From a virus (taxonomy: Duplodnaviria > Caudoviricetes): a stretch of DNA of 64,000 nucleotides. How positions within the stretch are numbered: position 1 is the stretch's first letter; the number at the start of each line of letters is the position of its first letter. The stretch is from the IMG/VR virus record IMGVR_UViG_3300044836_000034, positions 1,330 through 65,329 of that record. One strand, 5' to 3'. Made by a program: the position numbers and the translations under genes. The notes under the pieces are model-generated. The model did no database searches, was not told the DNA's origin, and was given only the letters and a program-made list of their open reading frames with translations. Positions 1-64,000 of this stretch are shown piece by piece.

Positions 1-1
1 C

Positions 2-1570
2 GCGCTCGCGGTGCCGCAGGCGCACGCCTCACTCCCGCGCATTGACCTCGTATACGCGTCGCTCGCGGCCGATCAGGACGCGGTGAACGCCGACCTGCCG
101 CACAGGCGGCTACGCACGACGATAGAGCTGGCAGACCCGAACTCGACGCCGTACCCCATCACGAACTTCAACATCGCCACGCAGCGGCAGAACGCGGCCG
201 TCGTCGCCGTGCGGCAGGGCATCGCCAACGCGAACCCGGTAGCGCCCGCTGTCGGGGCGAACGAAGTGGCGCTCTTCCAAATTCGCGTCGACGCCGGCGT
301 GACCTCGCTCGCGTCGAACAAGGTCACGGACGTGCGGCCGCTGATGAAGTCGCTGCCCGACGCCTTCAGCCGCATCGTGGCGCTGGAGGCCAGCCCCGCG
401 ATAGCTGCTCTCGACGAGAAGGTGCAGGACATCGTCGGCGCGTTCATAGGGGCGACGCCCAATACAGGTATCGGCGTCTCGTATGACGACAACGGGAATG
501 CGGAGGCCGTCTTCGGCGTCGCGGCGAGCGGTAGCGCACAAGGCATGATGAGCGCGGCGAATTTCACTAAGCTCGGCAACCTCCCGGCCTTCAATCTCGG
601 CGACTTCGACGCGCGTTACGTCAACGCGGCCGGCGACTCTATGAACGGTGTGCTGACCGTAACCTCCGGCGGGACGGATGCCTTCCAATCCTTCAACTCC
701 ATGCTGCGCGTCGTTTCCGCGAACAACCTTCAGGGGGTGCCGAGCGCCGCGATAAGCGCGTACCAGCAGACCGGCCTCTTCGACGGCGACGTTGCATACG
801 GCATAGCCCTCCACGCGAGTGCGAACAGGGCGCTTGCCAAGTCGGGCACGACCTCATACGGCATCTACGCCGAGACGGGCTCCGGCGCGACACGATGGGC
901 GGGATACTTCAACGGCAACGTGAACGTCATCGGCTCGTTCACTGCGTCGAGCAAGAATTTCAGATACGACCATCCACTCGACCCACTCAACAAGGACTTG
1001 GTACACGGCAACGTCGAGATGAATGGGCACGGCCTGCTCTACCCCGTCCAGTTGACGCTGGTTGATGGCGTGGCCTCTGTGTCGCTCGACGAGGCGCTCA
1101 ACATGATGCAGGGGACTCTGAAGCGTACCGCGCAGCGCCTCATGGTCGTGAGCGTATATAGCGAAGGCGCGGCGCGCGTGGCTGCTGTAATCGAGTCTCC
1201 GTTGCCGTTGGAAGGTCAGGAGCCGACGTTCTTACTGTCCCTCACCAGCGACGACGAGACGGACGCGTCTACGGTCAACGTGCTGATAGTCGGCCATCGC
1301 GCCGACGACTACATTAAGTCCTCGCCCTACGTGGACGGCGACGGCATCTTGATCGTCGAGCATAACAAGCCCGCACTGACAGCGGAAGACTTGATGCTGC
1401 TCACGCCGTTGACAGAGGAAGTGCCGACGGGCAACCCGCTCATCGGACAGACGCTGACCGTGATACAGCCGTCGCTCATCGGTAAGGTGGGCTACGCGTA
1501 CCACCCGGACATGATAACGGGCGGCGTCCTGCCTGTGCGCGAGATTACGTACATCGAGCACTTGGATTAA
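2..1570 (+). CDS. Tail fibre / receptor-binding protein, C-terminal part (5' end lies upstream of the window)
   Basis: Frame open from base 2. G/A/S/N-rich beta-type repeats and a KNFRYDHPLDPLNKDLVH motif typical of chaperone-like C-terminal domains of fibres. Continues the tail module that runs off the window end. Confidence 0.7.
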   Translation, partial: ALAVPQAHASLPRIDLVYASLAADQDAVNADLPHRRLRTTIELADPNSTPYPITNFNIATQRQNAAVVAVRQGIANANPVAPAVGANEVALFQIRVDAGVTSLASNKVTDVRPLMKSLPDAFSRIVALEASPAIAALDEKVQDIVGAFIGATPNTGIGVSYDDNGNAEAVFGVAASGSAQGMMSAANFTKLGNLPAFNLGDFDARYVNAAGDSMNGVLTVTSGGTDAFQSFNSMLRVVSANNLQGVPSAAISAYQQTGLFDGDVAYGIALHASANRALAKSGTTSYGIYAETGSGATRWAGYFNGNVNVIGSFTASSKNFRYDHPLDPLNKDLVHGNVEMNGHGLLYPVQLTLVDGVASVSLDEALNMMQGTLKRTAQRLMVVSVYSEGAARVAAVIESPLPLEGQEPTFLLSLTSDDETDASTVNVLIVGHRADDYIKSSPYVDGDGILIVEHNKPALTAEDLMLLTPLTEEVPTGNPLIGQTLTVIQPSLIGKVGYAYHPDMITGGVLPVREITYIEHLD

Positions 1571-1590
1571 AGAGCGGCGGCATGAGAAGT

Positions 1591-1637
1591 GAGAGAGGGC
1601 GTCGGCGAATCTCAGCGCCGACGCCCTCTCTCTTTCT
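1591..1637 (+). terminator. Intrinsic terminator after the tail fibre gene
   Basis: 17-bp stem GAGAGAGGGCGTCGGCG / CGCCGACGCCCTCTCTC, 8-nt loop, then TTTCT. Confidence 0.75.
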
Positions 1638-1703
1638 ACATGCCGCGCGTCGTGATAGTATGCGCTTCGCTCGATAGCTACGACCCTCCCGAGGAGTTAT
1701 GCG

Positions 1704-2528
1704 ATGCGCCACATCCCTCGTCTGCTACTCACACTTTTAATCATTCTTTCGAGCTGCCGCGAGGATCATAACCAAACCTTATTACAGGCGGCGGCGGACG
1801 GTGACAGAGAGAACGTGCAACGGCTGTTAGAGAGCGGTGCAGACGTGAATTACAGGCAGGGATGCCGCACGCCTCTAATCAACGCCACCGTTGGCAATCA
1901 TCCGGCCGCCGTCGCGGTGCTAATGAAAGCAGGCGCGGACGCAAACGCGTACGACTGCGACGGCCTCACGCCTGAAATGTTCGCCGCGAGGCATGGTTAT
2001 TCAGAGGTTCAAGCACTCATCGTCAGGAAAGGTGAGCCGCTCTGGAAACCGACGCCGCCCGCATACACTCAGCTCACGCCGACGAACAAGTCTGCCGAGC
2101 TAACTCAACAGTTGTTCTCTCTCATCGGGAACATTGTCCCGACCGACGCCGGCGTTGAAGAGGATCCTAATAACGTCGCCGCGGCGCAGCGTCTGATCGA
2201 GCAGGGAGCCGACGTCAACGCTAGCGACATCGGCCAGACAGTGTTACATCGGGCTGCGCAGAACGGTCACATTAAAGTGATGAAGTTGCTGCTCGAACAC
2301 GGTGCGGACGTAAACGCCCGCGACGACCGCGGCCAGACACCGCTAATAATCGCGGCCGGAGCCAGCGACCCAGCCATGGTGCGCTTGCTACTGTCATACC
2401 ACGCCGATGTGAACGTGAAAGATAACGAGGGCTTTTCTGCGTGGACAGGGTCAGAGATGATCAACGGGCCCGGAGACGCGAATTACCGTGAGATGCGTCG
2501 CCTCTTAAAAAAGGCAGGGGCAAAGTAA
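1704..2528 (+). CDS. Ankyrin-repeat lipoprotein (moron)
   Basis: Signal peptide with lipobox LSSC; several ANK repeats (GADVN...[21 protein letters not shown]). Confidence 0.85.
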
Positions 2529-2548
2529 TAGGCAGGCGACGCCGCGCG

Positions 2549-2812
2549 TTACTTGACCGCTCGGAGGGACTTGCGCCCTGGGCTGCGGTCGCGGGCCTTC
2601 TCGCGCGCGAGGTCGTCCACATGGATTACCTGCACGCCGAAGAACTCGCGCGTTGGGAGTCGAGGGCCTGACGCGCCCGAGTCAACCTGCTTCGTGAGCT
2701 TCACGACACGCGAGCGGTCTACTTGCAGCTCCTCCGCGGCCTGCGTGAGCGTCCGCCAATCGGCGGGGCATATCCACTCTTTCTCTTTCTTCTTAGCCAC
2801 GGTCAGCATCAT
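2549..2812 (-). CDS. Small HTH DNA-binding protein (excisionase-like)
   Basis: TLTQAAEELQVDRSRVVKL helix-turn-helix pattern. Confidence 0.6.
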   Translation of the reverse strand: MMLTVAKKKEKEWICPADWRTLTQAAEELQVDRSRVVKLTKQVDSGASGPRLPTREFFGVQVIHVDDLAREKARDRSPGRKSLRAVK

Positions 2813-2855
2813 AGACTCCTTTCATGTAGGAAGGGAACGGCTACGCGAGGTCGCG

Positions 2856-3143
2856 TCACGCCGGTTGATCAACCTCGTCGTGCGCGCCATTGATTATCTC
2901 AAGCACCTCGACCAGCACCTGCTCTTCGGCTTCGCCGGGGGTCTCAAGCGGCGCGATGCCCCAGTACAGTTCTTCGAGCGTGTGACGTATGGCGATGACG
3001 AGCAGCGTCTCGCAGAGGAACTTGTCGGACAGGCGCTCGGCCTCGCGTGCGAGTGTCTGGAGCATCATGCGGCGAGCCTCGACGATGTTCGGGCTCAGGT
3101 CGGCCGGGTGATCCTCGATGACGAAACTCTTTCTCCCACTCAT
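2856..3143 (-). CDS. Hypothetical protein
   Basis: 95-aa ORF with GGAG RBS, collinear with the leftward arm. Confidence 0.55.
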   Translation of the reverse strand: MSGRKSFVIEDHPADLSPNIVEARRMMLQTLAREAERLSDKFLCETLLVIAIRHTLEELYWGIAPLETPGEAEEQVLVEVLEIINGAHDEVDQPA

Positions 3144-3179
3144 TCGATTAACTCTCCTTCTCTTTATCTCGGCCGCGGC

Positions 3180-3209
3180 CGAAGAGGGCGGCCTAGGCCG
3201 CCCTCTTCG
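3180..3209. repeat. Perfect 30-bp palindrome over the stop codon of 3193..3405
   Basis: CGAAGAGGGCGGCCTAGGCCGCCCTCTTCG equals its own reverse complement. Confidence 0.9.
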
Positions 3210-3405
3210 CGTTCTTGAGGAAGTTGACGACCATGTGACGGCCGTCCGACATGATGGCGTCCGGGTACCTCTCGACGATGGACTCGACGGCGGCCCAGAA
3301 GCCTTTGCTGCACTCTTCGCTTGTGAACTTGTGGCGGCGGGGATCGTGGCCCTTGGCGAAGGGGCGACCGTAGACTCGACGTTCTTCTGACTTCTTCTCT
3401 GACAT
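3193..3405 (-). CDS. Hypothetical protein with GRPFxKG motif (DUF5681-like)
   Basis: GRPFAKGHDPRR motif; AGGAG RBS. Confidence 0.55.
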   Translation of the reverse strand: MSEKKSEERRVYGRPFAKGHDPRRHKFTSEECSKGFWAAVESIVERYPDAIMSDGRHMVVNFLKNAKRAA

Positions 3406-3454
3406 TGGTTTCGTCTCCTGTCCTGTGCTGTTGGGTGAGAGGTCGTGGCCGCGC

Positions 3455-3670
3455 TTAGGCGGCCACGTCGGCGAGCTGCATCATGTGCTCAAGGCTCTTG
3501 AGCGTAACGGCGACCTTACCGCGGGCTTCGCGGATGGCTTCGAGCTTGGGGCTGCTCGGGCCTTCGTCGTTGATGACGCGGGAGGTCTCGTTTAATAGCG
3601 CCTTCTGTATGGCGCGCAGCTCCTGGACGGAGAAGAGTGTTGCGGCGTTGGCGTATGCTGCTGCGGTCAT
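3455..3670 (-). CDS. Hypothetical protein (start revised to ATG 3670)
   Basis: GAGAGGA RBS 8 nt before ATG 3670. Confidence 0.6.
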   Translation of the reverse strand: MTAAAYANAATLFSVQELRAIQKALLNETSRVINDEGPSSPKLEAIREARGKVAVTLKSLEHMMQLADVAA

Positions 3671-3678
3671 GGCTGAAA

Positions 3679-3716
3679 TCCTCTCTCGGGTTGATGACTG
3701 CGCCGGTGGTGCGGCG
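3679..3716 (-). promoter_or_regulatory. Leader element copy A: CACCAC-loop hairpin plus ACCCGAGAGAGGA initiation motif
   Basis: 5-bp stem 3701-3716 with loop 3706-3711; motif 3679-3691. Confidence 0.6.
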
Positions 3717-3743
3717 TGTTGAATCAATTCCTTCAACGTGCTT

Positions 3744-3775
3744 ACCGTCCTATATGTTGGACAGTTTGCCAACAG
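3744..3775 (-). promoter_or_regulatory. Conserved promoter/operator motif, copy 1
   Basis: TACCGTCCTA-N7-GACAGTTTGCCAACAG, near-identical to 6226-6257. Confidence 0.55.
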
Positions 3776-3813
3776 CTAATTCCTCGATTTCGGTAACCCA
3801 TTTCGTACCCTGT

Positions 3814-3850
3814 AAAAGCGACGGGCCGCGCTCCTGAGCGCGGCCCGTCG
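3814..3850 (-). terminator. Intrinsic terminator after the MTase gene
   Basis: About 14-bp GC stem followed by TTTT on the minus strand. Confidence 0.75.
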
Positions 3851-3880
3851 GTCGGGTCAGTCTTGTATGTTACACACGCC

Positions 3881-6160
3881 TTAGAGGGCTATTGCGAGCG
3901 GCTGCTGGCCTTCAGGCGCGACGGAGGCGAGCGCGGCTGCGGAGGCCGCGTCTTCGAGCGGGCGGTCTATGACGACGACGCGAGCGGCCCAGCTCGTCGG
4001 GCGGTCGGAGTTAAGGAACGCGCCTTCAGGAAGCTCGAAGCTCTGGCCGTCGAGCGAGTCGAGCCACGCGCGGAACTCCTGCGCCTTGCCGTCGCCGCGG
4101 TAGAACACGCCCTCGCTCATCAGCGACACGAGGCGGCCGCCGGGCTTGAGCATCGAGAAGGCGTGCATGACGTGATCAATGTCGGTGCCGACGCCGTCGC
4201 AGCCAAACGGCACGTTGGCGATAACGCGGTCGTAGACGCCGGAGTCACGAACGCCGAGAAAGTCTGCTTGCCGGAGGTCTTCGGCCCAACCTTGGGCGCG
4301 CAGGGCTTCACAGAGCATCCCCGACAGTTCGACGAGGCTGAATCGCGTCGACGGATACAGCTCGCGGATTACGTTGCAGATGTGACCGCTGCCGGCGCTC
4401 GGCTCCAAGACGAACATGCCGTCCTCAAGGTCTGCGTACTCAAGCATCAGCTCGACCACGTCTCGTGGCGTCGGGAAGTAATCCGGAGGGAACTCTCCCG
4501 GATAGAGGTCGCGCATGACCTTCTCGGCGCGGCTCATGCCTTCGCGCTCAACCCTGCGGCCCATGTGCTCGCGCAGCGCCGCGCGCAACTCGGGCAGCGT
4601 GTCGAGGTTGTTCAGCCTCATCCTCTTGAAGTCGCCGAGCGCCTCTCGAACGCGGTCGAGCGCCCAACCCTTCACGCGGTGGATCCTCGCGCGGCGGTAG
4701 AAGTGACGCAGCGTGTCGGCGTGCGAGCCGTAGAACACGACCTCGCCGCCGCGCGCCTCGTCGCACATCTTGAGGACGCGGCGGCTGATGAGCTTCGAGC
4801 CGTCGCGCTCGTATATCTGCTTTGCTATCTCGCGCAGCGTGTGAACCGGGACGCACGGCCACGGGTACTCGACGTGCGGGACGCGTCCGTTCGCGGCCGA
4901 GAGGATTCGGTCGAGGGCTTCGGCGTGCGTGCGCCAGCGTATGCGGTCAAGGTGCCGCGCGGTGCGAGCCAGCAGAGCCTCGGCGTGCGCGCGCAGCGTC
5001 CCGGCCATCGCGAGGTCTTCGTGCGCGCCGTCGCGCGCCCGCTCCGCGAGCATGATGCGGCGCTCCGTGTTTTCGAGACGCGGGCGGTGCAGCACGTCGG
5101 AGGCGCGATCCTCCATGCGGCCCGCTAGGGCTTGGAAGTGAACGACGGCGTTCGAGCGGACGCGCTCGCGTCGGCCGATGAGCCTTTCGAGACGGGTCAG
5201 GTCGAACACGTCGCGGCTCTGCAACTGGACGAACTTCTCGGCCTGCTTCTCGTCGAAGAACTGGAAGCCGCCGGGCCTGTCCATCCACGCGCGCGAGTAG
5301 TTGCCGCCGAGCTTGCGCGCGGCCTCGCACAGCTCTATGAACGTTTCCTCGTCCTCGCGCTCGGCCAGCACGACGAGCCAGATGTCGCACTCGTGCTTCG
5401 TGTGGTAAGAGGGGACTATCTCCATATAGTTGCCCTCGCCGATGTCAATGCGCTTGACGGTGGCTTTGGCTACCATCTCACGGCCGCGACGCTCGCGCTG
5501 CTGGTCGGCGCGCAGCTCGTCGTAGCGGGCAAGCTCTTCGTCGGTAAGCTCGCGCTCGCCCGCGCGGCGTATCAGCGCCTCGATGGCGGATGAGTGGCCC
5601 TTGCCCTTGGGGAGAGGCGTGCGGTCGCGTTTGAGGGCGGCGATGCCGCGATGCCGGACGGCCGTCTCGAAGTCTTCGAGCGTGACGGGATTCGTGACCG
5701 CGCGCTGTCGCTCGGCCTCCTCGTCGGCGCGGCGCGCGCGCGCCTCGGCCACGCCGCGCCTGTACTCGTCGAGGTCATCGTCGGTCAGTGCCTCGACGAC
5801 CTTAGCGTTCTTCTCAAGCCTGTAGGCGGCATCCTGAAAGTAGCGCATCCCGACGCCGCCAGCGCGGACTCGGCCGAGAGCAAAGTCTTCGACTATGTCG
5901 TCGAGGACGCGCTGCACCAGCTCGGCCTTCTTCTCGTCGCGCGAGGACATTCCGGCCATGCGCGAGAGCTGAGCCACTTTCAGTTTTGATAATTCGACGG
6001 TGAGCTGTTCGCGGGAAGCGACAACGCGGCGGAACATTACCAAGTGCGCGGCGGCCGTCGTGTCGGGCTGGTGAACGGTCTCGTTGAAATAGGTTCGCAC
6101 GTCCTCGAATGTGACGGGCGGTGTAGCCACGGCTGCGGCTGCTGTTGAATCCTGCTCCAT
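3881..6160 (-). CDS. Large N6-adenine-type DNA methyltransferase with long N-terminal region (ICE/plasmid type)
   Basis: C-terminal DYFPTP, VLEPSAGSG (motif I) and ANVPF (NPPF-like motif IV). Confidence 0.8.
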   Translation of the reverse strand: MEQDSTAAAAVATPPVTFEDVRTYFNETVHQPDTTAAAHLVMFRRVVASREQLTVELSKLKVAQLSRMAGMSSRDEKKAELVQRVLDDIVEDFALGRVRAGGVGMRYFQDAAYRLEKNAKVVEALTDDDLDEYRRGVAEARARRADEEAERQRAVTNPVTLEDFETAVRHRGIAALKRDRTPLPKGKGHSSAIEALIRRAGERELTDEELARYDELRADQQRERRGREMVAKATVKRIDIGEGNYMEIVPSYHTKHECDIWLVVLAEREDEETFIELCEAARKLGGNYSRAWMDRPGGFQFFDEKQAEKFVQLQSRDVFDLTRLERLIGRRERVRSNAVVHFQALAGRMEDRASDVLHRPRLENTERRIMLAERARDGAHEDLAMAGTLRAHAEALLARTARHLDRIRWRTHAEALDRILSAANGRVPHVEYPWPCVPVHTLREIAKQIYERDGSKLISRRVLKMCDEARGGEVVFYGSHADTLRHFYRRARIHRVKGWALDRVREALGDFKRMRLNNLDTLPELRAALREHMGRRVEREGMSRAEKVMRDLYPGEFPPDYFPTPRDVVELMLEYADLEDGMFVLEPSAGSGHICNVIRELYPSTRFSLVELSGMLCEALRAQGWAEDLRQADFLGVRDSGVYDRVIANVPFGCDGVGTDIDHVMHAFSMLKPGGRLVSLMSEGVFYRGDGKAQEFRAWLDSLDGQSFELPEGAFLNSDRPTSWAARVVVIDRPLEDAASAAALASVAPEGQQPLAIAL

Positions 6161-6164
6161 AAGA

Positions 6165-6225
6165 TCCTCTCTCGGGTTTATGACTGGAAAAGCCTGCTAG
6201 TCGGTGGTGCGACTAGCAGGCTTTT
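6165..6225 (-). promoter_or_regulatory. Leader element copy B: terminator-shaped CACCAC-loop hairpin plus ACCCGAGAGAGGA
   Basis: 16-bp stem 6188-6225 with loop 6204-6209, ending in UUUU on the minus strand; motif 6165-6177, ATG 6160. Confidence 0.7.
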
Positions 6226-6257
6226 ACCGTCCTACCTTTGAGACGGTTTGGCAACAG
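6226..6257 (-). promoter_or_regulatory. Conserved promoter/operator motif, copy 2
   Basis: TACCGTCCTA-N7-GACGGTTTGGCAACAG; contains inverted repeat ACCGTC-N10-GACGGT. Confidence 0.55.
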
Positions 6258-6263
6258 TGAATG

Positions 6264-6833
6264 CTAACGCCTTCGGTGGTTGACGTTCGGGCAGAGGCCC
6301 ATCTGCAGCGGACGCCCGCAGATAGAGCAACGGTCGGGTAACATGAGGAAATCTCTCACATCGCGTTTTCTCTCTTCAGCTAACCGCTCCTCAAAGAGTT
6401 GCGTCTCAAAGGTGTCAGGGTCGATGCCTGAGGCCGCACATAGTTTTTTACTAACGAGTTTCTTGACCTCACGGCGCAACTCTTTATCCAGTATGGTTAC
6501 GACAGCCGGCAAGGCACGCAGGTGCTCGACCGTAGCAACCTTCGTGAAGGAGAAGTCATGCCCGTTGAAGCTGGCGACCATCTTAATGACCACGCGCCTG
6601 CTGACGACGAAGATGTCTCCGCGGTAAACATCCTCTTCGCCGATGTCCCCGCGCTCGAAGGCCGTCCGTGAGCCCTGTATCTTCTTTGTCTCTGCCTCGT
6701 AGGCTCGCTCCCACTCGTCAATAAGACCTTCGGCAGTATCAGGCCCTACCCACGTCGCACTATCGGCGACGGCCGTCGCACTATCGGCGACGGCCGTCGC
6801 CTCACGCTCGATCTCTTCCAGCCTTGATGCCAT
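6264..6833 (-). CDS. Hypothetical protein with C-terminal CxxC Zn ribbon
   Basis: 189 aa, CSICGRPLQMGLCP; contains the duplicated peptide ATAVADS. Confidence 0.6.
   Translation of the reverse strand: MASRLEEIEREATAVADSATAVADSATWVGPDTAEGLIDEWERAYEAETKKIQGSRTAFERGDIGEEDVYRGDIFVVSRRVVIKMVASFNGHDFSFTKVATVEHLRALPAVVTILDKELRREVKKLVSKKLCAASGIDPDTFETQLFEERLAEERKRDVRDFLMLPDRCSICGRPLQMGLCPNVNHRRR
6754..6800. repeat. In-frame 21-bp tandem duplication
   Basis: GTCGCACTATCGGCGACGGCC x2 plus a partial copy. Confidence 0.9.
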
Positions 6834-6837
6834 GAGT

Positions 6838-7110
6838 TTATTCCTTCGCGTTGAATAACGATGAAGTAACAGGAGAGGATTTTACCGCCTGCTTAGGCGG
6901 TAGGGAAGAGAACCGCTCGGCCGTCGTGCGCCACACCTTGGCGCAGATCCTTAGCTGAACCATTGTCATCGCAGCCCAAGTCTTACGGTGGCGCTCCTGG
7001 ACGGAGAAGCCTACTCGGCCGAGGACGGCGGCGGCGTCGCGCTCAACCTCAGTTCTCAGTTGCAGGCGCTCGCCGTCGGTCGAGGGAAGTGTATACACGC
7101 GAGATTTCAT
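6838..7110 (-). CDS. Hypothetical protein
   Basis: ATG 7110 overlaps the upstream stop (ATGA). Confidence 0.5.
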   Translation of the reverse strand: MKSRVYTLPSTDGERLQLRTEVERDAAAVLGRVGFSVQERHRKTWAAMTMVQLRICAKVWRTTAERFSSLPPKQAVKSSPVTSSLFNAKE

Positions 7111-7505
7111 TGAGTGGTCTCTATCAGCTCCATAAGCTCTTCGACGAAGGCCTCCGGGACCTGAACGCACGTGCGCGGCTGCTTGGGCCATCCCCATTCT
7201 GGAATCGCCGCGAGTATAGTCTCCCGATGCACGTACGCATCGAGCAGCCGAATCTCGTTAATGTCGGCGCAGTAACTGCCGCTGAACTCGTGGCCGGGCT
7301 CGTCTATCAGCTCGGGCGTCGAGGCGATGCGCGCCACGGCGATGAGGGCCGAGATCGGGGCCTTGCAGTAGAGCAGGAGGCGGTCGCCCTTGCGCGGGTT
7401 GCTGTTCCTGCCGAGCGTCCAGTTCGACTCGCCCTCGCCCGCGTCCTCTTCCAAGCTGGCGAGATAATCTTCGCTCGTGACTGTGATAAAGGTTCTTCGT
7501 TGCAC
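7107..7505 (-). CDS. EVE-domain (PUA-like) protein
   Basis: NWTLG...KGDRLLLY...ALIAVARI pattern of EVE domains. Confidence 0.65.
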   Translation of the reverse strand: MQRRTFITVTSEDYLASLEEDAGEGESNWTLGRNSNPRKGDRLLLYCKAPISALIAVARIASTPELIDEPGHEFSGSYCADINEIRLLDAYVHRETILAAIPEWGWPKQPRTCVQVPEAFVEELMELIETTQ

Positions 7506-7512
7506 GCTGCTC

Positions 7513-8196
7513 TCATCCTCCCGCGGCCGAGCGCTTATAGCTCGCGCGGACGGCTTCGAGTACTCCCGGCCGAGATTCCAGCCTCCATAGCTTCTGGCCG
7601 CCCTTGCACTTCACAGGCTCGACGAGCTTCACGAAGTCCGTTAGCACCCAACCGTACGGCCCGAAAAACCACGGGCGCTGCCCCGGCTTCAGATACTTGT
7701 CGTCGGCCCTCTCGACGTGCCCCTCGACGCGGCAGACGGCGAAGATTTCCGAGTGCGGCATCTCCGACCTGTCGGGTACGTAGAGTCCTGTCCTGTCGGC
7801 TATCCACTCGCGGTCATCCTCCGAATACCCTTGCGCGGCGTGGAGCGCGAGGTAGCACTCGACCATGAACAGGGACGGCGGCCAAGAGCGGTTCTCTATG
7901 CGTTTCGGGGCGACGCGCGAAGTCAGCGGCGAAACAGTGAAGGCGAAGGGCCACGGCCGCGTGAGACTCAATACTCTAATGATCATCTTCGGTTTACACT
8001 TCTCGCACCTGGTGCGCCTCGGTAACTTAGGCAGCCTGCACCCGTCGCGTATGACCGGCGCCGTCTCGTGGCCGCAGCTCAGTCGGTGGACGACGGTGCG
8101 CAGCGAGACGCTGAAGTCGCCGTCCTCAATCTTGTGCGGCGGGCCGGCGACGGTCTCTACTATCTCGCGTAGCGGCCCCTTACTCCCCACAGTCAT
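7513..8196 (-). CDS. ASCH-domain protein with N-terminal Zn-binding extension
   Basis: LSLTRPW...KRIENRSW...LALHAA signature; WFFGPYGWVL. Confidence 0.8.
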   Translation of the reverse strand: MTVGSKGPLREIVETVAGPPHKIEDGDFSVSLRTVVHRLSCGHETAPVIRDGCRLPKLPRRTRCEKCKPKMIIRVLSLTRPWPFAFTVSPLTSRVAPKRIENRSWPPSLFMVECYLALHAAQGYSEDDREWIADRTGLYVPDRSEMPHSEIFAVCRVEGHVERADDKYLKPGQRPWFFGPYGWVLTDFVKLVEPVKCKGGQKLWRLESRPGVLEAVRASYKRSAAGG

Positions 8197-8212
8197 CTGC
8201 TAACCCCTAGAG

Positions 8213-8641
8213 TCAAGCGGCGTATGGCAAACTTAATTGTCTCGGCCGAGACTTCAACTCCGCACGCGCCTTGGTAAGGTTCTCCTGACCCTTTCGCCGG
8301 CACTCGTTGCGCCACATGATGAGCCCGAGCGCCAGTTGAATCTTCGAGCCCGACTTCCATATTTTCGCCATCGAGGCCATGCCCTTCAGTTCTTTCTTGA
8401 AGTAAGCCTCCGCGAGACGTTCGGCCACCTCTCGCACGTCCGGCCCGTCGAAGTCGGCCAGTAGCTGCCGCAGGCTCCCGAGAGAGAGCAGCCGGTCTAC
8501 ACACTCGGCCTTCGTGCCGCTGACCGGGATACCTAACAACTCCGCGAGGGCGCGCAGCTCCGCGGCGCTGAGACTCTTCAAATCGTCGCGCTTCCACTCG
8601 CCGGGCGGCGTGCTCATAAGGCGGCGGAAGGTTTCTCTCAT
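8213..8641 (-). CDS. SAP-motif DNA-binding protein
   Basis: LKSLSAAELRALAELLGIPVSGTKAECVDRLL matches the SAP consensus. Confidence 0.65.
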   Translation of the reverse strand: MRETFRRLMSTPPGEWKRDDLKSLSAAELRALAELLGIPVSGTKAECVDRLLSLGSLRQLLADFDGPDVREVAERLAEAYFKKELKGMASMAKIWKSGSKIQLALGLIMWRNECRRKGQENLTKARAELKSRPRQLSLPYAA

Positions 8642-9285
8642 CGGTCGAGTACCTGCTGGCAGAAGTTAATAATTCGCTCCTCGCTCGCCCGTCGGCCGTC
8701 CCACTCTCCGGGATAGTCCGGCCCGTCGTAGCGGTCGGGAGAGTGAAAAGAGACCTGGCCGAAGCCGGGAAGCTCGACGTAGAACACACAAGAGTTTTCA
8801 CAGCCTTCGTCACGGCCCCATCCGTAAGTAATGCCGAGCGCGATCGCGCTCTCGCCGAGCGCCGCTGATAGCTCTCTAAGTGACTCGCCCTTACGACCGT
8901 ACGCGCGCTCGCCGTGGCGCGAGTGGCCGCCGTACATCTTCGCGCGCCTAGACGACTTCTGAGCGCGGAAGAGGAGCACGGCGACCCGGCCCGCAGGCCC
9001 GCGCTTCATAAGCTGAGAGCAGAGGCGGCGCGTCAGGGCGGCGTCAGAGCCTTCGTACACCTCACGAACGCGGAGGCCGCCGGCGATGGCCGCGGCGCGC
9101 GCGCGCCGGCGCTCGGCCGATTCACTTTCAAGGAGCTGCTTGCCGCAGGCCGCGCAGAGGATCGGGCGCGCGGGGCGGTAGAGAATACGGTCTCCTACTT
9201 TGGTCTCGACGCGGCACTCGCCGCAGCGTCCCGAGTACTGGGCGCTCTCAATCCAGCGCGGGCGCGCCTTTGAACGGCGGCTCAT
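8638..9285 (-). CDS. Hypothetical phage protein with N-terminal Zn finger
   Basis: CGEC...CAAC; overlapping starts and stops with both neighbours. Confidence 0.6.
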   Translation of the reverse strand: MSRRSKARPRWIESAQYSGRCGECRVETKVGDRILYRPARPILCAACGKQLLESESAERRRARAAAIAGGLRVREVYEGSDAALTRRLCSQLMKRGPAGRVAVLLFRAQKSSRRAKMYGGHSRHGERAYGRKGESLRELSAALGESAIALGITYGWGRDEGCENSCVFYVELPGFGQVSFHSPDRYDGPDYPGEWDGRRASEERIINFCQQVLDR

Positions 9286-9761
9286 CGCTCCTCAAGCCAG
9301 TGTTTGAGTTGTTGCAGTTGAAAGCCCTGCCCGCCCGACGACAATTCGACGGCGCAGTTCGGCGGCCGCCAGCTCGTGACGGGCACCGCGAACTTGTAAG
9401 ACTGACCGCCGAAGACGAAGGCGCTGGCGGGCTTCCAGATGTTGCAGAAGTTGCGGAGCTTCAGGCACCACGCGGGATGCACGACGCAGCCGACAAGCTG
9501 TCTGTCGTAATACTCAATCGGGTGCGCCCATGGTATCGGGCCGTACTCCGCTGAAATGATCATCACGAGCAGGCCCGGCGCAGCTCTCGCCTTCGTCGCG
9601 CGCCCGAACAGTCGGACGCCTTCACGGCTGTTCGCGGCCTCACAGTACTTGCGTACGACGCGAAACCCGGGCCCGTCGTAGACCTCGGAAGCCGGGCGCG
9701 GTGCGTCGAAGCGGTTCTTGCGCTCCGAGCAACTCATCACGAGCAGGCGTTCGCCGTTCAC
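9282..9761 (-). CDS. DUF6884/YaaA-like protein
   Basis: LLVMSCSERK...ASEVYDG...IISAEYG...YYD; GGAGG RBS and GTGA overlap with the upstream gene. Confidence 0.65.
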   Translation of the reverse strand: MNGERLLVMSCSERKNRFDAPRPASEVYDGPGFRVVRKYCEAANSREGVRLFGRATKARAAPGLLVMIISAEYGPIPWAHPIEYYDRQLVGCVVHPAWCLKLRNFCNIWKPASAFVFGGQSYKFAVPVTSWRPPNCAVELSSGGQGFQLQQLKHWLEER

Positions 9762-10672
9762 GCGCGCACCTCCGGGAACTGGCTCCACGTTCGGCCTTGG
9801 AGTACTCGGCCCGCTCTTTTTTTGCCGACGCGAACCATTAGCGACGCGCGGCGGTCGTCGTCCTCGTCGTTCAGGACCCGACCGTCTATGTCGATGGTCA
9901 TGTGCGGGTGCTTTAGTATCTCGTCGGCGTCGAGGTAGCCATACGTGTAGGAAGCGTATTCGCCCCACTGCTTGAAGAAGAAGGGGACGCCGGCGGCGAC
10001 GCACTGGTCACGCAGCGACATAAACCATTCGGGATGTGACGGCCGAACCTTCTGCTTCTTTTTCCCTGACTCGCCGCCGGTGATGACCTGCACCCTCTTC
10101 CCGAACGCGAGGAAGTCGTCTGGCAGCGTCACAGGGCCGATAAGAGGTTCGAGGGATACGAAGACCGTGCAGCCCATCTCGGCGAGCTGCTTCATGTAAG
10201 GCCACGCCTCATCGAACGTCTCCTGAGTGCCGGCGCTGAAGCCGAGCCAGATGTTATGCGGCGGCGTCTCGATGCCCCTCGCTGCCATCCAGTACTTGAC
10301 GGCCTTCAGCATGACCGCGGGGCGCTTCGTGAGTAGCTGAAAGGTCTGGAGGGGGGCGGCCAGCATCCCATCCAGGAACTCGAATTGCCACGCCCGCGAG
10401 ACCCACTCGCCGAACACGTCCGTCATGCTGGCGACGAAATGCTTGCGCGGCTTACGCTGCCTCTTCCAGCCTTCGATGATTTCACGTTTGAGAACCAGCT
10501 CGGGGGGCTTGCCGGAGTACTTCAGCTTGTTGCCGCCGAAGAAAGAATTAAGGTTGATAGTGGCGGCGTAGCAGTTCGCGCAGAGAAGATTCTTCATGCG
10601 ACACCACCAGCCGCCGATCAAGGCGACGATGATGTTATCCGTCACGTCCGTCCACTCGATGTTTGTGCTCAT
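9758..10672 (-). CDS. Phage Gp37/Gp68 (DUF5131) radical-SAM-like protein
   Basis: MSTNIEWTD, CX6CX2C, FVASMTDVF, LLTKRP, SLEPLIG, GGESG, FFKQWG. Confidence 0.9.
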   Translation of the reverse strand: MSTNIEWTDVTDNIIVALIGGWWCRMKNLLCANCYAATINLNSFFGGNKLKYSGKPPELVLKREIIEGWKRQRKPRKHFVASMTDVFGEWVSRAWQFEFLDGMLAAPLQTFQLLTKRPAVMLKAVKYWMAARGIETPPHNIWLGFSAGTQETFDEAWPYMKQLAEMGCTVFVSLEPLIGPVTLPDDFLAFGKRVQVITGGESGKKKQKVRPSHPEWFMSLRDQCVAAGVPFFFKQWGEYASYTYGYLDADEILKHPHMTIDIDGRVLNDEDDDRRASLMVRVGKKRAGRVLQGRTWSQFPEVRA

Positions 10673-10673
10673 C

Positions 10674-13160
10674 TCAAGCCGTCCGCCTTTCCTCTTCCTC
10701 TTGTCTGCGAGCGCTCAGGCGCTTTGCGGCGCGCTGGTACGGCCGCGGTTGCAACTTGGGCTCGATGAATAGACCCTCGTTGTAGACCTGGACCCGAATC
10801 TCGAACGACGACCTGCGGCCCTCGCGGCCGGCGCGGCGTTGCTCGGCTCTGATGTGCTCACACCTCTTCTGGCCTTCGGTCGTGAGGCCGAAGCGGGTCG
10901 GGTATGCGGGGCCGAACTTCTTCAGCAGTCCCTCGGCCTCGGCGACGCTGACCTCGACGCCCTTGCCGGCGAGCCGCCGACGGATGGCGAGCGCGTCGCG
11001 GTGCCGCTCGATGTAGCGCGCGGAACTCGCCCGGCTCCGCTCCTTATAGTCGGGCCTGTCCTTCCAGTAACTCTTATCCTTATCGGCGTTCCGCGCGCGC
11101 CAGCGGCGCAGATACTCTTTCTTATACTCACGCCTGTGGCCGCGCTCCTTCGCGTTGTGACACTCCTTACAGCGCGGGCGTAGACGGTACTCCCCGTCCT
11201 TACGTGAGCGGACGACGACCATCGCGGCGAGCGGCTTTATCTCGCCGCAGACGTTGCAGCCGTATTTCTTCGGAAGCTCTTCAAGCGTCGCGGCCCGCGT
11301 CAGGACGGTGGCCGCGAACCTGCCCTTCGTACGAAGAGAGGTCTTCGAAGCCTTCTTACGCGCGGCGCTCGCGCGCTCCTTCTGGAGACAGCCGCACGAG
11401 CGCGTGAGGCCCTGCTTCATCGCTTTGCCCGAGACGGTCTTCTCCTTCCCGCAGTCGCAGACCACAAACCATTGAAAGTCTTTGTTCCTGACGTGGCTCG
11501 GGCCTAAGACTTTCAACCTGCCGAAGCGGCGACCAGTGAGGTTCACGAACTTGCGCGCGTTGCGCCCCTGCCACGCCTCAGTCCACGCGCAGCCGCAGGA
11601 CTCCGTGTTGCCCTGCGTCAGATAGCTCGTGCGAACGACCGTCTGCTCCCCGCACGAGCAGTTACAGAGCCACTGCCGATAGCCGCGCGGGGAACTCTCG
11701 ACCTGGCGGACAACTTTGAGCCGCCCGAACGTGAGCCCGGTCAGGTCTTTCAGTCTCCCGCGTCGGCCGAGGTGCATGACGGCGGGAGGCTTGGCCTTCT
11801 TCGCGCGTGGCTTACGCACGCGCGTCAGGTGATCGAGCGGGACGTGATAAATGATGCGCCGGTACTCAGGTCGGCCGTGCGGCTTGACCTTTGGCAACTC
11901 GACGCGGGCCATCCAGCACGGCGGACGCGCCGGAGACTTCTGCGTCGCCGGCATAGACCGCGACGACCAATAGATTGATTTCACCTCGCCCTTACGCTCA
12001 CGAGCGCCGGGCGTCTTGAACTTCCAACCCTTGTCTATCATTACCCAGTGGCCGACCTCGAGCTTCTTATTCTTCTCAGGTCGAGGGCCGGGCAGGGGGG
12101 CGGGAGTGCGCTTACCGTAGGCGGCGGCGACGCGGCCCGCGTAGAACTCATGCTCCGGCCGCGCGCGGTGGTAGGCGTAGCGACGCCAGTCGTAACCCAA
12201 CAGCGCGTAGCAAAGGCGCAGCGCGAGGCTCTTGCGGACGGCCTCGTCCAGCTCCTTCGGGTGTCGCTTCTTCTTCCAGTTGTACTCCTCGACGACGAGC
12301 AGATCGGCCGGGTCGATGTAGATGCATTTATGGCTGCGATAGTAGGGCAGACGGCCGTGCGCCATGTACTTCCGAAAGGTCTCGCCGCTGATGCCCGTCA
12401 CGCGCTCCGCGTGGTTGATCGTCCAGCCCCAACGGCTGTAACTGTTCACGCCTAAGTCGTAGAGTCGCCGTTTGATCGCCGCGTCGGTGCGGCCGCATCC
12501 CGACTCACTCATCAGGCGAACGACCTCGTCGCGCGGGAGGATGCCGACAGACTCCGTGATGAACCAATCCTCGATTGGCCGCCAAGGCATGTCTGTCATG
12601 TCGGTGTGTATGCCGAGTTCGGGGTGCGCGTGGCGAACGTCGAGCCAGAAGTCGCGCATCCCTCTCCAGCGACCGAAGCGCCGTATCGTGTCGAAACCCG
12701 GGTACAGGCCGACTTTGCCCGGCAGCGACTCGTTGCGGTAGCCCTTGATCGCCTCCTGCCACCAGTTCGCGCTCGTGGGCGCCGCGCCGAACCTGCGGAA
12801 GAAGTCCGCGCCGGCCTCTATCATCCGGTCGCGCGTCCAGAGCGAGTGTCGGCCGCTGCGGTGAACGCGCTCGATCGGGATGAGGCCGAGCTCGTGCCAC
12901 GCGTGAGTCATCGAGGCGAAGAAGCGCGACACCTGACTGCCCGGAGGAAAGCGCCGGCGCGCCCCCATCTTATTTGCGTCGTGCGGGCGAACGTCCGCCT
13001 CGTAAGCGTGCAGGTCGCGCGGCAGCCGCTCCGGCTTCTCGCCGTACAGCTCCCTGACGGCGCGGCGCAGGCCGCTCACGACGCGCTCGCGCGTCCACCA
13101 TTGAGGCTTGGGAGGCCCGCGCCTAACTACGCGCGGCCTTGTCTTCATTCTGCGCATCAA
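10674..13160 (-). CDS. 828-aa mosaic DNA-binding protein
   Basis: WTRE/WTRD endonuclease-associated repeats, HTH, two DLTGxxFGRL...CxCG...SCGC units, a CxxC...CxxC finger; no HNH catalytic motif seen. Confidence 0.65.
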   Translation of the reverse strand: MMRRMKTRPRVVRRGPPKPQWWTRERVVSGLRRAVRELYGEKPERLPRDLHAYEADVRPHDANKMGARRRFPPGSQVSRFFASMTHAWHELGLIPIERVHRSGRHSLWTRDRMIEAGADFFRRFGAAPTSANWWQEAIKGYRNESLPGKVGLYPGFDTIRRFGRWRGMRDFWLDVRHAHPELGIHTDMTDMPWRPIEDWFITESVGILPRDEVVRLMSESGCGRTDAAIKRRLYDLGVNSYSRWGWTINHAERVTGISGETFRKYMAHGRLPYYRSHKCIYIDPADLLVVEEYNWKKKRHPKELDEAVRKSLALRLCYALLGYDWRRYAYHRARPEHEFYAGRVAAAYGKRTPAPLPGPRPEKNKKLEVGHWVMIDKGWKFKTPGARERKGEVKSIYWSSRSMPATQKSPARPPCWMARVELPKVKPHGRPEYRRIIYHVPLDHLTRVRKPRAKKAKPPAVMHLGRRGRLKDLTGLTFGRLKVVRQVESSPRGYRQWLCNCSCGEQTVVRTSYLTQGNTESCGCAWTEAWQGRNARKFVNLTGRRFGRLKVLGPSHVRNKDFQWFVVCDCGKEKTVSGKAMKQGLTRSCGCLQKERASAARKKASKTSLRTKGRFAATVLTRAATLEELPKKYGCNVCGEIKPLAAMVVVRSRKDGEYRLRPRCKECHNAKERGHRREYKKEYLRRWRARNADKDKSYWKDRPDYKERSRASSARYIERHRDALAIRRRLAGKGVEVSVAEAEGLLKKFGPAYPTRFGLTTEGQKRCEHIRAEQRRAGREGRRSSFEIRVQVYNEGLFIEPKLQPRPYQRAAKRLSARRQEEEERRTA

Positions 13161-14052
13161 CTCTCCTCAAGACTGAAGCGATGAAGCGGGGGACGGGGCA
13201 CGCCTGACACAGCTCGGTGTTCGTGCCCTCCTGGCAGGTGTCCTCGCACACGTCGTTGAACGCCGCGCCGAGCGTGCCGAAGCTGACTTGACCGAGGCGC
13301 TTCAGGGCTTCGAGCGCCTCCGAGCGGGTGAAGACCTCGTCCTCCGTGAGCATCCTCTTTTTGAGCTTGCGACGCGGGCCCTTCTCGCGTTTGACGAACC
13401 GACGGATTTGCGCCTCAAGCTGCGGCACGGTCAGGAGCTTCGAGGTCGCCATAAGCGCGAAGCGTTCCTGCTCCTTAGGCTCTTCGAGTATGGCGAGAGC
13501 CTTGACCGCCGACATAGGCAGCTCCTGCCGCTCAAATAGCTTCTGCACGCTAGGGGCTAGAGTGAGCAGGGAGAGGCGCGCGTCAACGTATGAGGGCGGG
13601 CAGCCGGTGCGCCTGACGATGTCGGCGCGGCCCGCGCCGAGTCTGCGGAGCATGTCGAAGCCGCGGGCTTCCTGCATGGGCGTGAGGTCGCGCCGCTGTA
13701 TGTTCTCGATCAGCATGATGTCCAACTGCTGGTCGAGAGTCATCTCGCGCACAACGCACGGCAGCTCGCGCAACCTCGCGACGACGGCGGCGGCGCGGCG
13801 GCGGTGGCCCGCGACGATGTAGTAAGCGTCGCGGTAAGGCGTGACGACGAGGGGTTGAATGACGCCGCCGACCGCAGTCATAGACGCCGCCAACTCCATG
13901 CACTCGTCTGGAGCGACCGGCCCACGCGGGTTGTTAGGGTTAGGCAGTAAGCGCCCAATAGGGATGAGCTTGATCACCTCGCCGTCGAGAACGCCGTCGG
14001 GTATTGCACCTCGCCCGTTGGCCGCTTTCGTGGCGTCTACTTCTGTTTGCAT
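13123..14052 (-). CDS. parB: ParB/RepB/Spo0J family protein
   Basis: NPRG...ELAASM...QPLVV...IVAGHRRRAA...IENIQRRDLTPMQEA; start revised to ATG 14052 (AAAGGA RBS). Confidence 0.9.
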   Translation of the reverse strand: MQTEVDATKAANGRGAIPDGVLDGEVIKLIPIGRLLPNPNNPRGPVAPDECMELAASMTAVGGVIQPLVVTPYRDAYYIVAGHRRRAAAVVARLRELPCVVREMTLDQQLDIMLIENIQRRDLTPMQEARGFDMLRRLGAGRADIVRRTGCPPSYVDARLSLLTLAPSVQKLFERQELPMSAVKALAILEEPKEQERFALMATSKLLTVPQLEAQIRRFVKREKGPRRKLKKRMLTEDEVFTRSEALEALKRLGQVSFGTLGAAFNDVCEDTCQEGTNTELCQACPVPRFIASVLRRVDAQNEDKAARS

Positions 14053-14065
14053 AACCTTGGTTCCT

Positions 14066-14482
14066 TTAGAAGAGATTGACCTGGCCATCCTCGTCCACGC
14101 GCGGAGGCGTGGGGCCTGACGAAGTTGAGAGCGCGGCGCGGTTGGCTAACTCTGCCTCGTGCTGCCGTCGCCGCTGCGCGAGCACGTCGGCCTCATAGAC
14201 GGGAGTCAGGCCGAACGCCACACACCACTCGCACGGCCGCGCGACCGGGTCGAGCACGACGGGCGGGTCGTCCTTGCGCCGGCCCGGTACTATCGCCTTA
14301 CGCGGCTGCTTCGCCGCGTCGCAGCCCCACGCGAGGCTATGCTGGCAGCGGAAGCAGAGGACGATCTCCGTCGTGTGGTCGCGCGTCTCGGCGTCGTAGA
14401 CTAGGAAGCGGAAGCAGAGCCCCGCGGGCGACGACGGCGCCGCTGGCGTGTGACTCTGCTTCCGCTGGTTTGAGGACGGCAC
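14066..14482 (-). CDS. Hypothetical Cys-containing protein
   Basis: 138-aa ORF within the operon, CxxC motifs. Confidence 0.5.
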   Translation of the reverse strand: MPSSNQRKQSHTPAAPSSPAGLCFRFLVYDAETRDHTTEIVLCFRCQHSLAWGCDAAKQPRKAIVPGRRKDDPPVVLDPVARPCEWCVAFGLTPVYEADVLAQRRRQHEAELANRAALSTSSGPTPPRVDEDGQVNLF

Positions 14483-14485
14483 GGC

Positions 14486-16372
14486 TTACCCCTTGCTCTT
14501 TGCGCCTGACTTCTTAGAGGCGACCTTCTTCGACGCAGACTTCTTCGACGCGCCTTTCTTGGCCGTGCCCTTCGCCTTTGAGGCCGTCTCAGTGGCCGCG
14601 ACCGCCGCGACCGCTGGCGGGTCGCCATAGACCTTCGGAGCGTCTTTCACACCAGCCTTCCCGGCGCGCACAGCCTCAAGGTGCGCCTCGTGGGCCGGGA
14701 CGTACTTCTTCGGTGACTGCTTCAAACGCTCCTCGGCGTCAATCTCCGCGTACGGGATTTCGTGTTGCTCGGCGAGGGCGACGACGGCGCTCTGACTGAC
14801 CTCGTGATGCATGTATTCGTTCTCGCCGAAGTGTGCTATCGAGGTCAGGAACATGAGCCAGAACAGCTCGCGGTCGTCAATGGCTTCGAGCTTCTTAACG
14901 CACCTCTGCGGGGAGTGATTGCTGTCGTCGATTGGTGAGTTCGGCGCATTCCACTCGCCGCCCATGACAGCCTTCACGACCTGCTTAGTCTTGTATGGCG
15001 TCTGCTGGATAAGCCGCATCGCGATTTGGTTCATGTAGAAGCGGTCTACGGGCCGCAACTCGAAGCTCGCGCCGCCCTCCCTTTTCTCCTTCAGGCGGCG
15101 GAAGACTTCGAGCCGGACGGGTTCGGCGACGCGCATGTTGAACAACTCCTGCTTGCGCTCGTTACGCGTCTCCGTCTCCTTCTGCTGCTCGCGCGGCGAC
15201 TTCGTCGTGGATGAGAGGGAAGCGGCGGGGCGGTTGCCGTGAACCTTGCAACCCTTATCCGCGCAGATGGTCTTCGTGTGGCCGCGGTCGGTGCCGTAGA
15301 CGACGACGGCCGTACGGGAGTGCTCGCACGCGCCCTCCTTCTTTCCCAGTAGACGGTAGGCGTCAGAGTTGAGCGTACCCTTCGGAATGTTAAAGCGCTC
15401 AATCTGGTACGAGCTGAAGTACTGCGATGCGATGAACAGCGCCTCGTGGCTCGTCTCGGCCTTTATCGCGGCGGCGCGCTCCTCGATCCAGCGCCGCATC
15501 TTCAGCTCGTAGCTCACGGAGTTGGTGCAGCGGCCGGAGCCTTTCTCCTTGGCGAAGAGAACGCCGTCGTTCGCCGTGTTGAATCGGCATGTGGCGCACG
15601 CGCCGTTCGGGTAGCCCTCAGGAGCCCAATCCTTCGGCCACGGCGCGCCGTCGAGCTTGAGGTATATTTGAGTCTCAATCTGCTGCTTGACCACTTCGAG
15701 CGGCTGCGCGTGGCCGTAGTCGCCGGGCTCGTCTTTCTTATCGTCCCAGTACTCGAAGACAATCTCCTTGATGACCGCGTCCTGCGTCTCCGGCCCGACC
15801 TTCGCGACTTCGAGCGCGTGGCCGAACGGCAGCACGCCGTCGTGCAGAAGTTTCTGCCCCAAGGCCGAGAGGTCGAGCAGGCGCAGGCGCTGCGCCACGT
15901 ACTCGACTCGCTTGCCGACGCGCGCGGCCAACTCCGCGGTGTCGCGCACGTTGGCGTGCTTAGAGATAATCTTGTAAGCATCGGCCTCCTCAATCGGCAG
16001 AAGGTCGCGGCGCTGGAGGTTCTCGGTCGCCTGTGCAAGCTCGACCTCTTCGGGAGTCATCGCGCGGACTATCGCGGGAATCTCCTTGAGCCCTGCCATC
16101 CGAGAGGCGCGTACGCGGCGCTCGCCGGCGACGAGGACGTAGCGCTTGACCTTGTCGCCCAACTTCTTATCCGGCGGGATGCACAGCAGGATGGGCTGTA
16201 AGACGCCCTGCGCCTTTATCGAGGCCGCCAGCTCTTGCAAGGCCTCGGGCTCGAACTCCTTCCGCACGTTAGACTCGACCTGTATCTGGTCGAGCGGCAC
16301 GCGCATGAAAACGCCCGGCGTGGGCGCTAGGTCTACGGCCGCAGCCTTCTTTGCGGCTCCCTGTTTTGCCAT
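14486..16372 (-). CDS. parB: Large ParB family protein with long C-terminal extension (ICE/plasmid type)
   Basis: NVRKEF...ELAASIKAQGVLQPIL...VAGERRVRA...ENLQRRDL. Confidence 0.9.
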   Translation of the reverse strand: MAKQGAAKKAAAVDLAPTPGVFMRVPLDQIQVESNVRKEFEPEALQELAASIKAQGVLQPILLCIPPDKKLGDKVKRYVLVAGERRVRASRMAGLKEIPAIVRAMTPEEVELAQATENLQRRDLLPIEEADAYKIISKHANVRDTAELAARVGKRVEYVAQRLRLLDLSALGQKLLHDGVLPFGHALEVAKVGPETQDAVIKEIVFEYWDDKKDEPGDYGHAQPLEVVKQQIETQIYLKLDGAPWPKDWAPEGYPNGACATCRFNTANDGVLFAKEKGSGRCTNSVSYELKMRRWIEERAAAIKAETSHEALFIASQYFSSYQIERFNIPKGTLNSDAYRLLGKKEGACEHSRTAVVVYGTDRGHTKTICADKGCKVHGNRPAASLSSTTKSPREQQKETETRNERKQELFNMRVAEPVRLEVFRRLKEKREGGASFELRPVDRFYMNQIAMRLIQQTPYKTKQVVKAVMGGEWNAPNSPIDDSNHSPQRCVKKLEAIDDRELFWLMFLTSIAHFGENEYMHHEVSQSAVVALAEQHEIPYAEIDAEERLKQSPKKYVPAHEAHLEAVRAGKAGVKDAPKVYGDPPAVAAVAATETASKAKGTAKKGASKKSASKKVASKKSGAKSKG

Positions 16373-16424
16373 CGCGTCTCAATTTCCTTTCTCGGGTAGA
16401 TGAAAGACTCGTATATTTTCCGTG

Positions 16425-16691
16425 CTACACATTCGAATCCGGCAGCGTGGCCGCGCGGCATTCGACTTCGGTTTTAGCGGCTTTGAGCGTCTGCCAGCCG
16501 CGGCCATTCTCCGCGTAGACCGGCGCGCCTTCGGGGTCGTAAATCATCCAAGGGAAGAGGGCTGTCGGGTGGCCGCAGTGCTCGACCGTCCAATCGCCGT
16601 AGCGGTGAACGTGGGCCTTGCCATACGGGTCTATTTGCTCTCTCTCCCAATTGACGAGGGGCGCGACCTCGAACAGCAGCTCGTCAGGCAT
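16425..16691 (-). CDS. Hypothetical protein
   Basis: ATG 16691 overlaps the upstream gene end. Confidence 0.55.
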   Translation of the reverse strand: MPDELLFEVAPLVNWEREQIDPYGKAHVHRYGDWTVEHCGHPTALFPWMIYDPEGAPVYAENGRGWQTLKAAKTEVECRAATLPDSNV

Positions 16692-17109
16692 ACGCCCTCT
16701 GGCCCATGCCTTTCTGGCAGTACCAGCATTTGCCGGACAGCAGCTCGTCGTCCGCCGCGCACTCGTCGCCGATGGTCGCGCCACAATCGGAGCAGCGCAG
16801 GCGGATAAGATCGTCGGCGTGGCACGTCGCGCACTCGCCCCTGAACGGCTGCGGCTCCGGCGTCTTCCTGATGTGAGCGAGCGCGTCGAACTCGACGCGC
16901 GCGGCGGGGTGTATCTCGCCTTCAAGTACGTCGGTTACACCGAAGTCTTTAAGGTCGCCCTCGCGGCAGTAGGTCGAGACGATCTTCACGGTCGTGCCTT
17001 CAGGTACGCGGACCAGCTCCTCGACGAGCTTCACGCCGTCGAGCCACCGCCTCGTCATCTCGACGGGGCGGGCGAGGGTCGCGTACCTGTTGACGATTAC
17101 CGCGAGCAT
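16684..17109 (-). CDS. Hypothetical protein with C-terminal Cys cluster
   Basis: CATC, CSDC, CWYC; TGATG coupling at 17109. Confidence 0.55.
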   Translation of the reverse strand: MLAVIVNRYATLARPVEMTRRWLDGVKLVEELVRVPEGTTVKIVSTYCREGDLKDFGVTDVLEGEIHPAARVEFDALAHIRKTPEPQPFRGECATCHADDLIRLRCSDCGATIGDECAADDELLSGKCWYCQKGMGQRAYA

Positions 17110-17228
17110 CAGAGCCAACTCGAAAGCCAATCAATCAGAAGCCAGAGGCCGAGGGCGCCGCCGCTGGCGAGCACGAAGAGGAATGCGACCAGGGCAGGGC
17201 CCGGCCGGCCGCTAGGAGGGCCGCTCAC
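17109..17228 (-). CDS. 39-aa single-TM peptide (absent from the ORF track)
   Basis: GGAGG RBS, GTG start, ALVAFLFVLASGGALGLWLLIDWL, stop overlaps the next ATG. Confidence 0.6.
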   Translation of the reverse strand: MSGPPSGRPGPALVAFLFVLASGGALGLWLLIDWLSSWL

Positions 17229-17898
17229 TCGACACCTCCGCGACTAGGTCGCTAACGTCGTAATAGATGGTGAACTCATCGAGCCCCTTGACGAGCGGGC
17301 TGATGATCTGCACGCGGTCGAAGAGTTTGAGCAGGTCGAGGGAGTACTTCTCGGCGAGGTACTTCATCACGGCCACGTCCGGGCGCGTCGCGCGCTGCGT
17401 GGATATGTGGTCGGCGGGGTTGATAGTGTCGTCGCTGCGCAGGACGACAACCTCTTTAGCGAACTCGCCGTCCAGTGCGCTCTCCCACGCGGGCCGCAGT
17501 ATCTGGAAGGTGTCGAGGTCGGCTTCTACCTCGGCCTCGAAGGTCTCCTCGTCAACGCTCTTCGAGCGCTGGTGAGTGATGACGCTCGGCAACTCGCCGG
17601 AGTGATTGCCCTCGACGTGCTGCGGCGGCGGGAAGTTCTCGAAGGTCATCATCAGTTCGCCGTCCTTCGTCATCACGACGACGATGCTCGGCGCGTGGCA
17701 GTGACCGTTCGGGCAGCGCGCGCAGTCGCCATCGTGCATGTGCATCGAGACCTGCGAGCCGGGCCGCATGTCGTAAGTCGCTATGCAGACCTGCTCGGGC
17801 TTGAATGCGTGCCCGCCGCTGTAGTTGTAGTGGACGTGCAGGCGGTGCTCGTGACCGCCCTCGCTCTCTAATTTGTTCTCAATCTCGGCCATAACCAC
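17212..17898 (-). CDS. Hypothetical His-rich protein
   Basis: 228-aa ORF with several His/Cys clusters. Confidence 0.55.
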   Translation of the reverse strand: MVMAEIENKLESEGGHEHRLHVHYNYSGGHAFKPEQVCIATYDMRPGSQVSMHMHDGDCARCPNGHCHAPSIVVVMTKDGELMMTFENFPPPQHVEGNHSGELPSVITHQRSKSVDEETFEAEVEADLDTFQILRPAWESALDGEFAKEVVVLRSDDTINPADHISTQRATRPDVAVMKYLAEKYSLDLLKLFDRVQIISPLVKGLDEFTIYYDVSDLVAEVSSERPS

Positions 17899-17948
17899 CC
17901 TTCCGGTTCATAAAAAGTATTATCCGACGCCGCGTATATGGTCGGGTT

Positions 17949-18329
17949 TTACTGCCCTGCGACCTTCGGCAACGCGGCGACCTCTTCGGGAGTCATCTCA
18001 ATCACCGACACGGTGAAGACACCGTCAACGTCAGTCCTCATCTCGACGCGCGAGCCAGCGAGGCCGACGTGACGCAGGCGCGAGGCCGCGGCTTCTCTGA
18101 CCTCGTCAACCGTCTTGCAGGTCGAGCCGCCGCCGAGCATGTACTGCTCGTGCGGGCCGAGTAGGACGACGACGACGGACACGTAAAAGCCGCCGTAGAA
18201 GAGTCCGGCCAAGTAGCCGGCCGCCTCGCGCTGCATGCGGTCGCGGCGACCCATCTCGCTGCCGCCGTCGTCGGCGCAGTGAATGATGACGTGACCGCCT
18301 TTGCTGCATTCGACCTTGAAGACTTCCAT
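17949..18329 (-). CDS. Hypothetical protein
   Basis: GAGG RBS before ATG 18329. Confidence 0.55.
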   Translation of the reverse strand: MEVFKVECSKGGHVIIHCADDGGSEMGRRDRMQREAAGYLAGLFYGGFYVSVVVVLLGPHEQYMLGGGSTCKTVDEVREAAASRLRHVGLAGSRVEMRTDVDGVFTVSVIEMTPEEVAALPKVAGQ

Positions 18330-18331
18330 GT

Positions 18332-18823
18332 CTACCTCTGCTCGTGACTGCACTGTGCGCGCGGACGCCACACGTCGCCCCTGTGGCGCGCGCAGACGGA
18401 TTGGGCGGTCGTGCCGAGGGCGACGTGCCCGATGACGTGCGAGGGCGAGCCCGTCGCGGCGGCGTACTCGATGCCGAAGACTGCACCGGTGAACTCGCCG
18501 CCGCCGATATCCACGCGCGCGCCGGAGTCGGAGGTCGTCGTTATCTCTCTGGCCGGTGGCGCGGAAGCCTTCTCACGCGCCTTCAGCTCAGCCTCGGCCT
18601 CGGTCTTGCCGTACTCGGTGACACATCCTCGGCCTTCGCCGAGGTTCAGGATCGCTACGTAGCCGCTCGGCGACGCGGGGCGAACGACGATGCCGCCGGG
18701 CGGCGGGTTCAATGGATTGAGGCCGACGCTCACGGTGCTGACCGTGTGTGCGGCAGTCTGAGAACGCGCCTCCGAATAGCTGCGCCTTCCTCCTCTGCGT
18801 GCCATGACTGATTCCCTCTCCAT
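18332..18823 (-). CDS. Hypothetical protein
   Basis: Collinear ORF in the leftward operon. Confidence 0.5.
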   Translation of the reverse strand: MERESVMARRGGRRSYSEARSQTAAHTVSTVSVGLNPLNPPPGGIVVRPASPSGYVAILNLGEGRGCVTEYGKTEAEAELKAREKASAPPAREITTTSDSGARVDIGGGEFTGAVFGIEYAAATGSPSHVIGHVALGTTAQSVCARHRGDVWRPRAQCSHEQR

Positions 18824-18946
18824 CTCATAGCCAGCCGAGCGCTCGCGCCGCGAGCGTCGCCAGTGTGAGTAAGAACAACGCGGCGACGGCGGCGCGCTTG
18901 TGGCGCCGCCGTCGCACGTCCTCGCGGCGCAGAAGAATGCCGCGCC

Positions 18947-19312
18947 TCAAGCTGCGTTCCTCCTGCCGAGTCGGTCGGCCTCGTAGTCCTTCTCGGCGAT
19001 GCGAAGCTCCCGGCGCAGCTCGTCCTCTTCGATTTGGAGCTTGCTCTTCTCGTCGCCGATGCCGTCGAGTTCCTGCTGCGTCGAGAGGTAGTCAGGGTCT
19101 TCGGTGAGCGAGAACTTGTATGCGGCCTCGCGGGTCTTGTCGTTCGTGTTCGCCTTGTCGTTGTAGGCGGCCAGCTTCAGGGTGCTGTCGAGCCTTGAGA
19201 GGCGGCGCGTGAGAGGCCTCTCCTCAATCGTCAACTCGCGCAGCCTTGCGGCTATCTCCGCGCGGCGCTGACGTAGCCAGTGAACGGAGCGCGTGCCCTC
19301 TGTTGAAATCAT
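18947..19312 (-). CDS. Coiled-coil hypothetical protein
   Basis: Heptad-rich 121 aa. Confidence 0.6.
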   Translation of the reverse strand: MISTEGTRSVHWLRQRRAEIAARLRELTIEERPLTRRLSRLDSTLKLAAYNDKANTNDKTREAAYKFSLTEDPDYLSTQQELDGIGDEKSKLQIEEDELRRELRIAEKDYEADRLGRRNAA

Positions 19313-19464
19313 TTCTTAGCTCTCTTCTCTGCCCTCTTCTTCGAGGACTTCTTGTGTTTCGGACAAAGGCCGATTTCAAGGTCGGCGTCTGCGGGGTCGG
19401 TGCAGCGGTATGTTTTGAGGCACACGGAGCAAACGTGCTCGTGCGCCTCCCCCTCGGTCGGCAT
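19309..19464 (-). CDS. 51-aa Zn-finger peptide (absent from the ORF track)
   Basis: MPTEGEAHEHVCSVCLKTYRC...LCPKHKK; AGAAAGGA RBS; ATGA overlap with the next gene. Confidence 0.65.
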   Translation of the reverse strand: MPTEGEAHEHVCSVCLKTYRCTDPADADLEIGLCPKHKKSSKKRAEKRAKK

Positions 19465-19473
19465 GGCTGTAAG

Positions 19474-19542
19474 TCCTTTCTCGGGTCATAGCGTTGAAGA
19501 GTGAGGCCCGCGCCGCGGTGGTGGTGCACCGCGGCGCGGGCC
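19474..19542 (-). promoter_or_regulatory. Leader element copy C: CACCAC-loop hairpin plus ACCCGAGAAAGGA
   Basis: 16-bp stem 19505-19542 with loop 19521-19526; motif 19474-19486. Confidence 0.7.
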
Positions 19543-19550
19543 TGTCGGAG

Positions 19551-20339
19551 TTACGACTGAGGCTGCTCCTGCTCCTGCGGCTGCTGCGCCGCCTGCTGCT
19601 TGTTGGCGAGCTTCTTCAGGCCGTTGGCGGCGAAGTAGCAGAGGCCGACGCCGTCCACGTGCTCCTTGCGGAAGATGCCGAGCTTCGCCATCTCACCGGC
19701 GATGCGCTGCGGGTAGATGCCGCCGAGGCCCTTGCGCGAGATGGGCTCGTCTACGGTCGCGTTCATCACGCTGACGACCACCTCGACGACGCGCGCGCCG
19801 TTCATGCGCTCGATGGTCTGCTCTTGGAACTTGGCGAGGTACGCGAGCAGCTCGGGGGACGAGCCCTTGACGGAAGCGCCGCCAGCCTCGCGCGGCTGCT
19901 TGGGCTCTTTGGGGGCCTTCATGGCGCGAGCGGCCTTCTTCGACGAGGACTTCGACGCGCCGGAGTCGGCGGCGGCGGCGCTCTTCTTCGAGCCGCGCTT
20001 CGTGGCGGAGGGCTTATCAATGGGCGCGCCAACGGGCTTGCCCGACTTCTTCGACTTGTCGGTCATTTCAATTTCCTCTCGGGTGACGAATTTGTTGACT
20101 ACTCGGGCGGCATCCAACGCCGCCAAAAATGTGCCGCGAGTCTGGCAAGCGGCTAAGGTGATGAGTTCTTCGCGGGTGAAGAAACTCGGGGCGAAGGCGC
20201 GACGCGGGTTAGTAACTCTGTACTTCCCTGCTCCGGTCGTCGGGCCGGGCACGTAGAGAACGTCGTAGCCTTTGGCCTCGACGGTGGCGACGGCCGAGGC
20301 AAATTCGCTCGGCAGCTTCTGAGCAACGGGCGCGCTCAC
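19551..20339 (-). CDS. Hypothetical protein, K/S-rich linker; probable internal start at ATG 20066
   Basis: ACCCGAGAGGA RBS in frame before 20066. Confidence 0.55.
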   Translation of the reverse strand: MSAPVAQKLPSEFASAVATVEAKGYDVLYVPGPTTGAGKYRVTNPRRAFAPSFFTREELITLAACQTRGTFLAALDAARVVNKFVTREEIEMTDKSKKSGKPVGAPIDKPSATKRGSKKSAAAADSGASKSSSKKAARAMKAPKEPKQPREAGGASVKGSSPELLAYLAKFQEQTIERMNGARVVEVVVSVMNATVDEPISRKGLGGIYPQRIAGEMAKLGIFRKEHVDGVGLCYFAANGLKKLANKQQAAQQPQEQEQPQS

Positions 20340-20581
20340 TGTGCGCTCCCTTCGGCCTTTGCCAACTGCTCCTCAAGTCTGCGGAGGCCGTTCTTGTAGA
20401 AGCCGAGGTCGCGGCGGGCTTCGACGAGACCGGCATGACTGGCGGTCGTGTTCTGCTCCTTGTGCCACTCGACGGCGCGGCGTTCGACCGCTTCGGCCTC
20501 GGCCACGATGCGGCGCTGAGCCTCGACATCCCTGCGGAGTTGTTCGAGGCTGGTTGTGGTCGCTGTTGACATTGAAGGCAT
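20336..20581 (-). CDS. Coiled-coil hypothetical protein, first gene of the leftward arm
   Basis: 81 aa, AAGGA RBS. Confidence 0.6.
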   Translation of the reverse strand: MPSMSTATTTSLEQLRRDVEAQRRIVAEAEAVERRAVEWHKEQNTTASHAGLVEARRDLGFYKNGLRRLEEQLAKAEGSAQ

Positions 20582-20594
20582 CCTTGGTTCGGCT

Positions 20595-20693
20595 GTGCCG
20601 TAGTAACTAACCTGTTGACTACGGTACTACCGAAGACATTTTCCGTCAACAGAAAATTTTCCATTGACGGAAAATTTAATTTTCGCGTATGCT
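20595..20693. promoter_or_regulatory. Divergent promoters and operators between the early-left arm and the plasmid replicon
   Basis: IR CCGTAGT-N13-ACTACGG (20598-20624); 12-bp IR ATTTTCCGTCAA/TTGACGGAAAAT (20638-20675) carrying back-to-back TTGACG boxes; -10 TATGCT (+) and TACCGT (-). Confidence 0.65.
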
Positions 20694-20699
20694 GGCGGC

Positions 20700-20960
20700 A
20701 TGTTGAGGACACGCATCGGGGCGCTGGCTCGCGCCGCCGGGTACGAGAAAGCTCACCATTTCGAGTTAGATAGCGGTTTTTCTTCGGGGATGGCGTGGCG
20801 ACTGTATCACGACGACGTGAAGGCGATGGAGCTCGCGACCATGGAAAAGCTCTGCCTCTTTTTCGGCTGTGAGGTCGCAGATCTGTTTGAAACAGATACT
20901 ACGGCAACGCCGAAGCAACGCAAGAGTAAGCAGAAAAAGGCCCTGAAGGGTAAGAATTAA
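20700..20960 (+). CDS. XRE/Cro-C1 type HTH regulator, probably leaderless
   Basis: ELATMEKLCLFFGCEVADLF; ATG 20700 lies about 7 nt after the -10 box and has no SD. Confidence 0.8.
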   Translation: MLRTRIGALARAAGYEKAHHFELDSGFSSGMAWRLYHDDVKAMELATMEKLCLFFGCEVADLFETDTTATPKQRKSKQKKALKGKN

Positions 20961-20964
20961 CAGC

Positions 20965-21002
20965 TTAATTTTCTTTACATGGAAAATTAACCGTGCTATA
21001 CG
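20965..21002 (+). promoter_or_regulatory. Promoter/operator of the ATPase-rep operon
   Basis: IR TTAATTTTC-N8-GAAAATTAA overlapping TTTACA-N17-TATACG. Confidence 0.5.
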
Positions 21003-21886
21003 GGTCGGTCATGGTAATGGCATCCGACCGCGTTGAGCCGTTTTCGATTTCACCCAATCCCCTTTTCCTCTTCCACACAGACAACGTGAAGGCGCTACTT
21101 CACTCGGCCCGCTCGACCGTTAACAAGCGGCAGGGTCTTGTGACGATCCTCTCGCCGGTCGGCTGCGGGAAGACGACGCTGCTGCGCCACCTGTGGATGG
21201 AGTTCGACACGCGCGGCGACACTCTCACCTGCTTCATCCCGACGCCGATCTTCGCTTCGACGTTCGCGATGGTTAAATCAGTCGCGGCCGGCTTCAAGCA
21301 GTCGCGCGACGGCATCGAGGGCGAGGCCGCAGTGAAGCGCGACAGGGACCCGCTCGACCCGCAGCGCTCCCTGCGCGCGCAACTCGACGGGCTCGAGGAG
21401 TTCCTGGCCGAACAGTACCAAGCGGGGCGCAACGTCTGCCTGCTCATAGATGAGGGCCAGATACTGAAAGACCAGTACTTGGAGCTGCTTCGCTCATTCC
21501 TCAACTTCGAAAGCAACGAGGCCAAGACTATCCAGCTCGTCATCGCCGGCCAGTTGGAGATGTGGGAGCGGTTTAAGACTAAGAAGAACGAACCCCTGCG
21601 GTCGCGCGTCCACTCGTACGCGCTGATAAACCCGCTCACAGACGTGGAGACTGAGAAGATGATCGCCTTCAGGTGCGCGAAGGCCGAGGTCGCAAACCCC
21701 TTCCCTCCCGACGTGGTCGAGCGGATATACGAACTCACCAAGGGCGTGCCGCGCCACATCATCAAGGTCTGCGGCAAGGCGATGGAGTACATGGAGATGG
21801 AAGGCGCGGCCGAGGTCACGCGCGATATGGTAGACGGCGCGGCCGAGGACGCGGCGCTCGAAGTAGAGACTGAGGCTGCCGCATGA
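20993..21886 (+). CDS. ExeA-like (AAA_22) ATPase
   Basis: Walker A SPVGCGKT, Walker B LLIDEGQ, IAGQLE, LRSRV, TKGVPR. Confidence 0.85.
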   Translation: MLYGSVMVMASDRVEPFSISPNPLFLFHTDNVKALLHSARSTVNKRQGLVTILSPVGCGKTTLLRHLWMEFDTRGDTLTCFIPTPIFASTFAMVKSVAAGFKQSRDGIEGEAAVKRDRDPLDPQRSLRAQLDGLEEFLAEQYQAGRNVCLLIDEGQILKDQYLELLRSFLNFESNEAKTIQLVIAGQLEMWERFKTKKNEPLRSRVHSYALINPLTDVETEKMIAFRCAKAEVANPFPPDVVERIYELTKGVPRHIIKVCGKAMEYMEMEGAAEVTRDMVDGAAEDAALEVETEAAA

Positions 21887-22965
21887 GCAGACACTTACGC
21901 AATATCCTGAACAAGCAGCCAGGCGAGTCCGACGCGCAGACTACTCCCTCTAGTCCCTCTAGCCCCTCTACAGACTCTACAGGGGCTAGAGGAGCTACAC
22001 CCTCTACAGGCTCTAGCCCCTCTACAGGGGGTAGCCCCTCTAGTGCAAATGTGCAGGAACCGCGCACCCGCAGGCCGACGTCGCCGCGGCGCGGTTTCAC
22101 GAAGGTCACGAACTCCGTCGTCAAGGTCGCCGTGCCAGCAGGGCTGTTCGGCGCGCAGGGCGGCAAGGCGAAGGAGCTATACGACGCGCTGTGGCAGATG
22201 ACGCGCGGCGCCGTCGTCCCGAGACGGAAAGTACGCATCCCGAAAGACCAGTTGATGAAGGCCGCCGGAATCGGGTCGGAGATCACGCTGAAGAAGAACC
22301 TGCGACTGCTGCGAACGAACGGGCTCGTCGCGGAGACGCTCTTTCCGGGCACGCACGGCGGCAACGAGTATGAAGTCTTCGAGCCGGAGGAGATCGGACC
22401 CTCTACCGGGGCTACCCCCTCTAGCCCCTCTACCGGCCCTAGCTCCCGTCAGAATGTAGAGGGAGTAGAGGGAGTAGATGCTACAGCCTCTAGCCCCAGT
22501 TTAAATAGCAGCGTTAATGAGACTTCCATGTCAGGCCAGACTTCTCTTTTAAGACCCTTTTCCGGAACTGATGATGATGAGGCTTTCGCCGGGTTTGTCG
22601 AAACAATCAGGCGAGCGGCGCTCGATGTGACGGGCAGAGAACCGACGGCGGAAGAGGCGTCGCGGTGGAGTGAACTCGCCGAACTGCTGGCGACCGAGTT
22701 GAAGATCGCCGCCGGTCGCACGACCGTGTCGAGCGTGCCCGCGTTCCTGACGGAACATTTACGCAGACGCCTTTGGAAGAAAGAGAAGCGGCAGGTCGAG
22801 GCCGAGGCGGGCGTGAGAAGTGAAGGGCGGACGCCGAAGGTGGACGCCTCGCAGTGCCCTGACTGTTTCGGAACGGGGATGTATTATCCGGAAGGATTCG
22901 AGAAGGGAGTCGCGAGGTGCGACCATAAAAAGCTCATCGCGGGCGAGACGCCCCACGATTCTTGA
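21883..22965 (+). CDS. Plasmid-type replication initiator-like protein (wHTH plus C-terminal Zn motif)
   Basis: FTKVTNS...QLMKAAGIGSEITLKKNLRLL; internal DNA repeat arrays; C-terminus CPDCFGTGMYYPEGFEKGVARCDH. Confidence 0.6.
   Translation: MSRHLRNILNKQPGESDAQTTPSSPSSPSTDSTGARGATPSTGSSPSTGGSPSSANVQEPRTRRPTSPRRGFTKVTNSVVKVAVPAGLFGAQGGKAKELYDALWQMTRGAVVPRRKVRIPKDQLMKAAGIGSEITLKKNLRLLRTNGLVAETLFPGTHGGNEYEVFEPEEIGPSTGATPSSPSTGPSSRQNVEGVEGVDATASSPSLNSSVNETSMSGQTSLLRPFSGTDDDEAFAGFVETIRRAALDVTGREPTAEEASRWSELAELLATELKIAAGRTTVSSVPAFLTEHLRRRLWKKEKRQVEAEAGVRSEGRTPKVDASQCPDCFGTGMYYPEGFEKGVARCDHKKLIAGETPHDS
21946..22042. repeat. Iteron-like array 1 (CCCTCTA x6)
   Basis: Copies at 21946, 21955, 21964, 22000, 22018, 22036, all offsets multiples of 9 bp. 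Confidence 0.75.
22399..22472. repeat. Iteron-like array 2 (CCCTCTA x3, inverted TAGAGGG x2)
   Basis: Copies at 22399, 22417, 22426; inverted at 22457, 22466; TTTAAATA follows at about 22500. Confidence 0.75.
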
Positions 22966-23017
22966 CAGACCTCTGCGGCTCGCGTAGTCTCACAACTCTG
23001 ACGCTCCCCGCGGCACT

Positions 23018-23239
23018 TCACTTGCTACTTTTTTTCTTTGTCGGGACGTGAACGAGAATGTCGCCAGCCGGGCATTCCAACGCCTCGCAGATAGCATCTA
23101 AGACCCCAAAATCAATGGAGGTGCGTTTACTTTTCACGATGGCGTACAGGGTACTCAGCGCAACATTCGTCTGACGGTTGAGCCAGTAGACACTTTTCCC
23201 CCTCTCGTCGAGCACTTCTTTAAGGCGTACTTGAATCAT
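23018..23239 (-). CDS. XRE/Cro-C1 (HTH_26-like) regulator
   Basis: MIQVRLKEVLDERGKSVYWL...IDFGVLDAICEALECPAGDIL. Confidence 0.9.
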   Translation of the reverse strand: MIQVRLKEVLDERGKSVYWLNRQTNVALSTLYAIVKSKRTSIDFGVLDAICEALECPAGDILVHVPTKKKSSK

Positions 23240-23283
23240 TCCGTATATATACCACACGCGTTATTCGCTTTGAAGTAACACGT

Positions 23284-23317
23284 GTTGACTATATAGCGCG
23301 TTAACTGTATAGTCAAC
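23284..23317. promoter_or_regulatory. Symmetric overlapping bidirectional sigma70 promoter
   Basis: TTGACT-N17-TATAGT on both strands within the IR GTTGACTATA-N14-TATAGTCAAC. Confidence 0.8.
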
Positions 23318-23319
23318 GC

Positions 23320-23558
23320 GCGGTGCCGGACGGTTAGAACGCTTTTCCAGTTGCGTAGAATTAAATGCCCGTATTAGGATGCCCGAGCCTTACATAAGCC
23401 TTTGCCGATGCCCGAATCTGCAATCCCTGACAGGCGTATGTAAGGCTGCCCGTCCCTACCCAGACAGGGACACACGTCCAGTAGGTCGCCGACCGCCTCA
23501 GGGGTTCGCGACTGTTCCGCGTGAATTAGAAGGGAACTAGCGCGCCTCGCGTTAGTTC
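23320..23558 (+). ncRNA. Candidate structured sRNA (alternatively a 53-aa ORF 23379..23540)
   Basis: Downstream of a strong promoter; 11-bp IR AGCCTTACATA/TATGTAAGGCT; 4x TGCCCG; terminal hairpin 23534-23558. Confidence 0.35.
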
Positions 23559-23785
23559 AAGGGAGACGACAGCCAGACGCCAACCTCGACCAGCGCCGCG
23601 GTGATTGCCGCGAGCAGGCCGCCGTCGTTCGTCTGTGTGTTCGTGGGACTCGGCTCCTCAATCGGCGTCGGCGTCGGCGCTGGGGCCGGTGGCGTGTCAA
23701 TGATGCCGGCGTGAGAGGTGACAGTGATGACCGCGCACAGGCATGCGGCACACAGAGCAGAGAGATATCGGTTCGGTTTTCTCAT
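23552..23785 (-). CDS. Small secreted pro-peptide
   Basis: Sec signal ending TSHA/GIIDTP, Pro-rich linker, hydrophobic C-terminal helix. Confidence 0.7.
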   Translation of the reverse strand: MRKPNRYLSALCAACLCAVITVTSHAGIIDTPPAPAPTPTPIEEPSPTNTQTNDGGLLAAITAALVEVGVWLSSPLN

Positions 23786-23854
23786 TGTTTCGATTCGTTG
23801 CCTCCGTACAGGTTAGGGCGAGCTGATGAGGTCAGCGCGGGAGAGAATACAATT

Positions 23855-23874
23855 ATTGCAACCGCGGGTGCAAT
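23855..23874. promoter_or_regulatory. Inverted repeat between the peptide and TPR-regulator genes
   Basis: ATTGCA-N8-TGCAAT. Confidence 0.45.
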
Positions 23875-23903
23875 CCTGAGTTAAGCGGAGTCGTAACAGA
23901 CAA

Positions 23904-25754
23904 ATGAAGCGAACACAATCAACGCTCATCGCGGCGTGCGCCGGCGCACGCGACCTTGAGGCTGAAGGCAGGTTCAGTGAGGCGCGCGAAGCGCTCTCCG
24001 CTTTCTGGCTTGGATTGGGACACGACCCGCTGCTCGACGGCCTCGTCGACGCCGAGCGCGCGGAGCTGCTGCTGCGCGTCGGGAAGTTGACGGGCGTGCT
24101 CGGCGCGGCCGAAAGGATGGCGGGAGCGCAGGAGCTTGCAAAGGATTTGCTCGGCCGGGCCGCGAGGCTCTTCGAGTCATTGGGTGACGACGACGGCGCG
24201 GCCGAGGCGCAGACCGCAACTGCGCTCGCGTATTGGCGCGAGGGGGCCATGCCGGAAGCGGCGGCGATCCTCGACACGGTGCTCGACGCGCGAGGCCGTC
24301 TCGCCCGTCGCGTCGCGCTCGAAGCCATGCTCGTCCGCGCAACGCTTCTAAGGTGGGAAGGGCGTTACTACGACGCGTGCGACATGCTCGGAGAGGCGCG
24401 CACTCTGCTCGCCGAGCACGACCCGGCGCGCCTGCACGGGAGCTACTACAGCGCGCTCGGGACGGCCTACTTCTTCATGGCCGTCGCGACCGGACAGCGG
24501 TCTCTGCTGGAGCGGGCTGAGAACGAGTACATCGCCGCGAGCGTCTACTACTCCGACGCCGGCCACGAAGCCTACCGCGCGAGCGTAGAGAACAACCTCG
24601 CGTACATCTACATGCTGCTCGGCAACCTGGCCGCCGCGCACTCTCACCTCGACGTCGCGGCCGAGGCGCTGCGCAAGACCGGCAGCGCGCGCGAGGCGGC
24701 GCAGTCGAACGAGACCCGTGCTCGCGTCTTCATCGCGGCGGGCGACCTCGCCGCGGCTGAAGCGTCCGCTTCGGCCGCCGTGGAAAGTTTGTCGCGCGGC
24801 GACGCTTCGGCACTCCTCGCCGAAGCGCTCACGACGCGCGGCGTAGCGCGCGCGCGCCTCGGCCTATTGTCGGAGGCGCGCGCCGACCTCAACCTGGCGG
24901 GCGAGGTCGCGTCGAGGGTGGGCGACGGCGCTGGCGCGGGGAGGGCGCGTCTGGCTCTGTTCGAGGAGCTGCGCGCCTTCCTCACGCTCGAAGAGGCGCA
25001 GGAGGCTTACGACGAGGCCGCGAGGCTACTCGACGGGGTGCAGGACGCCTCCATCGCTAAACGGCTGCGTGAAGCGGCGCGCGGGCTGTACGCGATGACA
25101 CGCGAGCAGCTCTCCGCCTTGGAGTCTGCCGCATATACTTGGAGTGGGTTCTCGTTTGAAGCCGCCGTGCACAACTTCAAAAAGCTGTGGATCGAGCGGG
25201 CGCTGCGGGACGCCGGCGGCATCGTGTCGAAGGCGGCGCGTCTGCTCAAGATGGCGAACCATCAGAGCCTCTTCAAAATGCTTATCGAGGGCGAGTTCAA
25301 ATCGCTGCGGCACTTACAGAAGCAGAAAAAGCAAAAGTCCAGACTCACGGTGAAGGGAAGGAGCAAACAGTCACGCAGGTCGGCGCGGGCCGTGCGCGCG
25401 CCACAGGCCCGCGCATGTTGCAGCCCGGCCGCGGTGGCGTTCAAGCGGCTGAAGCTCAAGACCGGCGATGACACCCTAGCCGCACGCGGGCCGCGTGGAG
25501 GTGACAGCCTGATCGTTGACGTGCGCGCGCAGGCTGCTGACGGCGACTTAGTCGTCGTCGTACACCTCGACCTCAGCTATTACGGCTACCTGCGGACGGA
25601 GGGCGGCACCATCTTTCTCGACTACCCCGGCACACATCGGGAGCCTGAGGACTTCTCAAAGAAAACGCCCGGCGACGTGCACGTCGCCGGGCCGGTTGTC
25701 GCGTACGCGTCTAAAGACGACCCGCGCCGGATACGTCAGCTCCTACCTCTCTAA
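23904..25754 (+). CDS. TPR-repeat transcriptional regulator with Fis-type HTH and C-terminal S24-like domain
   Basis: TPR-like helices with NNLAYIY, SALGTAY; IERALRDAGGIVSKAARLL (Fis HTH); GDSLIVD...GDLVVV. Confidence 0.75.
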   Translation: MKRTQSTLIAACAGARDLEAEGRFSEAREALSAFWLGLGHDPLLDGLVDAERAELLLRVGKLTGVLGAAERMAGAQELAKDLLGRAARLFESLGDDDGAAEAQTATALAYWREGAMPEAAAILDTVLDARGRLARRVALEAMLVRATLLRWEGRYYDACDMLGEARTLLAEHDPARLHGSYYSALGTAYFFMAVATGQRSLLERAENEYIAASVYYSDAGHEAYRASVENNLAYIYMLLGNLAAAHSHLDVAAEALRKTGSAREAAQSNETRARVFIAAGDLAAAEASASAAVESLSRGDASALLAEALTTRGVARARLGLLSEARADLNLAGEVASRVGDGAGAGRARLALFEELRAFLTLEEAQEAYDEAARLLDGVQDASIAKRLREAARGLYAMTREQLSALESAAYTWSGFSFEAAVHNFKKLWIERALRDAGGIVSKAARLLKMANHQSLFKMLIEGEFKSLRHLQKQKKQKSRLTVKGRSKQSRRSARAVRAPQARACCSPAAVAFKRLKLKTGDDTLAARGPRGGDSLIVDVRAQAADGDLVVVVHLDLSYYGYLRTEGGTIFLDYPGTHREPEDFSKKTPGDVHVAGPVVAYASKDDPRRIRQLLPL

Positions 25755-26260
25755 CCTTCTTCACTATCCTGAGAGCCTGTCGGGGGGCGGCGTCCACGCC
25801 GCCCCTTCGGCTTTTCGAGCTCGCCTTGGTCAAGCAGCAGCTCCGAGAGAATGCGCAGGCGCGCGCGCCCGCGTTCGTCCAGACTGCCCAGTCGAGACAT
25901 CATCTCGGAGGCCCGCCCCGATAGTCCTTCGTCTACCAGCTTCTTCAGCAAAGCGTCCACGGCGATGCCGTCCTCGGAGGCTATCGACCTCAACACGCTC
26001 GCGTGCTCCTCGCCTAAGAAGTTGAGCGGGTCTTCGGAAGCGCCCTTGCCGGTAATCAGCCAATCGAGGGAGCAGCCCGTCACCTCCGAGACCCGAATCA
26101 TCTTGTCCATCTCCGGCCAGTACTTACCGGCCAGAATGTCGGTCACGGAAGACCACTGCTTATACCCGAGAATGTCTTTAATCTCGGTGTTGCTGCGCTC
26201 GCCGAACGCCTTACGCAGGCGTGCGGGAAAACCTTCATCTGGAATAGGCTTCGGTGACAC
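25751..26260 (-). CDS. cI: CI-like repressor (XRE HTH); start uncertain
   Basis: FPARLRKAF...IRVSEVTGCSLDWLITGKG; divergent from the cro-like gene. Confidence 0.75.
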   Translation of the reverse strand: MSPKPIPDEGFPARLRKAFGERSNTEIKDILGYKQWSSVTDILAGKYWPEMDKMIRVSEVTGCSLDWLITGKGASEDPLNFLGEEHASVLRSIASEDGIAVDALLKKLVDEGLSGRASEMMSRLGSLDERGRARLRILSELLLDQGELEKPKGRRGRRPPTGSQDSEEG

Positions 26261-26272
26261 CGTAGTTTTCGC

Positions 26273-26301
26273 TTGACTTGACTTCGGCAGTGCCGTAGTA
26301 T
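26273..26301 (+). promoter_or_regulatory. P_R-like promoter for cro and the lytic replication operon
   Basis: TTGACT-N17-TAGTAT; overlaps GTGCCGTAGTA, which also occurs at 20595. Confidence 0.7.
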
Positions 26302-26339
26302 CGTGGGCGCAATAAGCGTTGCGCTTTGCAGGATAAGCC

Positions 26340-26564
26340 ATGACCGACCCCGAAATCAAACAGTTCAAAAAAGATTTGCTGCTGACGACGCTTCGGCTGA
26401 GCGTCACGGCCTTATCCGAGGCGACTGGCGAGCCGCGCGACGCTGTCTCCTGCGTCGTGAACGATATCCGTCCTCGCAATAAGACGCGCGTGAAGGTAGC
26501 CGACGAGATAGCGAAGCAGGTCTACGAACTCTTCGACGTTGACCCGCCCGCACGCAAGGTATAA
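26340..26564 (+). CDS. cro: Cro-like small HTH protein
   Basis: LSVTALSEATGEPRDAVSCVVN; position opposite cI. Confidence 0.65.
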   Translation: MTDPEIKQFKKDLLLTTLRLSVTALSEATGEPRDAVSCVVNDIRPRNKTRVKVADEIAKQVYELFDVDPPARKV

Positions 26565-26573
26565 CGCGCGACG

Positions 26574-26602
26574 AATATATAGTCATGGCGATTGATAGTC
26601 AA
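26574..26602 (-). promoter_or_regulatory. P_RE-like leftward promoter downstream of cro
   Basis: Minus-strand TTGACT-N17-TATATT pointing through cro toward cI. Confidence 0.6.
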
Positions 26603-26638
26603 GACAATTCGGGCTTGAGGCGGCCTCAGAAATGGAGC

Positions 26639-26686
26639 GGCCCGCGCGGGCACCACCCCGCGCGGGCCAAAGTCCCGAGAAAGGAC
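26639..26686 (+). promoter_or_regulatory. Leader element copy D: CACCAC-loop hairpin plus CCCGAGAAAGGA
   Basis: 12-bp stem 26639-26668 with loop 26651-26656; precedes the 9-codon ORF 26693..26722 (MTALKYESR). Confidence 0.7.
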
Positions 26687-26795
26687 TTCGCCATGACGGC
26701 CCTCAAATATGAGAGCCGATAAGGCTACGCAAAAGTTAGCACGGCGGGCGCGCCGCCCGCAACCGACCTCTCCCGCGCTCTATTACGCGGCCCGA

Positions 26796-26850
26796 CCGGG
26801 CACCACACCGGACGATAAAGCCGCAGCAGTAACTCCGACCCGAGGAAGGG
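26796..26850 (+). promoter_or_regulatory. Leader element copy E (degenerate)
   Basis: CCGG-G-CACCAC-A-CCGG then ACCCGAGGAAGGGA before GTG 26864. Confidence 0.45.
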
Positions 26851-26863
26851 AAGTACTTCAATC

Positions 26864-27373
26864 GTGAACCCAGTTCTACACGAGCCGCCCGCGTTGCGCG
26901 AGGCGTCCGGCCTTCGCATGGCAAGGATGGACCTCGTCCGCGTCGAAGGCGATCACTTCATCGTCGCGCCGCCCTCTAAGCCCGGCGCGCGCGTCGAGTA
27001 CGTGGTCTTTCCTGACGCGGAGGCGCGCCTACGCTGCATGTGCGCCGAGTTCGAGGAGGCCGTCGTCGAGGATTCGACCTACTGCTGTGCTCACGTCTAC
27101 GCCGTGATGCACTCGAAGGTCGGCGGCGTCGGAGGTCGCCACTTCGACCCGACAGCTAAGAGCGTTGCCGACATGGTCATGGTCGGCCAGCTCTCAATCA
27201 TACGCAGGCTCGCGCGCGCGGCCGGAGTCGATCCGGATGCAGAGTGCAGACGCGAGCCACGATTCCGATGCGCGACCGAGGACCTGTCGAAGCTCGGCGC
27301 GATGCTTTTCATCAACCACTTGAAATCAATTCTCCCCGAAGGCGTCGACATGGGGGGCGACGCCTCCGAGTAA
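26864..27373 (+). CDS. SWIM zinc-finger protein
   Basis: CMC-x12-CCAH (CxC...CxH). Confidence 0.65.
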   Translation: MNPVLHEPPALREASGLRMARMDLVRVEGDHFIVAPPSKPGARVEYVVFPDAEARLRCMCAEFEEAVVEDSTYCCAHVYAVMHSKVGGVGGRHFDPTAKSVADMVMVGQLSIIRRLARAAGVDPDAECRREPRFRCATEDLSKLGAMLFINHLKSILPEGVDMGGDASE

Positions 27374-27454
27374 GCGCCGCGCGTGCGGCGCGGGGGCGGG
27401 CGGCCCGACGACGCCCGCCCCTTTGTGTAGAGCGTAGACCTTTTTCAAATCTGC

Positions 27455-28435
27455 ATGAGTTCAAAACCAAGAATCCTTGCTCCCAATTACACGCCCACGC
27501 CTAACGTCTGGCTGGACGAGATCATGCCTCTCATCGACACGGTCGCCGAGCTTAAGGTGACGCTCGCGATCCTGCGTGCCACGTTCGGGTGGGCGGAGGG
27601 TACCGGCCGGAAGTTGGAGGACAAACTGAGCTGGTCGCAGCTCGCGAAGAAAACGAAGCTCTCTCGCCAGAGTGTCATTAACGGCCTCAAGGCAGGAATG
27701 GAGCGCGGCTCCATCGGGAGAAAGAAGGACGGGAAGGGTTACAAATATCACTTAATCATCGACCCCGCACTGGTCAAAGCATTAGACCGTTCAAGGGTAC
27801 AAACTTTAGACCCTTCCGACGAACCTGAAGGTACAAACTTTAGACCCTCAAAGGTCTCAGGTTTAGACGGTTCGTCGGTACAAAGTTTAGACGGACAAAA
27901 GAAAGATAGTAAAGAAACTAAAAAAAGTGGATTACGAAAGTCGAATGAGGCGGCGGCGTCGGGGCATGGGCGCGAGGCGTCGCCGCCGTCGCCTGAGGAT
28001 AGGATTTTCGTACCGAACCCTTTCCCGGTAGACGCGCAGATGCGCGAGTGGGCGACGAAGGAATGCCCGCTCGTCAACCTCGACGACGCGACCGACAAGT
28101 TCGTCATCGAGTACGACCCGGAAGGCGAGGCTGGCGGCGAAGCGCCTCGCTACGGGATGAAGCTCTGGCTCCAGAAGTGGCGCACCTGGATGCGGCGCGA
28201 GCAGAAGTTCGAGACACGCGACCGCGCGCGCGAAGGCTACCCACAGTCTCCCAGCGGCAAGCCTGCCTCACACGTTCCTGACTCGAAAAAGAGAGACTTC
28301 AGCTCGTGCCCCGACTGTTCGGGGACGGGCGTGTATTACCCCGAAGGCTTCGACAAGGGCGTGCAGAAGTGTAAGCACGCGAACATGCCTCGGCCGACCG
28401 TCGAGCACGTCGGCGAGACACAGGCCCAAGTCTGA
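27455..28435 (+). CDS. Lambda O-like phage replication initiator
   Basis: YTPTPNVWLDEIMP...LKVTLAILRATFGW...LSWSQLAKKTKLSRQSV; internal iterons. Confidence 0.85.
   Translation: MSSKPRILAPNYTPTPNVWLDEIMPLIDTVAELKVTLAILRATFGWAEGTGRKLEDKLSWSQLAKKTKLSRQSVINGLKAGMERGSIGRKKDGKGYKYHLIIDPALVKALDRSRVQTLDPSDEPEGTNFRPSKVSGLDGSSVQSLDGQKKDSKETKKSGLRKSNEAAASGHGREASPPSPEDRIFVPNPFPVDAQMREWATKECPLVNLDDATDKFVIEYDPEGEAGGEAPRYGMKLWLQKWRTWMRREQKFETRDRAREGYPQSPSGKPASHVPDSKKRDFSSCPDCSGTGVYYPEGFDKGVQKCKHANMPRPTVEHVGETQAQV
27772..27935. repeat. Lytic origin: iterons plus A-rich tract inside the initiator gene
   Basis: GGTACAAACTTTAGACCC at 27796 and 27830; variants at 27772, 27859, 27877; A-rich 27896-27935. Confidence 0.85.
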
Positions 28436-28454
28436 TAGAGCGGAGGTCATTTAC

Positions 28455-28991
28455 ATGGCAGCATCATTCGAAGTCGCGCCTGAAATTCAGATGTTCGGGA
28501 AGCGACTCATCAAGGACTATCACACGCACTTGAAGGATCGGCGCGTCGAGTACCTCTTCGATGTCTCGAAGCCGAAGAAGCTGAAGCCGGGCGAGGAGGA
28601 GCCGGCGGGCGATGTGAAGATCATCTCCGGCCTCGCAGCGTGGCTCGCGGGTACGACGGAGGATCCTTACCCCGACCCGTTCTTCGTCATCGTCATCAAG
28701 CGGCATGTGTGGCTCAAGGTCGAGCAGGAGCGCGAGCGCGAGGCGCTGGTGGACTGGTTCCTATGCCGCACGACGATTGATAAGAAGTCGGGCGCGCCGA
28801 AGAAGCGCAACCCGGACGCGCAGGTCTTCACAGAGAACGTCAAGCGCTACGGCCCTTGGCACGAGTCGTTGAGGGCGACGCTCAAGGCGGCGGGGCAGGA
28901 CGCGTCGCTGCCGTTCGACCAGCCGCCGCCCGAGCGCGGCGCGAAGAAGGGGCCGAGGCGCATCCCCAAAGCGGAGCGCGCGGCCCGTTGA
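28455..28991 (+). CDS. Phage metallopeptidase-like protein with degenerate active site
   Basis: FFVIVIKRHVW...REALVDWFLC where HExxH is expected. Confidence 0.5.
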   Translation: MAASFEVAPEIQMFGKRLIKDYHTHLKDRRVEYLFDVSKPKKLKPGEEEPAGDVKIISGLAAWLAGTTEDPYPDPFFVIVIKRHVWLKVEQEREREALVDWFLCRTTIDKKSGAPKKRNPDAQVFTENVKRYGPWHESLRATLKAAGQDASLPFDQPPPERGAKKGPRRIPKAERAAR

Positions 28992-29289
28992 AGACCGGGG
29001 CGGTAGGGAGGGCCTGCTTACACAAACCGGGCCGGCTATCGCAAGAGTCGTGAACTCACAGAGTCGCAGGGAACGCGACGGCGTCCGGCTCGCGGTGACG
29101 CCGTCGAGCGAGAGCGCGCATTCGGGGTATCAGCGCGCCCGATGATGTGAGCAATCCTGGCAGGCGGGCAATGTTTCGGAAGCGGCCGATGCCGCAACCC
29201 GGTTGATACATTGAGCCCCCCGCAAAGCCTCCGGCAGCCCCGGCACTTTTATTCGAGTCCGATAACGACTGAGGTTTGAAGGTCTGACA

Positions 29290-29718
29290 ATGAAAGTTAA
29301 AGACTTGGAAATCCCTGCGGGCTATGTACGCGTTACCGACGGCGCGACCGAGGCGCTCGACCTCGTCTGGAATAAAGACAAGAACGAATTCGAGCCGGTC
29401 GATACAGTCAACGAGTACGTGAGCGAATACCTCTGCGTCATTCGCCCCGACCCGAAGCGGCCGAGGATCCTGCGCGGCCGTCGCCCGGTGCTGCTCGCCA
29501 CAGAGACCGAGCTGCTGCTGGCCGCGGCTCTCAAGTCCGTGCTCTTCCAGTTGGCCGGAGGGCGCGCGCCGGAGGTCAGGAGTGGCGGGGACACTATCGT
29601 CGAACTCTATCTCGACCGCTTCGCCTTCCGCGACGCAATCGAGCATCAGGTCGGCACGGTGCAGGTCGGCGAGGACGGCAACAACGGCAGAGACTTCGTG
29701 AGGTTGGTACGGAAATGA
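29290..29718 (+). CDS. Hypothetical protein
   Basis: 142-aa ORF. Confidence 0.6.
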   Translation: MKVKDLEIPAGYVRVTDGATEALDLVWNKDKNEFEPVDTVNEYVSEYLCVIRPDPKRPRILRGRRPVLLATETELLLAAALKSVLFQLAGGRAPEVRSGGDTIVELYLDRFAFRDAIEHQVGTVQVGEDGNNGRDFVRLVRK

Positions 29719-29927
29719 GTAGAGGCAAAAAGAAAGAGCCTGCCCCCATCACCATCACGCCGACGGCGACGCCGTCGAGCTGTCTCGCGGAGGATTACGA
29801 GAGCTGCCGCCGCGAGGGCATTCACGTGCGCGTAGTCGAGAACGGGCGCAGGGCTGGGCTCTGCTGGTGTGGCGGGGTTCACGTTGCGGTTGCTGGCGTG
29901 AGACTCATCAACGTGACGACGAGGTAA
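29715..29927 (+). CDS. Hypothetical protein
   Basis: ATGA-coupled 70-aa ORF. Confidence 0.5.
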   Translation: MSRGKKKEPAPITITPTATPSSCLAEDYESCRREGIHVRVVENGRRAGLCWCGGVHVAVAGVRLINVTTR

Positions 29928-29933
29928 GTCCCT

Positions 29934-30269
29934 TTGTTATCTGACGCGACCAAAAAGAAGACGGCGACGCCGCCGCGCCATAGGCACGTCGAGGCCGAAG
30001 AGGAGACCAGCTTCGCCTCCTTCATCTTTATGAACAGCATCGACGCTGCGGAGGCCTCGCGCTTCCTCGACTGCGTCAAGGGATGTGGAGGGGGCGAGCA
30101 CACCGACTGCCTGACGCTCGCCAAGCTCTATGACATTTGGCGGGCGCTCGGCCGAGATGGCCGCGACGGTGACTACGATGACGACGAGCAGAGGGCGTTG
30201 CGTGATGTAACGCGGATATGGTGCCGCGGAGTCGTACGCGGCGAACTGTCTACGGAGGTTCGGAGATGA
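29934..30269 (+). CDS. Hypothetical protein
   Basis: 111-aa ORF in the operon. Confidence 0.45.
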   Translation: MLSDATKKKTATPPRHRHVEAEEETSFASFIFMNSIDAAEASRFLDCVKGCGGGEHTDCLTLAKLYDIWRALGRDGRDGDYDDDEQRALRDVTRIWCRGVVRGELSTEVRR

Positions 30270-30469
30270 GCAGTACCGACGAAATTAAACACACCTTCGG
30301 CTACGTGCAACTGTCGTTGAGGAGCGGCGACCTTTACTACGTGTACATAAACACCGTGGCCTTAGTGAAGGTCGCGCGCCGCGTACACGCGCCGTCCGAG
30401 GGAGAGGGGCACAAGTGGAAAGAGCACTTCGAGCAGGCCCAAGGTCTGCGAGGCGGAGAGCAGCGATGA
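30266..30469 (+). CDS. Hypothetical protein
   Basis: GGAGG RBS, ATGA coupling at both ends. Confidence 0.55.
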   Translation: MSSTDEIKHTFGYVQLSLRSGDLYYVYINTVALVKVARRVHAPSEGEGHKWKEHFEQAQGLRGGEQR

Positions 30470-30939
30470 CACCACAAGAACTTGATCCGCAGCTCGTCGA
30501 AGACTGCGCCGCGCGCGGACTCACACAGAAAGAGGCGGCGACCGAACTCGGCGTCAAAGTCGGGTCGTTCGTCAACCATCTCGCGAGCGGTCGCCCCCTG
30601 CACGGCGCTTGGCGTCGCGGCCGCGAGCGATTCAACGCGCTGCGTCGCGCAGACGAACTCACGGCGGGACTCGCCGGCGACGACCCGCGCGCGCTTGTGC
30701 TCAAGGCCGTCTACGAGGGCATCAAGAGCAGGCGCGAAATCGTGGACGCTACTGGCCTCGACTATCACGTAATCAACAACCATCTCTACAACCTCGAAGC
30801 GGGCGGCCTTATCGAGAAGGTCGAGACTCTTCGCATCGTCTACTTCCGCCGCGTGGGGAGTAATGAGCGACCGCCGACAGAACTCGGAGCTGCCGGGCAC
30901 GGCCAGCGCACGCAGTCTGATGAGAGCATAGCCGCCTGA
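30466..30939 (+). CDS. Two-HTH DNA-binding protein
   Basis: GLTQKEAATELGV and IVDATGLDYHVINNHLYNLEAGGLI (wHTH). Confidence 0.65.
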   Translation: MTPQELDPQLVEDCAARGLTQKEAATELGVKVGSFVNHLASGRPLHGAWRRGRERFNALRRADELTAGLAGDDPRALVLKAVYEGIKSRREIVDATGLDYHVINNHLYNLEAGGLIEKVETLRIVYFRRVGSNERPPTELGAAGHGQRTQSDESIAA

Positions 30940-30962
30940 CGAAGAGAGGCGGGCCGTAAACG

Positions 30963-31406
30963 ATGCCGAGCAAACGCTGGGGCAACAAGGATGTGAAGGC
31001 TTATCAGGAGCGCCGCCGCGGCGGAGGTGGTCAACCTGCCGCCGTCGTCGGTGCCGGCGCGACGCGTGTGCGACAGCGCAAGCAGCCGAACCGCACCGAG
31101 CGAGAGTACGAACAGACATACCTCATCCCCGAGCATCTCGCAGGTGATGTCGTCGAGTACTTCTTCGAGTCCATCTGCCTCGTGCTCGGCGTGGACACGC
31201 GCTACTACCCCGACTGGCTCGTGCGCACGAGGTCGGGCAGGTTGCAGATCCGCGAGGTCAAGGGCGGATACAAACGAGAGGATGCTTTCAAGACCTTCAA
31301 GACGGCCGCAGAGATGTTCGGCGGCTGCTTCGACTTCTTCCTCTGCGAGAAGTTGGACACAGGAGAATGGCGGATAACGGAGTACAGGAAGGGAGGCGAG
31401 CGTTGA
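30963..31406 (+). CDS. PD-(D/E)xK nuclease, DUF1064-like (putative resolvase)
   Basis: YYPDW...IREVKG. Confidence 0.75.
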   Translation: MPSKRWGNKDVKAYQERRRGGGGQPAAVVGAGATRVRQRKQPNRTEREYEQTYLIPEHLAGDVVEYFFESICLVLGVDTRYYPDWLVRTRSGRLQIREVKGGYKREDAFKTFKTAAEMFGGCFDFFLCEKLDTGEWRITEYRKGGER

Positions 31407-31594
31407 TCTGCCCGAACTGCCAAACTGATAACAACAGCGTCGTTGTCTCGTCGGTGGCCTACCCTGAGAGGATTTGGCGCAGGCGCAAGTGCCTCTCATG
31501 CGAAGGACGATTTACGACCTACGAAACGGTCGGCAAGCCGCCTAAACCTATCGCTCCCCATCTTCGGAAGTCAGTACGCGCCCCACAACGTTAG
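31403..31594 (+). CDS. Zn-ribbon regulator (NrdR N-terminus / Ogr-Delta-like), candidate late activator
   Basis: CPNC...RRRKCLSCEGRFTTYE; no ATP cone; directly upstream of the late motif. Confidence 0.65.
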   Translation: MICPNCQTDNNSVVVSSVAYPERIWRRRKCLSCEGRFTTYETVGKPPKPIAPHLRKSVRAPQR

Positions 31595-31598
31595 CATG

Positions 31599-31625
31599 TC
31601 TACGACAGTGGCACATCTAGCACAC
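31599..31625 (+). promoter_or_regulatory. Late promoter/activator motif, copy 1
   Basis: TCTACGACAGTGGCACATCTAGCACAC, 24/27 identical to 45503-45529. Confidence 0.65.
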
Positions 31626-31694
31626 TCGCATGCCCGACCGCGCGTGTCAGAATTGCCGCCGTCTCTCGCGACAGCTAACTCCGAGGTAATCGAG

Positions 31695-31982
31695 ATGGAC
31701 GAAACCACTAAGCTCATTCTTAAGAACGCCGGCGCCTCACTCGTGAGGGCGCTGCTGTATTCGCTCGCGACGTGGCTCGTGTCGAAGAACCTCGTGAGCC
31801 AAGAGGCGGGCTCCGCGCTCCAGGCGCACGCGGGCGAGATAGCCGCGGGCGTCATCACCTTCGTCTGCGCCTACGCTTGGTCGGTCTGGCAGAAGAAGCA
31901 CGCCAACGAGAAGGTCAACGCCGCACTCCTTTCTAAGCCGACCGTAACCCGCGAGCAGTTCGAGCGCTCGCTCCACAATTAA
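31695..31982 (+). CDS. Putative holin
   Basis: 95 aa, two hydrophobic segments, WSVWQKK motif, first gene of the late cassette. Confidence 0.6.
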   Translation: MDETTKLILKNAGASLVRALLYSLATWLVSKNLVSQEAGSALQAHAGEIAAGVITFVCAYAWSVWQKKHANEKVNAALLSKPTVTREQFERSLHN

Positions 31983-32013
31983 CCGCCAGCACAACTCGAA
32001 AGGAGTTACATAC

Positions 32014-32706
32014 ATGAAGACGCACATCAAACGACTACTGCTTATACCGCTCGCGCTGATCGTGATTGTCGGCGCGGGCTTCCGCGAGTGCGGCGGCAGA
32101 GACCCGAACGCCCCGCCGCTCACGCCAGAACAGAAGGTCGAAGCCGAGCGCCAGCAGCGCGAGGCCGTCATAACGAGCGTCTGCGTCGGCATCGACACCG
32201 GCGCGCAGGGTCTCGGCCTCGGCATCAGGCGTGTCAAGGAGAACCGCCTCGCGGGCCAATCCAAGCGCACTCCCGCCGAACACCTCGCGCTCGCGCAGAA
32301 GGCTAAGAAGTTCAACGGCATCATGCGAAAGGTAACTGAATACCTGCTCTCGCGCTCGGAGTTGAACGACCAAGACCGGCGCACGCTCGCCGAGGACGTG
32401 GACGATATGCTGAAGCTCGCGCGCGAGATAGGCTCCGTCACCATCTCTGCGGACGCGGGGAAGCAGTTCGCCTTCGACCTCGGCGTGATGGCGGCGAAGG
32501 CCACGCTGCAAAGCTCGGCGGGTGAATTCCTGCGCAAGGTCAAGACCGGCGACGTGCTCATCATCTCGGCCGCGGCGAAGTCGGCGCTGCAAGACGCCCT
32601 TCACTATCTCGACGCCAACGACGAAGAACTCGACGCGTCGCTGAAGGAACTCGGAGGCGTGGGCGCTGCCCCGCGCGAAGCTGTTCGCCGACGCCCCGCG
32701 GGCTGA
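32014..32706 (+). CDS. Exported or membrane-anchored helical protein (possible lipoprotein or spanin)
   Basis: N-terminal hydrophobic segment followed by Cys; all-helical body. Confidence 0.5.
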   Translation: MKTHIKRLLLIPLALIVIVGAGFRECGGRDPNAPPLTPEQKVEAERQQREAVITSVCVGIDTGAQGLGLGIRRVKENRLAGQSKRTPAEHLALAQKAKKFNGIMRKVTEYLLSRSELNDQDRRTLAEDVDDMLKLAREIGSVTISADAGKQFAFDLGVMAAKATLQSSAGEFLRKVKTGDVLIISAAAKSALQDALHYLDANDEELDASLKELGGVGAAPREAVRRRPAG

Positions 32707-32816
32707 CTAGCCGCGCGCGCGTGTTCCCAATTTGGACGGCGGCGCAAGCCACTCGCCGCCGTCAGTTCAATGGCGGCCTCACGCCGTAACCGGTCGGCTG
32801 CGGCGCGAAAACTCAG

Positions 32817-33206
32817 ATGGAATCATGGCTCGCCACACACGCACTAGAGGTGCTCTTCGGCTTGATCGTCGCCACGTCCGGCGGCGTCGCCGGATGGAAC
32901 AAACGCCGCGACCGCCAACTTAAGGAATGCCGCGCGAGGTGCAAGCAGCTCACGGCCGACCTCAACAAGGCACGACGCGATTACGGCCAGAGCCTTGAGT
33001 TCAACCTAAAAGATAGGTGGATGATCCGCCAGCTTGGAAAGATGGTCAGGGAGTACAGGCGCAAGCTCGGCATCGAGGAAGGCGACCTCCTTTTGGAGCT
33101 TTACGATCAGGCCGAGGCAGAAGCCCGCACACGCCAGTTGGCAGCCGGCGTAGGCATACACATAACTACCTCGCACACGACCGAGGAGTCATTAACCGAT
33201 GAGTAG
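32817..33206 (+). CDS. Single-TM coiled-coil protein
   Basis: LEVLFGLIVATSGGVAGW then heptads. Confidence 0.55.
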   Translation: MESWLATHALEVLFGLIVATSGGVAGWNKRRDRQLKECRARCKQLTADLNKARRDYGQSLEFNLKDRWMIRQLGKMVREYRRKLGIEEGDLLLELYDQAEAEARTRQLAAGVGIHITTSHTTEESLTDE

Positions 33207-33684
33207 CGCAACGACGGAGATGCCGAAGCCCCTCGTGCTTTTCGTTGACGATCAACCCGACCTCCGGGAACTCCTTGAGGTATACGCCAGCAAGTTCGGG
33301 CTCCCCTTCAAGATCGTATTTGCCGAATGCGTCGAAGGGGCGCTGCGCGTGGTGCGCGAGCAGAGGCCCGAGGCCGTCATCCTTGACGTAAATCTCTCGG
33401 GCGAGACTGGCTTGGACGTGGCCGACCACCTGCACGAGTTCTACCCCGACGTGGTGAAGGCCGCGCTTACCGCTTACGACATGACGACGACGCACGCCAA
33501 CTGCGAAGAGTACGAGATGCCGGTCTGGCCCAAGCCGGTGAGGACTGTGCCGGAGCTGGTAGCTAAGGTCGTCACACTGCTCGCAACGCGCCAGCCCGCA
33601 GGCAACGGCGGCGTGAACGTCATGCGCGTGCTCGCTTCGATGCTCGGAATGTTCGGCGGCTTTCACATGCCGCGGCTGCACTGA
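33199..33684 (+). CDS. Single-domain response regulator receiver (CheY-like)
   Basis: VLFVDD, VILDVNL (phospho-Asp), ALTAY, PKP. Confidence 0.85.
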   Translation: MSSATTEMPKPLVLFVDDQPDLRELLEVYASKFGLPFKIVFAECVEGALRVVREQRPEAVILDVNLSGETGLDVADHLHEFYPDVVKAALTAYDMTTTHANCEEYEMPVWPKPVRTVPELVAKVVTLLATRQPAGNGGVNVMRVLASMLGMFGGFHMPRLH

Positions 33685-33690
33685 GGTCTA

Positions 33691-34314
33691 ATGCCGAAGG
33701 ACAGAGGTTCAAAGTCTAAGAAGGCGTCGGCCGCTCTCAAGAGCGGCTACGTCGTATTGCCCCTCTCGGCTGTCCGCGAGGATCCCGCGAACGAGTTCGT
33801 TCACCCTCCAATTCAGATCGAGCGCCTGATGCGCGCGCTGACTATCTTCGGCCAGCAGCGCGCCGTCATCATCGACCAGGACGAGGTCGTCATCGCCGGC
33901 GAGGGCGTTCTCACGGCCATGCGTCGCCTCGGATGGGAGACGGCGCGCTTCAAGTACTCCTCGCTCACTGGAGCGGCGCGCGCGGCCTACAGGCAGCTCG
34001 ACAACATGAGTCAGCGGCTCGCGAGTCTCGACGAGACAATACTCGCCGCGAACCTGGCCGGGCTCTCTGAGGCGCAGGGCCCTGCGTTTGACTTCTCAGC
34101 TCTCGGCTTCGACGACGAGTCGTTCGCGCGCGCTCTCGACCCCGGCGCGTGGCGAGGGCGAGTCATCGACCTTTCCACGGTCGGCGATTACGACCCGAAC
34201 TCGGAGACGTTCGTTATCAAGGTCGCGGGCGTCGCGCCGGAGCAGGCCGAGGGCCTGCTGCTGGAGCTCGCCGAGGCGCTGGAGGGGACGGGCTATGCCG
34301 CCGCGCGCGCCTGA
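33691..34314 (+). CDS. ParB/Srx N-terminal domain protein, paralog 1
   Basis: DPANE...FGQQRAVIID...IAGEG. Confidence 0.75.
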   Translation: MPKDRGSKSKKASAALKSGYVVLPLSAVREDPANEFVHPPIQIERLMRALTIFGQQRAVIIDQDEVVIAGEGVLTAMRRLGWETARFKYSSLTGAARAAYRQLDNMSQRLASLDETILAANLAGLSEAQGPAFDFSALGFDDESFARALDPGAWRGRVIDLSTVGDYDPNSETFVIKVAGVAPEQAEGLLLELAEALEGTGYAAARA

Positions 34315-34864
34315 GGTCGAGACCGGGCTGATAGACATTGACCTCGTCCAGAATGACCCCTCTAACGAGTGGGCGCACGAGGGCGAGCAGCTCGACGTGC
34401 TCCGGATGAGCCTCACGCTCTTCGGCCAGCAGCGGGACATAGTCATTGACGGCCGCAACGTCTGCGTGGCCGGACACGGCGTCTTGAAGGCCGCGCGCAG
34501 CCTCGGCTGGAAACAGATCGGGTACGAGCGCACGCAGCTCGAAGGCCACGCGCGCGACTCTTACCGTATCGGCGATAACGTACTCGCCTCGCTCCGACAG
34601 CTCGACCTCGCAATCTACACCGCCAACGTCCGCGCGATCGCGGAGGAGATGGGCGAGCAGTTCGACCCGCTCGTCCTGGGCCTCCGGCCCGCGGAGTTCG
34701 CACACTTGACGAACGTCGTCGGCGCGCGGGAGGAAGCGCGCCTCGATGAAGGGAAGCTCGTCACGCTCAAGGTCGCCGGGGTGAAGGCGTCGGACAGGTT
34801 TCAAATACTCTCGCTCGTCGAGAGAGTACTGGAGGGCACGGACTATGCAGCCAGAATGTACTGA
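34295..34864 (+). CDS. ParB/Srx N-terminal domain protein, paralog 2
   Basis: DPSNE...FGQQRDIVID...VAGHG; shares KVAGV...LEGT.YAAR C-terminus with paralog 1. Confidence 0.75.
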   Translation: MPPRAPEVETGLIDIDLVQNDPSNEWAHEGEQLDVLRMSLTLFGQQRDIVIDGRNVCVAGHGVLKAARSLGWKQIGYERTQLEGHARDSYRIGDNVLASLRQLDLAIYTANVRAIAEEMGEQFDPLVLGLRPAEFAHLTNVVGAREEARLDEGKLVTLKVAGVKASDRFQILSLVERVLEGTDYAARMY

Positions 34865-35756
34865 GCCGCGCCTGCCGGTGCTCGTCTCATACGCCTTCCT
34901 GAAAGACTCGCCCGCTCTGTGCGAGACGGTGCTGAACGCGCCGGGGGTCGAACTGCTCCTCGACTCCGGCGCGTTCACCGCCCTCAACGCGGGACAAGAA
35001 ATCAGGCTCGACCGATACATGGACTTTCTAGAAGAGTGGTCGCCCAAGCTCTTCGGCTACATGGCGCTGGACAAGTTGCAGGACCCGGTGACGACCGACG
35101 CAAACCTTCGCGTGATGCTCGACCAAGGTTTGAAGCCCATACCCGTCCACGTCTACGGCGACGACGGCGCGCGCATGGATCAACTCTTCGAGTGGTCGCC
35201 GTGGGTCGCGCTCGGAGGCTTGCGACGGCCGCACAGGGGCGCGGCCCCGCTCACTTACGTCAAGCAAAAGATGCACTGGGCGCGAGGCCGAAACGTGCAT
35301 TGGCTCGGCTACGTGAGACTGCCCGCCATCCGAGCCTTCAAGCCGTACTCGGTCGATTGCTCCTCTTTCGCCTCGGGAGTGCGTTACGGCAACGTGCAGG
35401 CTTACGCGGGGCGCGGACGCTGGCTCAACTTTAGTCACGAGCAGGTCGTCGCGGAGAAGCCATACCTTCAGGCGGAGGTGCGCGCGCTGCTCGAACACTA
35501 CGGCATACCCGTCGAGCACTTCGTAGACCCGCGCTACTGGAGGAACGCGGGGAAGGGGACGGGGATTAACTCGCGCGAGTCGGTAGCCATGCGGCTGCCG
35601 TGCCGCTCGTGGGTTCGTTACGTGATGGAGGTCAAGCAGGAGTTCGGCACGCGCATATTCATGGCGAGCCTGCCTGCGACGCTGCCGCACGTTCTCGACG
35701 CATTCGATTGGTGGAAAGGGAAACATGCTCAAGGTCAGGGTCTACGCGACAACTAG
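34845..35756 (+). CDS. dpdA: DpdA-type DNA deazaguanine transglycosylase (TGT-like)
   Basis: LLLDSGAFT, ALDKL, IPVHV, VALGGL, VHWLG, SVDCSS; adjacent to folE/queD/queE. Confidence 0.8.
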   Translation: MQPECTEPRLPVLVSYAFLKDSPALCETVLNAPGVELLLDSGAFTALNAGQEIRLDRYMDFLEEWSPKLFGYMALDKLQDPVTTDANLRVMLDQGLKPIPVHVYGDDGARMDQLFEWSPWVALGGLRRPHRGAAPLTYVKQKMHWARGRNVHWLGYVRLPAIRAFKPYSVDCSSFASGVRYGNVQAYAGRGRWLNFSHEQVVAEKPYLQAEVRALLEHYGIPVEHFVDPRYWRNAGKGTGINSRESVAMRLPCRSWVRYVMEVKQEFGTRIFMASLPATLPHVLDAFDWWKGKHAQGQGLRDN

Positions 35757-36051
35757 ATTCGAGGGCTTTCACCGCTGGCCCGACGCGCCGGATGAAGTTG
35801 CATTTCTGCGCAACCGTCACAGGCACGTCTTCCACGTCCGCGCCGAGAAGGCTGTCAGCCACGACGACCGCGACGTTGAATTCATTCTGCTCAAGCGCGC
35901 GGTCGAGGCTGAGATCAAGACCGTCTCACTCGAAGAGGAAACGGAGACGTGGTCTTGCGAGAGGTGGGCTAGTGAGCTGCTTCAGCGGCTTCAACTGGAC
36001 AAGGTAGATGTGAGCGAGGACGGCGAGAACGGCGCCGTAGTCGAACGATGA
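35725..36051 (+). CDS. dpdL: QueD-like T-fold protein (DpdL-type putative CDG decarboxylase)
   Basis: LRNRHRHVF fits LxxxHRHxF; SCE; VSEDGENGA. Confidence 0.7.
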   Translation: MLKVRVYATTRFEGFHRWPDAPDEVAFLRNRHRHVFHVRAEKAVSHDDRDVEFILLKRAVEAEIKTVSLEEETETWSCERWASELLQRLQLDKVDVSEDGENGAVVER

Positions 36052-36743
36052 AAGACACGAAGATCTTCACGCGCACAAACATTAAGACGGCGGCGCTCGT
36101 GGCGAGCTACCTCGGCGCGATAGTCGCGGCGAACATTGCAGTCGCCCACTTCGGCCCGGCTGCGTTGCTGTTCACGGCCGTGCTGCTCATTCCGTTCGAC
36201 CTGTGCGCGCGCGACCTTCTACATGAACGGTGGCACGAGTACGGCGGCCTCCTGCCTAAGATGGCCGTCCTTGTCGCCGCGGGCTCGCTCCTCTCCTACC
36301 TGGCGAGCCCATCATCCGGCCGAGTCGCGCTCGCCTCGTGCGCGGCCTTCGGCACAGCGGCCACCGTTGACACCGCCGTCTACCAGCTCCTAGCGCGGTG
36401 GCCTAAGCAGTGGAAGATGAACGCTTCGAACTTCTGCTCGGCAATAACAGACTCGATCATCTTCCCCATCGTCGCGTTCGGCTCTACGACGCTCCGGCTC
36501 TCGGCGGGTCAGTCGGCCGCCAAGTTCGCAGGCGGCATCTTCTGGACGTGGCTCTTCGTCGGGTACTTGCGCCGGCGCGCGGAGAGGCGAGTCGAACGGA
36601 GGCTCGAAGAGAACCTGATGCGAGCCGGGCTGCTGAAGCACAGGCGTCCGCCAATAACAGACTTCAGCGCTTACGAGGGACGCACACCGATTCAGGTCAA
36701 GGGCAGACCTGTTTCTGAGACGATCATCGAGGACAGAAGGTAA
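36048..36743 (+). CDS. yhhQ: VUT/YhhQ family deazaguanine-precursor transporter
   Basis: Multi-TM; IVAAN, DLCARDLLHE, SAITDSIIF, AAKF. Confidence 0.75.
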   Translation: MKDTKIFTRTNIKTAALVASYLGAIVAANIAVAHFGPAALLFTAVLLIPFDLCARDLLHERWHEYGGLLPKMAVLVAAGSLLSYLASPSSGRVALASCAAFGTAATVDTAVYQLLARWPKQWKMNASNFCSAITDSIIFPIVAFGSTTLRLSAGQSAAKFAGGIFWTWLFVGYLRRRAERRVERRLEENLMRAGLLKHRRPPITDFSAYEGRTPIQVKGRPVSETIIEDRR

Positions 36744-36745
36744 GC

Positions 36746-37240
36746 ATGTACATCATTCGCAAATTTTTCAGCTTCGAAGCCGCGCACAAGCTCTCCGGCC
36801 TGCGGAAGGGGCACAAGTGCGGCACACTTCACGGCCACACCTACGGCGTCACGGTGGAACTCCAGTCGGCGACGCTCGACCGACGCGGCTTCGTCAGAGA
36901 CTACGGCGATCTTAAAGCTCTGAAGACCCACATCGACATTTACCTCGATCACAGCTACCTGAACGAGGTCGCCGAGAAAAAGGGCTTCGAACTGCTGCGG
37001 CAGCCGACCGCAGAGAACATCGCGCACTACCTCTACGACTGGTGCGCGCGGCGCTGGCCTGAAGTCTCGGCCGTCGTCGTTAGCGAAACACAGGCGACGA
37101 CCGCCGAGTACAGGCCGGTCGTGTCTCAGTGGCAGGTTGCCAGCGCGGCCTTCGGAGAGTTTATTGCCGCGTACTCGAAGGGTGATGACGAGGCCTCGGC
37201 CGCGGCTCTCAAGAAAATAGAGCGAGCCCTGCGCTCGTAA
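36746..37240 (+). CDS. queD: 6-carboxytetrahydropterin synthase
   Basis: FEAAH, KCGTLHGHTY, LDHSYLN, PTAENIA. Confidence 0.92.
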   Translation: MYIIRKFFSFEAAHKLSGLRKGHKCGTLHGHTYGVTVELQSATLDRRGFVRDYGDLKALKTHIDIYLDHSYLNEVAEKKGFELLRQPTAENIAHYLYDWCARRWPEVSAVVVSETQATTAEYRPVVSQWQVASAAFGEFIAAYSKGDDEASAAALKKIERALRS

Positions 37241-37249
37241 GGGGGAGAG

Positions 37250-38029
37250 TTGAAAGACCAAATCACCGTAAGTGAGATCTTCGGCGTGACGATTCAGGGC
37301 GAGGGGCCATTGCTCGGCGTGCCGACGGTCTTTGTCAGGACGGGAGGCTGTGAGTTCCGCTGCATCTGGTGCGACTCCATGCACGCGGTGGATCCGTCGA
37401 ACCGTCACGACTGGGAAAAGCTGTCGGCCGACGACGTACTCGAACGCGTCGTTGACATCACGCGCGGCTTCCCGTGCCTCGTCACTCTCTCCGGCGGCAA
37501 CCCGGCGCTGATGTCCTTGGGCGGCCTCATTGAGCGCGGTCACGAACTCGGCTACTCCTTCGCGCTCGAGACACAGGGCTCGACTGAGCGCGACTGGTTC
37601 GCAGCGCTGGATCACCTCGTGCTCTCCCCTAAAGGGCCTTCGTCGGGCATGAAGTTTGAGAAAAAGACTTTGCAGCGCTGCGTCGAGGCCGCGGGGAGTC
37701 AGACCGAGATCGCGTTAAAGCTCATCGTCTTCGGCGAAGAGGATTACCTGTTCGCGCGCGGCGTGCATGAGGACTTCGGCGAGCTACCGATGTACTTGCA
37801 GGCAGGCTCTCCCGTCCCGTCCGTCAAGATAGCGACGCGTCCACCGGTCGGAGGTGTCGCCGAGGCATACACGACCATTTTTAATCGCCTAGATAAGGCA
37901 GAGCTTCGAGAAGAGATAGCGCAGCGAACCATCTGGCTCGCGGGACGCGTGGCACAGGATCGCTGGTTCGACGTTCGCGTCGGCTGCCAGCTTCACACGA
38001 TGTTATGGGGGCACGAGCGTGGGGTCTAG
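37250..38029 (+). CDS. queE: 7-carboxy-7-deazaguanine synthase (radical SAM)
   Basis: EIFGVTIQGEG, CEFRCIWCD, LSGGNPAL, ETQG, QLH. Confidence 0.93.
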   Translation: MKDQITVSEIFGVTIQGEGPLLGVPTVFVRTGGCEFRCIWCDSMHAVDPSNRHDWEKLSADDVLERVVDITRGFPCLVTLSGGNPALMSLGGLIERGHELGYSFALETQGSTERDWFAALDHLVLSPKGPSSGMKFEKKTLQRCVEAAGSQTEIALKLIVFGEEDYLFARGVHEDFGELPMYLQAGSPVPSVKIATRPPVGGVAEAYTTIFNRLDKAELREEIAQRTIWLAGRVAQDRWFDVRVGCQLHTMLWGHERGV

Positions 38030-38630
38030 CAGTTCATCACTCTTAGAGGCGGAGGAGGCGACGACGACGGCGCCCGTCGTTGACTACGATTGGCTATTAA
38101 GGCTCGGCCGCGACTTCCTGCTTGCGGTAGGTGAAGACCCGGACAGGCCGGGCCTGAAGGACACGCCGCGACGCTTCGCAGAACACTGGCGCGAGTTCTT
38201 TGAATTCGACGCGGGGCGAATCGACACGGCCTTTCCAGAGAAGCACGCCGACGAAATGGTCATCGTGAGCGGCATCCCCGTTCACTCGTTCTGTGAGCAC
38301 CATCTGCTGCCCTTCAGCGCCTCGATCAGCATTGGCTACATCGCCGCCGACGAAGTACTCGGGCTGTCGAAGTTCGCGCGCATCGCGCTGAAGTACGCGC
38401 ACAGGCTCCAGCTCCAAGAGCGCCTCGTGCGTCAGATTGCTGAGCACGTGAGCCGCGCGACTAACTCGCCCGACGTGATTGTTGTCGCGCGCGGGTCTCA
38501 CTCGTGCATGAAGTGCCGGGGCGTCAAGAGCGACGGCGAGATGGTCTGCTCGAAGCTGCTCGGCCGATTCAAACACGACGCGGCGATGCGCGCCGAGTTC
38601 CTGACTCTCTCCTACGGAGGGCTGCGCTGA
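38019..38630 (+). CDS. folE: GTP cyclohydrolase I
   Basis: GLKDTPRR, SFCEHHLLPF, GLSKFAR, LQLQERL, HSCM. Confidence 0.93.
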   Translation: MGSSSSSLLEAEEATTTAPVVDYDWLLRLGRDFLLAVGEDPDRPGLKDTPRRFAEHWREFFEFDAGRIDTAFPEKHADEMVIVSGIPVHSFCEHHLLPFSASISIGYIAADEVLGLSKFARIALKYAHRLQLQERLVRQIAEHVSRATNSPDVIVVARGSHSCMKCRGVKSDGEMVCSKLLGRFKHDAAMRAEFLTLSYGGLR

Positions 38631-39061
38631 TGTCCGTTAAATGCTTCATGGTCGAAATGCTCGACGACACGAGCTACCGCAGCGCCGAGACCGGCGAGAC
38701 TTGGCCCGGCCTCTACGACCTGCCACCCGGCGCGATGTTTTGGTGGACGTTCGCGACTAGCGAGGTCAGCGACTGGCACCCGTACAACGGGCCGGAGGGC
38801 AAGTGCCTCGCGGTCATGCTGCCGAGCCGTAACGTCTGGCTCATAGACTCGGATGCGAAGAACTGCACCGACAAGGAAGACTTCCAGCGAGGCGGACATA
38901 AGTGCTGGATACGTCACGGCGCGCCGCCGCTCGTGACGGTTGATAAGCGCGCCGGCGTCGAGGGCGCGAGCGCGGAGAAGACGTGCGGCGCGGGCGCGGG
39001 CTCGATCCAGAGCGGCGAATATCACGGCTTCCTCCGCGGAGGATTTCTCGTTGCCTGTTGA
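38630..39061 (+). CDS. Hypothetical protein (Cys/His-containing)
   Basis: TGATG-coupled to folE. Confidence 0.6.
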   Translation: MSVKCFMVEMLDDTSYRSAETGETWPGLYDLPPGAMFWWTFATSEVSDWHPYNGPEGKCLAVMLPSRNVWLIDSDAKNCTDKEDFQRGGHKCWIRHGAPPLVTVDKRAGVEGASAEKTCGAGAGSIQSGEYHGFLRGGFLVAC

Positions 39062-39068
39062 GGTTGTT

Positions 39069-39572
39069 ATGAAAGACCGATTCACAGAAGAGCCTTACTT
39101 GGACGACGGCAGACCGGAAATCCTTTGCGTCTACGAGCGGCATCCTCTAACGCGCTCTGTTCGTGTGGTCGATTTCGAGTGGCGCGGGCCGGTGAACGAA
39201 CCGGTCAAGGTAACGGAGGAACATTTGCAGGCGACGGGCCTCGCCTTCGGTCTATTGCGTGACCGATTCCCTCCGGTCTTATCCTGCTTCCCTTGGCCCC
39301 TGCGGCGCGTTGACGTGGAGACCTTCTACGACATCTCGGCCATGTACGTTCGTACTGACCGCGGCTGGCGGAACTGGTATTACTACGCCGCCCGCGCCCG
39401 CGCGCGCCGCGCATGGCGTTGGTTCTTCGCCCGCCTCGTGTGGACGCTCGTCGTGTGGGGGCTGGCCGTCGTCGAACGGGGCACGTTCCCGACATGGGGC
39501 GACGTGCTGAAGCCGCAGCGGGAGTCCGCGAGGTGGAAACGGCTGAAGGGCCGACTGCGACGGCGGCGCTGA
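39069..39572 (+). CDS. Hypothetical protein, Trp/Arg-rich C-terminus
   Basis: GAGG RBS before ATG 39069. Confidence 0.5.
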   Translation: MKDRFTEEPYLDDGRPEILCVYERHPLTRSVRVVDFEWRGPVNEPVKVTEEHLQATGLAFGLLRDRFPPVLSCFPWPLRRVDVETFYDISAMYVRTDRGWRNWYYYAARARARRAWRWFFARLVWTLVVWGLAVVERGTFPTWGDVLKPQRESARWKRLKGRLRRRR

Positions 39573-39592
39573 TCATGCGTTGCTTTGATTAC

Positions 39593-39623
39593 CCCATGAA
39601 CGCTTGGGTACCCATGAACGCTT
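39593..39623. repeat. 13-bp direct repeat upstream of the terS genes
   Basis: CCCATGAACGCTT at 39593 and 39611. Confidence 0.8.
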
Positions 39624-39629
39624 CAAATC

Positions 39630-40178
39630 ATGCCTCTGTGCGAAATAGTCGAGAAGAACAAACCCGCCTGCGCGGAGCAGCTCGACGCGGAGGGCGTCTG
39701 CCCCGTCCACTGCCGCGCGGACACGCCCCAAGGGCCTTGCAAACGTCATCACAAACCGGGCCTGAGGCACTGCTACCAGCACGTCACGCTTCTCGACGCG
39801 CGCGCGGCCGTCGTCCAGCGCATCCAGAGTGGCGGCGAGTCTTCAACACTGCTTCAGGCGGCGCAGGCGTTCGAGGAGTTGGCCGAGGCGCAAGTCGAGC
39901 AGAAGCGCGACGCCGCACTGAAGGCGATTCAGCGGCTCGGACACCTCCTCCGCAGTGGCGCGGCCGACGCGGGCGAGAGCAACGTCCAGTTCGAGGTCGT
40001 CACCGTCGCGCTCGTCGAGCGCCTGTTTCAATTTGTCGCCGACGTGCTAAGGCGGCACGTCACCGACCCGGAGGCGGTCGCTGAAATCGAGTCCGGCCTC
40101 CTAAAGCTCGCGGGAGAGGCGGGCGACAGCCTGTTGCGACTCCGTACCTGGACGACGCCGGCTCGTCCCGACCGTTGA
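39630..40178 (+). CDS. Terminase small subunit paralog with internal deletion
   Basis: Aligns with 40224..40985 but lacks the HGG...LSLRKE block. Confidence 0.6.
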   Translation: MPLCEIVEKNKPACAEQLDAEGVCPVHCRADTPQGPCKRHHKPGLRHCYQHVTLLDARAAVVQRIQSGGESSTLLQAAQAFEELAEAQVEQKRDAALKAIQRLGHLLRSGAADAGESNVQFEVVTVALVERLFQFVADVLRRHVTDPEAVAEIESGLLKLAGEAGDSLLRLRTWTTPARPDR

Positions 40179-40223
40179 AGCAGGTCGAGCGTCACAACCC
40201 TATGGACGCGCAGCAACTTAATC

Positions 40224-40985
40224 ATGGCCCTATGCGGCATAGTCGAGAAGAACAAGCCAGCCTGCAAAGAGCGGCTCGACGAGGAGGGTGTGTGTCCCGT
40301 CCACTGCTCGGCGAAGACGCCGCACGGTCCCTGCAAGCGCCATCACAAAAAGGGGCGGCGGCGCTGCCACAAGCACGGGGGCAATTCGAAGCGGGGGATA
40401 GACCACCCCAATTACAGGGAAGGGAAGTACGTCAAGGAGCGCTACCGGGACTTCATAGACGACCCGGCCCTGTCCGAGGCGTTCGAGGACGCGGAGCAGT
40501 TTCACGACCAGCTCTCTCTCCGCAAGGAGATCACGCTGCTGGACGCACGCACCGCCGTCATCCTCCGCCGCCTTCAGCACGGCGAGGGGCCTTCGCTAAT
40601 CCGCCGCGCTCAGGAAGCCTTCGAGAAATTCGCCAGCGCGCAGGCCGCTAAGAAGCGCGACGCCGCGCTCGAAGCCATACAGCAGCTCGGGCAGCTCCTG
40701 CGCAGGGGCGTGGACGAGGAGGACGACTGGGAGAAGCTGGAGGAGCTGGCCTTCGAGCGCAGGCCGAAGTTGGTCGAGTCGGAGATTAAGCGGCAGCAAT
40801 TCCAAGTCGAAGTAATTCACATGATCGTCGTCGAGCGCATGCTTCAGCTCGTCGCCGAAGTAATCAGGCAGAATGTTAAAGATTCCACTGCCATCGAAAA
40901 CATCGAAACCGCCCTCGTTAGGATCGCTAGCGATGCGGCTGGCAGCCTTACTCCGGGAAGGCGCGCAGGCGGTCGAAGCCACTGA
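40224..40985 (+). CDS. terS: Terminase small subunit (HGGxSTG-like Zn domain)
   Basis: C...C...RRRCHKHGGNS; immediately upstream of terL. Confidence 0.65.
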   Translation: MALCGIVEKNKPACKERLDEEGVCPVHCSAKTPHGPCKRHHKKGRRRCHKHGGNSKRGIDHPNYREGKYVKERYRDFIDDPALSEAFEDAEQFHDQLSLRKEITLLDARTAVILRRLQHGEGPSLIRRAQEAFEKFASAQAAKKRDAALEAIQQLGQLLRRGVDEEDDWEKLEELAFERRPKLVESEIKRQQFQVEVIHMIVVERMLQLVAEVIRQNVKDSTAIENIETALVRIASDAAGSLTPGRRAGGRSH

Positions 40986-42678
40986 GGCCGAGACGAAGGC
41001 TGCGGATGAGGCTCGCTTGGTCGCGCCGCCCGACGTACTCGAGTGGGCGCGGATGTACCGCCGCATCGACAACAAGCCCTTCTCGCTCGCGCGATACAAG
41101 CCGCTTGAGCAGATCTACCGGGACACTCACCCGTACATGGTCATAAGGAAGCCCGCGCAGAAGGGCCTCTCCGAGTACGCCGTCACGCGGGCCTGTCACA
41201 AGCTCGACGTGGGCGCTAACTTCTTCGGCCTCGACAAGACGGGCCTCAACGTGGGCTACGTCTTCTCGACCTCCTCGGCCCTCAGCAACTTCTCCAAGGA
41301 GCGCTTCGCCGGACTCCGGATGGAGTCGGACAAGCTGTCGAACCTCTTCACGGTCTACGACGCGGTCGGCTTCAAGCAGGCGGGCGAGAGTTATCTATAC
41401 TTCGCCGGCGGCAAGTCCGTGAAGGCGATGAAGTCATTCGCGGCCGACGACCTCATCCTTGACGAGTTCGACGAGATAGAGCCCAACATCGTCGCTCTCG
41501 CCGAAATCCGCCTCAACGAATCGGAGCTCGCCTACCAACTGCGGCTCTCGACGCCGACCTTTCCGGGCAAGGGGATTGACGCGGAGTATCAGCAGTCCGA
41601 TCAGCACGAGTGGAAGGTGCGCTGCGGCATCTGCGGCGAGTGGTACGAGGTGGACTTCTTCCGCGACGTGCGCGCCAACGGTACGCACAACGAGACTTGG
41701 AAGGCGTGGCCGGTCGAGCGGCTGCACACGGCCTCGATGGACGTGGCGTGCCCGTCGTGCACGAAGACGGTTGATACCCTCGGAGAGGGGCACTGGGTCG
41801 CGCGCGAGCCGTCGAGGAAGCGCATACGCGGCTACAGCGTCCCGGCGCTCTCGTGCGGCAAAGTCAATCTCAACCGCCTGGCTGTGAAGTCTGTCAGCAC
41901 GGAGCCGCTCGTCGTTCAGGAGTTCTACCGCTCCGACCTCGGTTTGCCTTACGAGCCGAAGGGCGCGCGCGTCACGGACGCGATGTTGCGACAGTTGAGC
42001 GTCGAACTCCCGAACGGGCTTCTCCCGAACTACGCGTGGCGCAACGTGACGATGGGCGTGGACGTGGGCTCGCCGCGCTGGTACTTCCGCATCTCGGGCG
42101 AAGGCCCCGACACCAGGCGCTACGTCATAGCGATGGGCTACGTCGTCTCCGACCGCACACAGAACGGGTGGGCGAAGCTCTCGCAATTGATGGAGGCGTA
42201 CAGCGTTCGCAACTGCGTCGTCGATATGAACCCCGAGACGAACGCGAGCGCCGAGTGGGCCGACAAGCATTCCGGTCGCGTGCTGAGAGCTTACTACCCG
42301 ACGACGGCGACGGCGCTCAAAGGGCGTCTCTTCCGCCTGCCGGGCGAGGAGCCTGAGGACGCTGACCTTTCCGAGAAGCAGGCGGCGCACGCGGTGCAGG
42401 TCAACCGCACGATGGTCATGGACGCCGTTTTCAATGTCATCGCGTCGGGGCGCGAGATCTGGCCGGCTGTAATCCACAACGACCCCGAAGTCGTCGCGCA
42501 CATGAAGGCGCCGGTGCGCGTCGTCGTCACTGACAAGAATGGGAACGCGGAACCCCGTTGGGTTCACACGACGCCCGACGACTTCTATCACACGTGCGTC
42601 TACGACTACATCGCGCAGAACACTCTGCCGAAGTCCACCTTCGTCGGCGTCATGCCTTACACGGGGGAGGAGGAGTAA
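40933..42678 (+). CDS. terL: Terminase large subunit, lambda GpA-like
   Basis: [10 protein letters not shown] Walker A variant, LILDEFD, STPT, CxxC fingers, MGVDVG nuclease, DDFYH. Confidence 0.88.
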
Positions 42679-42704
42679 CACTTCATCAACAGGAGAGGAG
42701 CTTT

Positions 42705-43013
42705 ATGGCTACCAACATCAAACCACTGCACGACCGCGTTATCTTGAAGCGTATTGACGAAGGCGAACAGGTTCGGGGCGGCATCATCATCCCCGACACA
42801 GCGAAGGAGAAGCCGCAGGAGGGCGAGGTCATCGCCGTCGGCGACGGCAAGCGTAAGGACGACGGGGTTCGCGTCCCGCTCGATGTCAAAGCTGGCGACC
42901 GCGTGCTCTTCGGTAAGTACTCGGGTTCCGAGATCAGGATGGACGGCGACGAGTACCTGATCATGCGCGAGGACGAAATCCTCGGCATCATCGAGCGCGC
43001 GGGCACCAAATAA
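42705..43013 (+). CDS. groES: Co-chaperonin GroES
   Basis: [50 protein letters not shown]. Confidence 0.97.
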
Positions 43014-43023
43014 GGAAAAAGGA

Positions 43024-43380
43024 ATGACGCTCGAACAGTACATCGAAAATGATAAGCAAGCGGCGGCACAGGCCGGAGAGTTCGTGCTGCTCTATTACCG
43101 CAAGGGCTTGGGTACAGCGGGCGACCGCGGCCAGCTCGCGCGCTTCGCCGCTCACTTCGCATGCCGAGCGCGCTACTGGGAGAGCGAACAGTCGCGGCTC
43201 GATTCAATCGAGCACACCGTGCTGACACAGCACAGGCGCTGCGCGCCGGCTGGCGAGCCTACATTCTTCGGCCGCACAGAGCGGCAGATTCAGTATGAGG
43301 AAGAAGACCGAAAGTTCTTCCACCGAAAACAGTGGGAGTGGTTTAACGGCCACACTGACAACGTCGCTCGGGCGGCGTGA
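43024..43380 (+). CDS. Hypothetical protein
   Basis: 118 aa, AAGGA RBS. Confidence 0.55.
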   Translation: MTLEQYIENDKQAAAQAGEFVLLYYRKGLGTAGDRGQLARFAAHFACRARYWESEQSRLDSIEHTVLTQHRRCAPAGEPTFFGRTERQIQYEEEDRKFFHRKQWEWFNGHTDNVARAA

Positions 43381-43392
43381 GGGAAGGGGCAT

Positions 43393-43596
43393 ATGGATAT
43401 CAAATCAGAGGCGACCGTGCCTAAGAACGGCGATGACGTGACGCATTACCTGAAGGACGGCCAGACGCCCTGTCCGATAGCGCAGGAATGGGGCCTGCCG
43501 CCGGGCTGGCCGCGCAATCAAGTTTGGTCGCAGCGCTGGAGCGACGTTACGTGTCCAGAGTGCTTGACGGCGAAGCCTGAGAGCGAAGCCAGCTAA
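43393..43596 (+). CDS. Hypothetical small Zn-binding protein
   Basis: H...C...TCPEC. Confidence 0.5.
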   Translation: MDIKSEATVPKNGDDVTHYLKDGQTPCPIAQEWGLPPGWPRNQVWSQRWSDVTCPECLTAKPESEAS

Positions 43597-43631
43597 CGGT
43601 AAAAGTTCGACTCGACCGAGGAGCAAAAACT

Positions 43632-45170
43632 ATGAGCATCATCGACAGCGTACTGGCGTGGTGGCGAAACAGCGGCATTGAACCGCTCCACTTCCTTGAC
43701 GACGTGGAACCGCAGCCGCATCAGCAGTCGCGGTCTCTCCGCAGCATCAGCGGCGTCGACGTGCCTGACGTTGGCCGCTCCTCGGTCGAGTCGAACATGC
43801 CGGATCGGATGCGCTCCGCGCTCGGCTACTGGGGCGGCGTTTCGCCGATCATCGACTTCAGGGCGCTCGCGCTGCTCAAACATTTCTGGATATTCAACCC
43901 CGACTTTAGTCAGTACGTGCAGAACATCATCAACATGACGAACACCGGGCACACGTTGACTGTGACCGCCTCGTCGAAGCGACGCGCCGAGCAGGCACTG
44001 ACCCGCCTCAACGAGTCGGCCGCGCGGATCTACCGCATCGGTGCGGGCGTAGACGGACTCGTTAACGCCTATCTCGCGCAGGCCGCATGGTCGGGCGCGA
44101 TCTCCTCCGAGGACGTTGTTGACTTCGGGGCGCGACGGGTTGAGAAGGTCGTGATGGTGCCGGTCGAGCAGATTAGATTTCGGTACATCGACGATGAGTA
44201 CGTGCCACACCAGCAGCCGGGCGTGGGCGCTGGATTCGTGCGTTCGCCGCTCGGCCTCATCCCACTGAACCCGGTCACATATCGCTACTACGCCACGCAG
44301 ACCGTCGAGAACAGTCCTTATGCGAAGCCACCGGCGACGGCAGCGCTTGATCCCATCATGGGGCCGCAGAAAGACCTGCTTGAAAACATTAAGTACGTGG
44401 CGAAGAAGTTCGGGCTCTTCGGCCTCATCTCCATCAGCATTAAGAAGCCCGACCCGGAGTCGGGCGAGTCGACGCAAGCATACCAGTCGCGGTTACGCAC
44501 CTATCAATCCCAAGTCGCGGCGGCGGCGCGCGGAGTGTCGAGCACTGGAATAATCGTCACCTATGAGGATCAGACCCTTGAACACAAAGCCATTACGTCT
44601 GACAGCCGCGGCGTTGAGGAATTCTGGAAGATGAGCGAGGGGCAGGTGTTCTCTGCTATGTCTTCACATCCCGTCTTCCATGGTCGTCCTGATTCGAGCA
44701 CGGAGACTTACGCGAACGTGGTCTACAACTTCATGCTGGCGCAGGGACACAACTTCCAGCGACCGGTGAAGCGCAGGCAGGAACGGACTTACCGCCTCGA
44801 CCTGATGCTCGCGGGGCTTGTCATCGAAGGGCTAGCGATGACGTTCAACCGCGAGCCTGCCCGCAACCCGCTCCAGCAAGCGCAGGCCGATCTGCTCAAC
44901 GATAACCGCTCGATACTCAAGGCGGAGAAGGGCATCATTTCGCCCGATCAGGCCGCGCAGGAGATGGGTTACGAGTCGGCGTTCGACCCAAAGCTCATCA
45001 ACAACAATCCGGACGCAGCGCAGCATCTCCAGCGCCTAGCGCTCAGCGGTGCATCGCCGAGCGAAGGCCGCGTCGTCGTGCGTTTCAACCGCGACTCGCA
45101 GAGCTACGTGTACGTGCCTGAGACTATCAACGCGCCGAGCCTCTCGGAGACGGAGGACGTTGCCGCCTGA
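43632..45170 (+). CDS. Portal protein
   Basis: 512 aa between terL and the head genes, GAGGAG RBS. Confidence 0.7.
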   Translation: MSIIDSVLAWWRNSGIEPLHFLDDVEPQPHQQSRSLRSISGVDVPDVGRSSVESNMPDRMRSALGYWGGVSPIIDFRALALLKHFWIFNPDFSQYVQNIINMTNTGHTLTVTASSKRRAEQALTRLNESAARIYRIGAGVDGLVNAYLAQAAWSGAISSEDVVDFGARRVEKVVMVPVEQIRFRYIDDEYVPHQQPGVGAGFVRSPLGLIPLNPVTYRYYATQTVENSPYAKPPATAALDPIMGPQKDLLENIKYVAKKFGLFGLISISIKKPDPESGESTQAYQSRLRTYQSQVAAAARGVSSTGIIVTYEDQTLEHKAITSDSRGVEEFWKMSEGQVFSAMSSHPVFHGRPDSSTETYANVVYNFMLAQGHNFQRPVKRRQERTYRLDLMLAGLVIEGLAMTFNREPARNPLQQAQADLLNDNRSILKAEKGIISPDQAAQEMGYESAFDPKLINNNPDAAQHLQRLALSGASPSEGRVVVRFNRDSQSYVYVPETINAPSLSETEDVAA

Positions 45171-45481
45171 TGACGCGCGCAGTTCGAAAACCTACGCGGG
45201 TGCAGCTCCTCGCGGCCGGGCTGTGTCGCAACTACGCGCGTTGTGGGAACGCGCGCGGGGCGGACGGCACTAACATCGAGTGCCGTCCGTGCGCCGACGA
45301 GCGCAACCTTCAGAACGCAGGACGCTTGAGCGTCAAACGCGGCGAGTGGGCGGCTAAAGGTCTATGTCTCGGTTGCGGCGGCGAGCGTGATAATGAGACC
45401 AAGCGCTGCGACGACTGCCGTGAGCTTCAGGCCAGCTACGACCGCGCGAGCTACCTCCAGAGGCTTCAACAAGCCTCTTGA
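45170..45481 (+). CDS. Cys-rich Zn-finger protein
   Basis: Repeated AxGLCxxC...CxxC units. Confidence 0.55.
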   Translation: MTRAVRKPTRVQLLAAGLCRNYARCGNARGADGTNIECRPCADERNLQNAGRLSVKRGEWAAKGLCLGCGGERDNETKRCDDCRELQASYDRASYLQRLQQAS

Positions 45482-45502
45482 CCCTCCCGATTGTGTGCCA
45501 CA

Positions 45503-45529
45503 TCTACCACAGCGGCACATATAGCACAC
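45503..45529 (+). promoter_or_regulatory. Late promoter/activator motif, copy 2
   Basis: TCTACCACAGCGGCACATATAGCACAC upstream of the head operon. Confidence 0.65.
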
Positions 45530-45640
45530 CCTCTTCGATGTAGTCACAGCCGCAAGCCTCACGCTTGTACTCATAATGCGTGCCGTCACGAGGCTTCCAC
45601 CGCGGAGGTCACTTCCGTAGCTCCCTTCCATAGAGCGCCC

Positions 45641-46933
45641 ATGACGACCAAGAACAAACACGGCTTCGAGTTCACGATTCAGAACGAGACGCGCAAGGTT
45701 GCCAGTTTTCACATGCGCATGCCGGTAGCCGGTAGGTTCGGCGTCGGCGCGAAGCCGCATGCGGCCGAAGGGCTGGCGCGCTTCGACGTAACGCGAGGCG
45801 TTGACCGTGAGGCGATTGGTCTCGGGCCGGATCCTGCTGCGTCGTCGCTCGCACCGCTCACGCAGAGCGCCCCGGACTTCACGACCTTCGATGACGTGAA
45901 GCCGAAGGATTCGGACTACATCTTCCCGCTCTTCCGCGCACTGAGTAAGGCGGTCATCGAGGGTCACTGGCTCGACTTCACGGGGGGCAACGTCCTCAAG
46001 GACTCAATGCCCCTCCTCGAAGCTCAGACGGTCTACAAGAACCACTACTTCTACGACGTAGAGCGGTGGGTCGGCGTCGTCAACCAGGTCGCCTGGGATG
46101 AGCAGGGCGAGCAGACAGACGGCGTGCCCGGCATCAATGCCGAGTTGAAGATCGACTGGAAGGTCAACCCTCTAATTGCGCGCGGCCTGCTGATGGAGCC
46201 GCCCGCAATCCACTCCGTCTCCGTGACGGTGCTCGCCGAGTTCGAGCCCTCCCATCCGGCGCTGTGGGAGGAAAGCAAGTGGACGTTCTACGACATGCTG
46301 GGCGAGGAACTGGGCGGCGAGATCGTCCGCTTCATCGTCACGAAGATTCTGGCCTATTGGGAGATCAGTCTCGTCTTTCAGGGGGCCGACACACGCGCCA
46401 ACGTGGACGACGTACTCGACGCCGCCCGCGAGCAACTGAGCGCCGACAGCGCTCGCAGGACGCAGCAGGCGGTCGCGCCGCCCGTTGCACAACCGACAAA
46501 CAGCGAGAGGAGCAGCAAGAAAGTGAAACTCACCGCAGAGCGCAAAAAGAAGCTCGGCTTGGAGGCGCACCAGGGCGAGGAAGTAGACGACGAGATCGTG
46601 CTGCGCGTAGTTGACGACCTCGTCACACGCGCCGAGGCGGGGACGACGCTGCTCGACGCCGAGCGACAGGAAGTTCTCTCGCTCGCGGCGGTGGCCGAGG
46701 GCGTCGCCGAAGGCGAGACGCTGCCGGAGGCTATTGCCGAGTCCATCAACGGCGCGAGCGCGACGACGCTCGCGAAGCAGAAGGCCCATTACGAAAAGAA
46801 GGCGGCGGAGAAATTCACCTCCCGCTGCAACAAGTGCGGCTCAACTGACGTGGCGAACCGCTCGTCAGTCGAGGCCGTGCCGCACGAGGTCGGCGCGCAG
46901 AAGAAGCCCGCGAGGCGCGTCAAGCTCCACTAA
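45641..46933 (+). CDS. Prohead protease/scaffold-like protein
   Basis: Position before decoration and capsid genes; helical acidic C-terminus. Confidence 0.55.
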   Translation: MTTKNKHGFEFTIQNETRKVASFHMRMPVAGRFGVGAKPHAAEGLARFDVTRGVDREAIGLGPDPAASSLAPLTQSAPDFTTFDDVKPKDSDYIFPLFRALSKAVIEGHWLDFTGGNVLKDSMPLLEAQTVYKNHYFYDVERWVGVVNQVAWDEQGEQTDGVPGINAELKIDWKVNPLIARGLLMEPPAIHSVSVTVLAEFEPSHPALWEESKWTFYDMLGEELGGEIVRFIVTKILAYWEISLVFQGADTRANVDDVLDAAREQLSADSARRTQQAVAPPVAQPTNSERSSKKVKLTAERKKKLGLEAHQGEEVDDEIVLRVVDDLVTRAEAGTTLLDAERQEVLSLAAVAEGVAEGETLPEAIAESINGASATTLAKQKAHYEKKAAEKFTSRCNKCGSTDVANRSSVEAVPHEVGAQKKPARRVKLH

Positions 46934-46979
46934 GGCGGGCCGCAGCCTTTCACCCCAAGCAGCACAGGAGAACTAACCG

Positions 46980-47375
46980 ATGCCAGTGAAGCTCAGAGCG
47001 CAAGTCGAAGGGCTGTCGATAATCGCGACGGTCGTAACCGCAGCCCTGCCGAAGGACACCATCGTCGCCATCACCGGCGACATGACCGTTGACAAGGCCG
47101 GGGCCAACGCTAAGTCGGTCGGCCGCTTGTTCGTGCCGTCGCGCACCGCGAACGCCCAAGGCACGGTCGAGACCCGCTTCAAGGAGCGAATCGAGATCAA
47201 GGCTCTCGGCGCTATCGCAGCCAATGACGACGTGAAGCTCGCCGCGCCCGACGGCACGACCGGCGAGAACCGCGTCGCGCCGTTCGTCGAGGGTACGGAC
47301 GCCGAGTCGCGACGCTTCGGCCGGTGCTGGAAGGGCGGCGCTGACGGGGCAACGGTCGAGGTGCTGACCTACTAG
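46980..47375 (+). CDS. Head decoration protein
   Basis: 131-aa beta-rich protein directly before the major capsid gene. Confidence 0.55.
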   Translation: MPVKLRAQVEGLSIIATVVTAALPKDTIVAITGDMTVDKAGANAKSVGRLFVPSRTANAQGTVETRFKERIEIKALGAIAANDDVKLAAPDGTTGENRVAPFVEGTDAESRRFGRCWKGGADGATVEVLTY

Positions 47376-47436
47376 CGGGGACGGCGTCGCCGCCCTCATC
47401 AACCGAGTCTGACAGATAACGAGGAGTTGACTGCTT

Positions 47437-48669
47437 ATGCCACCGACCGCAACAAACGGGCTGAACTACAAGATCGAGGAGATCGTGAAGTCGATGGAGG
47501 CCCAGCGCCAAGACGCCCAGGCCCCTCGCAACGTCTCCCTGCGCCAGTACCTCGCCGAAGAGTACGACGGGCTCGAAGCAGAGGCGCTCTACTCCGAGTT
47601 GGACGTAGACCCGTCGCGCACGACCGTCTCCGACCTGATGAAGGACGATCAGACCAAGTGGCTGATGCCCGAAATCGTTCGCGACGGCATCTACCGCGGC
47701 ATGGGCCTCGCGCAGCGCGAGGCGCTCAACGCGCTGTACGAGGCGGCTCTCAACGCGGCGGCGCATTCGTTCGCGCCGGTGACGAGCGAGGGCGGGACGG
47801 GCGGCACGCGCTGGATATCGCCGGAGGTCTTCACAGACCCCGTGATGCGCGGGGCGGTGCAGTCCGTCTTCTACCCCGACCTCGTCGTGCGCGAGGTGAC
47901 GGTCGGCAATATGACAGTCACCATGCCTTTCCTCGACCTGTCCGACGCGACGCTGAAGGAGTCGGGCGAAGGCGCGACCATCGAGGAAGGGTCGGTCATC
48001 TACGCCGACAAGAAGGTCAACGTGCGCAAGCGAGCGCGCGCCATCAAGACCACATACGAGGCCATCGAGTTCAACAACCTCGACCTCGTGCAGCTCTTCT
48101 TCGAGGACTTCGGCCGACTCCTCGGCCACACGCTCAACGGCGATGCCGTCCTCGCCATCATCAACGGCGATCAGGAGGACGGGAGCGAGGCCGCGCCGGT
48201 CATCGGCGTGCTCGACACTAACGCGGGCATCACGTACAAGGACGTGCTCAAAATCTGGGCTCGCCTCTCGATGCTCGGCCGCAGCTCGACCTCCATCATC
48301 GGCAACGAAACGTCGGGCGTTGACTACCTCACGCTCCCCGAGGTGCTGAAGCAGAACCAGCTAGGGCGTGCCATCGCGCCCACGCGCCTCAAGACGCCGC
48401 TCCCGACGATGCAGGACTTGTACCTGAGCATCAAGGTGCCGGGCAAGAAACTCGTCTTTCAGGACAGCTCGGCGTCGCTCGTGCAGCTTACGGCGCGGCC
48501 GTTGATGGTAGAGACCGAGAAGATCGTGATGAAGCAGATCACGGGCACGGCCGCCAGCATAATCACGGGCTTCGCCAAGCTAAACCGCAACGCCAGCGTC
48601 GTGCTGGACGGCGCGGTCGCGTTCTCATCGGCCGGCTGGCCTGCATGGATGTCGCCCTTCGCACAGTAA
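47437..48669 (+). CDS. Major capsid protein (HK97 fold)
   Basis: 410 aa; ESGEGATIEEG, KRARAIKTTYE; position. Confidence 0.8.
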   Translation: MPPTATNGLNYKIEEIVKSMEAQRQDAQAPRNVSLRQYLAEEYDGLEAEALYSELDVDPSRTTVSDLMKDDQTKWLMPEIVRDGIYRGMGLAQREALNALYEAALNAAAHSFAPVTSEGGTGGTRWISPEVFTDPVMRGAVQSVFYPDLVVREVTVGNMTVTMPFLDLSDATLKESGEGATIEEGSVIYADKKVNVRKRARAIKTTYEAIEFNNLDLVQLFFEDFGRLLGHTLNGDAVLAIINGDQEDGSEAAPVIGVLDTNAGITYKDVLKIWARLSMLGRSSTSIIGNETSGVDYLTLPEVLKQNQLGRAIAPTRLKTPLPTMQDLYLSIKVPGKKLVFQDSSASLVQLTARPLMVETEKIVMKQITGTAASIITGFAKLNRNASVVLDGAVAFSSAGWPAWMSPFAQ

Positions 48670-48695
48670 GGGAGACGCCGACGACACACATGACG

Positions 48696-48730
48696 GCAGA
48701 GGGCCGGCGGTGTAGGCGCCGGCCCTCTGC
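48696..48730 (+). terminator. Stem-loop after the capsid gene
   Basis: 14-bp stem GCAGAGGGCCGGCG/CGCCGGCCCTCTGC without a clear U-tract. Confidence 0.5.
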
Positions 48731-48751
48731 CTAGAAGAGAAGGGGGAACTG

Positions 48752-49141
48752 ATGGCGGACGAGAAAAAGGAAAAGTACAAGCTCAAAGACGCGGAGACGA
48801 GCTTCTACGACGACGAGACGGGCCTGAGCGTGACGCGCGACGAGACCGTCGAGATCGGCTCTGGTAAAGGCAAACGCACCGTCCTGATGATTAAGACGGG
48901 CGGTCTCCTCAAGGTGGACAGCTCTGCGGCCGAGGGCGGCGACTCGAAGGACACGAGCACCGCTCCGAAGAGCGGAAAGATCCCCGACGACTTCCCGCAC
49001 GCGAAAGTCCTCGCGGACAACGGGGTCACGACGTTCGCAAAGCTGTCGAAGATGGCGCGCGCGGAGATCGAGGGCCTGACGGGCGTCGGGCCGCAGTTCG
49101 CCGACGACATCGAAACGGCTCTCGGCAGGACGAAGAAATAA
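48752..49141 (+). CDS. Head-associated protein with C-terminal HhH motif
   Basis: EIEGLTGVGPQFADDI. Confidence 0.55.
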   Translation: MADEKKEKYKLKDAETSFYDDETGLSVTRDETVEIGSGKGKRTVLMIKTGGLLKVDSSAAEGGDSKDTSTAPKSGKIPDDFPHAKVLADNGVTTFAKLSKMARAEIEGLTGVGPQFADDIETALGRTKK

Positions 49142-49162
49142 CGTCGGACGGAGGGGCGCGGG

Positions 49163-49612
49163 GTGGCTGCGTACATAGACAAGCAGGACTACGTCAAGAG
49201 GCTTGGCGAAATTGAGGTCGTCAAGCTCTCTGACCTGAACAACACCGGCGAGGCCGACGACGAGCGCCTGAACGCGGCGGCGACGGCGGCCTCGTCAATG
49301 TTCGACTCCTACGTCCTCGCGCGCTACCCCGCGCCCATCACGGCCACACCGCTCGTAAAAAAGCTCGTCCTCGACATAGCCATCTACCAGCTCGCGTCAT
49401 CACTGCTGGAGACGGATGAGGGCAGGTACAAGATTTATCTCGACCAGTACAAGGCCGCAATCCAATTCCTCACCGCTGTGGCGGCCGGTAAGGCACAGCT
49501 CGACCAAACTACTGGAGTGGTGGACGCTGCGTATTCGGGCGATGTGCCGTTCATCATTGTGGAGGACGATCCTCCGACGTGCCTGGGCGTTACGCAGTGG
49601 CAGAGGCTCTAG
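49163..49612 (+). CDS. Head-tail adaptor, Mu gp36/DUF1320-like
   Basis: ASSMFDSYVLARY...DIAIYQL...YKAAIQFLTAVAAGK. Confidence 0.8.
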   Translation: MAAYIDKQDYVKRLGEIEVVKLSDLNNTGEADDERLNAAATAASSMFDSYVLARYPAPITATPLVKKLVLDIAIYQLASSLLETDEGRYKIYLDQYKAAIQFLTAVAAGKAQLDQTTGVVDAAYSGDVPFIIVEDDPPTCLGVTQWQRL

Positions 49613-49626
49613 TGCGGTCGTGAGTC

Positions 49627-50043
49627 ATGGCGGAGATAGTCGGCTACAACCAGCTCCTTGAAAGGCTCGAAGAACTGCGGAGGCGTGCGCAGGACGCGAC
49701 GCCGGGGCTGGACCGTGCGGCGGACATAGCGCTCGAATCCGTCCGGGAGAGCTTCGAAGCCGGAGGGCGTCCCGCATGGGCGCCGCACGCGGTCGCGACG
49801 CTCGCCAACATGATCGGCCCGCGGCGACTGCTCATTGAGTCAGGCGACTTAATGAACTCCTTCCGCAAGCAGGTCGGCCGCAACTCGGCGACAGTGTTCC
49901 CCACCGACTGGAAGGCTGCTTTCCATGAGAGGGGGACTGAGGTCGGTGGCAAGCCGCACATCCCCGCGAGGCCGTTCATGCACCTTCAGCCAGAAGACGT
50001 TTCGATGATAGGCGAGGCGTTCGGAGAGTACCTGTTCTCGTGA
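49627..50043 (+). CDS. Virion morphogenesis / tail completion protein (Mu gpG-like)
   Basis: LIESGDLMNS, AAFHERG, IPARPFM. Confidence 0.85.
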   Translation: MAEIVGYNQLLERLEELRRRAQDATPGLDRAADIALESVRESFEAGGRPAWAPHAVATLANMIGPRRLLIESGDLMNSFRKQVGRNSATVFPTDWKAAFHERGTEVGGKPHIPARPFMHLQPEDVSMIGEAFGEYLFS

Positions 50044-50711
50044 CGACGGAATTTCTCACTCGTGTGATGTGGATACTCCGCGGCATGGCCGCGGAGTTGA
50101 AAGCGTCCGTCGGCATCGGCGAGCCAGCCAACGGGTACGTGAAGACCATAGTCGTGCGGACGGGCCAGCTCAACCGCGAGGGCATGCGCGAGACGGTTCA
50201 GTCGGCGATGAAAGCGGGAGTCGTCACGCCCTTCATCATCCTCTCTTACGTGCTCGGGAACGACGTTCAGGTAGGCGGCGACGGCGGCGTCGCTGACGAG
50301 CCGCTGACTTTCCGCCATGACTGCGCGTTCCTGGCCATGGTCGTTGCCTCCGACGCACGCGGGCAGGAGGTGCAGATCGTCGGCAGCGCCGTCCAGCCGG
50401 GCGTCATCGAGATGGCCGCGCACGTGCGCGAAGTGCTGACCGGACTTCAGCTCAAAGTGAAGGTCGAGGACGAAGGCGATGACTACGACGCGAACGAGAC
50501 GCCCCTCGTGCCCGCGGGGCTTGAGCCTGTTGACAAGCTTCCTAATGTCTCGGCTTACGCAGTCCACTTTCTGACTTCTTTCTTCTGGCAATCCAAGGAC
50601 AGGCGACAACAGCCGGTGCGCTTGGACTTGATCAACTTCGGCATTGACCCGCTGAACGGCGAAGGGGCCAGCTCGACCGAGGCTCCCGGCGTTCACGGTT
50701 CCACCACTTGA
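50040..50711 (+). CDS. Tail terminator-like neck protein
   Basis: Position between the neck genes and the sheath. Confidence 0.5.
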   Translation: MTTEFLTRVMWILRGMAAELKASVGIGEPANGYVKTIVVRTGQLNREGMRETVQSAMKAGVVTPFIILSYVLGNDVQVGGDGGVADEPLTFRHDCAFLAMVVASDARGQEVQIVGSAVQPGVIEMAAHVREVLTGLQLKVKVEDEGDDYDANETPLVPAGLEPVDKLPNVSAYAVHFLTSFFWQSKDRRQQPVRLDLINFGIDPLNGEGASSTEAPGVHGSTT

Positions 50712-50724
50712 GGAGGCGCGTTCA

Positions 50725-50952
50725 ATGAAAGTTACGGTCGTCAACGAAGGCTCAGAGCCGGTCATGCTCGACGACGGCACGCAGATCGGCGCGGCTTATA
50801 CGTCGGAGTCGAGGCGCGTGGTTACGCTGAGCGAGCGCGACCGCGCGCTATACGTCAGGCCGGGGAGGCTGGCCGTCGTCGAAGACGGCGCGGGCACTTC
50901 GGCGCAGGCCCATACGCCCGAGGCGGGCAAAGGCGGGAGGGGAGACAAATGA
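50725..50952 (+). CDS. Small pre-sheath protein
   Basis: 75 aa, GAGGAGG RBS, overlaps the sheath start. Confidence 0.55.
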   Translation: MKVTVVNEGSEPVMLDDGTQIGAAYTSESRRVVTLSERDRALYVRPGRLAVVEDGAGTSAQAHTPEAGKGGRGDK

Positions 50953-52550
50953 GTTTCATCAAAGGCACAGCCGCTCCGGGCGTATACGCCTCGGTCAATA
51001 CTGGGCTCATCGGCGGCCCGGTAAGGCCCGGCACTTCAGACACCGGCTTCTTCGTAATCTACTCGACGTGGGGGGCGGTGAACGTCGCCAGATCGGTCAC
51101 TGGCCTAACCGAGCTGACATCGAAGTTCGGCGGCCTGAGCCCGAACAGCCACGGCATCAACGCCCTCTATAACTTCTTCCGGCAGGGCGGACAGCGCGCC
51201 TACGTCGTGCGCGTCGTCGGTGCCGGCGCGGCCGTCGCGACCGCGACGCTGAACGACCGCGCGGGTACGCCTATCGCGACGATCCGCGTGGACGCGAAGT
51301 ATCCCTCCTCGGTCGTAGACGTGCGCTTCAAGGTCGAGGCGGGCAGCGTGGCTAACACCGTGAAGCTCACGGTGTGGAGCAATAAGCTCGGCTCGGCCGC
51401 GCCCGTCGAGGTCTTCGACAACCTCAAGCTCACGTTCACGACGCAGGAGTTGGACGACATCAGCAACAACTTGTCGCGCCTGACGACGATTCAGAACGTC
51501 AACGCGCTCTCCAACCTCGTGAAGCTCACGAACCTCAACAGCGCGACGGTCGCTCCGAACAACCTGCCCGCGCTCTCGACGGTCGTCTCCGGCGTGGTGC
51601 AGGAGACTGTGCTCGCGGGCGGCAACGACGACTTTGCAAGTATCACCGACGCGACCTACATCGGCACGGACGACGGGATAACGAAGACCGGCCTACAGGT
51701 CTTCGCCGACGAGGACTTCGGCACTGGTCAGGTAATGCTGCCGGGCGTCACGACGCAGGCCGCCCAAGCGGCTATTGATGCTCACTGTCGAACCTTCTTC
51801 CGCATCGGCATCCTCGATCTGCCCTTGGGGACTGACCGCGACGGAGCGATCACCGCGCGCCGCCTCGTCGGCTCTTCATACACGACCATGTACTGGCCGT
51901 GGATACAACAGAACGACTTCGAAGGGACTGGCACTAAGAAGTTCTACCCGCCGTCGGGCGCGGTCGCGGGTGTCTACGCGAGGGCGGAGGACGAAGTCGG
52001 CATCCACAAGGCTCCGGCCAACTACGTCCTCGACAACGTGCTGGACGTGGAGCATGCGTCGAACGGCGCGCAGCAGGTGAACCAAGCGTCGCGCGCGCTT
52101 CTCAACGCGAACGAGGTCAATGTCATCGCGCCCTTCCCCGGCGTGGGCGTTAAGGTCTACGGCGCGCGAGTGCTCGCGTCTTTCGGTCGCGTGACGGCCG
52201 TCCACCAGCAGAGGGTTCTCAACAGGATTTATTACGACCTGAAGAGTGCCTATCAGCAATTCCCGTTCGCGCCGCTCGACTTCGAGGGCAAGCTCTTCCG
52301 CGAAGTCCGCTCGATCACTGAGCAGTACCTGAGCCTGCTCTACCGCTCCGGCGCGCTGACGAGCGTGACGGGCAAGGAGGACGACGCGTACCTCGTCGTC
52401 TGCGACGCGAGCAACAACCCGCCAGCGTCCCTCGACCTGCATCAACTCAACGTGTCGGTGCATGTCCACATCGTCGAGATGGCGGAGATGGTCATACTCG
52501 ACATCAACAACGTGCCGCTCTCGACAAACTTGAGCGCGCTCAACCGCTGA
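50949..52550 (+). CDS. Contractile tail sheath protein
   Basis: APGVY, YWPW, PPSGAVAG, GIHKAPAN, NEVNVI, VYGAR. Confidence 0.95.
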   Translation: MSFIKGTAAPGVYASVNTGLIGGPVRPGTSDTGFFVIYSTWGAVNVARSVTGLTELTSKFGGLSPNSHGINALYNFFRQGGQRAYVVRVVGAGAAVATATLNDRAGTPIATIRVDAKYPSSVVDVRFKVEAGSVANTVKLTVWSNKLGSAAPVEVFDNLKLTFTTQELDDISNNLSRLTTIQNVNALSNLVKLTNLNSATVAPNNLPALSTVVSGVVQETVLAGGNDDFASITDATYIGTDDGITKTGLQVFADEDFGTGQVMLPGVTTQAAQAAIDAHCRTFFRIGILDLPLGTDRDGAITARRLVGSSYTTMYWPWIQQNDFEGTGTKKFYPPSGAVAGVYARAEDEVGIHKAPANYVLDNVLDVEHASNGAQQVNQASRALLNANEVNVIAPFPGVGVKVYGARVLASFGRVTAVHQQRVLNRIYYDLKSAYQQFPFAPLDFEGKLFREVRSITEQYLSLLYRSGALTSVTGKEDDAYLVVCDASNNPPASLDLHQLNVSVHVHIVEMAEMVILDINNVPLSTNLSALNR

Positions 52551-52614
52551 CCCGTTCGCTCGGCGATAGGACGCGGCCCTTTAATGATCGGGGCCGGACA
52601 AGGAGAAAGCTCGA

Positions 52615-53058
52615 ATGTCTACACCGCAGAACCGAATCACTTCGGCCAACCGTTACAGAGTCGAGATTGACGGCCTCCCAACCATCTACGCCACGCAGGC
52701 AGACCTGCCGGAGAAGAAGGCGGGCCTGCACGAGCATCAAGCGGGCACTCAAGTCTTGCCGGAGTACGGGCCGTCCACGGTCACTATCTCCGAGTTCACA
52801 TTCCGTCACGCGACGGGGAAGAACAACGTAGACCGCTCGCTGATGATTTGGTTCAACTCCTTCAACATAGACGGTCTCCCCGACAAGCGCAGCGCGCGCG
52901 TCGTCCAGTACGACCACACTGGCCGCGTGCCTTTGCGCACGTACGAACTCTTCAACTGCTGCCCGTCCTCCTACAAGCCGGAGCAGCTCGCGGGCAAGAG
53001 CAACGATACGGCGGAATTCAGCTTCAGCCTCCAGCCCGAAGACTTCGACATCATCTAG
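52615..53058 (+). CDS. Tail tube protein (T4 gp19-like)
   Basis: YRVEIDG, YELFNCCPSSY, follows the sheath. Confidence 0.85.
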   Translation: MSTPQNRITSANRYRVEIDGLPTIYATQADLPEKKAGLHEHQAGTQVLPEYGPSTVTISEFTFRHATGKNNVDRSLMIWFNSFNIDGLPDKRSARVVQYDHTGRVPLRTYELFNCCPSSYKPEQLAGKSNDTAEFSFSLQPEDFDII

Positions 53059-53087
53059 CCGCGCGTGCGCGCGGCGTGAGGCCACAG

Positions 53088-53792
53088 ATGACAGAGAAAA
53101 TTATCCGACTACATTTCGGCTACGAGCGTGGCACGGAGACGCTGCGCGACGTGGTCATCAGCCGCCGCGTGACCGGCAGCGACCTGTTCAGGATCGCGGA
53201 CGAGGGCGATGGGCAGAGCCAGACGCAGTTTCAGTTAATGGTGCTTCAGTCGGCCATCACGAAGTTCGGCGATCTGAAGATGCCAGTCCCGATGAACGTG
53301 CTCCTGAGCCTGAAGCGCCCCGACCGGAAACGCATCGCCGACGCCTACGACGCGCTGGTCGCGGAGACGACGGACAGAGCCTCAAAGTCCGAGAAGCTCG
53401 GCGAAGGCCGCTACAAGCTCGCGCGCGGCTTCGACGTGGAGGGCACGGTCTACGACGTGGTCGAGTTCGGCAATCACCTGACCGGCTATGACGAGCTTGA
53501 GGCCGACGAGATGGGTGGTTACCGCAAGGTCTGCTTCCTCATCGGCAAAGAACTCACGCGCATCTCTCAGTCGTCTGGCCCCGCCGTGCTGAGTGGCCCC
53601 TTCGCGGTCGAGATGTTCGAGCCCCTGTTGGCGGAGGAGGTGTTCGCGCTCCAGCGCTTCGAGACTGACTGGTACAACTCCTTTCGTGACGACGGCGACG
53701 ACGGCGCGGGCGAGGTGGCCGATGCGGGTGGAGGTGGCGTTTCTGATGATGCACCTCAACCAGCCGGAGGCCACGGTACTGGGGTGGAGTAA
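53088..53792 (+). CDS. Tail assembly chaperone G
   Basis: Between tube and tape measure genes. Confidence 0.7.
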   Translation: MTEKIIRLHFGYERGTETLRDVVISRRVTGSDLFRIADEGDGQSQTQFQLMVLQSAITKFGDLKMPVPMNVLLSLKRPDRKRIADAYDALVAETTDRASKSEKLGEGRYKLARGFDVEGTVYDVVEFGNHLTGYDELEADEMGGYRKVCFLIGKELTRISQSSGPAVLSGPFAVEMFEPLLAEEVFALQRFETDWYNSFRDDGDDGAGEVADAGGGGVSDDAPQPAGGHGTGVE

Positions 53793-53853
53793 CGAAGTCA
53801 GAGGCGAATACGTTGAAGCCACTCTGTTTCTCCTGACGCCGAAAAAAGATTGA
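53679..53853 (+). other. Putative +1 programmed frameshift site and chaperone T extension
   Basis: In-frame TCC TTT CGT (53679-53687); the +1 frame encodes ...EVAFLMMHLNQPEATVLGW...EYV to stop 53853. Confidence 0.55.
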
Positions 53854-53913
53854 GGCGCGACGGCCACCCGACGACAAAGAAGGCGTGGCCGTTGCTCTTC
53901 TTAGCACCCGCTC

Positions 53914-56900
53914 ATGGCAGACGGCGCGACAAAATCTCTTACCATTCTCCTCCGGCTGAACGATCAGCTCTCTGGCCGGCTGGGTAAGAGCGTGTCCGCG
54001 CTGCGCGGCTTCCGCAAAGAGGCCGACGCCGCGCTGAAGTCCTACTCAGCCCTACGCAAAGAGATGGGCCGAGGAGTTTCCGTCTCTAACCTCACGAAGT
54101 TCGACTCGAAGCTGAAGTCGGTGCGAACCGACGCCAAGGGCCTCTCGTCGGACGTGTCGAAGCTCAACACGAACCTCTCGAAGCCTGTCAGCACGTCCGG
54201 CCTCGACGCCGCGGCGAAGTCCGCGCGGGCGTTGAGGACTCAGATTCAGGGAGTCAACTCGGCCATGCCGTCGGCGACGAGGGGGCGCGGCGCGGCGTCG
54301 CAGCCTAGTCGCGGGCGCGGACGCGGACGGGCGCAAGGCTATCAACCAGGCGCTTGGATGGGTGACAGTGACGAGCCGCGCGACTGGCGGCGCGAGTTAC
54401 GCGACCAAGAGCCGCGACGCGGGCGTAGGCGCGAGCGTGAAGGTGGATTCTTGGCGAGGGCCGAAGACCTCAACACCGTTATAGAGACGACGGGGCAGAT
54501 AAAGCATGCCTTCGCGGAAAGAGTTGACAGCCTTGAAAAGTACACTGACGCCTACCTGGAGCTGGCGCAGGCGCAGCAACGCTTCTACGCCCTGAACCTC
54601 AAGCCCGAAGAGAACAAGGAGGCCGCTGCCGCCGTAGCGGAGACGGTTAAGAATCTCAGGGGCATGACCCAAGCTGGCACGTGGGAGATGCTGACCGACG
54701 CGCATACCGGACTCGGCAACCTACACCACGCCATAGAAGCCCTGCCGATGATCAGCAAGTACCGGTTCGGCATGAGCACGCTTCTAGGCGACAAGTTCTC
54801 ACCCGAACAGATAGAGGGGCAGATTCAACAGGGCTTGAAGATGCTCGAAATGATAGGGGCCGTCCGCGCGACCGGCCCGCTTGACGAGCACGGCAAAAAA
54901 CAGTTCATGCCCGCCGACCGCGAGCGCATGGAACGCTACTTCGCCCGCGTCACGCAGATGACCGCCGCGACGGGCGGGCGCGTCACCCCCGCCGAACTGT
55001 ACGCGATGGCCCAGACCGGCGGCACTGCCGTTCAAGGTCTTTCTCTCGAAGGTCTGACGGCTCTCTCGGGCGCTGTGACAGAGATGGGCGGAAGCCGAAC
55101 CGGTACGGCCCTGCAATCGCTCTTTCAGCAAATCGTGGCGGGGCGCGTACAGCAGAAGGGCCTGATGGAGTGGCAGCGGCTGGGGCTCCTCGATACCTCG
55201 AAGGTCGAATACAACAAGAGCGGCATCGTCAAGAGCATGCAGGCGGGAGCAATCCCGATAGCCGACGAACTGCAACAGAACCCTCAGAGCTTCGCGGACA
55301 AGCTCGCGGAGGCCATGCATAAGCACGGCGTTGACACCTCCGACCCGAACGCGGTCATTAAAGAGCTAGGCGCTCTGAAGATGCCGCGCACGGCGATGGA
55401 GATAACCTCCCTGTTCATCAACCAGCGCGACCGGATGATCAAGGAGGCCGGGCTTTCGACGAACGCTAAAGATTACGAGGGGCTGTATTCCCAAGGGCTA
55501 AACGGCCCCATGGGGCCAATGAAAGAGTACGAGGCCCAGCTTACCAACTTCAAGGCCGAAGTCGGAAAGCCTTTACTCGAAATTGCCACAGAGTTCTATA
55601 AGGCGTCGAAGCCGGTACTTACGACCCTCGCGGAATACCCGAAGACGGCGGCGGGCGTCCTCATTTTAGGCAAGAGCATCAGCTTTTTAGCTGAGACTGC
55701 AACCGGACTGAAAAACGCCGGTCAGATGCTCGGCTACTTCAACGGCATTGGCTCCGCGTCGCGCGCGGCGAGCGGCGAGATTGCGGGCGTCGCGGCTCAG
55801 GCCGGAGGGCTTCGCGGCGTACTTTCCAAGCTCAACAACCCCGTAGCTATCAGCATCGGCCTCACGGCGGCGTCCATCTTCACCATCGCTGAAATAGCTG
55901 AGTTGATGAAGTGGATGGAAGAGAAGCGCAAGGCCGACGAGCAGTTAGCTGGGGCGAACAAGGGAAACCTGAGCGGCATCGACAGGGCACGTCAAGAGTT
56001 CGGAGAGCACGGACAAAAAATCCCGAATGAGATCTGGAACGTGCAGGCATCGGGCGCGCTCGCAAAGCTCAACATAGACAACCAACTGAAAGAAGCACTC
56101 GGCGGTTGGACGATGGGTTCGTTCCTTCAGGCCAACAACCCTTTCGCCCCTGACCCTGCATACTCCGGCGGGCCTAACCGTTTCTTTGTGCCGCGCGCGA
56201 CGAAGGAGATACAGACCCGCGCACCGGAGTTGCGCGAGCCGGAAGTCATGGCCCGGGTGCTTCGGTCTATTGAAGGCTGGAAGCTGCCGACTGACCAGCG
56301 TACGCAAATCGACAAGGCTTTGTCGGCTGCCTTCCCTGCCAGTTTCAAAACGGCATCAGAGGCTGTGGCGAACGAACTGGCAAAGGTGAAGCCAGCCGCA
56401 GATCAAGTCAGCGATTCGTTCCTAAGAATGGGCTGGCCTATGGCCGGGTTCATGTCTGGGCTGAACGACGGGCAGAGCGCGGCAGCCGGCTTCGCAGCTC
56501 GCCTCAACGCGATAGAGTTCAAGCCTCCGTCCATATTCGCCTACGCGCCGCCGCCCACTTCTGGAGGTACCGGCAGGAACTCGTTCGGCATCGACCCGCT
56601 GAACCCTTTCCCGCTGACTCCGCCGACGAAGCACAGCGCAATCGGCAGCGTGATCCAAGGCGACGGCGTCGTGAACCTGCACCGCGGGAACGTCGTCTTC
56701 CCGGCGAAGCTCTCGCGCAGGAAGCCGGGCGACTGGCTCGAAACGATCAGGGCCGCTGGGCAGGACGCGGCCTCGTACCAGGGCGGGAGCCTGAGCATTC
56801 ACGCGCCCGTCGAAATAAGCATTGACGGCGCGTCCGAGCCCACAGCGGTCGCGGCGCAGGTGCGCGACGAGCTGCGTGACCATTACGCGCGTCTGGAGGG

Positions 56901-56985
56901 GCTCGTCAACGAGCGTACCGACCGCCGACGCATCGAGCGGATGCTCGGACACCGAAAGTCGATCTACAAGGAGAAAGCCGCCTGA
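53914..56985 (+). CDS. Tape measure protein
   Basis: 1023 aa, A/G-rich helical, follows the chaperones. Confidence 0.88.
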   Translation: MADGATKSLTILLRLNDQLSGRLGKSVSALRGFRKEADAALKSYSALRKEMGRGVSVSNLTKFDSKLKSVRTDAKGLSSDVSKLNTNLSKPVSTSGLDAAAKSARALRTQIQGVNSAMPSATRGRGAASQPSRGRGRGRAQGYQPGAWMGDSDEPRDWRRELRDQEPRRGRRREREGGFLARAEDLNTVIETTGQIKHAFAERVDSLEKYTDAYLELAQAQQRFYALNLKPEENKEAAAAVAETVKNLRGMTQAGTWEMLTDAHTGLGNLHHAIEALPMISKYRFGMSTLLGDKFSPEQIEGQIQQGLKMLEMIGAVRATGPLDEHGKKQFMPADRERMERYFARVTQMTAATGGRVTPAELYAMAQTGGTAVQGLSLEGLTALSGAVTEMGGSRTGTALQSLFQQIVAGRVQQKGLMEWQRLGLLDTSKVEYNKSGIVKSMQAGAIPIADELQQNPQSFADKLAEAMHKHGVDTSDPNAVIKELGALKMPRTAMEITSLFINQRDRMIKEAGLSTNAKDYEGLYSQGLNGPMGPMKEYEAQLTNFKAEVGKPLLEIATEFYKASKPVLTTLAEYPKTAAGVLILGKSISFLAETATGLKNAGQMLGYFNGIGSASRAASGEIAGVAAQAGGLRGVLSKLNNPVAISIGLTAASIFTIAEIAELMKWMEEKRKADEQLAGANKGNLSGIDRARQEFGEHGQKIPNEIWNVQASGALAKLNIDNQLKEALGGWTMGSFLQANNPFAPDPAYSGGPNRFFVPRATKEIQTRAPELREPEVMARVLRSIEGWKLPTDQRTQIDKALSAAFPASFKTASEAVANELAKVKPAADQVSDSFLRMGWPMAGFMSGLNDGQSAAAGFAARLNAIEFKPPSIFAYAPPPTSGGTGRNSFGIDPLNPFPLTPPTKHSAIGSVIQGDGVVNLHRGNVVFPAKLSRRKPGDWLETIRAAGQDAASYQGGSLSIHAPVEISIDGASEPTAVAAQVRDELRDHYARLEGLVNERTDRRRIERMLGHRKSIYKEKAA

Positions 56986-57530
56986 TGCCGCAGCCGACTT
57001 CTCCTTTCGACGATCCTGTATACGCGCTCGTGCTCATCAACCTCGATACGGGCGAGGGTTTCAACTTCAAGGTCTTTCCAGAGACCATCGAGGTCAACGC
57101 CAACGCGCAGTGGAAGCCGCAAGCAATAACGCGCGGCACTCAGCCGCTTCTCTACGGCTCGAACGAGCCCGAGAAGATCAGCTTCAACTGCTGGCTCGAC
57201 CGCTCCGCTGAAGAGGACGGTTCGGTCACGCCGGACATCGCAAAGCTCACGGGCTGGATGAAGCCCGCTGACGGGCGCGGCGCGCCGCCGCCTCTGCTGT
57301 TGTCTTGGGGCGATAGCGAAGTCCGATGCGTGCTCGACGAGCTAAAGGCGACTGAGCGTTACTTCGACTCGACGGGCAAGCCTCGGCGCGCGGAGCTAAA
57401 CGTGACGTTCACGGAGTTGCAGGAGGAGCGAGCGCCGGAGGCGAGAAATCTCGCAGCACCATCCTCACCGCCCTCGCCTGTACCGAGCGGACAGGTGTCA
57501 GGAGGCCGGGTCTTCGGTCCTGAGCCTTGA
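56985..57530 (+). CDS. CIS-tube-like tail tube initiator
   Basis: FPETIEV...ISFNCWLD...PPPLLLSWG...RAELNVTFTE. Confidence 0.75.
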   Translation: MPQPTSPFDDPVYALVLINLDTGEGFNFKVFPETIEVNANAQWKPQAITRGTQPLLYGSNEPEKISFNCWLDRSAEEDGSVTPDIAKLTGWMKPADGRGAPPPLLLSWGDSEVRCVLDELKATERYFDSTGKPRRAELNVTFTELQEERAPEARNLAAPSSPPSPVPSGQVSGGRVFGPEP

Positions 57531-57561
57531 ACAATCAACCTCTCAAAAAGAAGGGAAGCCT

Positions 57562-57855
57562 ATGAGTCAACTGGAAGACGAGATCGGCCCTGAGGCCGAT
57601 ATACCCACGCAGCCGCAGCTCGAATTCAGAGGCGACGGCTTTGAGCAGCGCGGCCTACTCTTCAAGGGCGACCGCCAGCTCTTCACGGACGGCGTGCCGA
57701 CGACGATTCGCCTCCTCCCCGGCGACGCGACGCAGCAGGAGCGAGACGACGCGTTCCGCGAGCTACAGATAGTCGTCGCGGCCATCATCGGCGCGGAGGT
57801 AGCGGTCGAGATGGAGGGGCGCAGGATACCGCCCGTCGAAGGCGCGGAGACGTAG
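57562..57855 (+). CDS. Hypothetical protein
   Basis: 97 aa, RBS present. Confidence 0.5.
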   Translation: MSQLEDEIGPEADIPTQPQLEFRGDGFEQRGLLFKGDRQLFTDGVPTTIRLLPGDATQQERDDAFRELQIVVAAIIGAEVAVEMEGRRIPPVEGAET

Positions 57856-57858
57856 AAA

Positions 57859-58392
57859 TTGGCTCAGGAGATCTTAGCGATGGTGGCGGTCTCGACGCCC
57901 GACGGGTTCACGCTCGGCGCGGGCTCGTCGAAGGTCGCCGCCATCGCTACGAACGACGGGGATACACAATTCATCAACGCCGCACTCAACAACACGGAGC
58001 AGAAGTTTCAGGTGGCCGCCCCGACGCAGATCGGGCCTAACGACGTGATTAACTTCGTGCGGCTCGAATCGGTCACACGCTCCACCTCGACGCTGTCGAG
58101 CTTCCTTACGAAGCTCTTCTACTCGGCGGGCACTTCGACGAGCGCGACGCACACCAACGTGCCAACGGGTTTTACGACCTATACCGACGACTTCACGCTC
58201 GCGCCGGATGGTGGGGCGTGGACGCTGACGAAGCTCCAGAGCCTCTTCGCCTCGTTAAGGCTGGCCGCGAACCGAGACATGCGTGCGACTTACTTCATCG
58301 CGAGGGCTGATTACACACCGCCCGGCTCGCTCAACCGCGAAGACAGACAGGCCAACGGCGGCTTCACGGAGATGACCGGAGGATTTGCGTAA
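57859..58392 (+). CDS. Putative virion beta-sandwich protein
   Basis: S/T-rich, beta-type sequence in the tail region. Confidence 0.45.
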   Translation: MAQEILAMVAVSTPDGFTLGAGSSKVAAIATNDGDTQFINAALNNTEQKFQVAAPTQIGPNDVINFVRLESVTRSTSTLSSFLTKLFYSAGTSTSATHTNVPTGFTTYTDDFTLAPDGGAWTLTKLQSLFASLRLAANRDMRATYFIARADYTPPGSLNREDRQANGGFTEMTGGFA

Positions 58393-60629
58393 TGGCAAAG
58401 CGACTCATAGCTAGAGGCTCGGCCTCCGTAATCCTCGAAGTCTTTATTCGCGACTCCTCTTCGTCGTCCGGCGCGGGGCTTACCGGTCTCGTCTTCAACT
58501 CGGCTGGGCTGACCTGCTACTACCATCGCAACACCGCGGCGGCCGTGGTGGCGGTGACGCTCGTGACGATGACCGTCGGCACGTTCACCTCTTCAGGCTT
58601 CAAGGAAGTGGACGCGACCAACATGCCCGGCGTCTACCAGCTTTGCATCCCCGACGCGGCGTTTGCGAATGGCGCGCAGTCGGTCGCGGTCATCCTCAAG
58701 GGCGCGACCAACATGGTGCCCCTCGCAATCGAGATCGAGCTGTCGAGCTTCGACGTTCAGAACTCGGTCACTCAGACGGGCGACGCATACGCACGGCTCG
58801 GAGCGCCCGCGGGCGCTTCCATCTCGGCCGACGTGGCGACGCTGACGGGGCGATTGACGGCGCAGAGGGCAAGCAACCTCGATGGCCTCGACGTGGCGGT
58901 GAGTTCACGCCTCGCATCATCCGTTTACGTCGCGCCCGACAACGGGGGCATCTCCGCAGTCCGTACCGTGGCCGAGCAGCTCGGCACGATGCTGGAGGAG
59001 ACAGACGTTGAATCCGGAGACTACCGATTCGACGTAGACGCGCTCGCCAACGCGCCGACGACCGGCCTGACGCTCGCCACTTCTGAGCACGCGGCCATCG
59101 CCAGCCAGGTCGAGACACAAATCATTGACGAGACAGACGGCGAGAGAGTCTTGCAGGCCATCACGGACAAGATCGCGGCGGTCAATCCCTCCTTCGAGGA
59201 CCTGACGCTCTCGGCGATAGCCTCCGCGGTGTGGAGTGCGGGCGTGCGGACGCTCACGGGCACTGACGACTCTGCCGGAGTCACGGCGCTGATCACGCGG
59301 CTGACGCCGGCGCGAGCGCTGCTGCTCGACAGCCTCGTCCGCCTCGATGCGAACGTGAAGGACTGCGTGCGCGTGACCTGGCGCGGGCTGGCGGTCGCGC
59401 CATTCACACTCGTGGGCGGACAGGTGAAGCTGGACGCGACGGCGAGCACGGTGGATCAACTCTACCGCGGCCAACTTCTGTACGTGCGCGCCGGTACCGG
59501 CGCGGGCCAGATGCACACCATCTACTCGTACGACGGCGCGAGCCGCACGATGACGCTCGACTACGAGCTGGAGGTGCAACTGGATGCGACGAGCGAGCTT
59601 GAAGTCATTCATTCGCTCGCCATTGACCGCTGGACGAACGGCGCCGTCATGGCGAACGTCGTCTACGGAGACGTGCAGGGCGACGTGGGCGGCTCAGTCA
59701 AGGGCAACGTATGGGGTCGCGTGCGCGGCGGCGCAGTCGCGGCAGGGAACGACTTCGCCGGAGTGGGCGTCGTCGCGGGTGACGAGGAGGGCAATCCTCT
59801 GACCCAATTCGACGCCGCTGTCGTCTGGTCGTATGACACCGAAGAACATCTCCTCGGCGAGCCTGAGGCGAGCGCAAAGAACGTCCTCAAGGTCGTCCGC
59901 GACAAAACCCAAGCGCTGCCAGCGACGCCTGCGGCGACAGGCGATGCCATGTCACTCACGCCCGCCGAGCGCGCAAGCAGCGCGGCTGCGGTGTGGGCTT
60001 ACTCCGTTCGCACGCTCTCCTCGTTCGGCTCGCTAATAGCCGACCTTTGGGATGCAGTCGCAGACTCTCCCGGCGTCACTGCACTCCTCGCGCTCATCAG
60101 CCCGGAGCGCGCGGGAAATCTTGCCAACCTCGACGTGCCCGTGAGTTCGCGCCTGTCTGGCGATGAGTACGAGGCGACCAGCGGCGGCGGCGGCTTCGGC
60201 GAGGATGACCGCGCGGCGCTCCAAGCTGTCAGCGCAAAGGTGGCGACACTCGGAACAGGCCGGGTGCTGGTGCATTCCCCAGTCTCGCCTGACGGGTCGA
60301 GCATTAAGCTCGTGGCGGGTGACGATTACCTCGACTCGGACGGCCGCGCCATCACTGTCGAGCTTGACGCCTGCCCCGACCTGACGGGCGCGACGGTGAA
60401 ACTCTCGGCGCGTAATCGCCTGAGCGCCCAGATCTCCTTCAACGGCTCAGTTCTCACTCCGACCGGGCCGCTGAAGAAGATTATGTTCGAGGTCACGTCA
60501 GACCAGTCGAAGGACTGGGCCCCTGACGTCTACCGGGGTGACATAGAGGCGACGCTGTCGGGCGGGAGCGTTGTGACTCTTAGGTTCGTCGAGGTGACGA
60601 TCCTGCGCGACTACACGAGGCAGGCATAG
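58392..60629 (+). CDS. Putative auxiliary fibre/baseplate protein with internal repeats
   Basis: Repeats RASNLDGLDVAVSSRL / RAGNLANLDVPVSSRL; BppU-like C-terminus. Confidence 0.5.
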   Translation: MAKRLIARGSASVILEVFIRDSSSSSGAGLTGLVFNSAGLTCYYHRNTAAAVVAVTLVTMTVGTFTSSGFKEVDATNMPGVYQLCIPDAAFANGAQSVAVILKGATNMVPLAIEIELSSFDVQNSVTQTGDAYARLGAPAGASISADVATLTGRLTAQRASNLDGLDVAVSSRLASSVYVAPDNGGISAVRTVAEQLGTMLEETDVESGDYRFDVDALANAPTTGLTLATSEHAAIASQVETQIIDETDGERVLQAITDKIAAVNPSFEDLTLSAIASAVWSAGVRTLTGTDDSAGVTALITRLTPARALLLDSLVRLDANVKDCVRVTWRGLAVAPFTLVGGQVKLDATASTVDQLYRGQLLYVRAGTGAGQMHTIYSYDGASRTMTLDYELEVQLDATSELEVIHSLAIDRWTNGAVMANVVYGDVQGDVGGSVKGNVWGRVRGGAVAAGNDFAGVGVVAGDEEGNPLTQFDAAVVWSYDTEEHLLGEPEASAKNVLKVVRDKTQALPATPAATGDAMSLTPAERASSAAAVWAYSVRTLSSFGSLIADLWDAVADSPGVTALLALISPERAGNLANLDVPVSSRLSGDEYEATSGGGGFGEDDRAALQAVSAKVATLGTGRVLVHSPVSPDGSSIKLVAGDDYLDSDGRAITVELDACPDLTGATVKLSARNRLSAQISFNGSVLTPTGPLKKIMFEVTSDQSKDWAPDVYRGDIEATLSGGSVVTLRFVEVTILRDYTRQA

Positions 60630-60630
60630 C

Positions 60631-60882
60631 GTGAGAAGGACGCCGAGCCCATTCGAAAAGTTCTCGATCTACGTCCCGGACGCGGACGCGAACATGCGCA
60701 TCCACACGCTGGTGGCCGGCGAGACGCTGACCTGGCTTGCGGTGAAGTACTACGGGACTGTCGAGCGCTGGCAGCTCATCGCCGACCGCAACAACATCGT
60801 GGACGTGCGCGACCTTGAGCCGGGCGCGCAGCTCATCATCCCTGCGCCGGCGGCGGCAGACACGGAGCTCGAATCTCTATGA
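60631..60882 (+). CDS. LysM-domain baseplate protein
   Basis: GETLTWLAVKYYG...WQLIADRN...LEPGAQLIIP. Confidence 0.88.
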   Translation: MRRTPSPFEKFSIYVPDADANMRIHTLVAGETLTWLAVKYYGTVERWQLIADRNNIVDVRDLEPGAQLIIPAPAAADTELESL

Positions 60883-61940
60883 CCGTCCCGTTCGACGCGC
60901 ACGCGGTTGTCCAGTTCGGTGGGAGGCGCTTCGACTCCTGGACGGACGGCCAGTTCTTTGAATCGCTCGACCTCGAACTCGCGACCGGCGAGTCCTCGGA
61001 GGCGGAGTGGCGCGTCTTTGACCCCGACCCTGAGTTCGCCTTCATCAACTCGATCACGAAGGCGGACGGGGTGGACGAGGTAGACATGAAGGCGTGGCTC
61101 GGCTTCGGCGAGGCCGTCACCGACCAGCGGCCGCTCTTCGAGGGCATCTTGGCGCGCGTCGAGCGCGACTACGGCACGACCGTCTGTAGGGCTTACGACT
61201 ACGGCTTCAGGATGCGGAAGCTTCAGAAGACGGAGATTCACAACGGCGTGACGTTCCTGACGCTTATAGAGAAGCTGGCGCGTCGTAACGGCCTCAAGTT
61301 CAAGGGGCCGGACGAGCCGCCGAAGTTAGAGCGCCACCCGGTCAAGCAGGAGGCAAAGACGGACTGGGCGCTGGCGATGGAGATGGCGGAGCAGGCGGGC
61401 GTCGTCCTTTACGTGCGCGGCATGACGCTGTACGCCCAAGGCCCGGCGAAGACTGCGGCAGACCCGCTCATCACGTTGCGCTTCAAAGAGGACTTCCTGC
61501 TACTCGACGACTTCCGCATGACTTTCAAAGTGCCGGAGAACGTCGAGGGGCGTCCGGCGAAGGTGAAAGTTCACGGCCGCGGTCGCGGTGGGCGCAGGCT
61601 CGAAGGGAAGTCGCAAGTGCATCCGCGGGGGCACGAGCGAGTGCAGATAAAGAACGACCTGCACGTCAGGACGGCGAGGAGCGCGGCAGGGAGAGCCACG
61701 GCGCAGAAGGAGCTGCTTCGGCAGCACGCGTTCACTGGCGAGGTCGGCGTGCTGCCTGCGTACGATGGGCCTCGCGCCGACGTGAGGGACACGGTCGCGC
61801 TCGTAAACCTGCCCGTCCTCTTCAACGGAAAGTACATCTGCGACCGCGTCGCGCACAGGTTCGAGCCGGGCGGCCTGATGATGCAGCTCTCCCTCTACAG
61901 GGACATCGCTGGCGCTGAAGATAAGGCGGCCAAGAAATGA
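60879..61940 (+). CDS. Baseplate hub (late control D / gp44-like)
   Basis: KQEAKTDWALAMEMA; GKYICDRVAHRF. Confidence 0.8.
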   Translation: MTVPFDAHAVVQFGGRRFDSWTDGQFFESLDLELATGESSEAEWRVFDPDPEFAFINSITKADGVDEVDMKAWLGFGEAVTDQRPLFEGILARVERDYGTTVCRAYDYGFRMRKLQKTEIHNGVTFLTLIEKLARRNGLKFKGPDEPPKLERHPVKQEAKTDWALAMEMAEQAGVVLYVRGMTLYAQGPAKTAADPLITLRFKEDFLLLDDFRMTFKVPENVEGRPAKVKVHGRGRGGRRLEGKSQVHPRGHERVQIKNDLHVRTARSAAGRATAQKELLRQHAFTGEVGVLPAYDGPRADVRDTVALVNLPVLFNGKYICDRVAHRFEPGGLMMQLSLYRDIAGAEDKAAKK

Positions 61941-62566
61941 GCAGCATCCTCTACGGCGATGACAAAAGAGAGACACACGAGCAGCGCGCGGACTGGTTCG
62001 CGGGCATCGAGGGGCATGTCGTCAAAGTGGATTCTGAGACGTTCAGCGTGAAGGTGCTCATCGACTCGGTCGACGCCGAGATGTACTACGACGTTTGGGT
62101 GCCGGTGCTGACGCCTTACGCCGGTGGAGACGGCTACGGGATGGCTTTCATGCCCGCGGTCGGCTCCGAGGTCGTTCTGTTTAGCCGCGGCAACGAGGGT
62201 CTGAACCTCTTCGCGATAAGCCGCTTTAACGAGGAGCGCAGGCCGCCGCAGGAGTCGCGCGACGGCTCGCTCGTCATCAAGACGCCGCGCGCATTAAAGC
62301 TCATCGCCGAGCTATTGATCCTGATTCAGAGCGACGAGGTCGTGACGGTGAGGGGCGGCGCGGGCGTGGACTGTGACGCGCCCGACGTGCGGCTTATGAG
62401 CGGCGGAAGCGTCGGCGTCCACGCGCAGGGCTCGGCCGTTGGATTCTTGGGAAAGGGGCCGGTCGGCAGGCAGCACCTTCCTGGGCCTGCGGTCGATCCC
62501 GCTTCCACTATGGCGCTCGCCAACGCGATTCGGCAGGCGCTCATCAACTTCGGACTGTGTGACTGA
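61937..62566 (+). CDS. Baseplate spike (gpV/Gp5 OB fold)
   Basis: GYGMAFMPAVGSEVV. Confidence 0.8.
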   Translation: MSSILYGDDKRETHEQRADWFAGIEGHVVKVDSETFSVKVLIDSVDAEMYYDVWVPVLTPYAGGDGYGMAFMPAVGSEVVLFSRGNEGLNLFAISRFNEERRPPQESRDGSLVIKTPRALKLIAELLILIQSDEVVTVRGGAGVDCDAPDVRLMSGGSVGVHAQGSAVGFLGKGPVGRQHLPGPAVDPASTMALANAIRQALINFGLCD

Positions 62567-62946
62567 TGTTTTCTCTACGCGGCTCATGCCTGGCTTCGCC
62601 TGTAAGGCCCGATGCACGCGGCTCACTGGCCGTCGTGTCGGGCACGGCCGCTCTCGAGCAGGAGTTGATCATTCTCATCGAGACGAGGCCCGGAGAGCGC
62701 ATCCTCGTGCCCGACTTCGGGATCCCGGATTACGCGTTCGCGGTGAAGGGCGCGGGTGCTACGAAGGCCCTGAGCCACCTGCTGCGGCAGCAAGTCTTGA
62801 AGTACGTGCCCGGCATCGAGCGGATAGATGTCACGGACGTTGCTTCTGAAGAACACAGGCTCGTGCTTCGCATCGAGTACACCGAGCGCGGCAGTAACAC
62901 GCCGAACAACCTCGTCTACCCGACGCGGAGATTCGGCGACCTTTAG
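62566..62946 (+). CDS. Baseplate wedge protein GPW/gp25
   Basis: LIETRPGERILVPDFG. Confidence 0.88.
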   Translation: MFSLRGSCLASPVRPDARGSLAVVSGTAALEQELIILIETRPGERILVPDFGIPDYAFAVKGAGATKALSHLLRQQVLKYVPGIERIDVTDVASEEHRLVLRIEYTERGSNTPNNLVYPTRRFGDL

Positions 62947-62960
62947 AGAGGAGAAGAACG

Positions 62961-63236
62961 TTGAGCGAAGACGCCAACAAGCAGAATAACGGACAGCAGG
63001 TGCCGCCGCCTGTCGCATTCCAGCAAGACTACCTAGCCTCCGAGATGTCGTCGAGAGTCTTGGAACTGCGACGAGCGCTCGGGGAAAAGCGCGCCGAGTG
63101 CCTGCGCATCGAAGGCCAGATCGGCGAGGCGCAGTACTGGCTACAACTCATCCAGACGGCACAGCCCGCCCAGCAGCCGACGGGCGACGCGGCCCAGGGA
63201 GGGCCGCAGGCAGAATCGAACGCGAAAGGCGAGTGA
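62961..63236 (+). CDS. Hypothetical coiled-coil protein
   Basis: 91 aa between gp25 and baseplate J. Confidence 0.5.
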   Translation: MSEDANKQNNGQQVPPPVAFQQDYLASEMSSRVLELRRALGEKRAECLRIEGQIGEAQYWLQLIQTAQPAQQPTGDAAQGGPQAESNAKGE

Positions 63237-63239
63237 CGC

Positions 63240-64000
63240 ATGGCCGAATTAGTGCCAGCCCCCGTTATGGACGTGCGCAGCGTCGAGCAGATAGCCGCCC
63301 AGGGCATCGGCTTTACCTGCGCGCCGATGACGGTCGAGCGCATTGACTTTCAGATCAACGTCATGCGCGAGCTCCGCGCGCGCGTCGTGGCGGGCATGGA
63401 TCCGCCGCCGGTCTGCCCCGAGCTGACGAACGCCAACGTCGGGACGCTCCACACGACGGTGATCGAGGTTATGGCGTGGCTCGTCGGCATCATCGCGCGG
63501 CGCATGAACTGGCTGCCGGTCAAGGTGCAGGTCGAGTTCGCGCGCCTCTTCGGGATAGAGCTTCGCGAGGCGACGGCGGCGACGGCGACGCTGAGATTCA
63601 CGGTCGCCCCGCCGACGCCGCAGCAGGTGACTATACCGGAGGGAACGACCGTGCAGAGCGAGGACGGCGCGTACACGTTCACGACGCTCTCGCCGCTCGT
63701 GCTGGCCTCCGGAGTCCTGACGGGCACGGTCGAGGGCGTGCGCGACGTGACGGGCGCGACGACGCTCTCCCCGAACGTGCTGACGAGGCTCACAGACCCG
63801 CTCGCGTGGGTGCAGTCGGTCACGAACCCTGACGCGGTCGCGTCGGGTGCTGACGCCGAAGCCCTGGACTCGGCCCTCGCGCGCGCGCGGAGATTCCAGC
63901 GGCGCGGCCTGCGCCTCGTCTCGGCTCAGGACTTCGAGGAGGCGGTCTTCGACGACGTGCTGCTCGGCAACGGCGTCGTCAAAGCCTTCAACTGCGTGAG
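63240..64000 (+). CDS. Baseplate J-like protein (runs off the window end)
   Basis: FARLFGIELREATAATATLRFTV, IPEGTTV, GADAE...R...RLVSAQDFE. Confidence 0.88.
   Translation, partial: MAELVPAPVMDVRSVEQIAAQGIGFTCAPMTVERIDFQINVMRELRARVVAGMDPPPVCPELTNANVGTLHTTVIEVMAWLVGIIARRMNWLPVKVQVEFARLFGIELREATAATATLRFTVAPPTPQQVTIPEGTTVQSEDGAYTFTTLSPLVLASGVLTGTVEGVRDVTGATTLSPNVLTRLTDPLAWVQSVTNPDAVASGADAEALDSALARARRFQRRGLRLVSAQDFEEAVFDDVLLGNGVVKAFNCV

Follow-up and report, generated by a model that had tools for sequence, protein, structure and literature searches.

Five intergenic hairpins that display the hexamer CACCAC in their sense-strand loop were identified shortly upstream of early genes in the window of a soil phage (the whole stretch of 64,000 nt that was analysed). 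Here we refer to them as hairpins A to E. Their stems span 4–17 bp (5, 16, 16–17, 12 and 4 bp, respectively) and are otherwise unrelated in sequence, and every hairpin (5/5) is followed on its 3′ side by ACCCGAGARAGGA and then by a start codon. A previous sequence-only reading had proposed these five hairpins with CACCAC on the transcribed strand, and all of them are present as described below.

Three of the hairpins lie on the (-) strand. Hairpin A (3701..3716) has a 5-bp stem, cgccg/cggcg, closing a CACCAC hexaloop in the leader of a 71-aa gene (3455-3670), and its start motif, ACCCGAGAGAGGA (3679..3691, (-)), lies 8 nt before the ATG at 3670. A further 6-bp hairpin was seen immediately 5′ of hairpin A. 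Hairpin B (6188..6225), with a 16-bp stem and the same hexaloop, is located directly upstream of a 759-aa methylase-like gene (3881-6160), with another copy of ACCCGAGAGAGGA (6165..6177, (-)) 4 nt before the ATG at 6160. It is flanked by an A-tract on the 5′ side and by UUUU on the 3′ side and is thus terminator-shaped, as had been noticed before; among the five, B alone has this shape. Hairpin C (19504..19543), with a 16–17-bp GC stem and a CACCAC hexaloop, starts 8 nt past the stop codon of a 262-aa gene and is located upstream of the gene for a 51-aa Zn/basic-tail protein (19309-19464), with ACCCGAGAAAGGA (19474..19486, (-)) before the ATG at 19464.

The other two hairpins are on the (+) strand. 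Hairpin D (26639..26668), a 12-bp GC stem with a CACCAC hexaloop and no U-tract, lies 75 nt past the stop codon of a cro-like gene of 74 aa. A 9-codon ORF (26693-26722) comes next, with tCCCGAGAAAGGA (26673..26685, (+)) before its ATG at 26693. In hairpin E (26796..26811), a 4-bp stem (ccgg/ccgg) carries the hexamer within an 8-nt loop, gCACCACa. It is found upstream of a 169-aa SWIM-type gene (26864-27373), and its start motif, ACCCGAGGAAGGG (26838..26850, (+)), lies 13 nt before the GTG at 26864.

Leader features and frequency of the hairpins

A conserved element, TTGGCAAACTGTCC-N8-GGACGGTAA, which reads TTGSCA-17 nt-GACGGT, was identified at 3742..3772 (-), where it holds an internal inverted repeat with U-G in that copy. 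The second copy (TTGCCAAACCGTC...GGACGGTAA, 6224..6254, (-)) abuts hairpin B, and an almost identical sequence is conserved 5′ of hairpin B′ in the relative L004. Perhaps this element is a weak promoter; it may also be an operator or a further RNA hairpin. Two further hairpins are candidate terminators: a strong 10-bp hairpin followed by UUUGUG (27393..27421, (+)), downstream of D and E and between the SWIM gene and a RepO-like gene, and a 14-bp hairpin followed by CUUUUAC (3819..3850, (-)), after the methylase gene and between units B and A, whose CAGG loop is unrelated to CACCAC.

The start motif is a feature of its own. The exact string CCCGAGRRAGG occurs 6 times in the window versus 0.21 expected, a number reached in 0/100 shuffles, and all 6 copies are on the coding strand, 4–13 nt 5′ of a start codon. 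Five of the 6 are found 5–27 nt downstream of a CACCAC hairpin, in agreement with the earlier observation that each hairpin is followed by the motif. The sixth (ACCCGAGAAAGGA, 16385..16397, (-)) precedes a 628-aa ParB-like gene without a CACCAC hairpin, and is kept in front of the ParB gene of the relative L025 as CCCGAGAGAGGA. Two such hairpin-free copies had been reported, at about 16385 and 20073; the former was recovered (16386-16396, (-)), while near 20073 only the variant CCCGAGAGGAAA was found, within the 262-aa ORF and at an invariant internal Met. The motif therefore also occurs without hairpins, and it shows no co-variation with the loop. The late genes have a similar Shine-Dalgarno context, (C)CGAGGAG, and CCGAGARAGG(A) behaves like a family-wide extended Shine-Dalgarno leader, which accompanies the hairpins and would lie outside their specificity code.

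The bare hexamer CACCAC is not enriched, with 18 copies in the window versus about 20 expected. Its placement on stems, as the comparison of CACCAC-loop hairpins with background showed, is enriched: 5/18 copies are borne on stems of at least 4 bp versus a genome-wide background of 2.3% (binomial P = 4.5e-5). The self-complementary CCGCGG is the sole hexamer that ranks above CACCAC for stem-borne occurrence. Moreover, the CACCAC loop is common to 3 of the 6 hexaloop hairpins in the window with stems of at least 12 bp.

Orthologous hairpins in related genomes

We compared the window with four relatives from soil metagenomes and Pyrinomonadaceae (Acidobacteriota) MAGs, and found hairpins at the same intergenic positions in all four. 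The 14 canonical hairpins of the five genomes are all intergenic, on the coding strand and just 5′ of a ribosome site. Their loops follow the consensus CRCYAC, with one spelling per genome and different spellings among genomes: five CACCAC in the window, four CACUAC in L004/L024, and CGCUAC in L025 (three), C862 (one) and G011 (one). The partition of loops by genome is perfect (6/252,252 arrangements, P = 2.4e-5) in this comparison of five genomes, three of which share one loop type.

The ortholog of site A (L004 11347) has the same stem as in the window and a CACUAC loop, and an extra CACUAC hairpin of 13–14 bp is present at L004 11316. Site B was found upstream of methylase homologs, at L004 8623 with a CACUAC loop, a changed inner stem and one U-G pair, and at C862/L026 829 with an unrelated 16–17 bp stem and a CGCUAC loop; hairpin B thus precedes a methylase-like gene in three genomes. 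At site C, the stem in L025 (8128) is identical to that of the window and the loop is CGCUAC, whereas L024 (7535) has a different 12-bp stem with the loop acCACUAC and G011:C336 (4265) a different 12–13-bp stem with the loop aCGCUAC. The loop at site C of C862, GACACACG, is non-canonical. Sites D and E have their orthologs in L025 at 1148(-), with a CGCUAC loop, and at 1022(-), with an 8-bp stem, one U-G pair and the loop layout kept (gCGCUACa). The orthology of the sites is seen in the C stem, identical between the window and L025, in the A stem and the outer B stem, which are common to L004, and in the same flanking genes. As orthologous sites carry differing loops, the loop changes must have arisen in parallel at separate sites.

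The stems diverge among orthologs by compensatory changes, while position and loop architecture are kept. Two-sided changes were observed at 8/8 aligned stem pairs, and 80.8% of cells are paired versus 48.9% in shuffles (0/500 as high) and 33–50% with the partner columns slid; the stem covariation score is 0.67 versus 0.17. A covariance model built from 13 aligned hairpins was scanned against 429 kb, which included unrelated phage loci and about 150 kb of a putative host MAG. Twelve of the 13 scored 22–29 bits, L024-C, with its 8-nt loop out of register in the alignment, scored 17.3 bits, and nothing else scored above 20.4 bits.

The stems of L004-B and L025-E contain U-G pairs that exist in the sense strand only and would be C-A mismatches on the other strand. 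Together with the coding-strand location of all 14 copies, this supports folding of the sense strand at the RNA level. The RNA-level recognition site proposed in the sequence-only reading (nut-like, protein-binding or kissing loop) gains support from these U-G pairs, the orthologous positions, the compensatory stems and the genome-uniform loops. As the hairpins stand at the same places with a loop spelling particular to each relative, the loops look like docking sites for a phage-specific regulator. From these comparisons, we read the hairpins as a probable recognition site in the sense-strand RNA, one that co-evolves with a trans-acting factor particular to each lineage.

Known systems and alternative explanations

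The motif had been thought to match nothing described, and indeed the Rfam 15 search gave no match at gathering score over the whole window; at E <= 1, just sub-threshold chance matches were obtained (14–27 bits versus gathering scores of 38–100). One close comparison is with the lambda-type nut sites, in which the boxB hairpin is read by the arginine-rich motif of N, with a boxB/N pair particular to each of lambda, P22 and phi21. As there, a small hairpin of the nascent early transcript holds the specificity in its loop, copies are present in both divergent early units past the first gene(s) and before terminators, the loops are alike within one phage and unlike among related phages, and the gene for a small basic protein comes directly after one copy (hairpin C). 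The placement also recalls nutR and nutL. In the rightward unit, which starts at a sigma-70-like promoter, the cro-like gene comes first, then D and E, and then a strong hairpin and U-tract ahead of a replication gene; in the leftward unit, C is preceded by the first two genes. On the other hand, the 6–8 nt CACCAC/CACUAC/CGCUAC loops are no GNRA-like pentaloop (GAAAA or GAAGA type), the stems of 4–17 bp differ among copies of one phage, there are five sites, each right before a gene or ribosome site, instead of two promoter-proximal nut sites, no N-like protein was recognised, and the host is probably an acidobacterium. Matches to boxA (YGCUCUUUA-like, up to 1 mismatch) numbered 22 in the window versus 19 expected, with none in the leaders at 3.6–3.8, 6.1–6.3, 19.4–19.6 and 26.5–26.9 kb.

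Mu Com/mom shares with the present case a small zinc-binding phage protein (here a candidate) and a leader hairpin that shortly precedes the ribosome site of a gene for DNA modification, but here the element precedes five different genes, and the Com zinc-ribbon (PF10122) gave no match in six frames at E <= 1. The targets of ANTAR proteins (EutV, AmiR, NasR) are likewise hexaloops in leaders next to terminators, read by a protein for which the stem sequence is immaterial; their loops show A and G at positions 1 and 4, respectively, and form spaced pairs overlapping the terminator (PMC8934654). The present loops differ from this, with C at position 1 and C/U at position 4 in 14/14 copies. In addition, the ANTAR domain (PF03861) had no match in six frames at E <= 1, and the REC (receiver) protein of the window (33199-33684) has no further domain and no ANTAR tail.

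It is unlikely, in our view, that the loops are kissing targets of a trans-acting antisense RNA of the P1/P7 C4 or P4 CI type that controls the whole gene set. The partner would be a phage or host RNA exposing GUGGUG (GUAGUG or GUAGCG in the relatives). Specificity between RNAs leads to several targets changing in concert within each genome, as in the immI heteroimmunity of P1/P7, where the targets change together with the RNA regulator, and the several short targets before ribosome sites are a further likeness to C4 and CI. Both variable loop positions are transitions (A/G, C/U), which pairing with an RNA partner would tolerate too, so that, with G-U pairs allowed, one GUGGUG partner could bind each of the three loop types. 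However, the targets here are 6-nt hairpin loops, six base pairs alone are short for a kissing complex, and no complementary RNA was found in the window: GTGGTG and its 6-mer neighbours occur in the non-coding gaps of the whole 64 kb only as the antisense of the five hairpins, and none of the other 13 copies of GTGGTG lies in a hairpin loop. Neither an orthologous GTGGTG -> GTAGYG site in L004, L024 and L025 (genomes partly sampled) nor a promoter for antisense transcription of any hairpin was found. The element is analogous to boxB/N or to the P1 C4 RNA and its targets, and is a member of neither family.

We consider it quite improbable that these are ordinary structural hairpins without a dedicated partner, such as intrinsic or I-shaped terminators or 5′/3′ message stabilisers, with CRCYAC kept as a favourable hexaloop. 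Hairpin B and its L004 ortholog do show a classical stem plus U-tract, B, C and D have very stable GC stems right after stop codons, and a promoter at TTGSCA-17-GACGGT, if it is one, would put A and B at the extreme 5′ end of their transcripts. Yet if any CRCYAC loop sufficed, loops that are uniform within a genome and different between genomes would not be expected. Hairpins A and E are just 4–5 bp long, U-tracts are absent from C, D and E, and likewise from A, and none of the five appeared in a consensus terminator scan; the 5-of-8 T of the intrinsic terminator rule is seen neither after B (UUUU only) nor after its L004 ortholog (longer U-rich tail). Other strong hairpins of the same genome have unrelated loops, and those of the host sample do not use the CRCYAC loop (0/10 strong hexaloop hairpins in 165 kb). 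Least probable of all is an element that acts as DNA, with a protein binding the extruded or single-stranded hairpin as in an N4-type promoter, a stoperator-like roadblock or a ParB replication/partition site. Mycobacteriophage stoperators are also intergenic, scattered and oriented with transcription, and among the proteins of the genome are two ParB-like and several HTH proteins. Against this, conservation is limited to 6 nt in the would-be single-stranded part, the U-G pairs of the stems would be mismatches in DNA on the other strand, and the variable distance of 5–27 nt between hairpin and motif does not fit the fixed geometry of an N4-type promoter. The single-subunit RNA polymerase profile (PF00940) had no match in the phage, nor in its control, and the largest ORF of the window is 1023 aa.

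A putative loop-reading factor and its meaning

We lean towards an undescribed leader-RNA element whose CRCYAC hexaloop would be read by a trans-acting factor, probably a small protein, of lineage-dependent specificity. Each copy would fold in the nascent sense transcript and display the hexaloop, usually closed by G-C. The sequence and length of the stem would be immaterial, and the specificity would be set by loop positions 2 and 4. Stems of 12–17 GC pairs need no assistance to form, which makes switching between structures unlikely. The factor would most likely be a small protein of the phage. As leading candidate we see the conserved His/Cys protein of 51 aa with its Lys/Arg tail, whose gene comes right after hairpin C in 4/5 genomes. 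This protein had no Pfam, PHROG or PDB match, its predicted model is poor (pLDDT 64), and searches of the phage found no RNA-binding or antiterminator domain.

Binding of the factor where each early or accessory unit begins could control the genes behind it. The most likely effect would be the loading of a boxB/N-like antiterminator, with which RNA polymerase would pass the many strong hairpins of these operons. Control of translation at the adjacent strong ribosome site ranks next, followed by the marking of a site for RNA processing or stabilisation. A more detailed version, which we hold as doubtful, is that positions 2 and 4 are read by a previously unknown small protein that binds zinc and RNA, is unrelated to N, Q, Com or ANTAR, and licenses the scattered early/accessory regulon by antitermination or translational activation, in which case loop/protein pairs would form insulated specificity groups among Acidobacteria phage-plasmids.

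The element family probably belongs to uncultured soil phages or phage-plasmids with hosts in Pyrinomonadaceae (Acidobacteriota). Phage gene regulation is essentially unknown in Acidobacteria, a dominant and barely cultured soil phylum, and the element offers a compact, testable handle on it, with a 6-nt code, three natural alleles, orthologous sites and few candidate readers. Should the loop be read by a new RNA-binding regulator, a family would be added to the few known phage systems of antitermination or translation control, and orthogonal hairpin/protein pairs could serve as tools like lambda N-boxB and MS2. The concerted loop change would then be a clear natural example of a regulator co-evolving with multiple targets.

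Hairpins with a CACCAC loop in the window

The window covers a single-contig virus record of 65,329 bp except for 1.3 kb; its GC content is 63% and it has no tRNAs. The sole sequencing run containing this DNA is that of a soil metagenome. Beyond about 27 kb, the + strand carries the genes for tail, capsid and terminase. The genes in a long leftward block running from 20.6 kb to 2.5 kb are of accessory and plasmid-like type and encode two ParB-like proteins, DUF5131, a 759-aa methylase-like and an 828-aa HNH-like protein. The regulatory region at 20.6-27.4 kb encodes an AAA_22 ATPase, a TPR/HTH protein, a CI-like HTH protein and a 74-aa cro-like gene, and is enriched in sigma-70-like promoters (7 vs 1.1 expected). 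Two good ones, 26273-26301(+) and 26574-26602(-), face each other about 270 bp apart with the cro-like gene between them, the second directed at the CI-like ORF, in a layout reminiscent of the P2/186 switch. The 828-aa protein gene (10674-13160, -), with HNH-endonuclease-like PHROG matches and no Pfam match, and the adjoining 321-aa ParB-like gene show 74-79% identity to genes at 10001-12424 of L003, a 93-kb viral contig otherwise unrelated to the window, pointing to a mobile two-gene module.

The sequence-only reading had described five leader stem-loops with a CACCAC loop, and all are present: A (3701-3716, -; 5-bp stem), B (6188-6225, -; 16-bp stem flanked by A and U tracts), C (19504-19543, -; 16-17 bp), D (26639-26668, +; 12 bp) and E (26796-26811, +; 4-bp stem with the loop gCACCACa). 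The closing pair is G-C in A to D. As that reading had noted for B, a classical intrinsic terminator is resembled only by this copy and by its counterpart B' in the relative L004. The CACCAC word itself is not over-represented in the window (18 copies vs about 20 expected). Yet 5 of the 18 are carried by stems of 4 bp or more (background 2.3%; P = 4.5e-5), and the sole hexamer ranking above CACCAC in this per-hexamer test was the palindrome CCGCGG. The test replaced a shuffle statistic, the highest number of times that one loop recurs on stems of 4 bp or more, which failed to discriminate. Half of the hexaloop hairpins of the window with stems of at least 12 bp (3/6) have the CACCAC loop, and the remaining strong hairpins have loops unrelated to it. 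A match to a known RNA family would have counted against that reading; the search of the window against Rfam 15 gave no match at gathering, and only chance-level matches at E <= 1.

One other terminator-like hairpin, at 3819-3850(-) downstream of the methylase gene, has the tip gcgcUCAGGAgcgc, which can be drawn either with a UCAGGA loop on 13 bp or with a CAGG tetraloop on 14 bp. At its apex is an A(N)GGA sequence such as CsrA/RsmA-type proteins recognise.

Loop comparison between related genomes

Neither the phage and plasmid collections nor IMG/VR yielded close relatives: 20 kb searched by megablast against the phage collection gave no match, searches of the viral_contigs, phage and plasmid collections with the 759-aa, 326-aa and 262-aa proteins gave nothing usable, and composite pattern scans of viral_contigs returned chance matches or none. 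Relatives were reached instead through protein homologs and the contigs carrying them, including walking by neighbouring protein. L004 and L024 are separate parts of a single NCBI metagenome contig of 65.7 kb, which is syntenic with the window over the early, tail and baseplate genes. L025, a 24.9-kb Logan contig, is a closer relative over the regulatory region. C862, a 20.5-kb contig from a Pyrinomonadaceae MAG, carries a 262-aa-like gene, the methylase and tail genes, and G011:C336 is a 4.4-kb contig from another Pyrinomonadaceae genome. A metagenome scan returned the L004 record again and nothing further. The element was absent from L003, which has three genes in common with the window, and from the methylase-only loci L005-L013; L001 and L002 were rejected as relatives, since CACCAC is not in a loop there and they have no genes in common with the window. 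As the contigs of two of the relatives, C862 and G011:C336, were binned into two Pyrinomonadaceae MAGs (Acidobacteriota) and the AAA ATPase homologs are named from Pyrinomonadaceae, the host of the phage is probably an acidobacterium. The 262-aa marker was present in 2 of 301 sampled Pyrinomonadaceae genomes.

The relatives carry hairpins at matching intergenic positions, with a loop specific to each genome. At site C, between the 262-aa gene and the gene of a small His/Cys protein, the window's CACCAC is replaced in L025 by CGCUAC on an identical 16-bp stem, in L024 by acCACUAC on a different 12-bp stem, and in G011 by aCGCUAC on another distinct stem of 12-13 bp. At site B, ahead of the methylase, CACCAC of the window corresponds to CACUAC in L004, where the outer stem is conserved and the inner stem rebuilt, and to CGCUAC on an unrelated 16-17-bp stem in C862. 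Site A reads CACCAC in the window and CACUAC on the same 5-bp stem in L004, in which a second hairpin of 13-14 bp, also with CACUAC, precedes it. In L025, CGCUAC stands in place of CACCAC at site D, and gCGCUACa in place of gCACCACa at site E. The 14 canonical copies (5 CACCAC, 4 CACUAC and 5 CGCUAC) give the consensus C-R-C-Y-A-C and split perfectly by genome, as only 6 of 252,252 arrangements do (P = 2.4e-5). An exception is site C of C862, with the loop GACACACG. A mimic of the tRNA 3' end (ACCA) was rejected because the relatives' loops lack CCA.

Since the sites are orthologous and the stems within a genome are mutually unrelated, the loop changes must have occurred in parallel at each site, which neither duplication nor gene conversion accounts for. 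Selection to match a genome-specific partner would explain them. An RNA with a complementary sequence is the less likely partner: the window has no exposed or intergenic GUGGUG besides the antisense of the hairpins themselves, and no co-varying complementary site was found in the relatives' loci. Both variable loop positions are transitions, however, which an RNA partner would tolerate, so the partner may still be an RNA.

The stems and their strand support folding of the element as sense-strand RNA. In an alignment of 13 copies, 8 of 8 stem pairs had changes on both sides, and 80.8% of cells were paired, compared with 48.9% in shuffles (0/500 as high) and 33-50% when the 3' partners were slid. 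U-G pairs occur in two stems, where the opposite strand would have C-A, and CRCYAC is on the coding strand in 14/14 copies. The covariance model proposed by the earlier reading was built from the 13 aligned copies. Of these, 12 scored 22-29 bits and the L024 copy of site C, with an 8-nt loop that the alignment places out of register, scored 17.3 bits. Nothing else exceeded 20.4 bits in 429 kb, including the window, unrelated methylase-only phage loci and some 150 kb from the putative host MAG, and of 10 strong hairpins with a hexaloop in 165 kb of this MAG, none had a CRCYAC loop. Thus, the element is specific to the window's phage family and not a general host terminator loop. The finding of the sequence-only reading is real, and more solid than the sequence alone could establish.

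Start motif and transcription context

The start motif CCCGAGRRAGG occurs six times in the window (0.21 expected), always on the coding strand and 4-13 nt ahead of a start codon, and five of the six copies are downstream of a CACCAC hairpin. Two occurrences had been listed as the motif alone: the one at 16386(-), the sixth copy, indeed has no hairpin, and the one at about 20073 is a variant inside the 262-aa ORF, preceding an invariant internal Met. The core conserved in the relatives is CCGAGARAGG(A), found at B' and A2' of L004, C' of L024, D'', E'' and F'' of L025 and site B of C862; the exceptions are C'' of L025 (uuuAGAGAGAGGA) and G011 (AAAGGA only). The motif remains unchanged when the loop changes and is also present without hairpins. 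Several late genes have a common (C)CGAGGAG ribosome-site context (e.g. starts at 1704, 33199, 43632 and 47437), which overlaps the CCGAG core, and CCGAGRRAGG was not found as a general ribosome site in the host sample. We read the start motif as an extended Shine-Dalgarno leader specific to the family. In this reading, AGAAAGGA would base-pair with UCCUUUCU, the common 16S tail, and alternation between A and G would leave the pairing with U intact; the 16S gene in the host MAG lacks its 3' end. A mini-hairpin within the motif was rejected, as it has only 2-3 bp.

Hairpins D and E sit in a rightward unit that starts at the promoter 26273-26301 and continues with the 74-aa cro-like gene, D, a 9-codon ORF, E and the gene of a 169-aa SWIM-type protein, followed by a pair of hairpins, with a U-tract on the second one (27393-27421), and a RepO-like gene. 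In outline this matches the nutR/tR1 arrangement of lambda. The 9-codon ORF (MTALKYESR; 26693-26722, +) has a full start motif and could be a leader peptide or a ribosome-site decoy. In the leftward unit, C comes after the first two genes, and B and A are 13-16 kb further along.

Each of A and B is preceded by a TTGSCA-17 nt-GACGGT element with an internal inverted repeat. This 31-nt element, TTGSCAAACYGTCY-N8-(A)GGACGGTAA, lies at 3742-3772(-) and 6224-6254(-) in the window and is kept, nearly identical, at about 8575-8606 in L004. It may be a weak, factor-dependent promoter, which would put the hairpins at the transcript 5' end; GACGGT is a poor -10. An activator-dependent promoter, an operator and a third leader hairpin are the candidate roles. 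The inverted repeat is ACYGTCC/GGACGGT, with one U-G pair in copy A.

Candidate readers of the loop

The protein encoded directly downstream of hairpin C (19309-19464, -) has 51 aa, conserved His and Cys (HEHVC...C...GLCPKH) and a Lys/Arg tail, and it is conserved at the same position in L024, L025 and G011. By position and composition only, it is the best protein candidate for the loop reader. It had no family match, a PDB profile search found nothing, and its AlphaFold model (pLDDT 64) was too poor for a fold search. The 189-aa protein encoded just upstream of hairpin B (6264-6833, -) has in common with it a C-terminal CS[VI]C ... GLCP..H followed by basic residues, and a 360-aa protein (21883-22965, +) has a similar Cys-rich end.

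Upstream of C, the 262-aa ORF (19551-20339, -) has two conserved domains separated by a Lys/Ser/Ala-rich linker. Atlas look-ups for the 51-aa protein and for the C-terminal domain of the 262-aa protein gave only unnamed clusters and weak winged-helix leads; as a weak lead, the 262-aa protein resembles a winged helix with a basic linker. In each of the four homologs the internal Met (ATG at 20066) is invariant and has a ribosome site ahead, suggesting that a second product, of 171 aa, is nested within the ORF.

No ANTAR or Com-type domain was found in the window, nor any boxA near the hairpins. A response-regulator reader (REC + ANTAR) was rejected, as the receiver protein of the phage is a bare REC domain with no ANTAR domain. 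The CRCYAC element may resemble boxB/N or the targets of C4-type antisense RNA in its mode of action, but it fails the defining features of boxB/N, C4-type targets, ANTAR and Com alike. As a leader-RNA element it is undescribed and confined to a single phage family, and its loop would be a lineage-specific recognition code.
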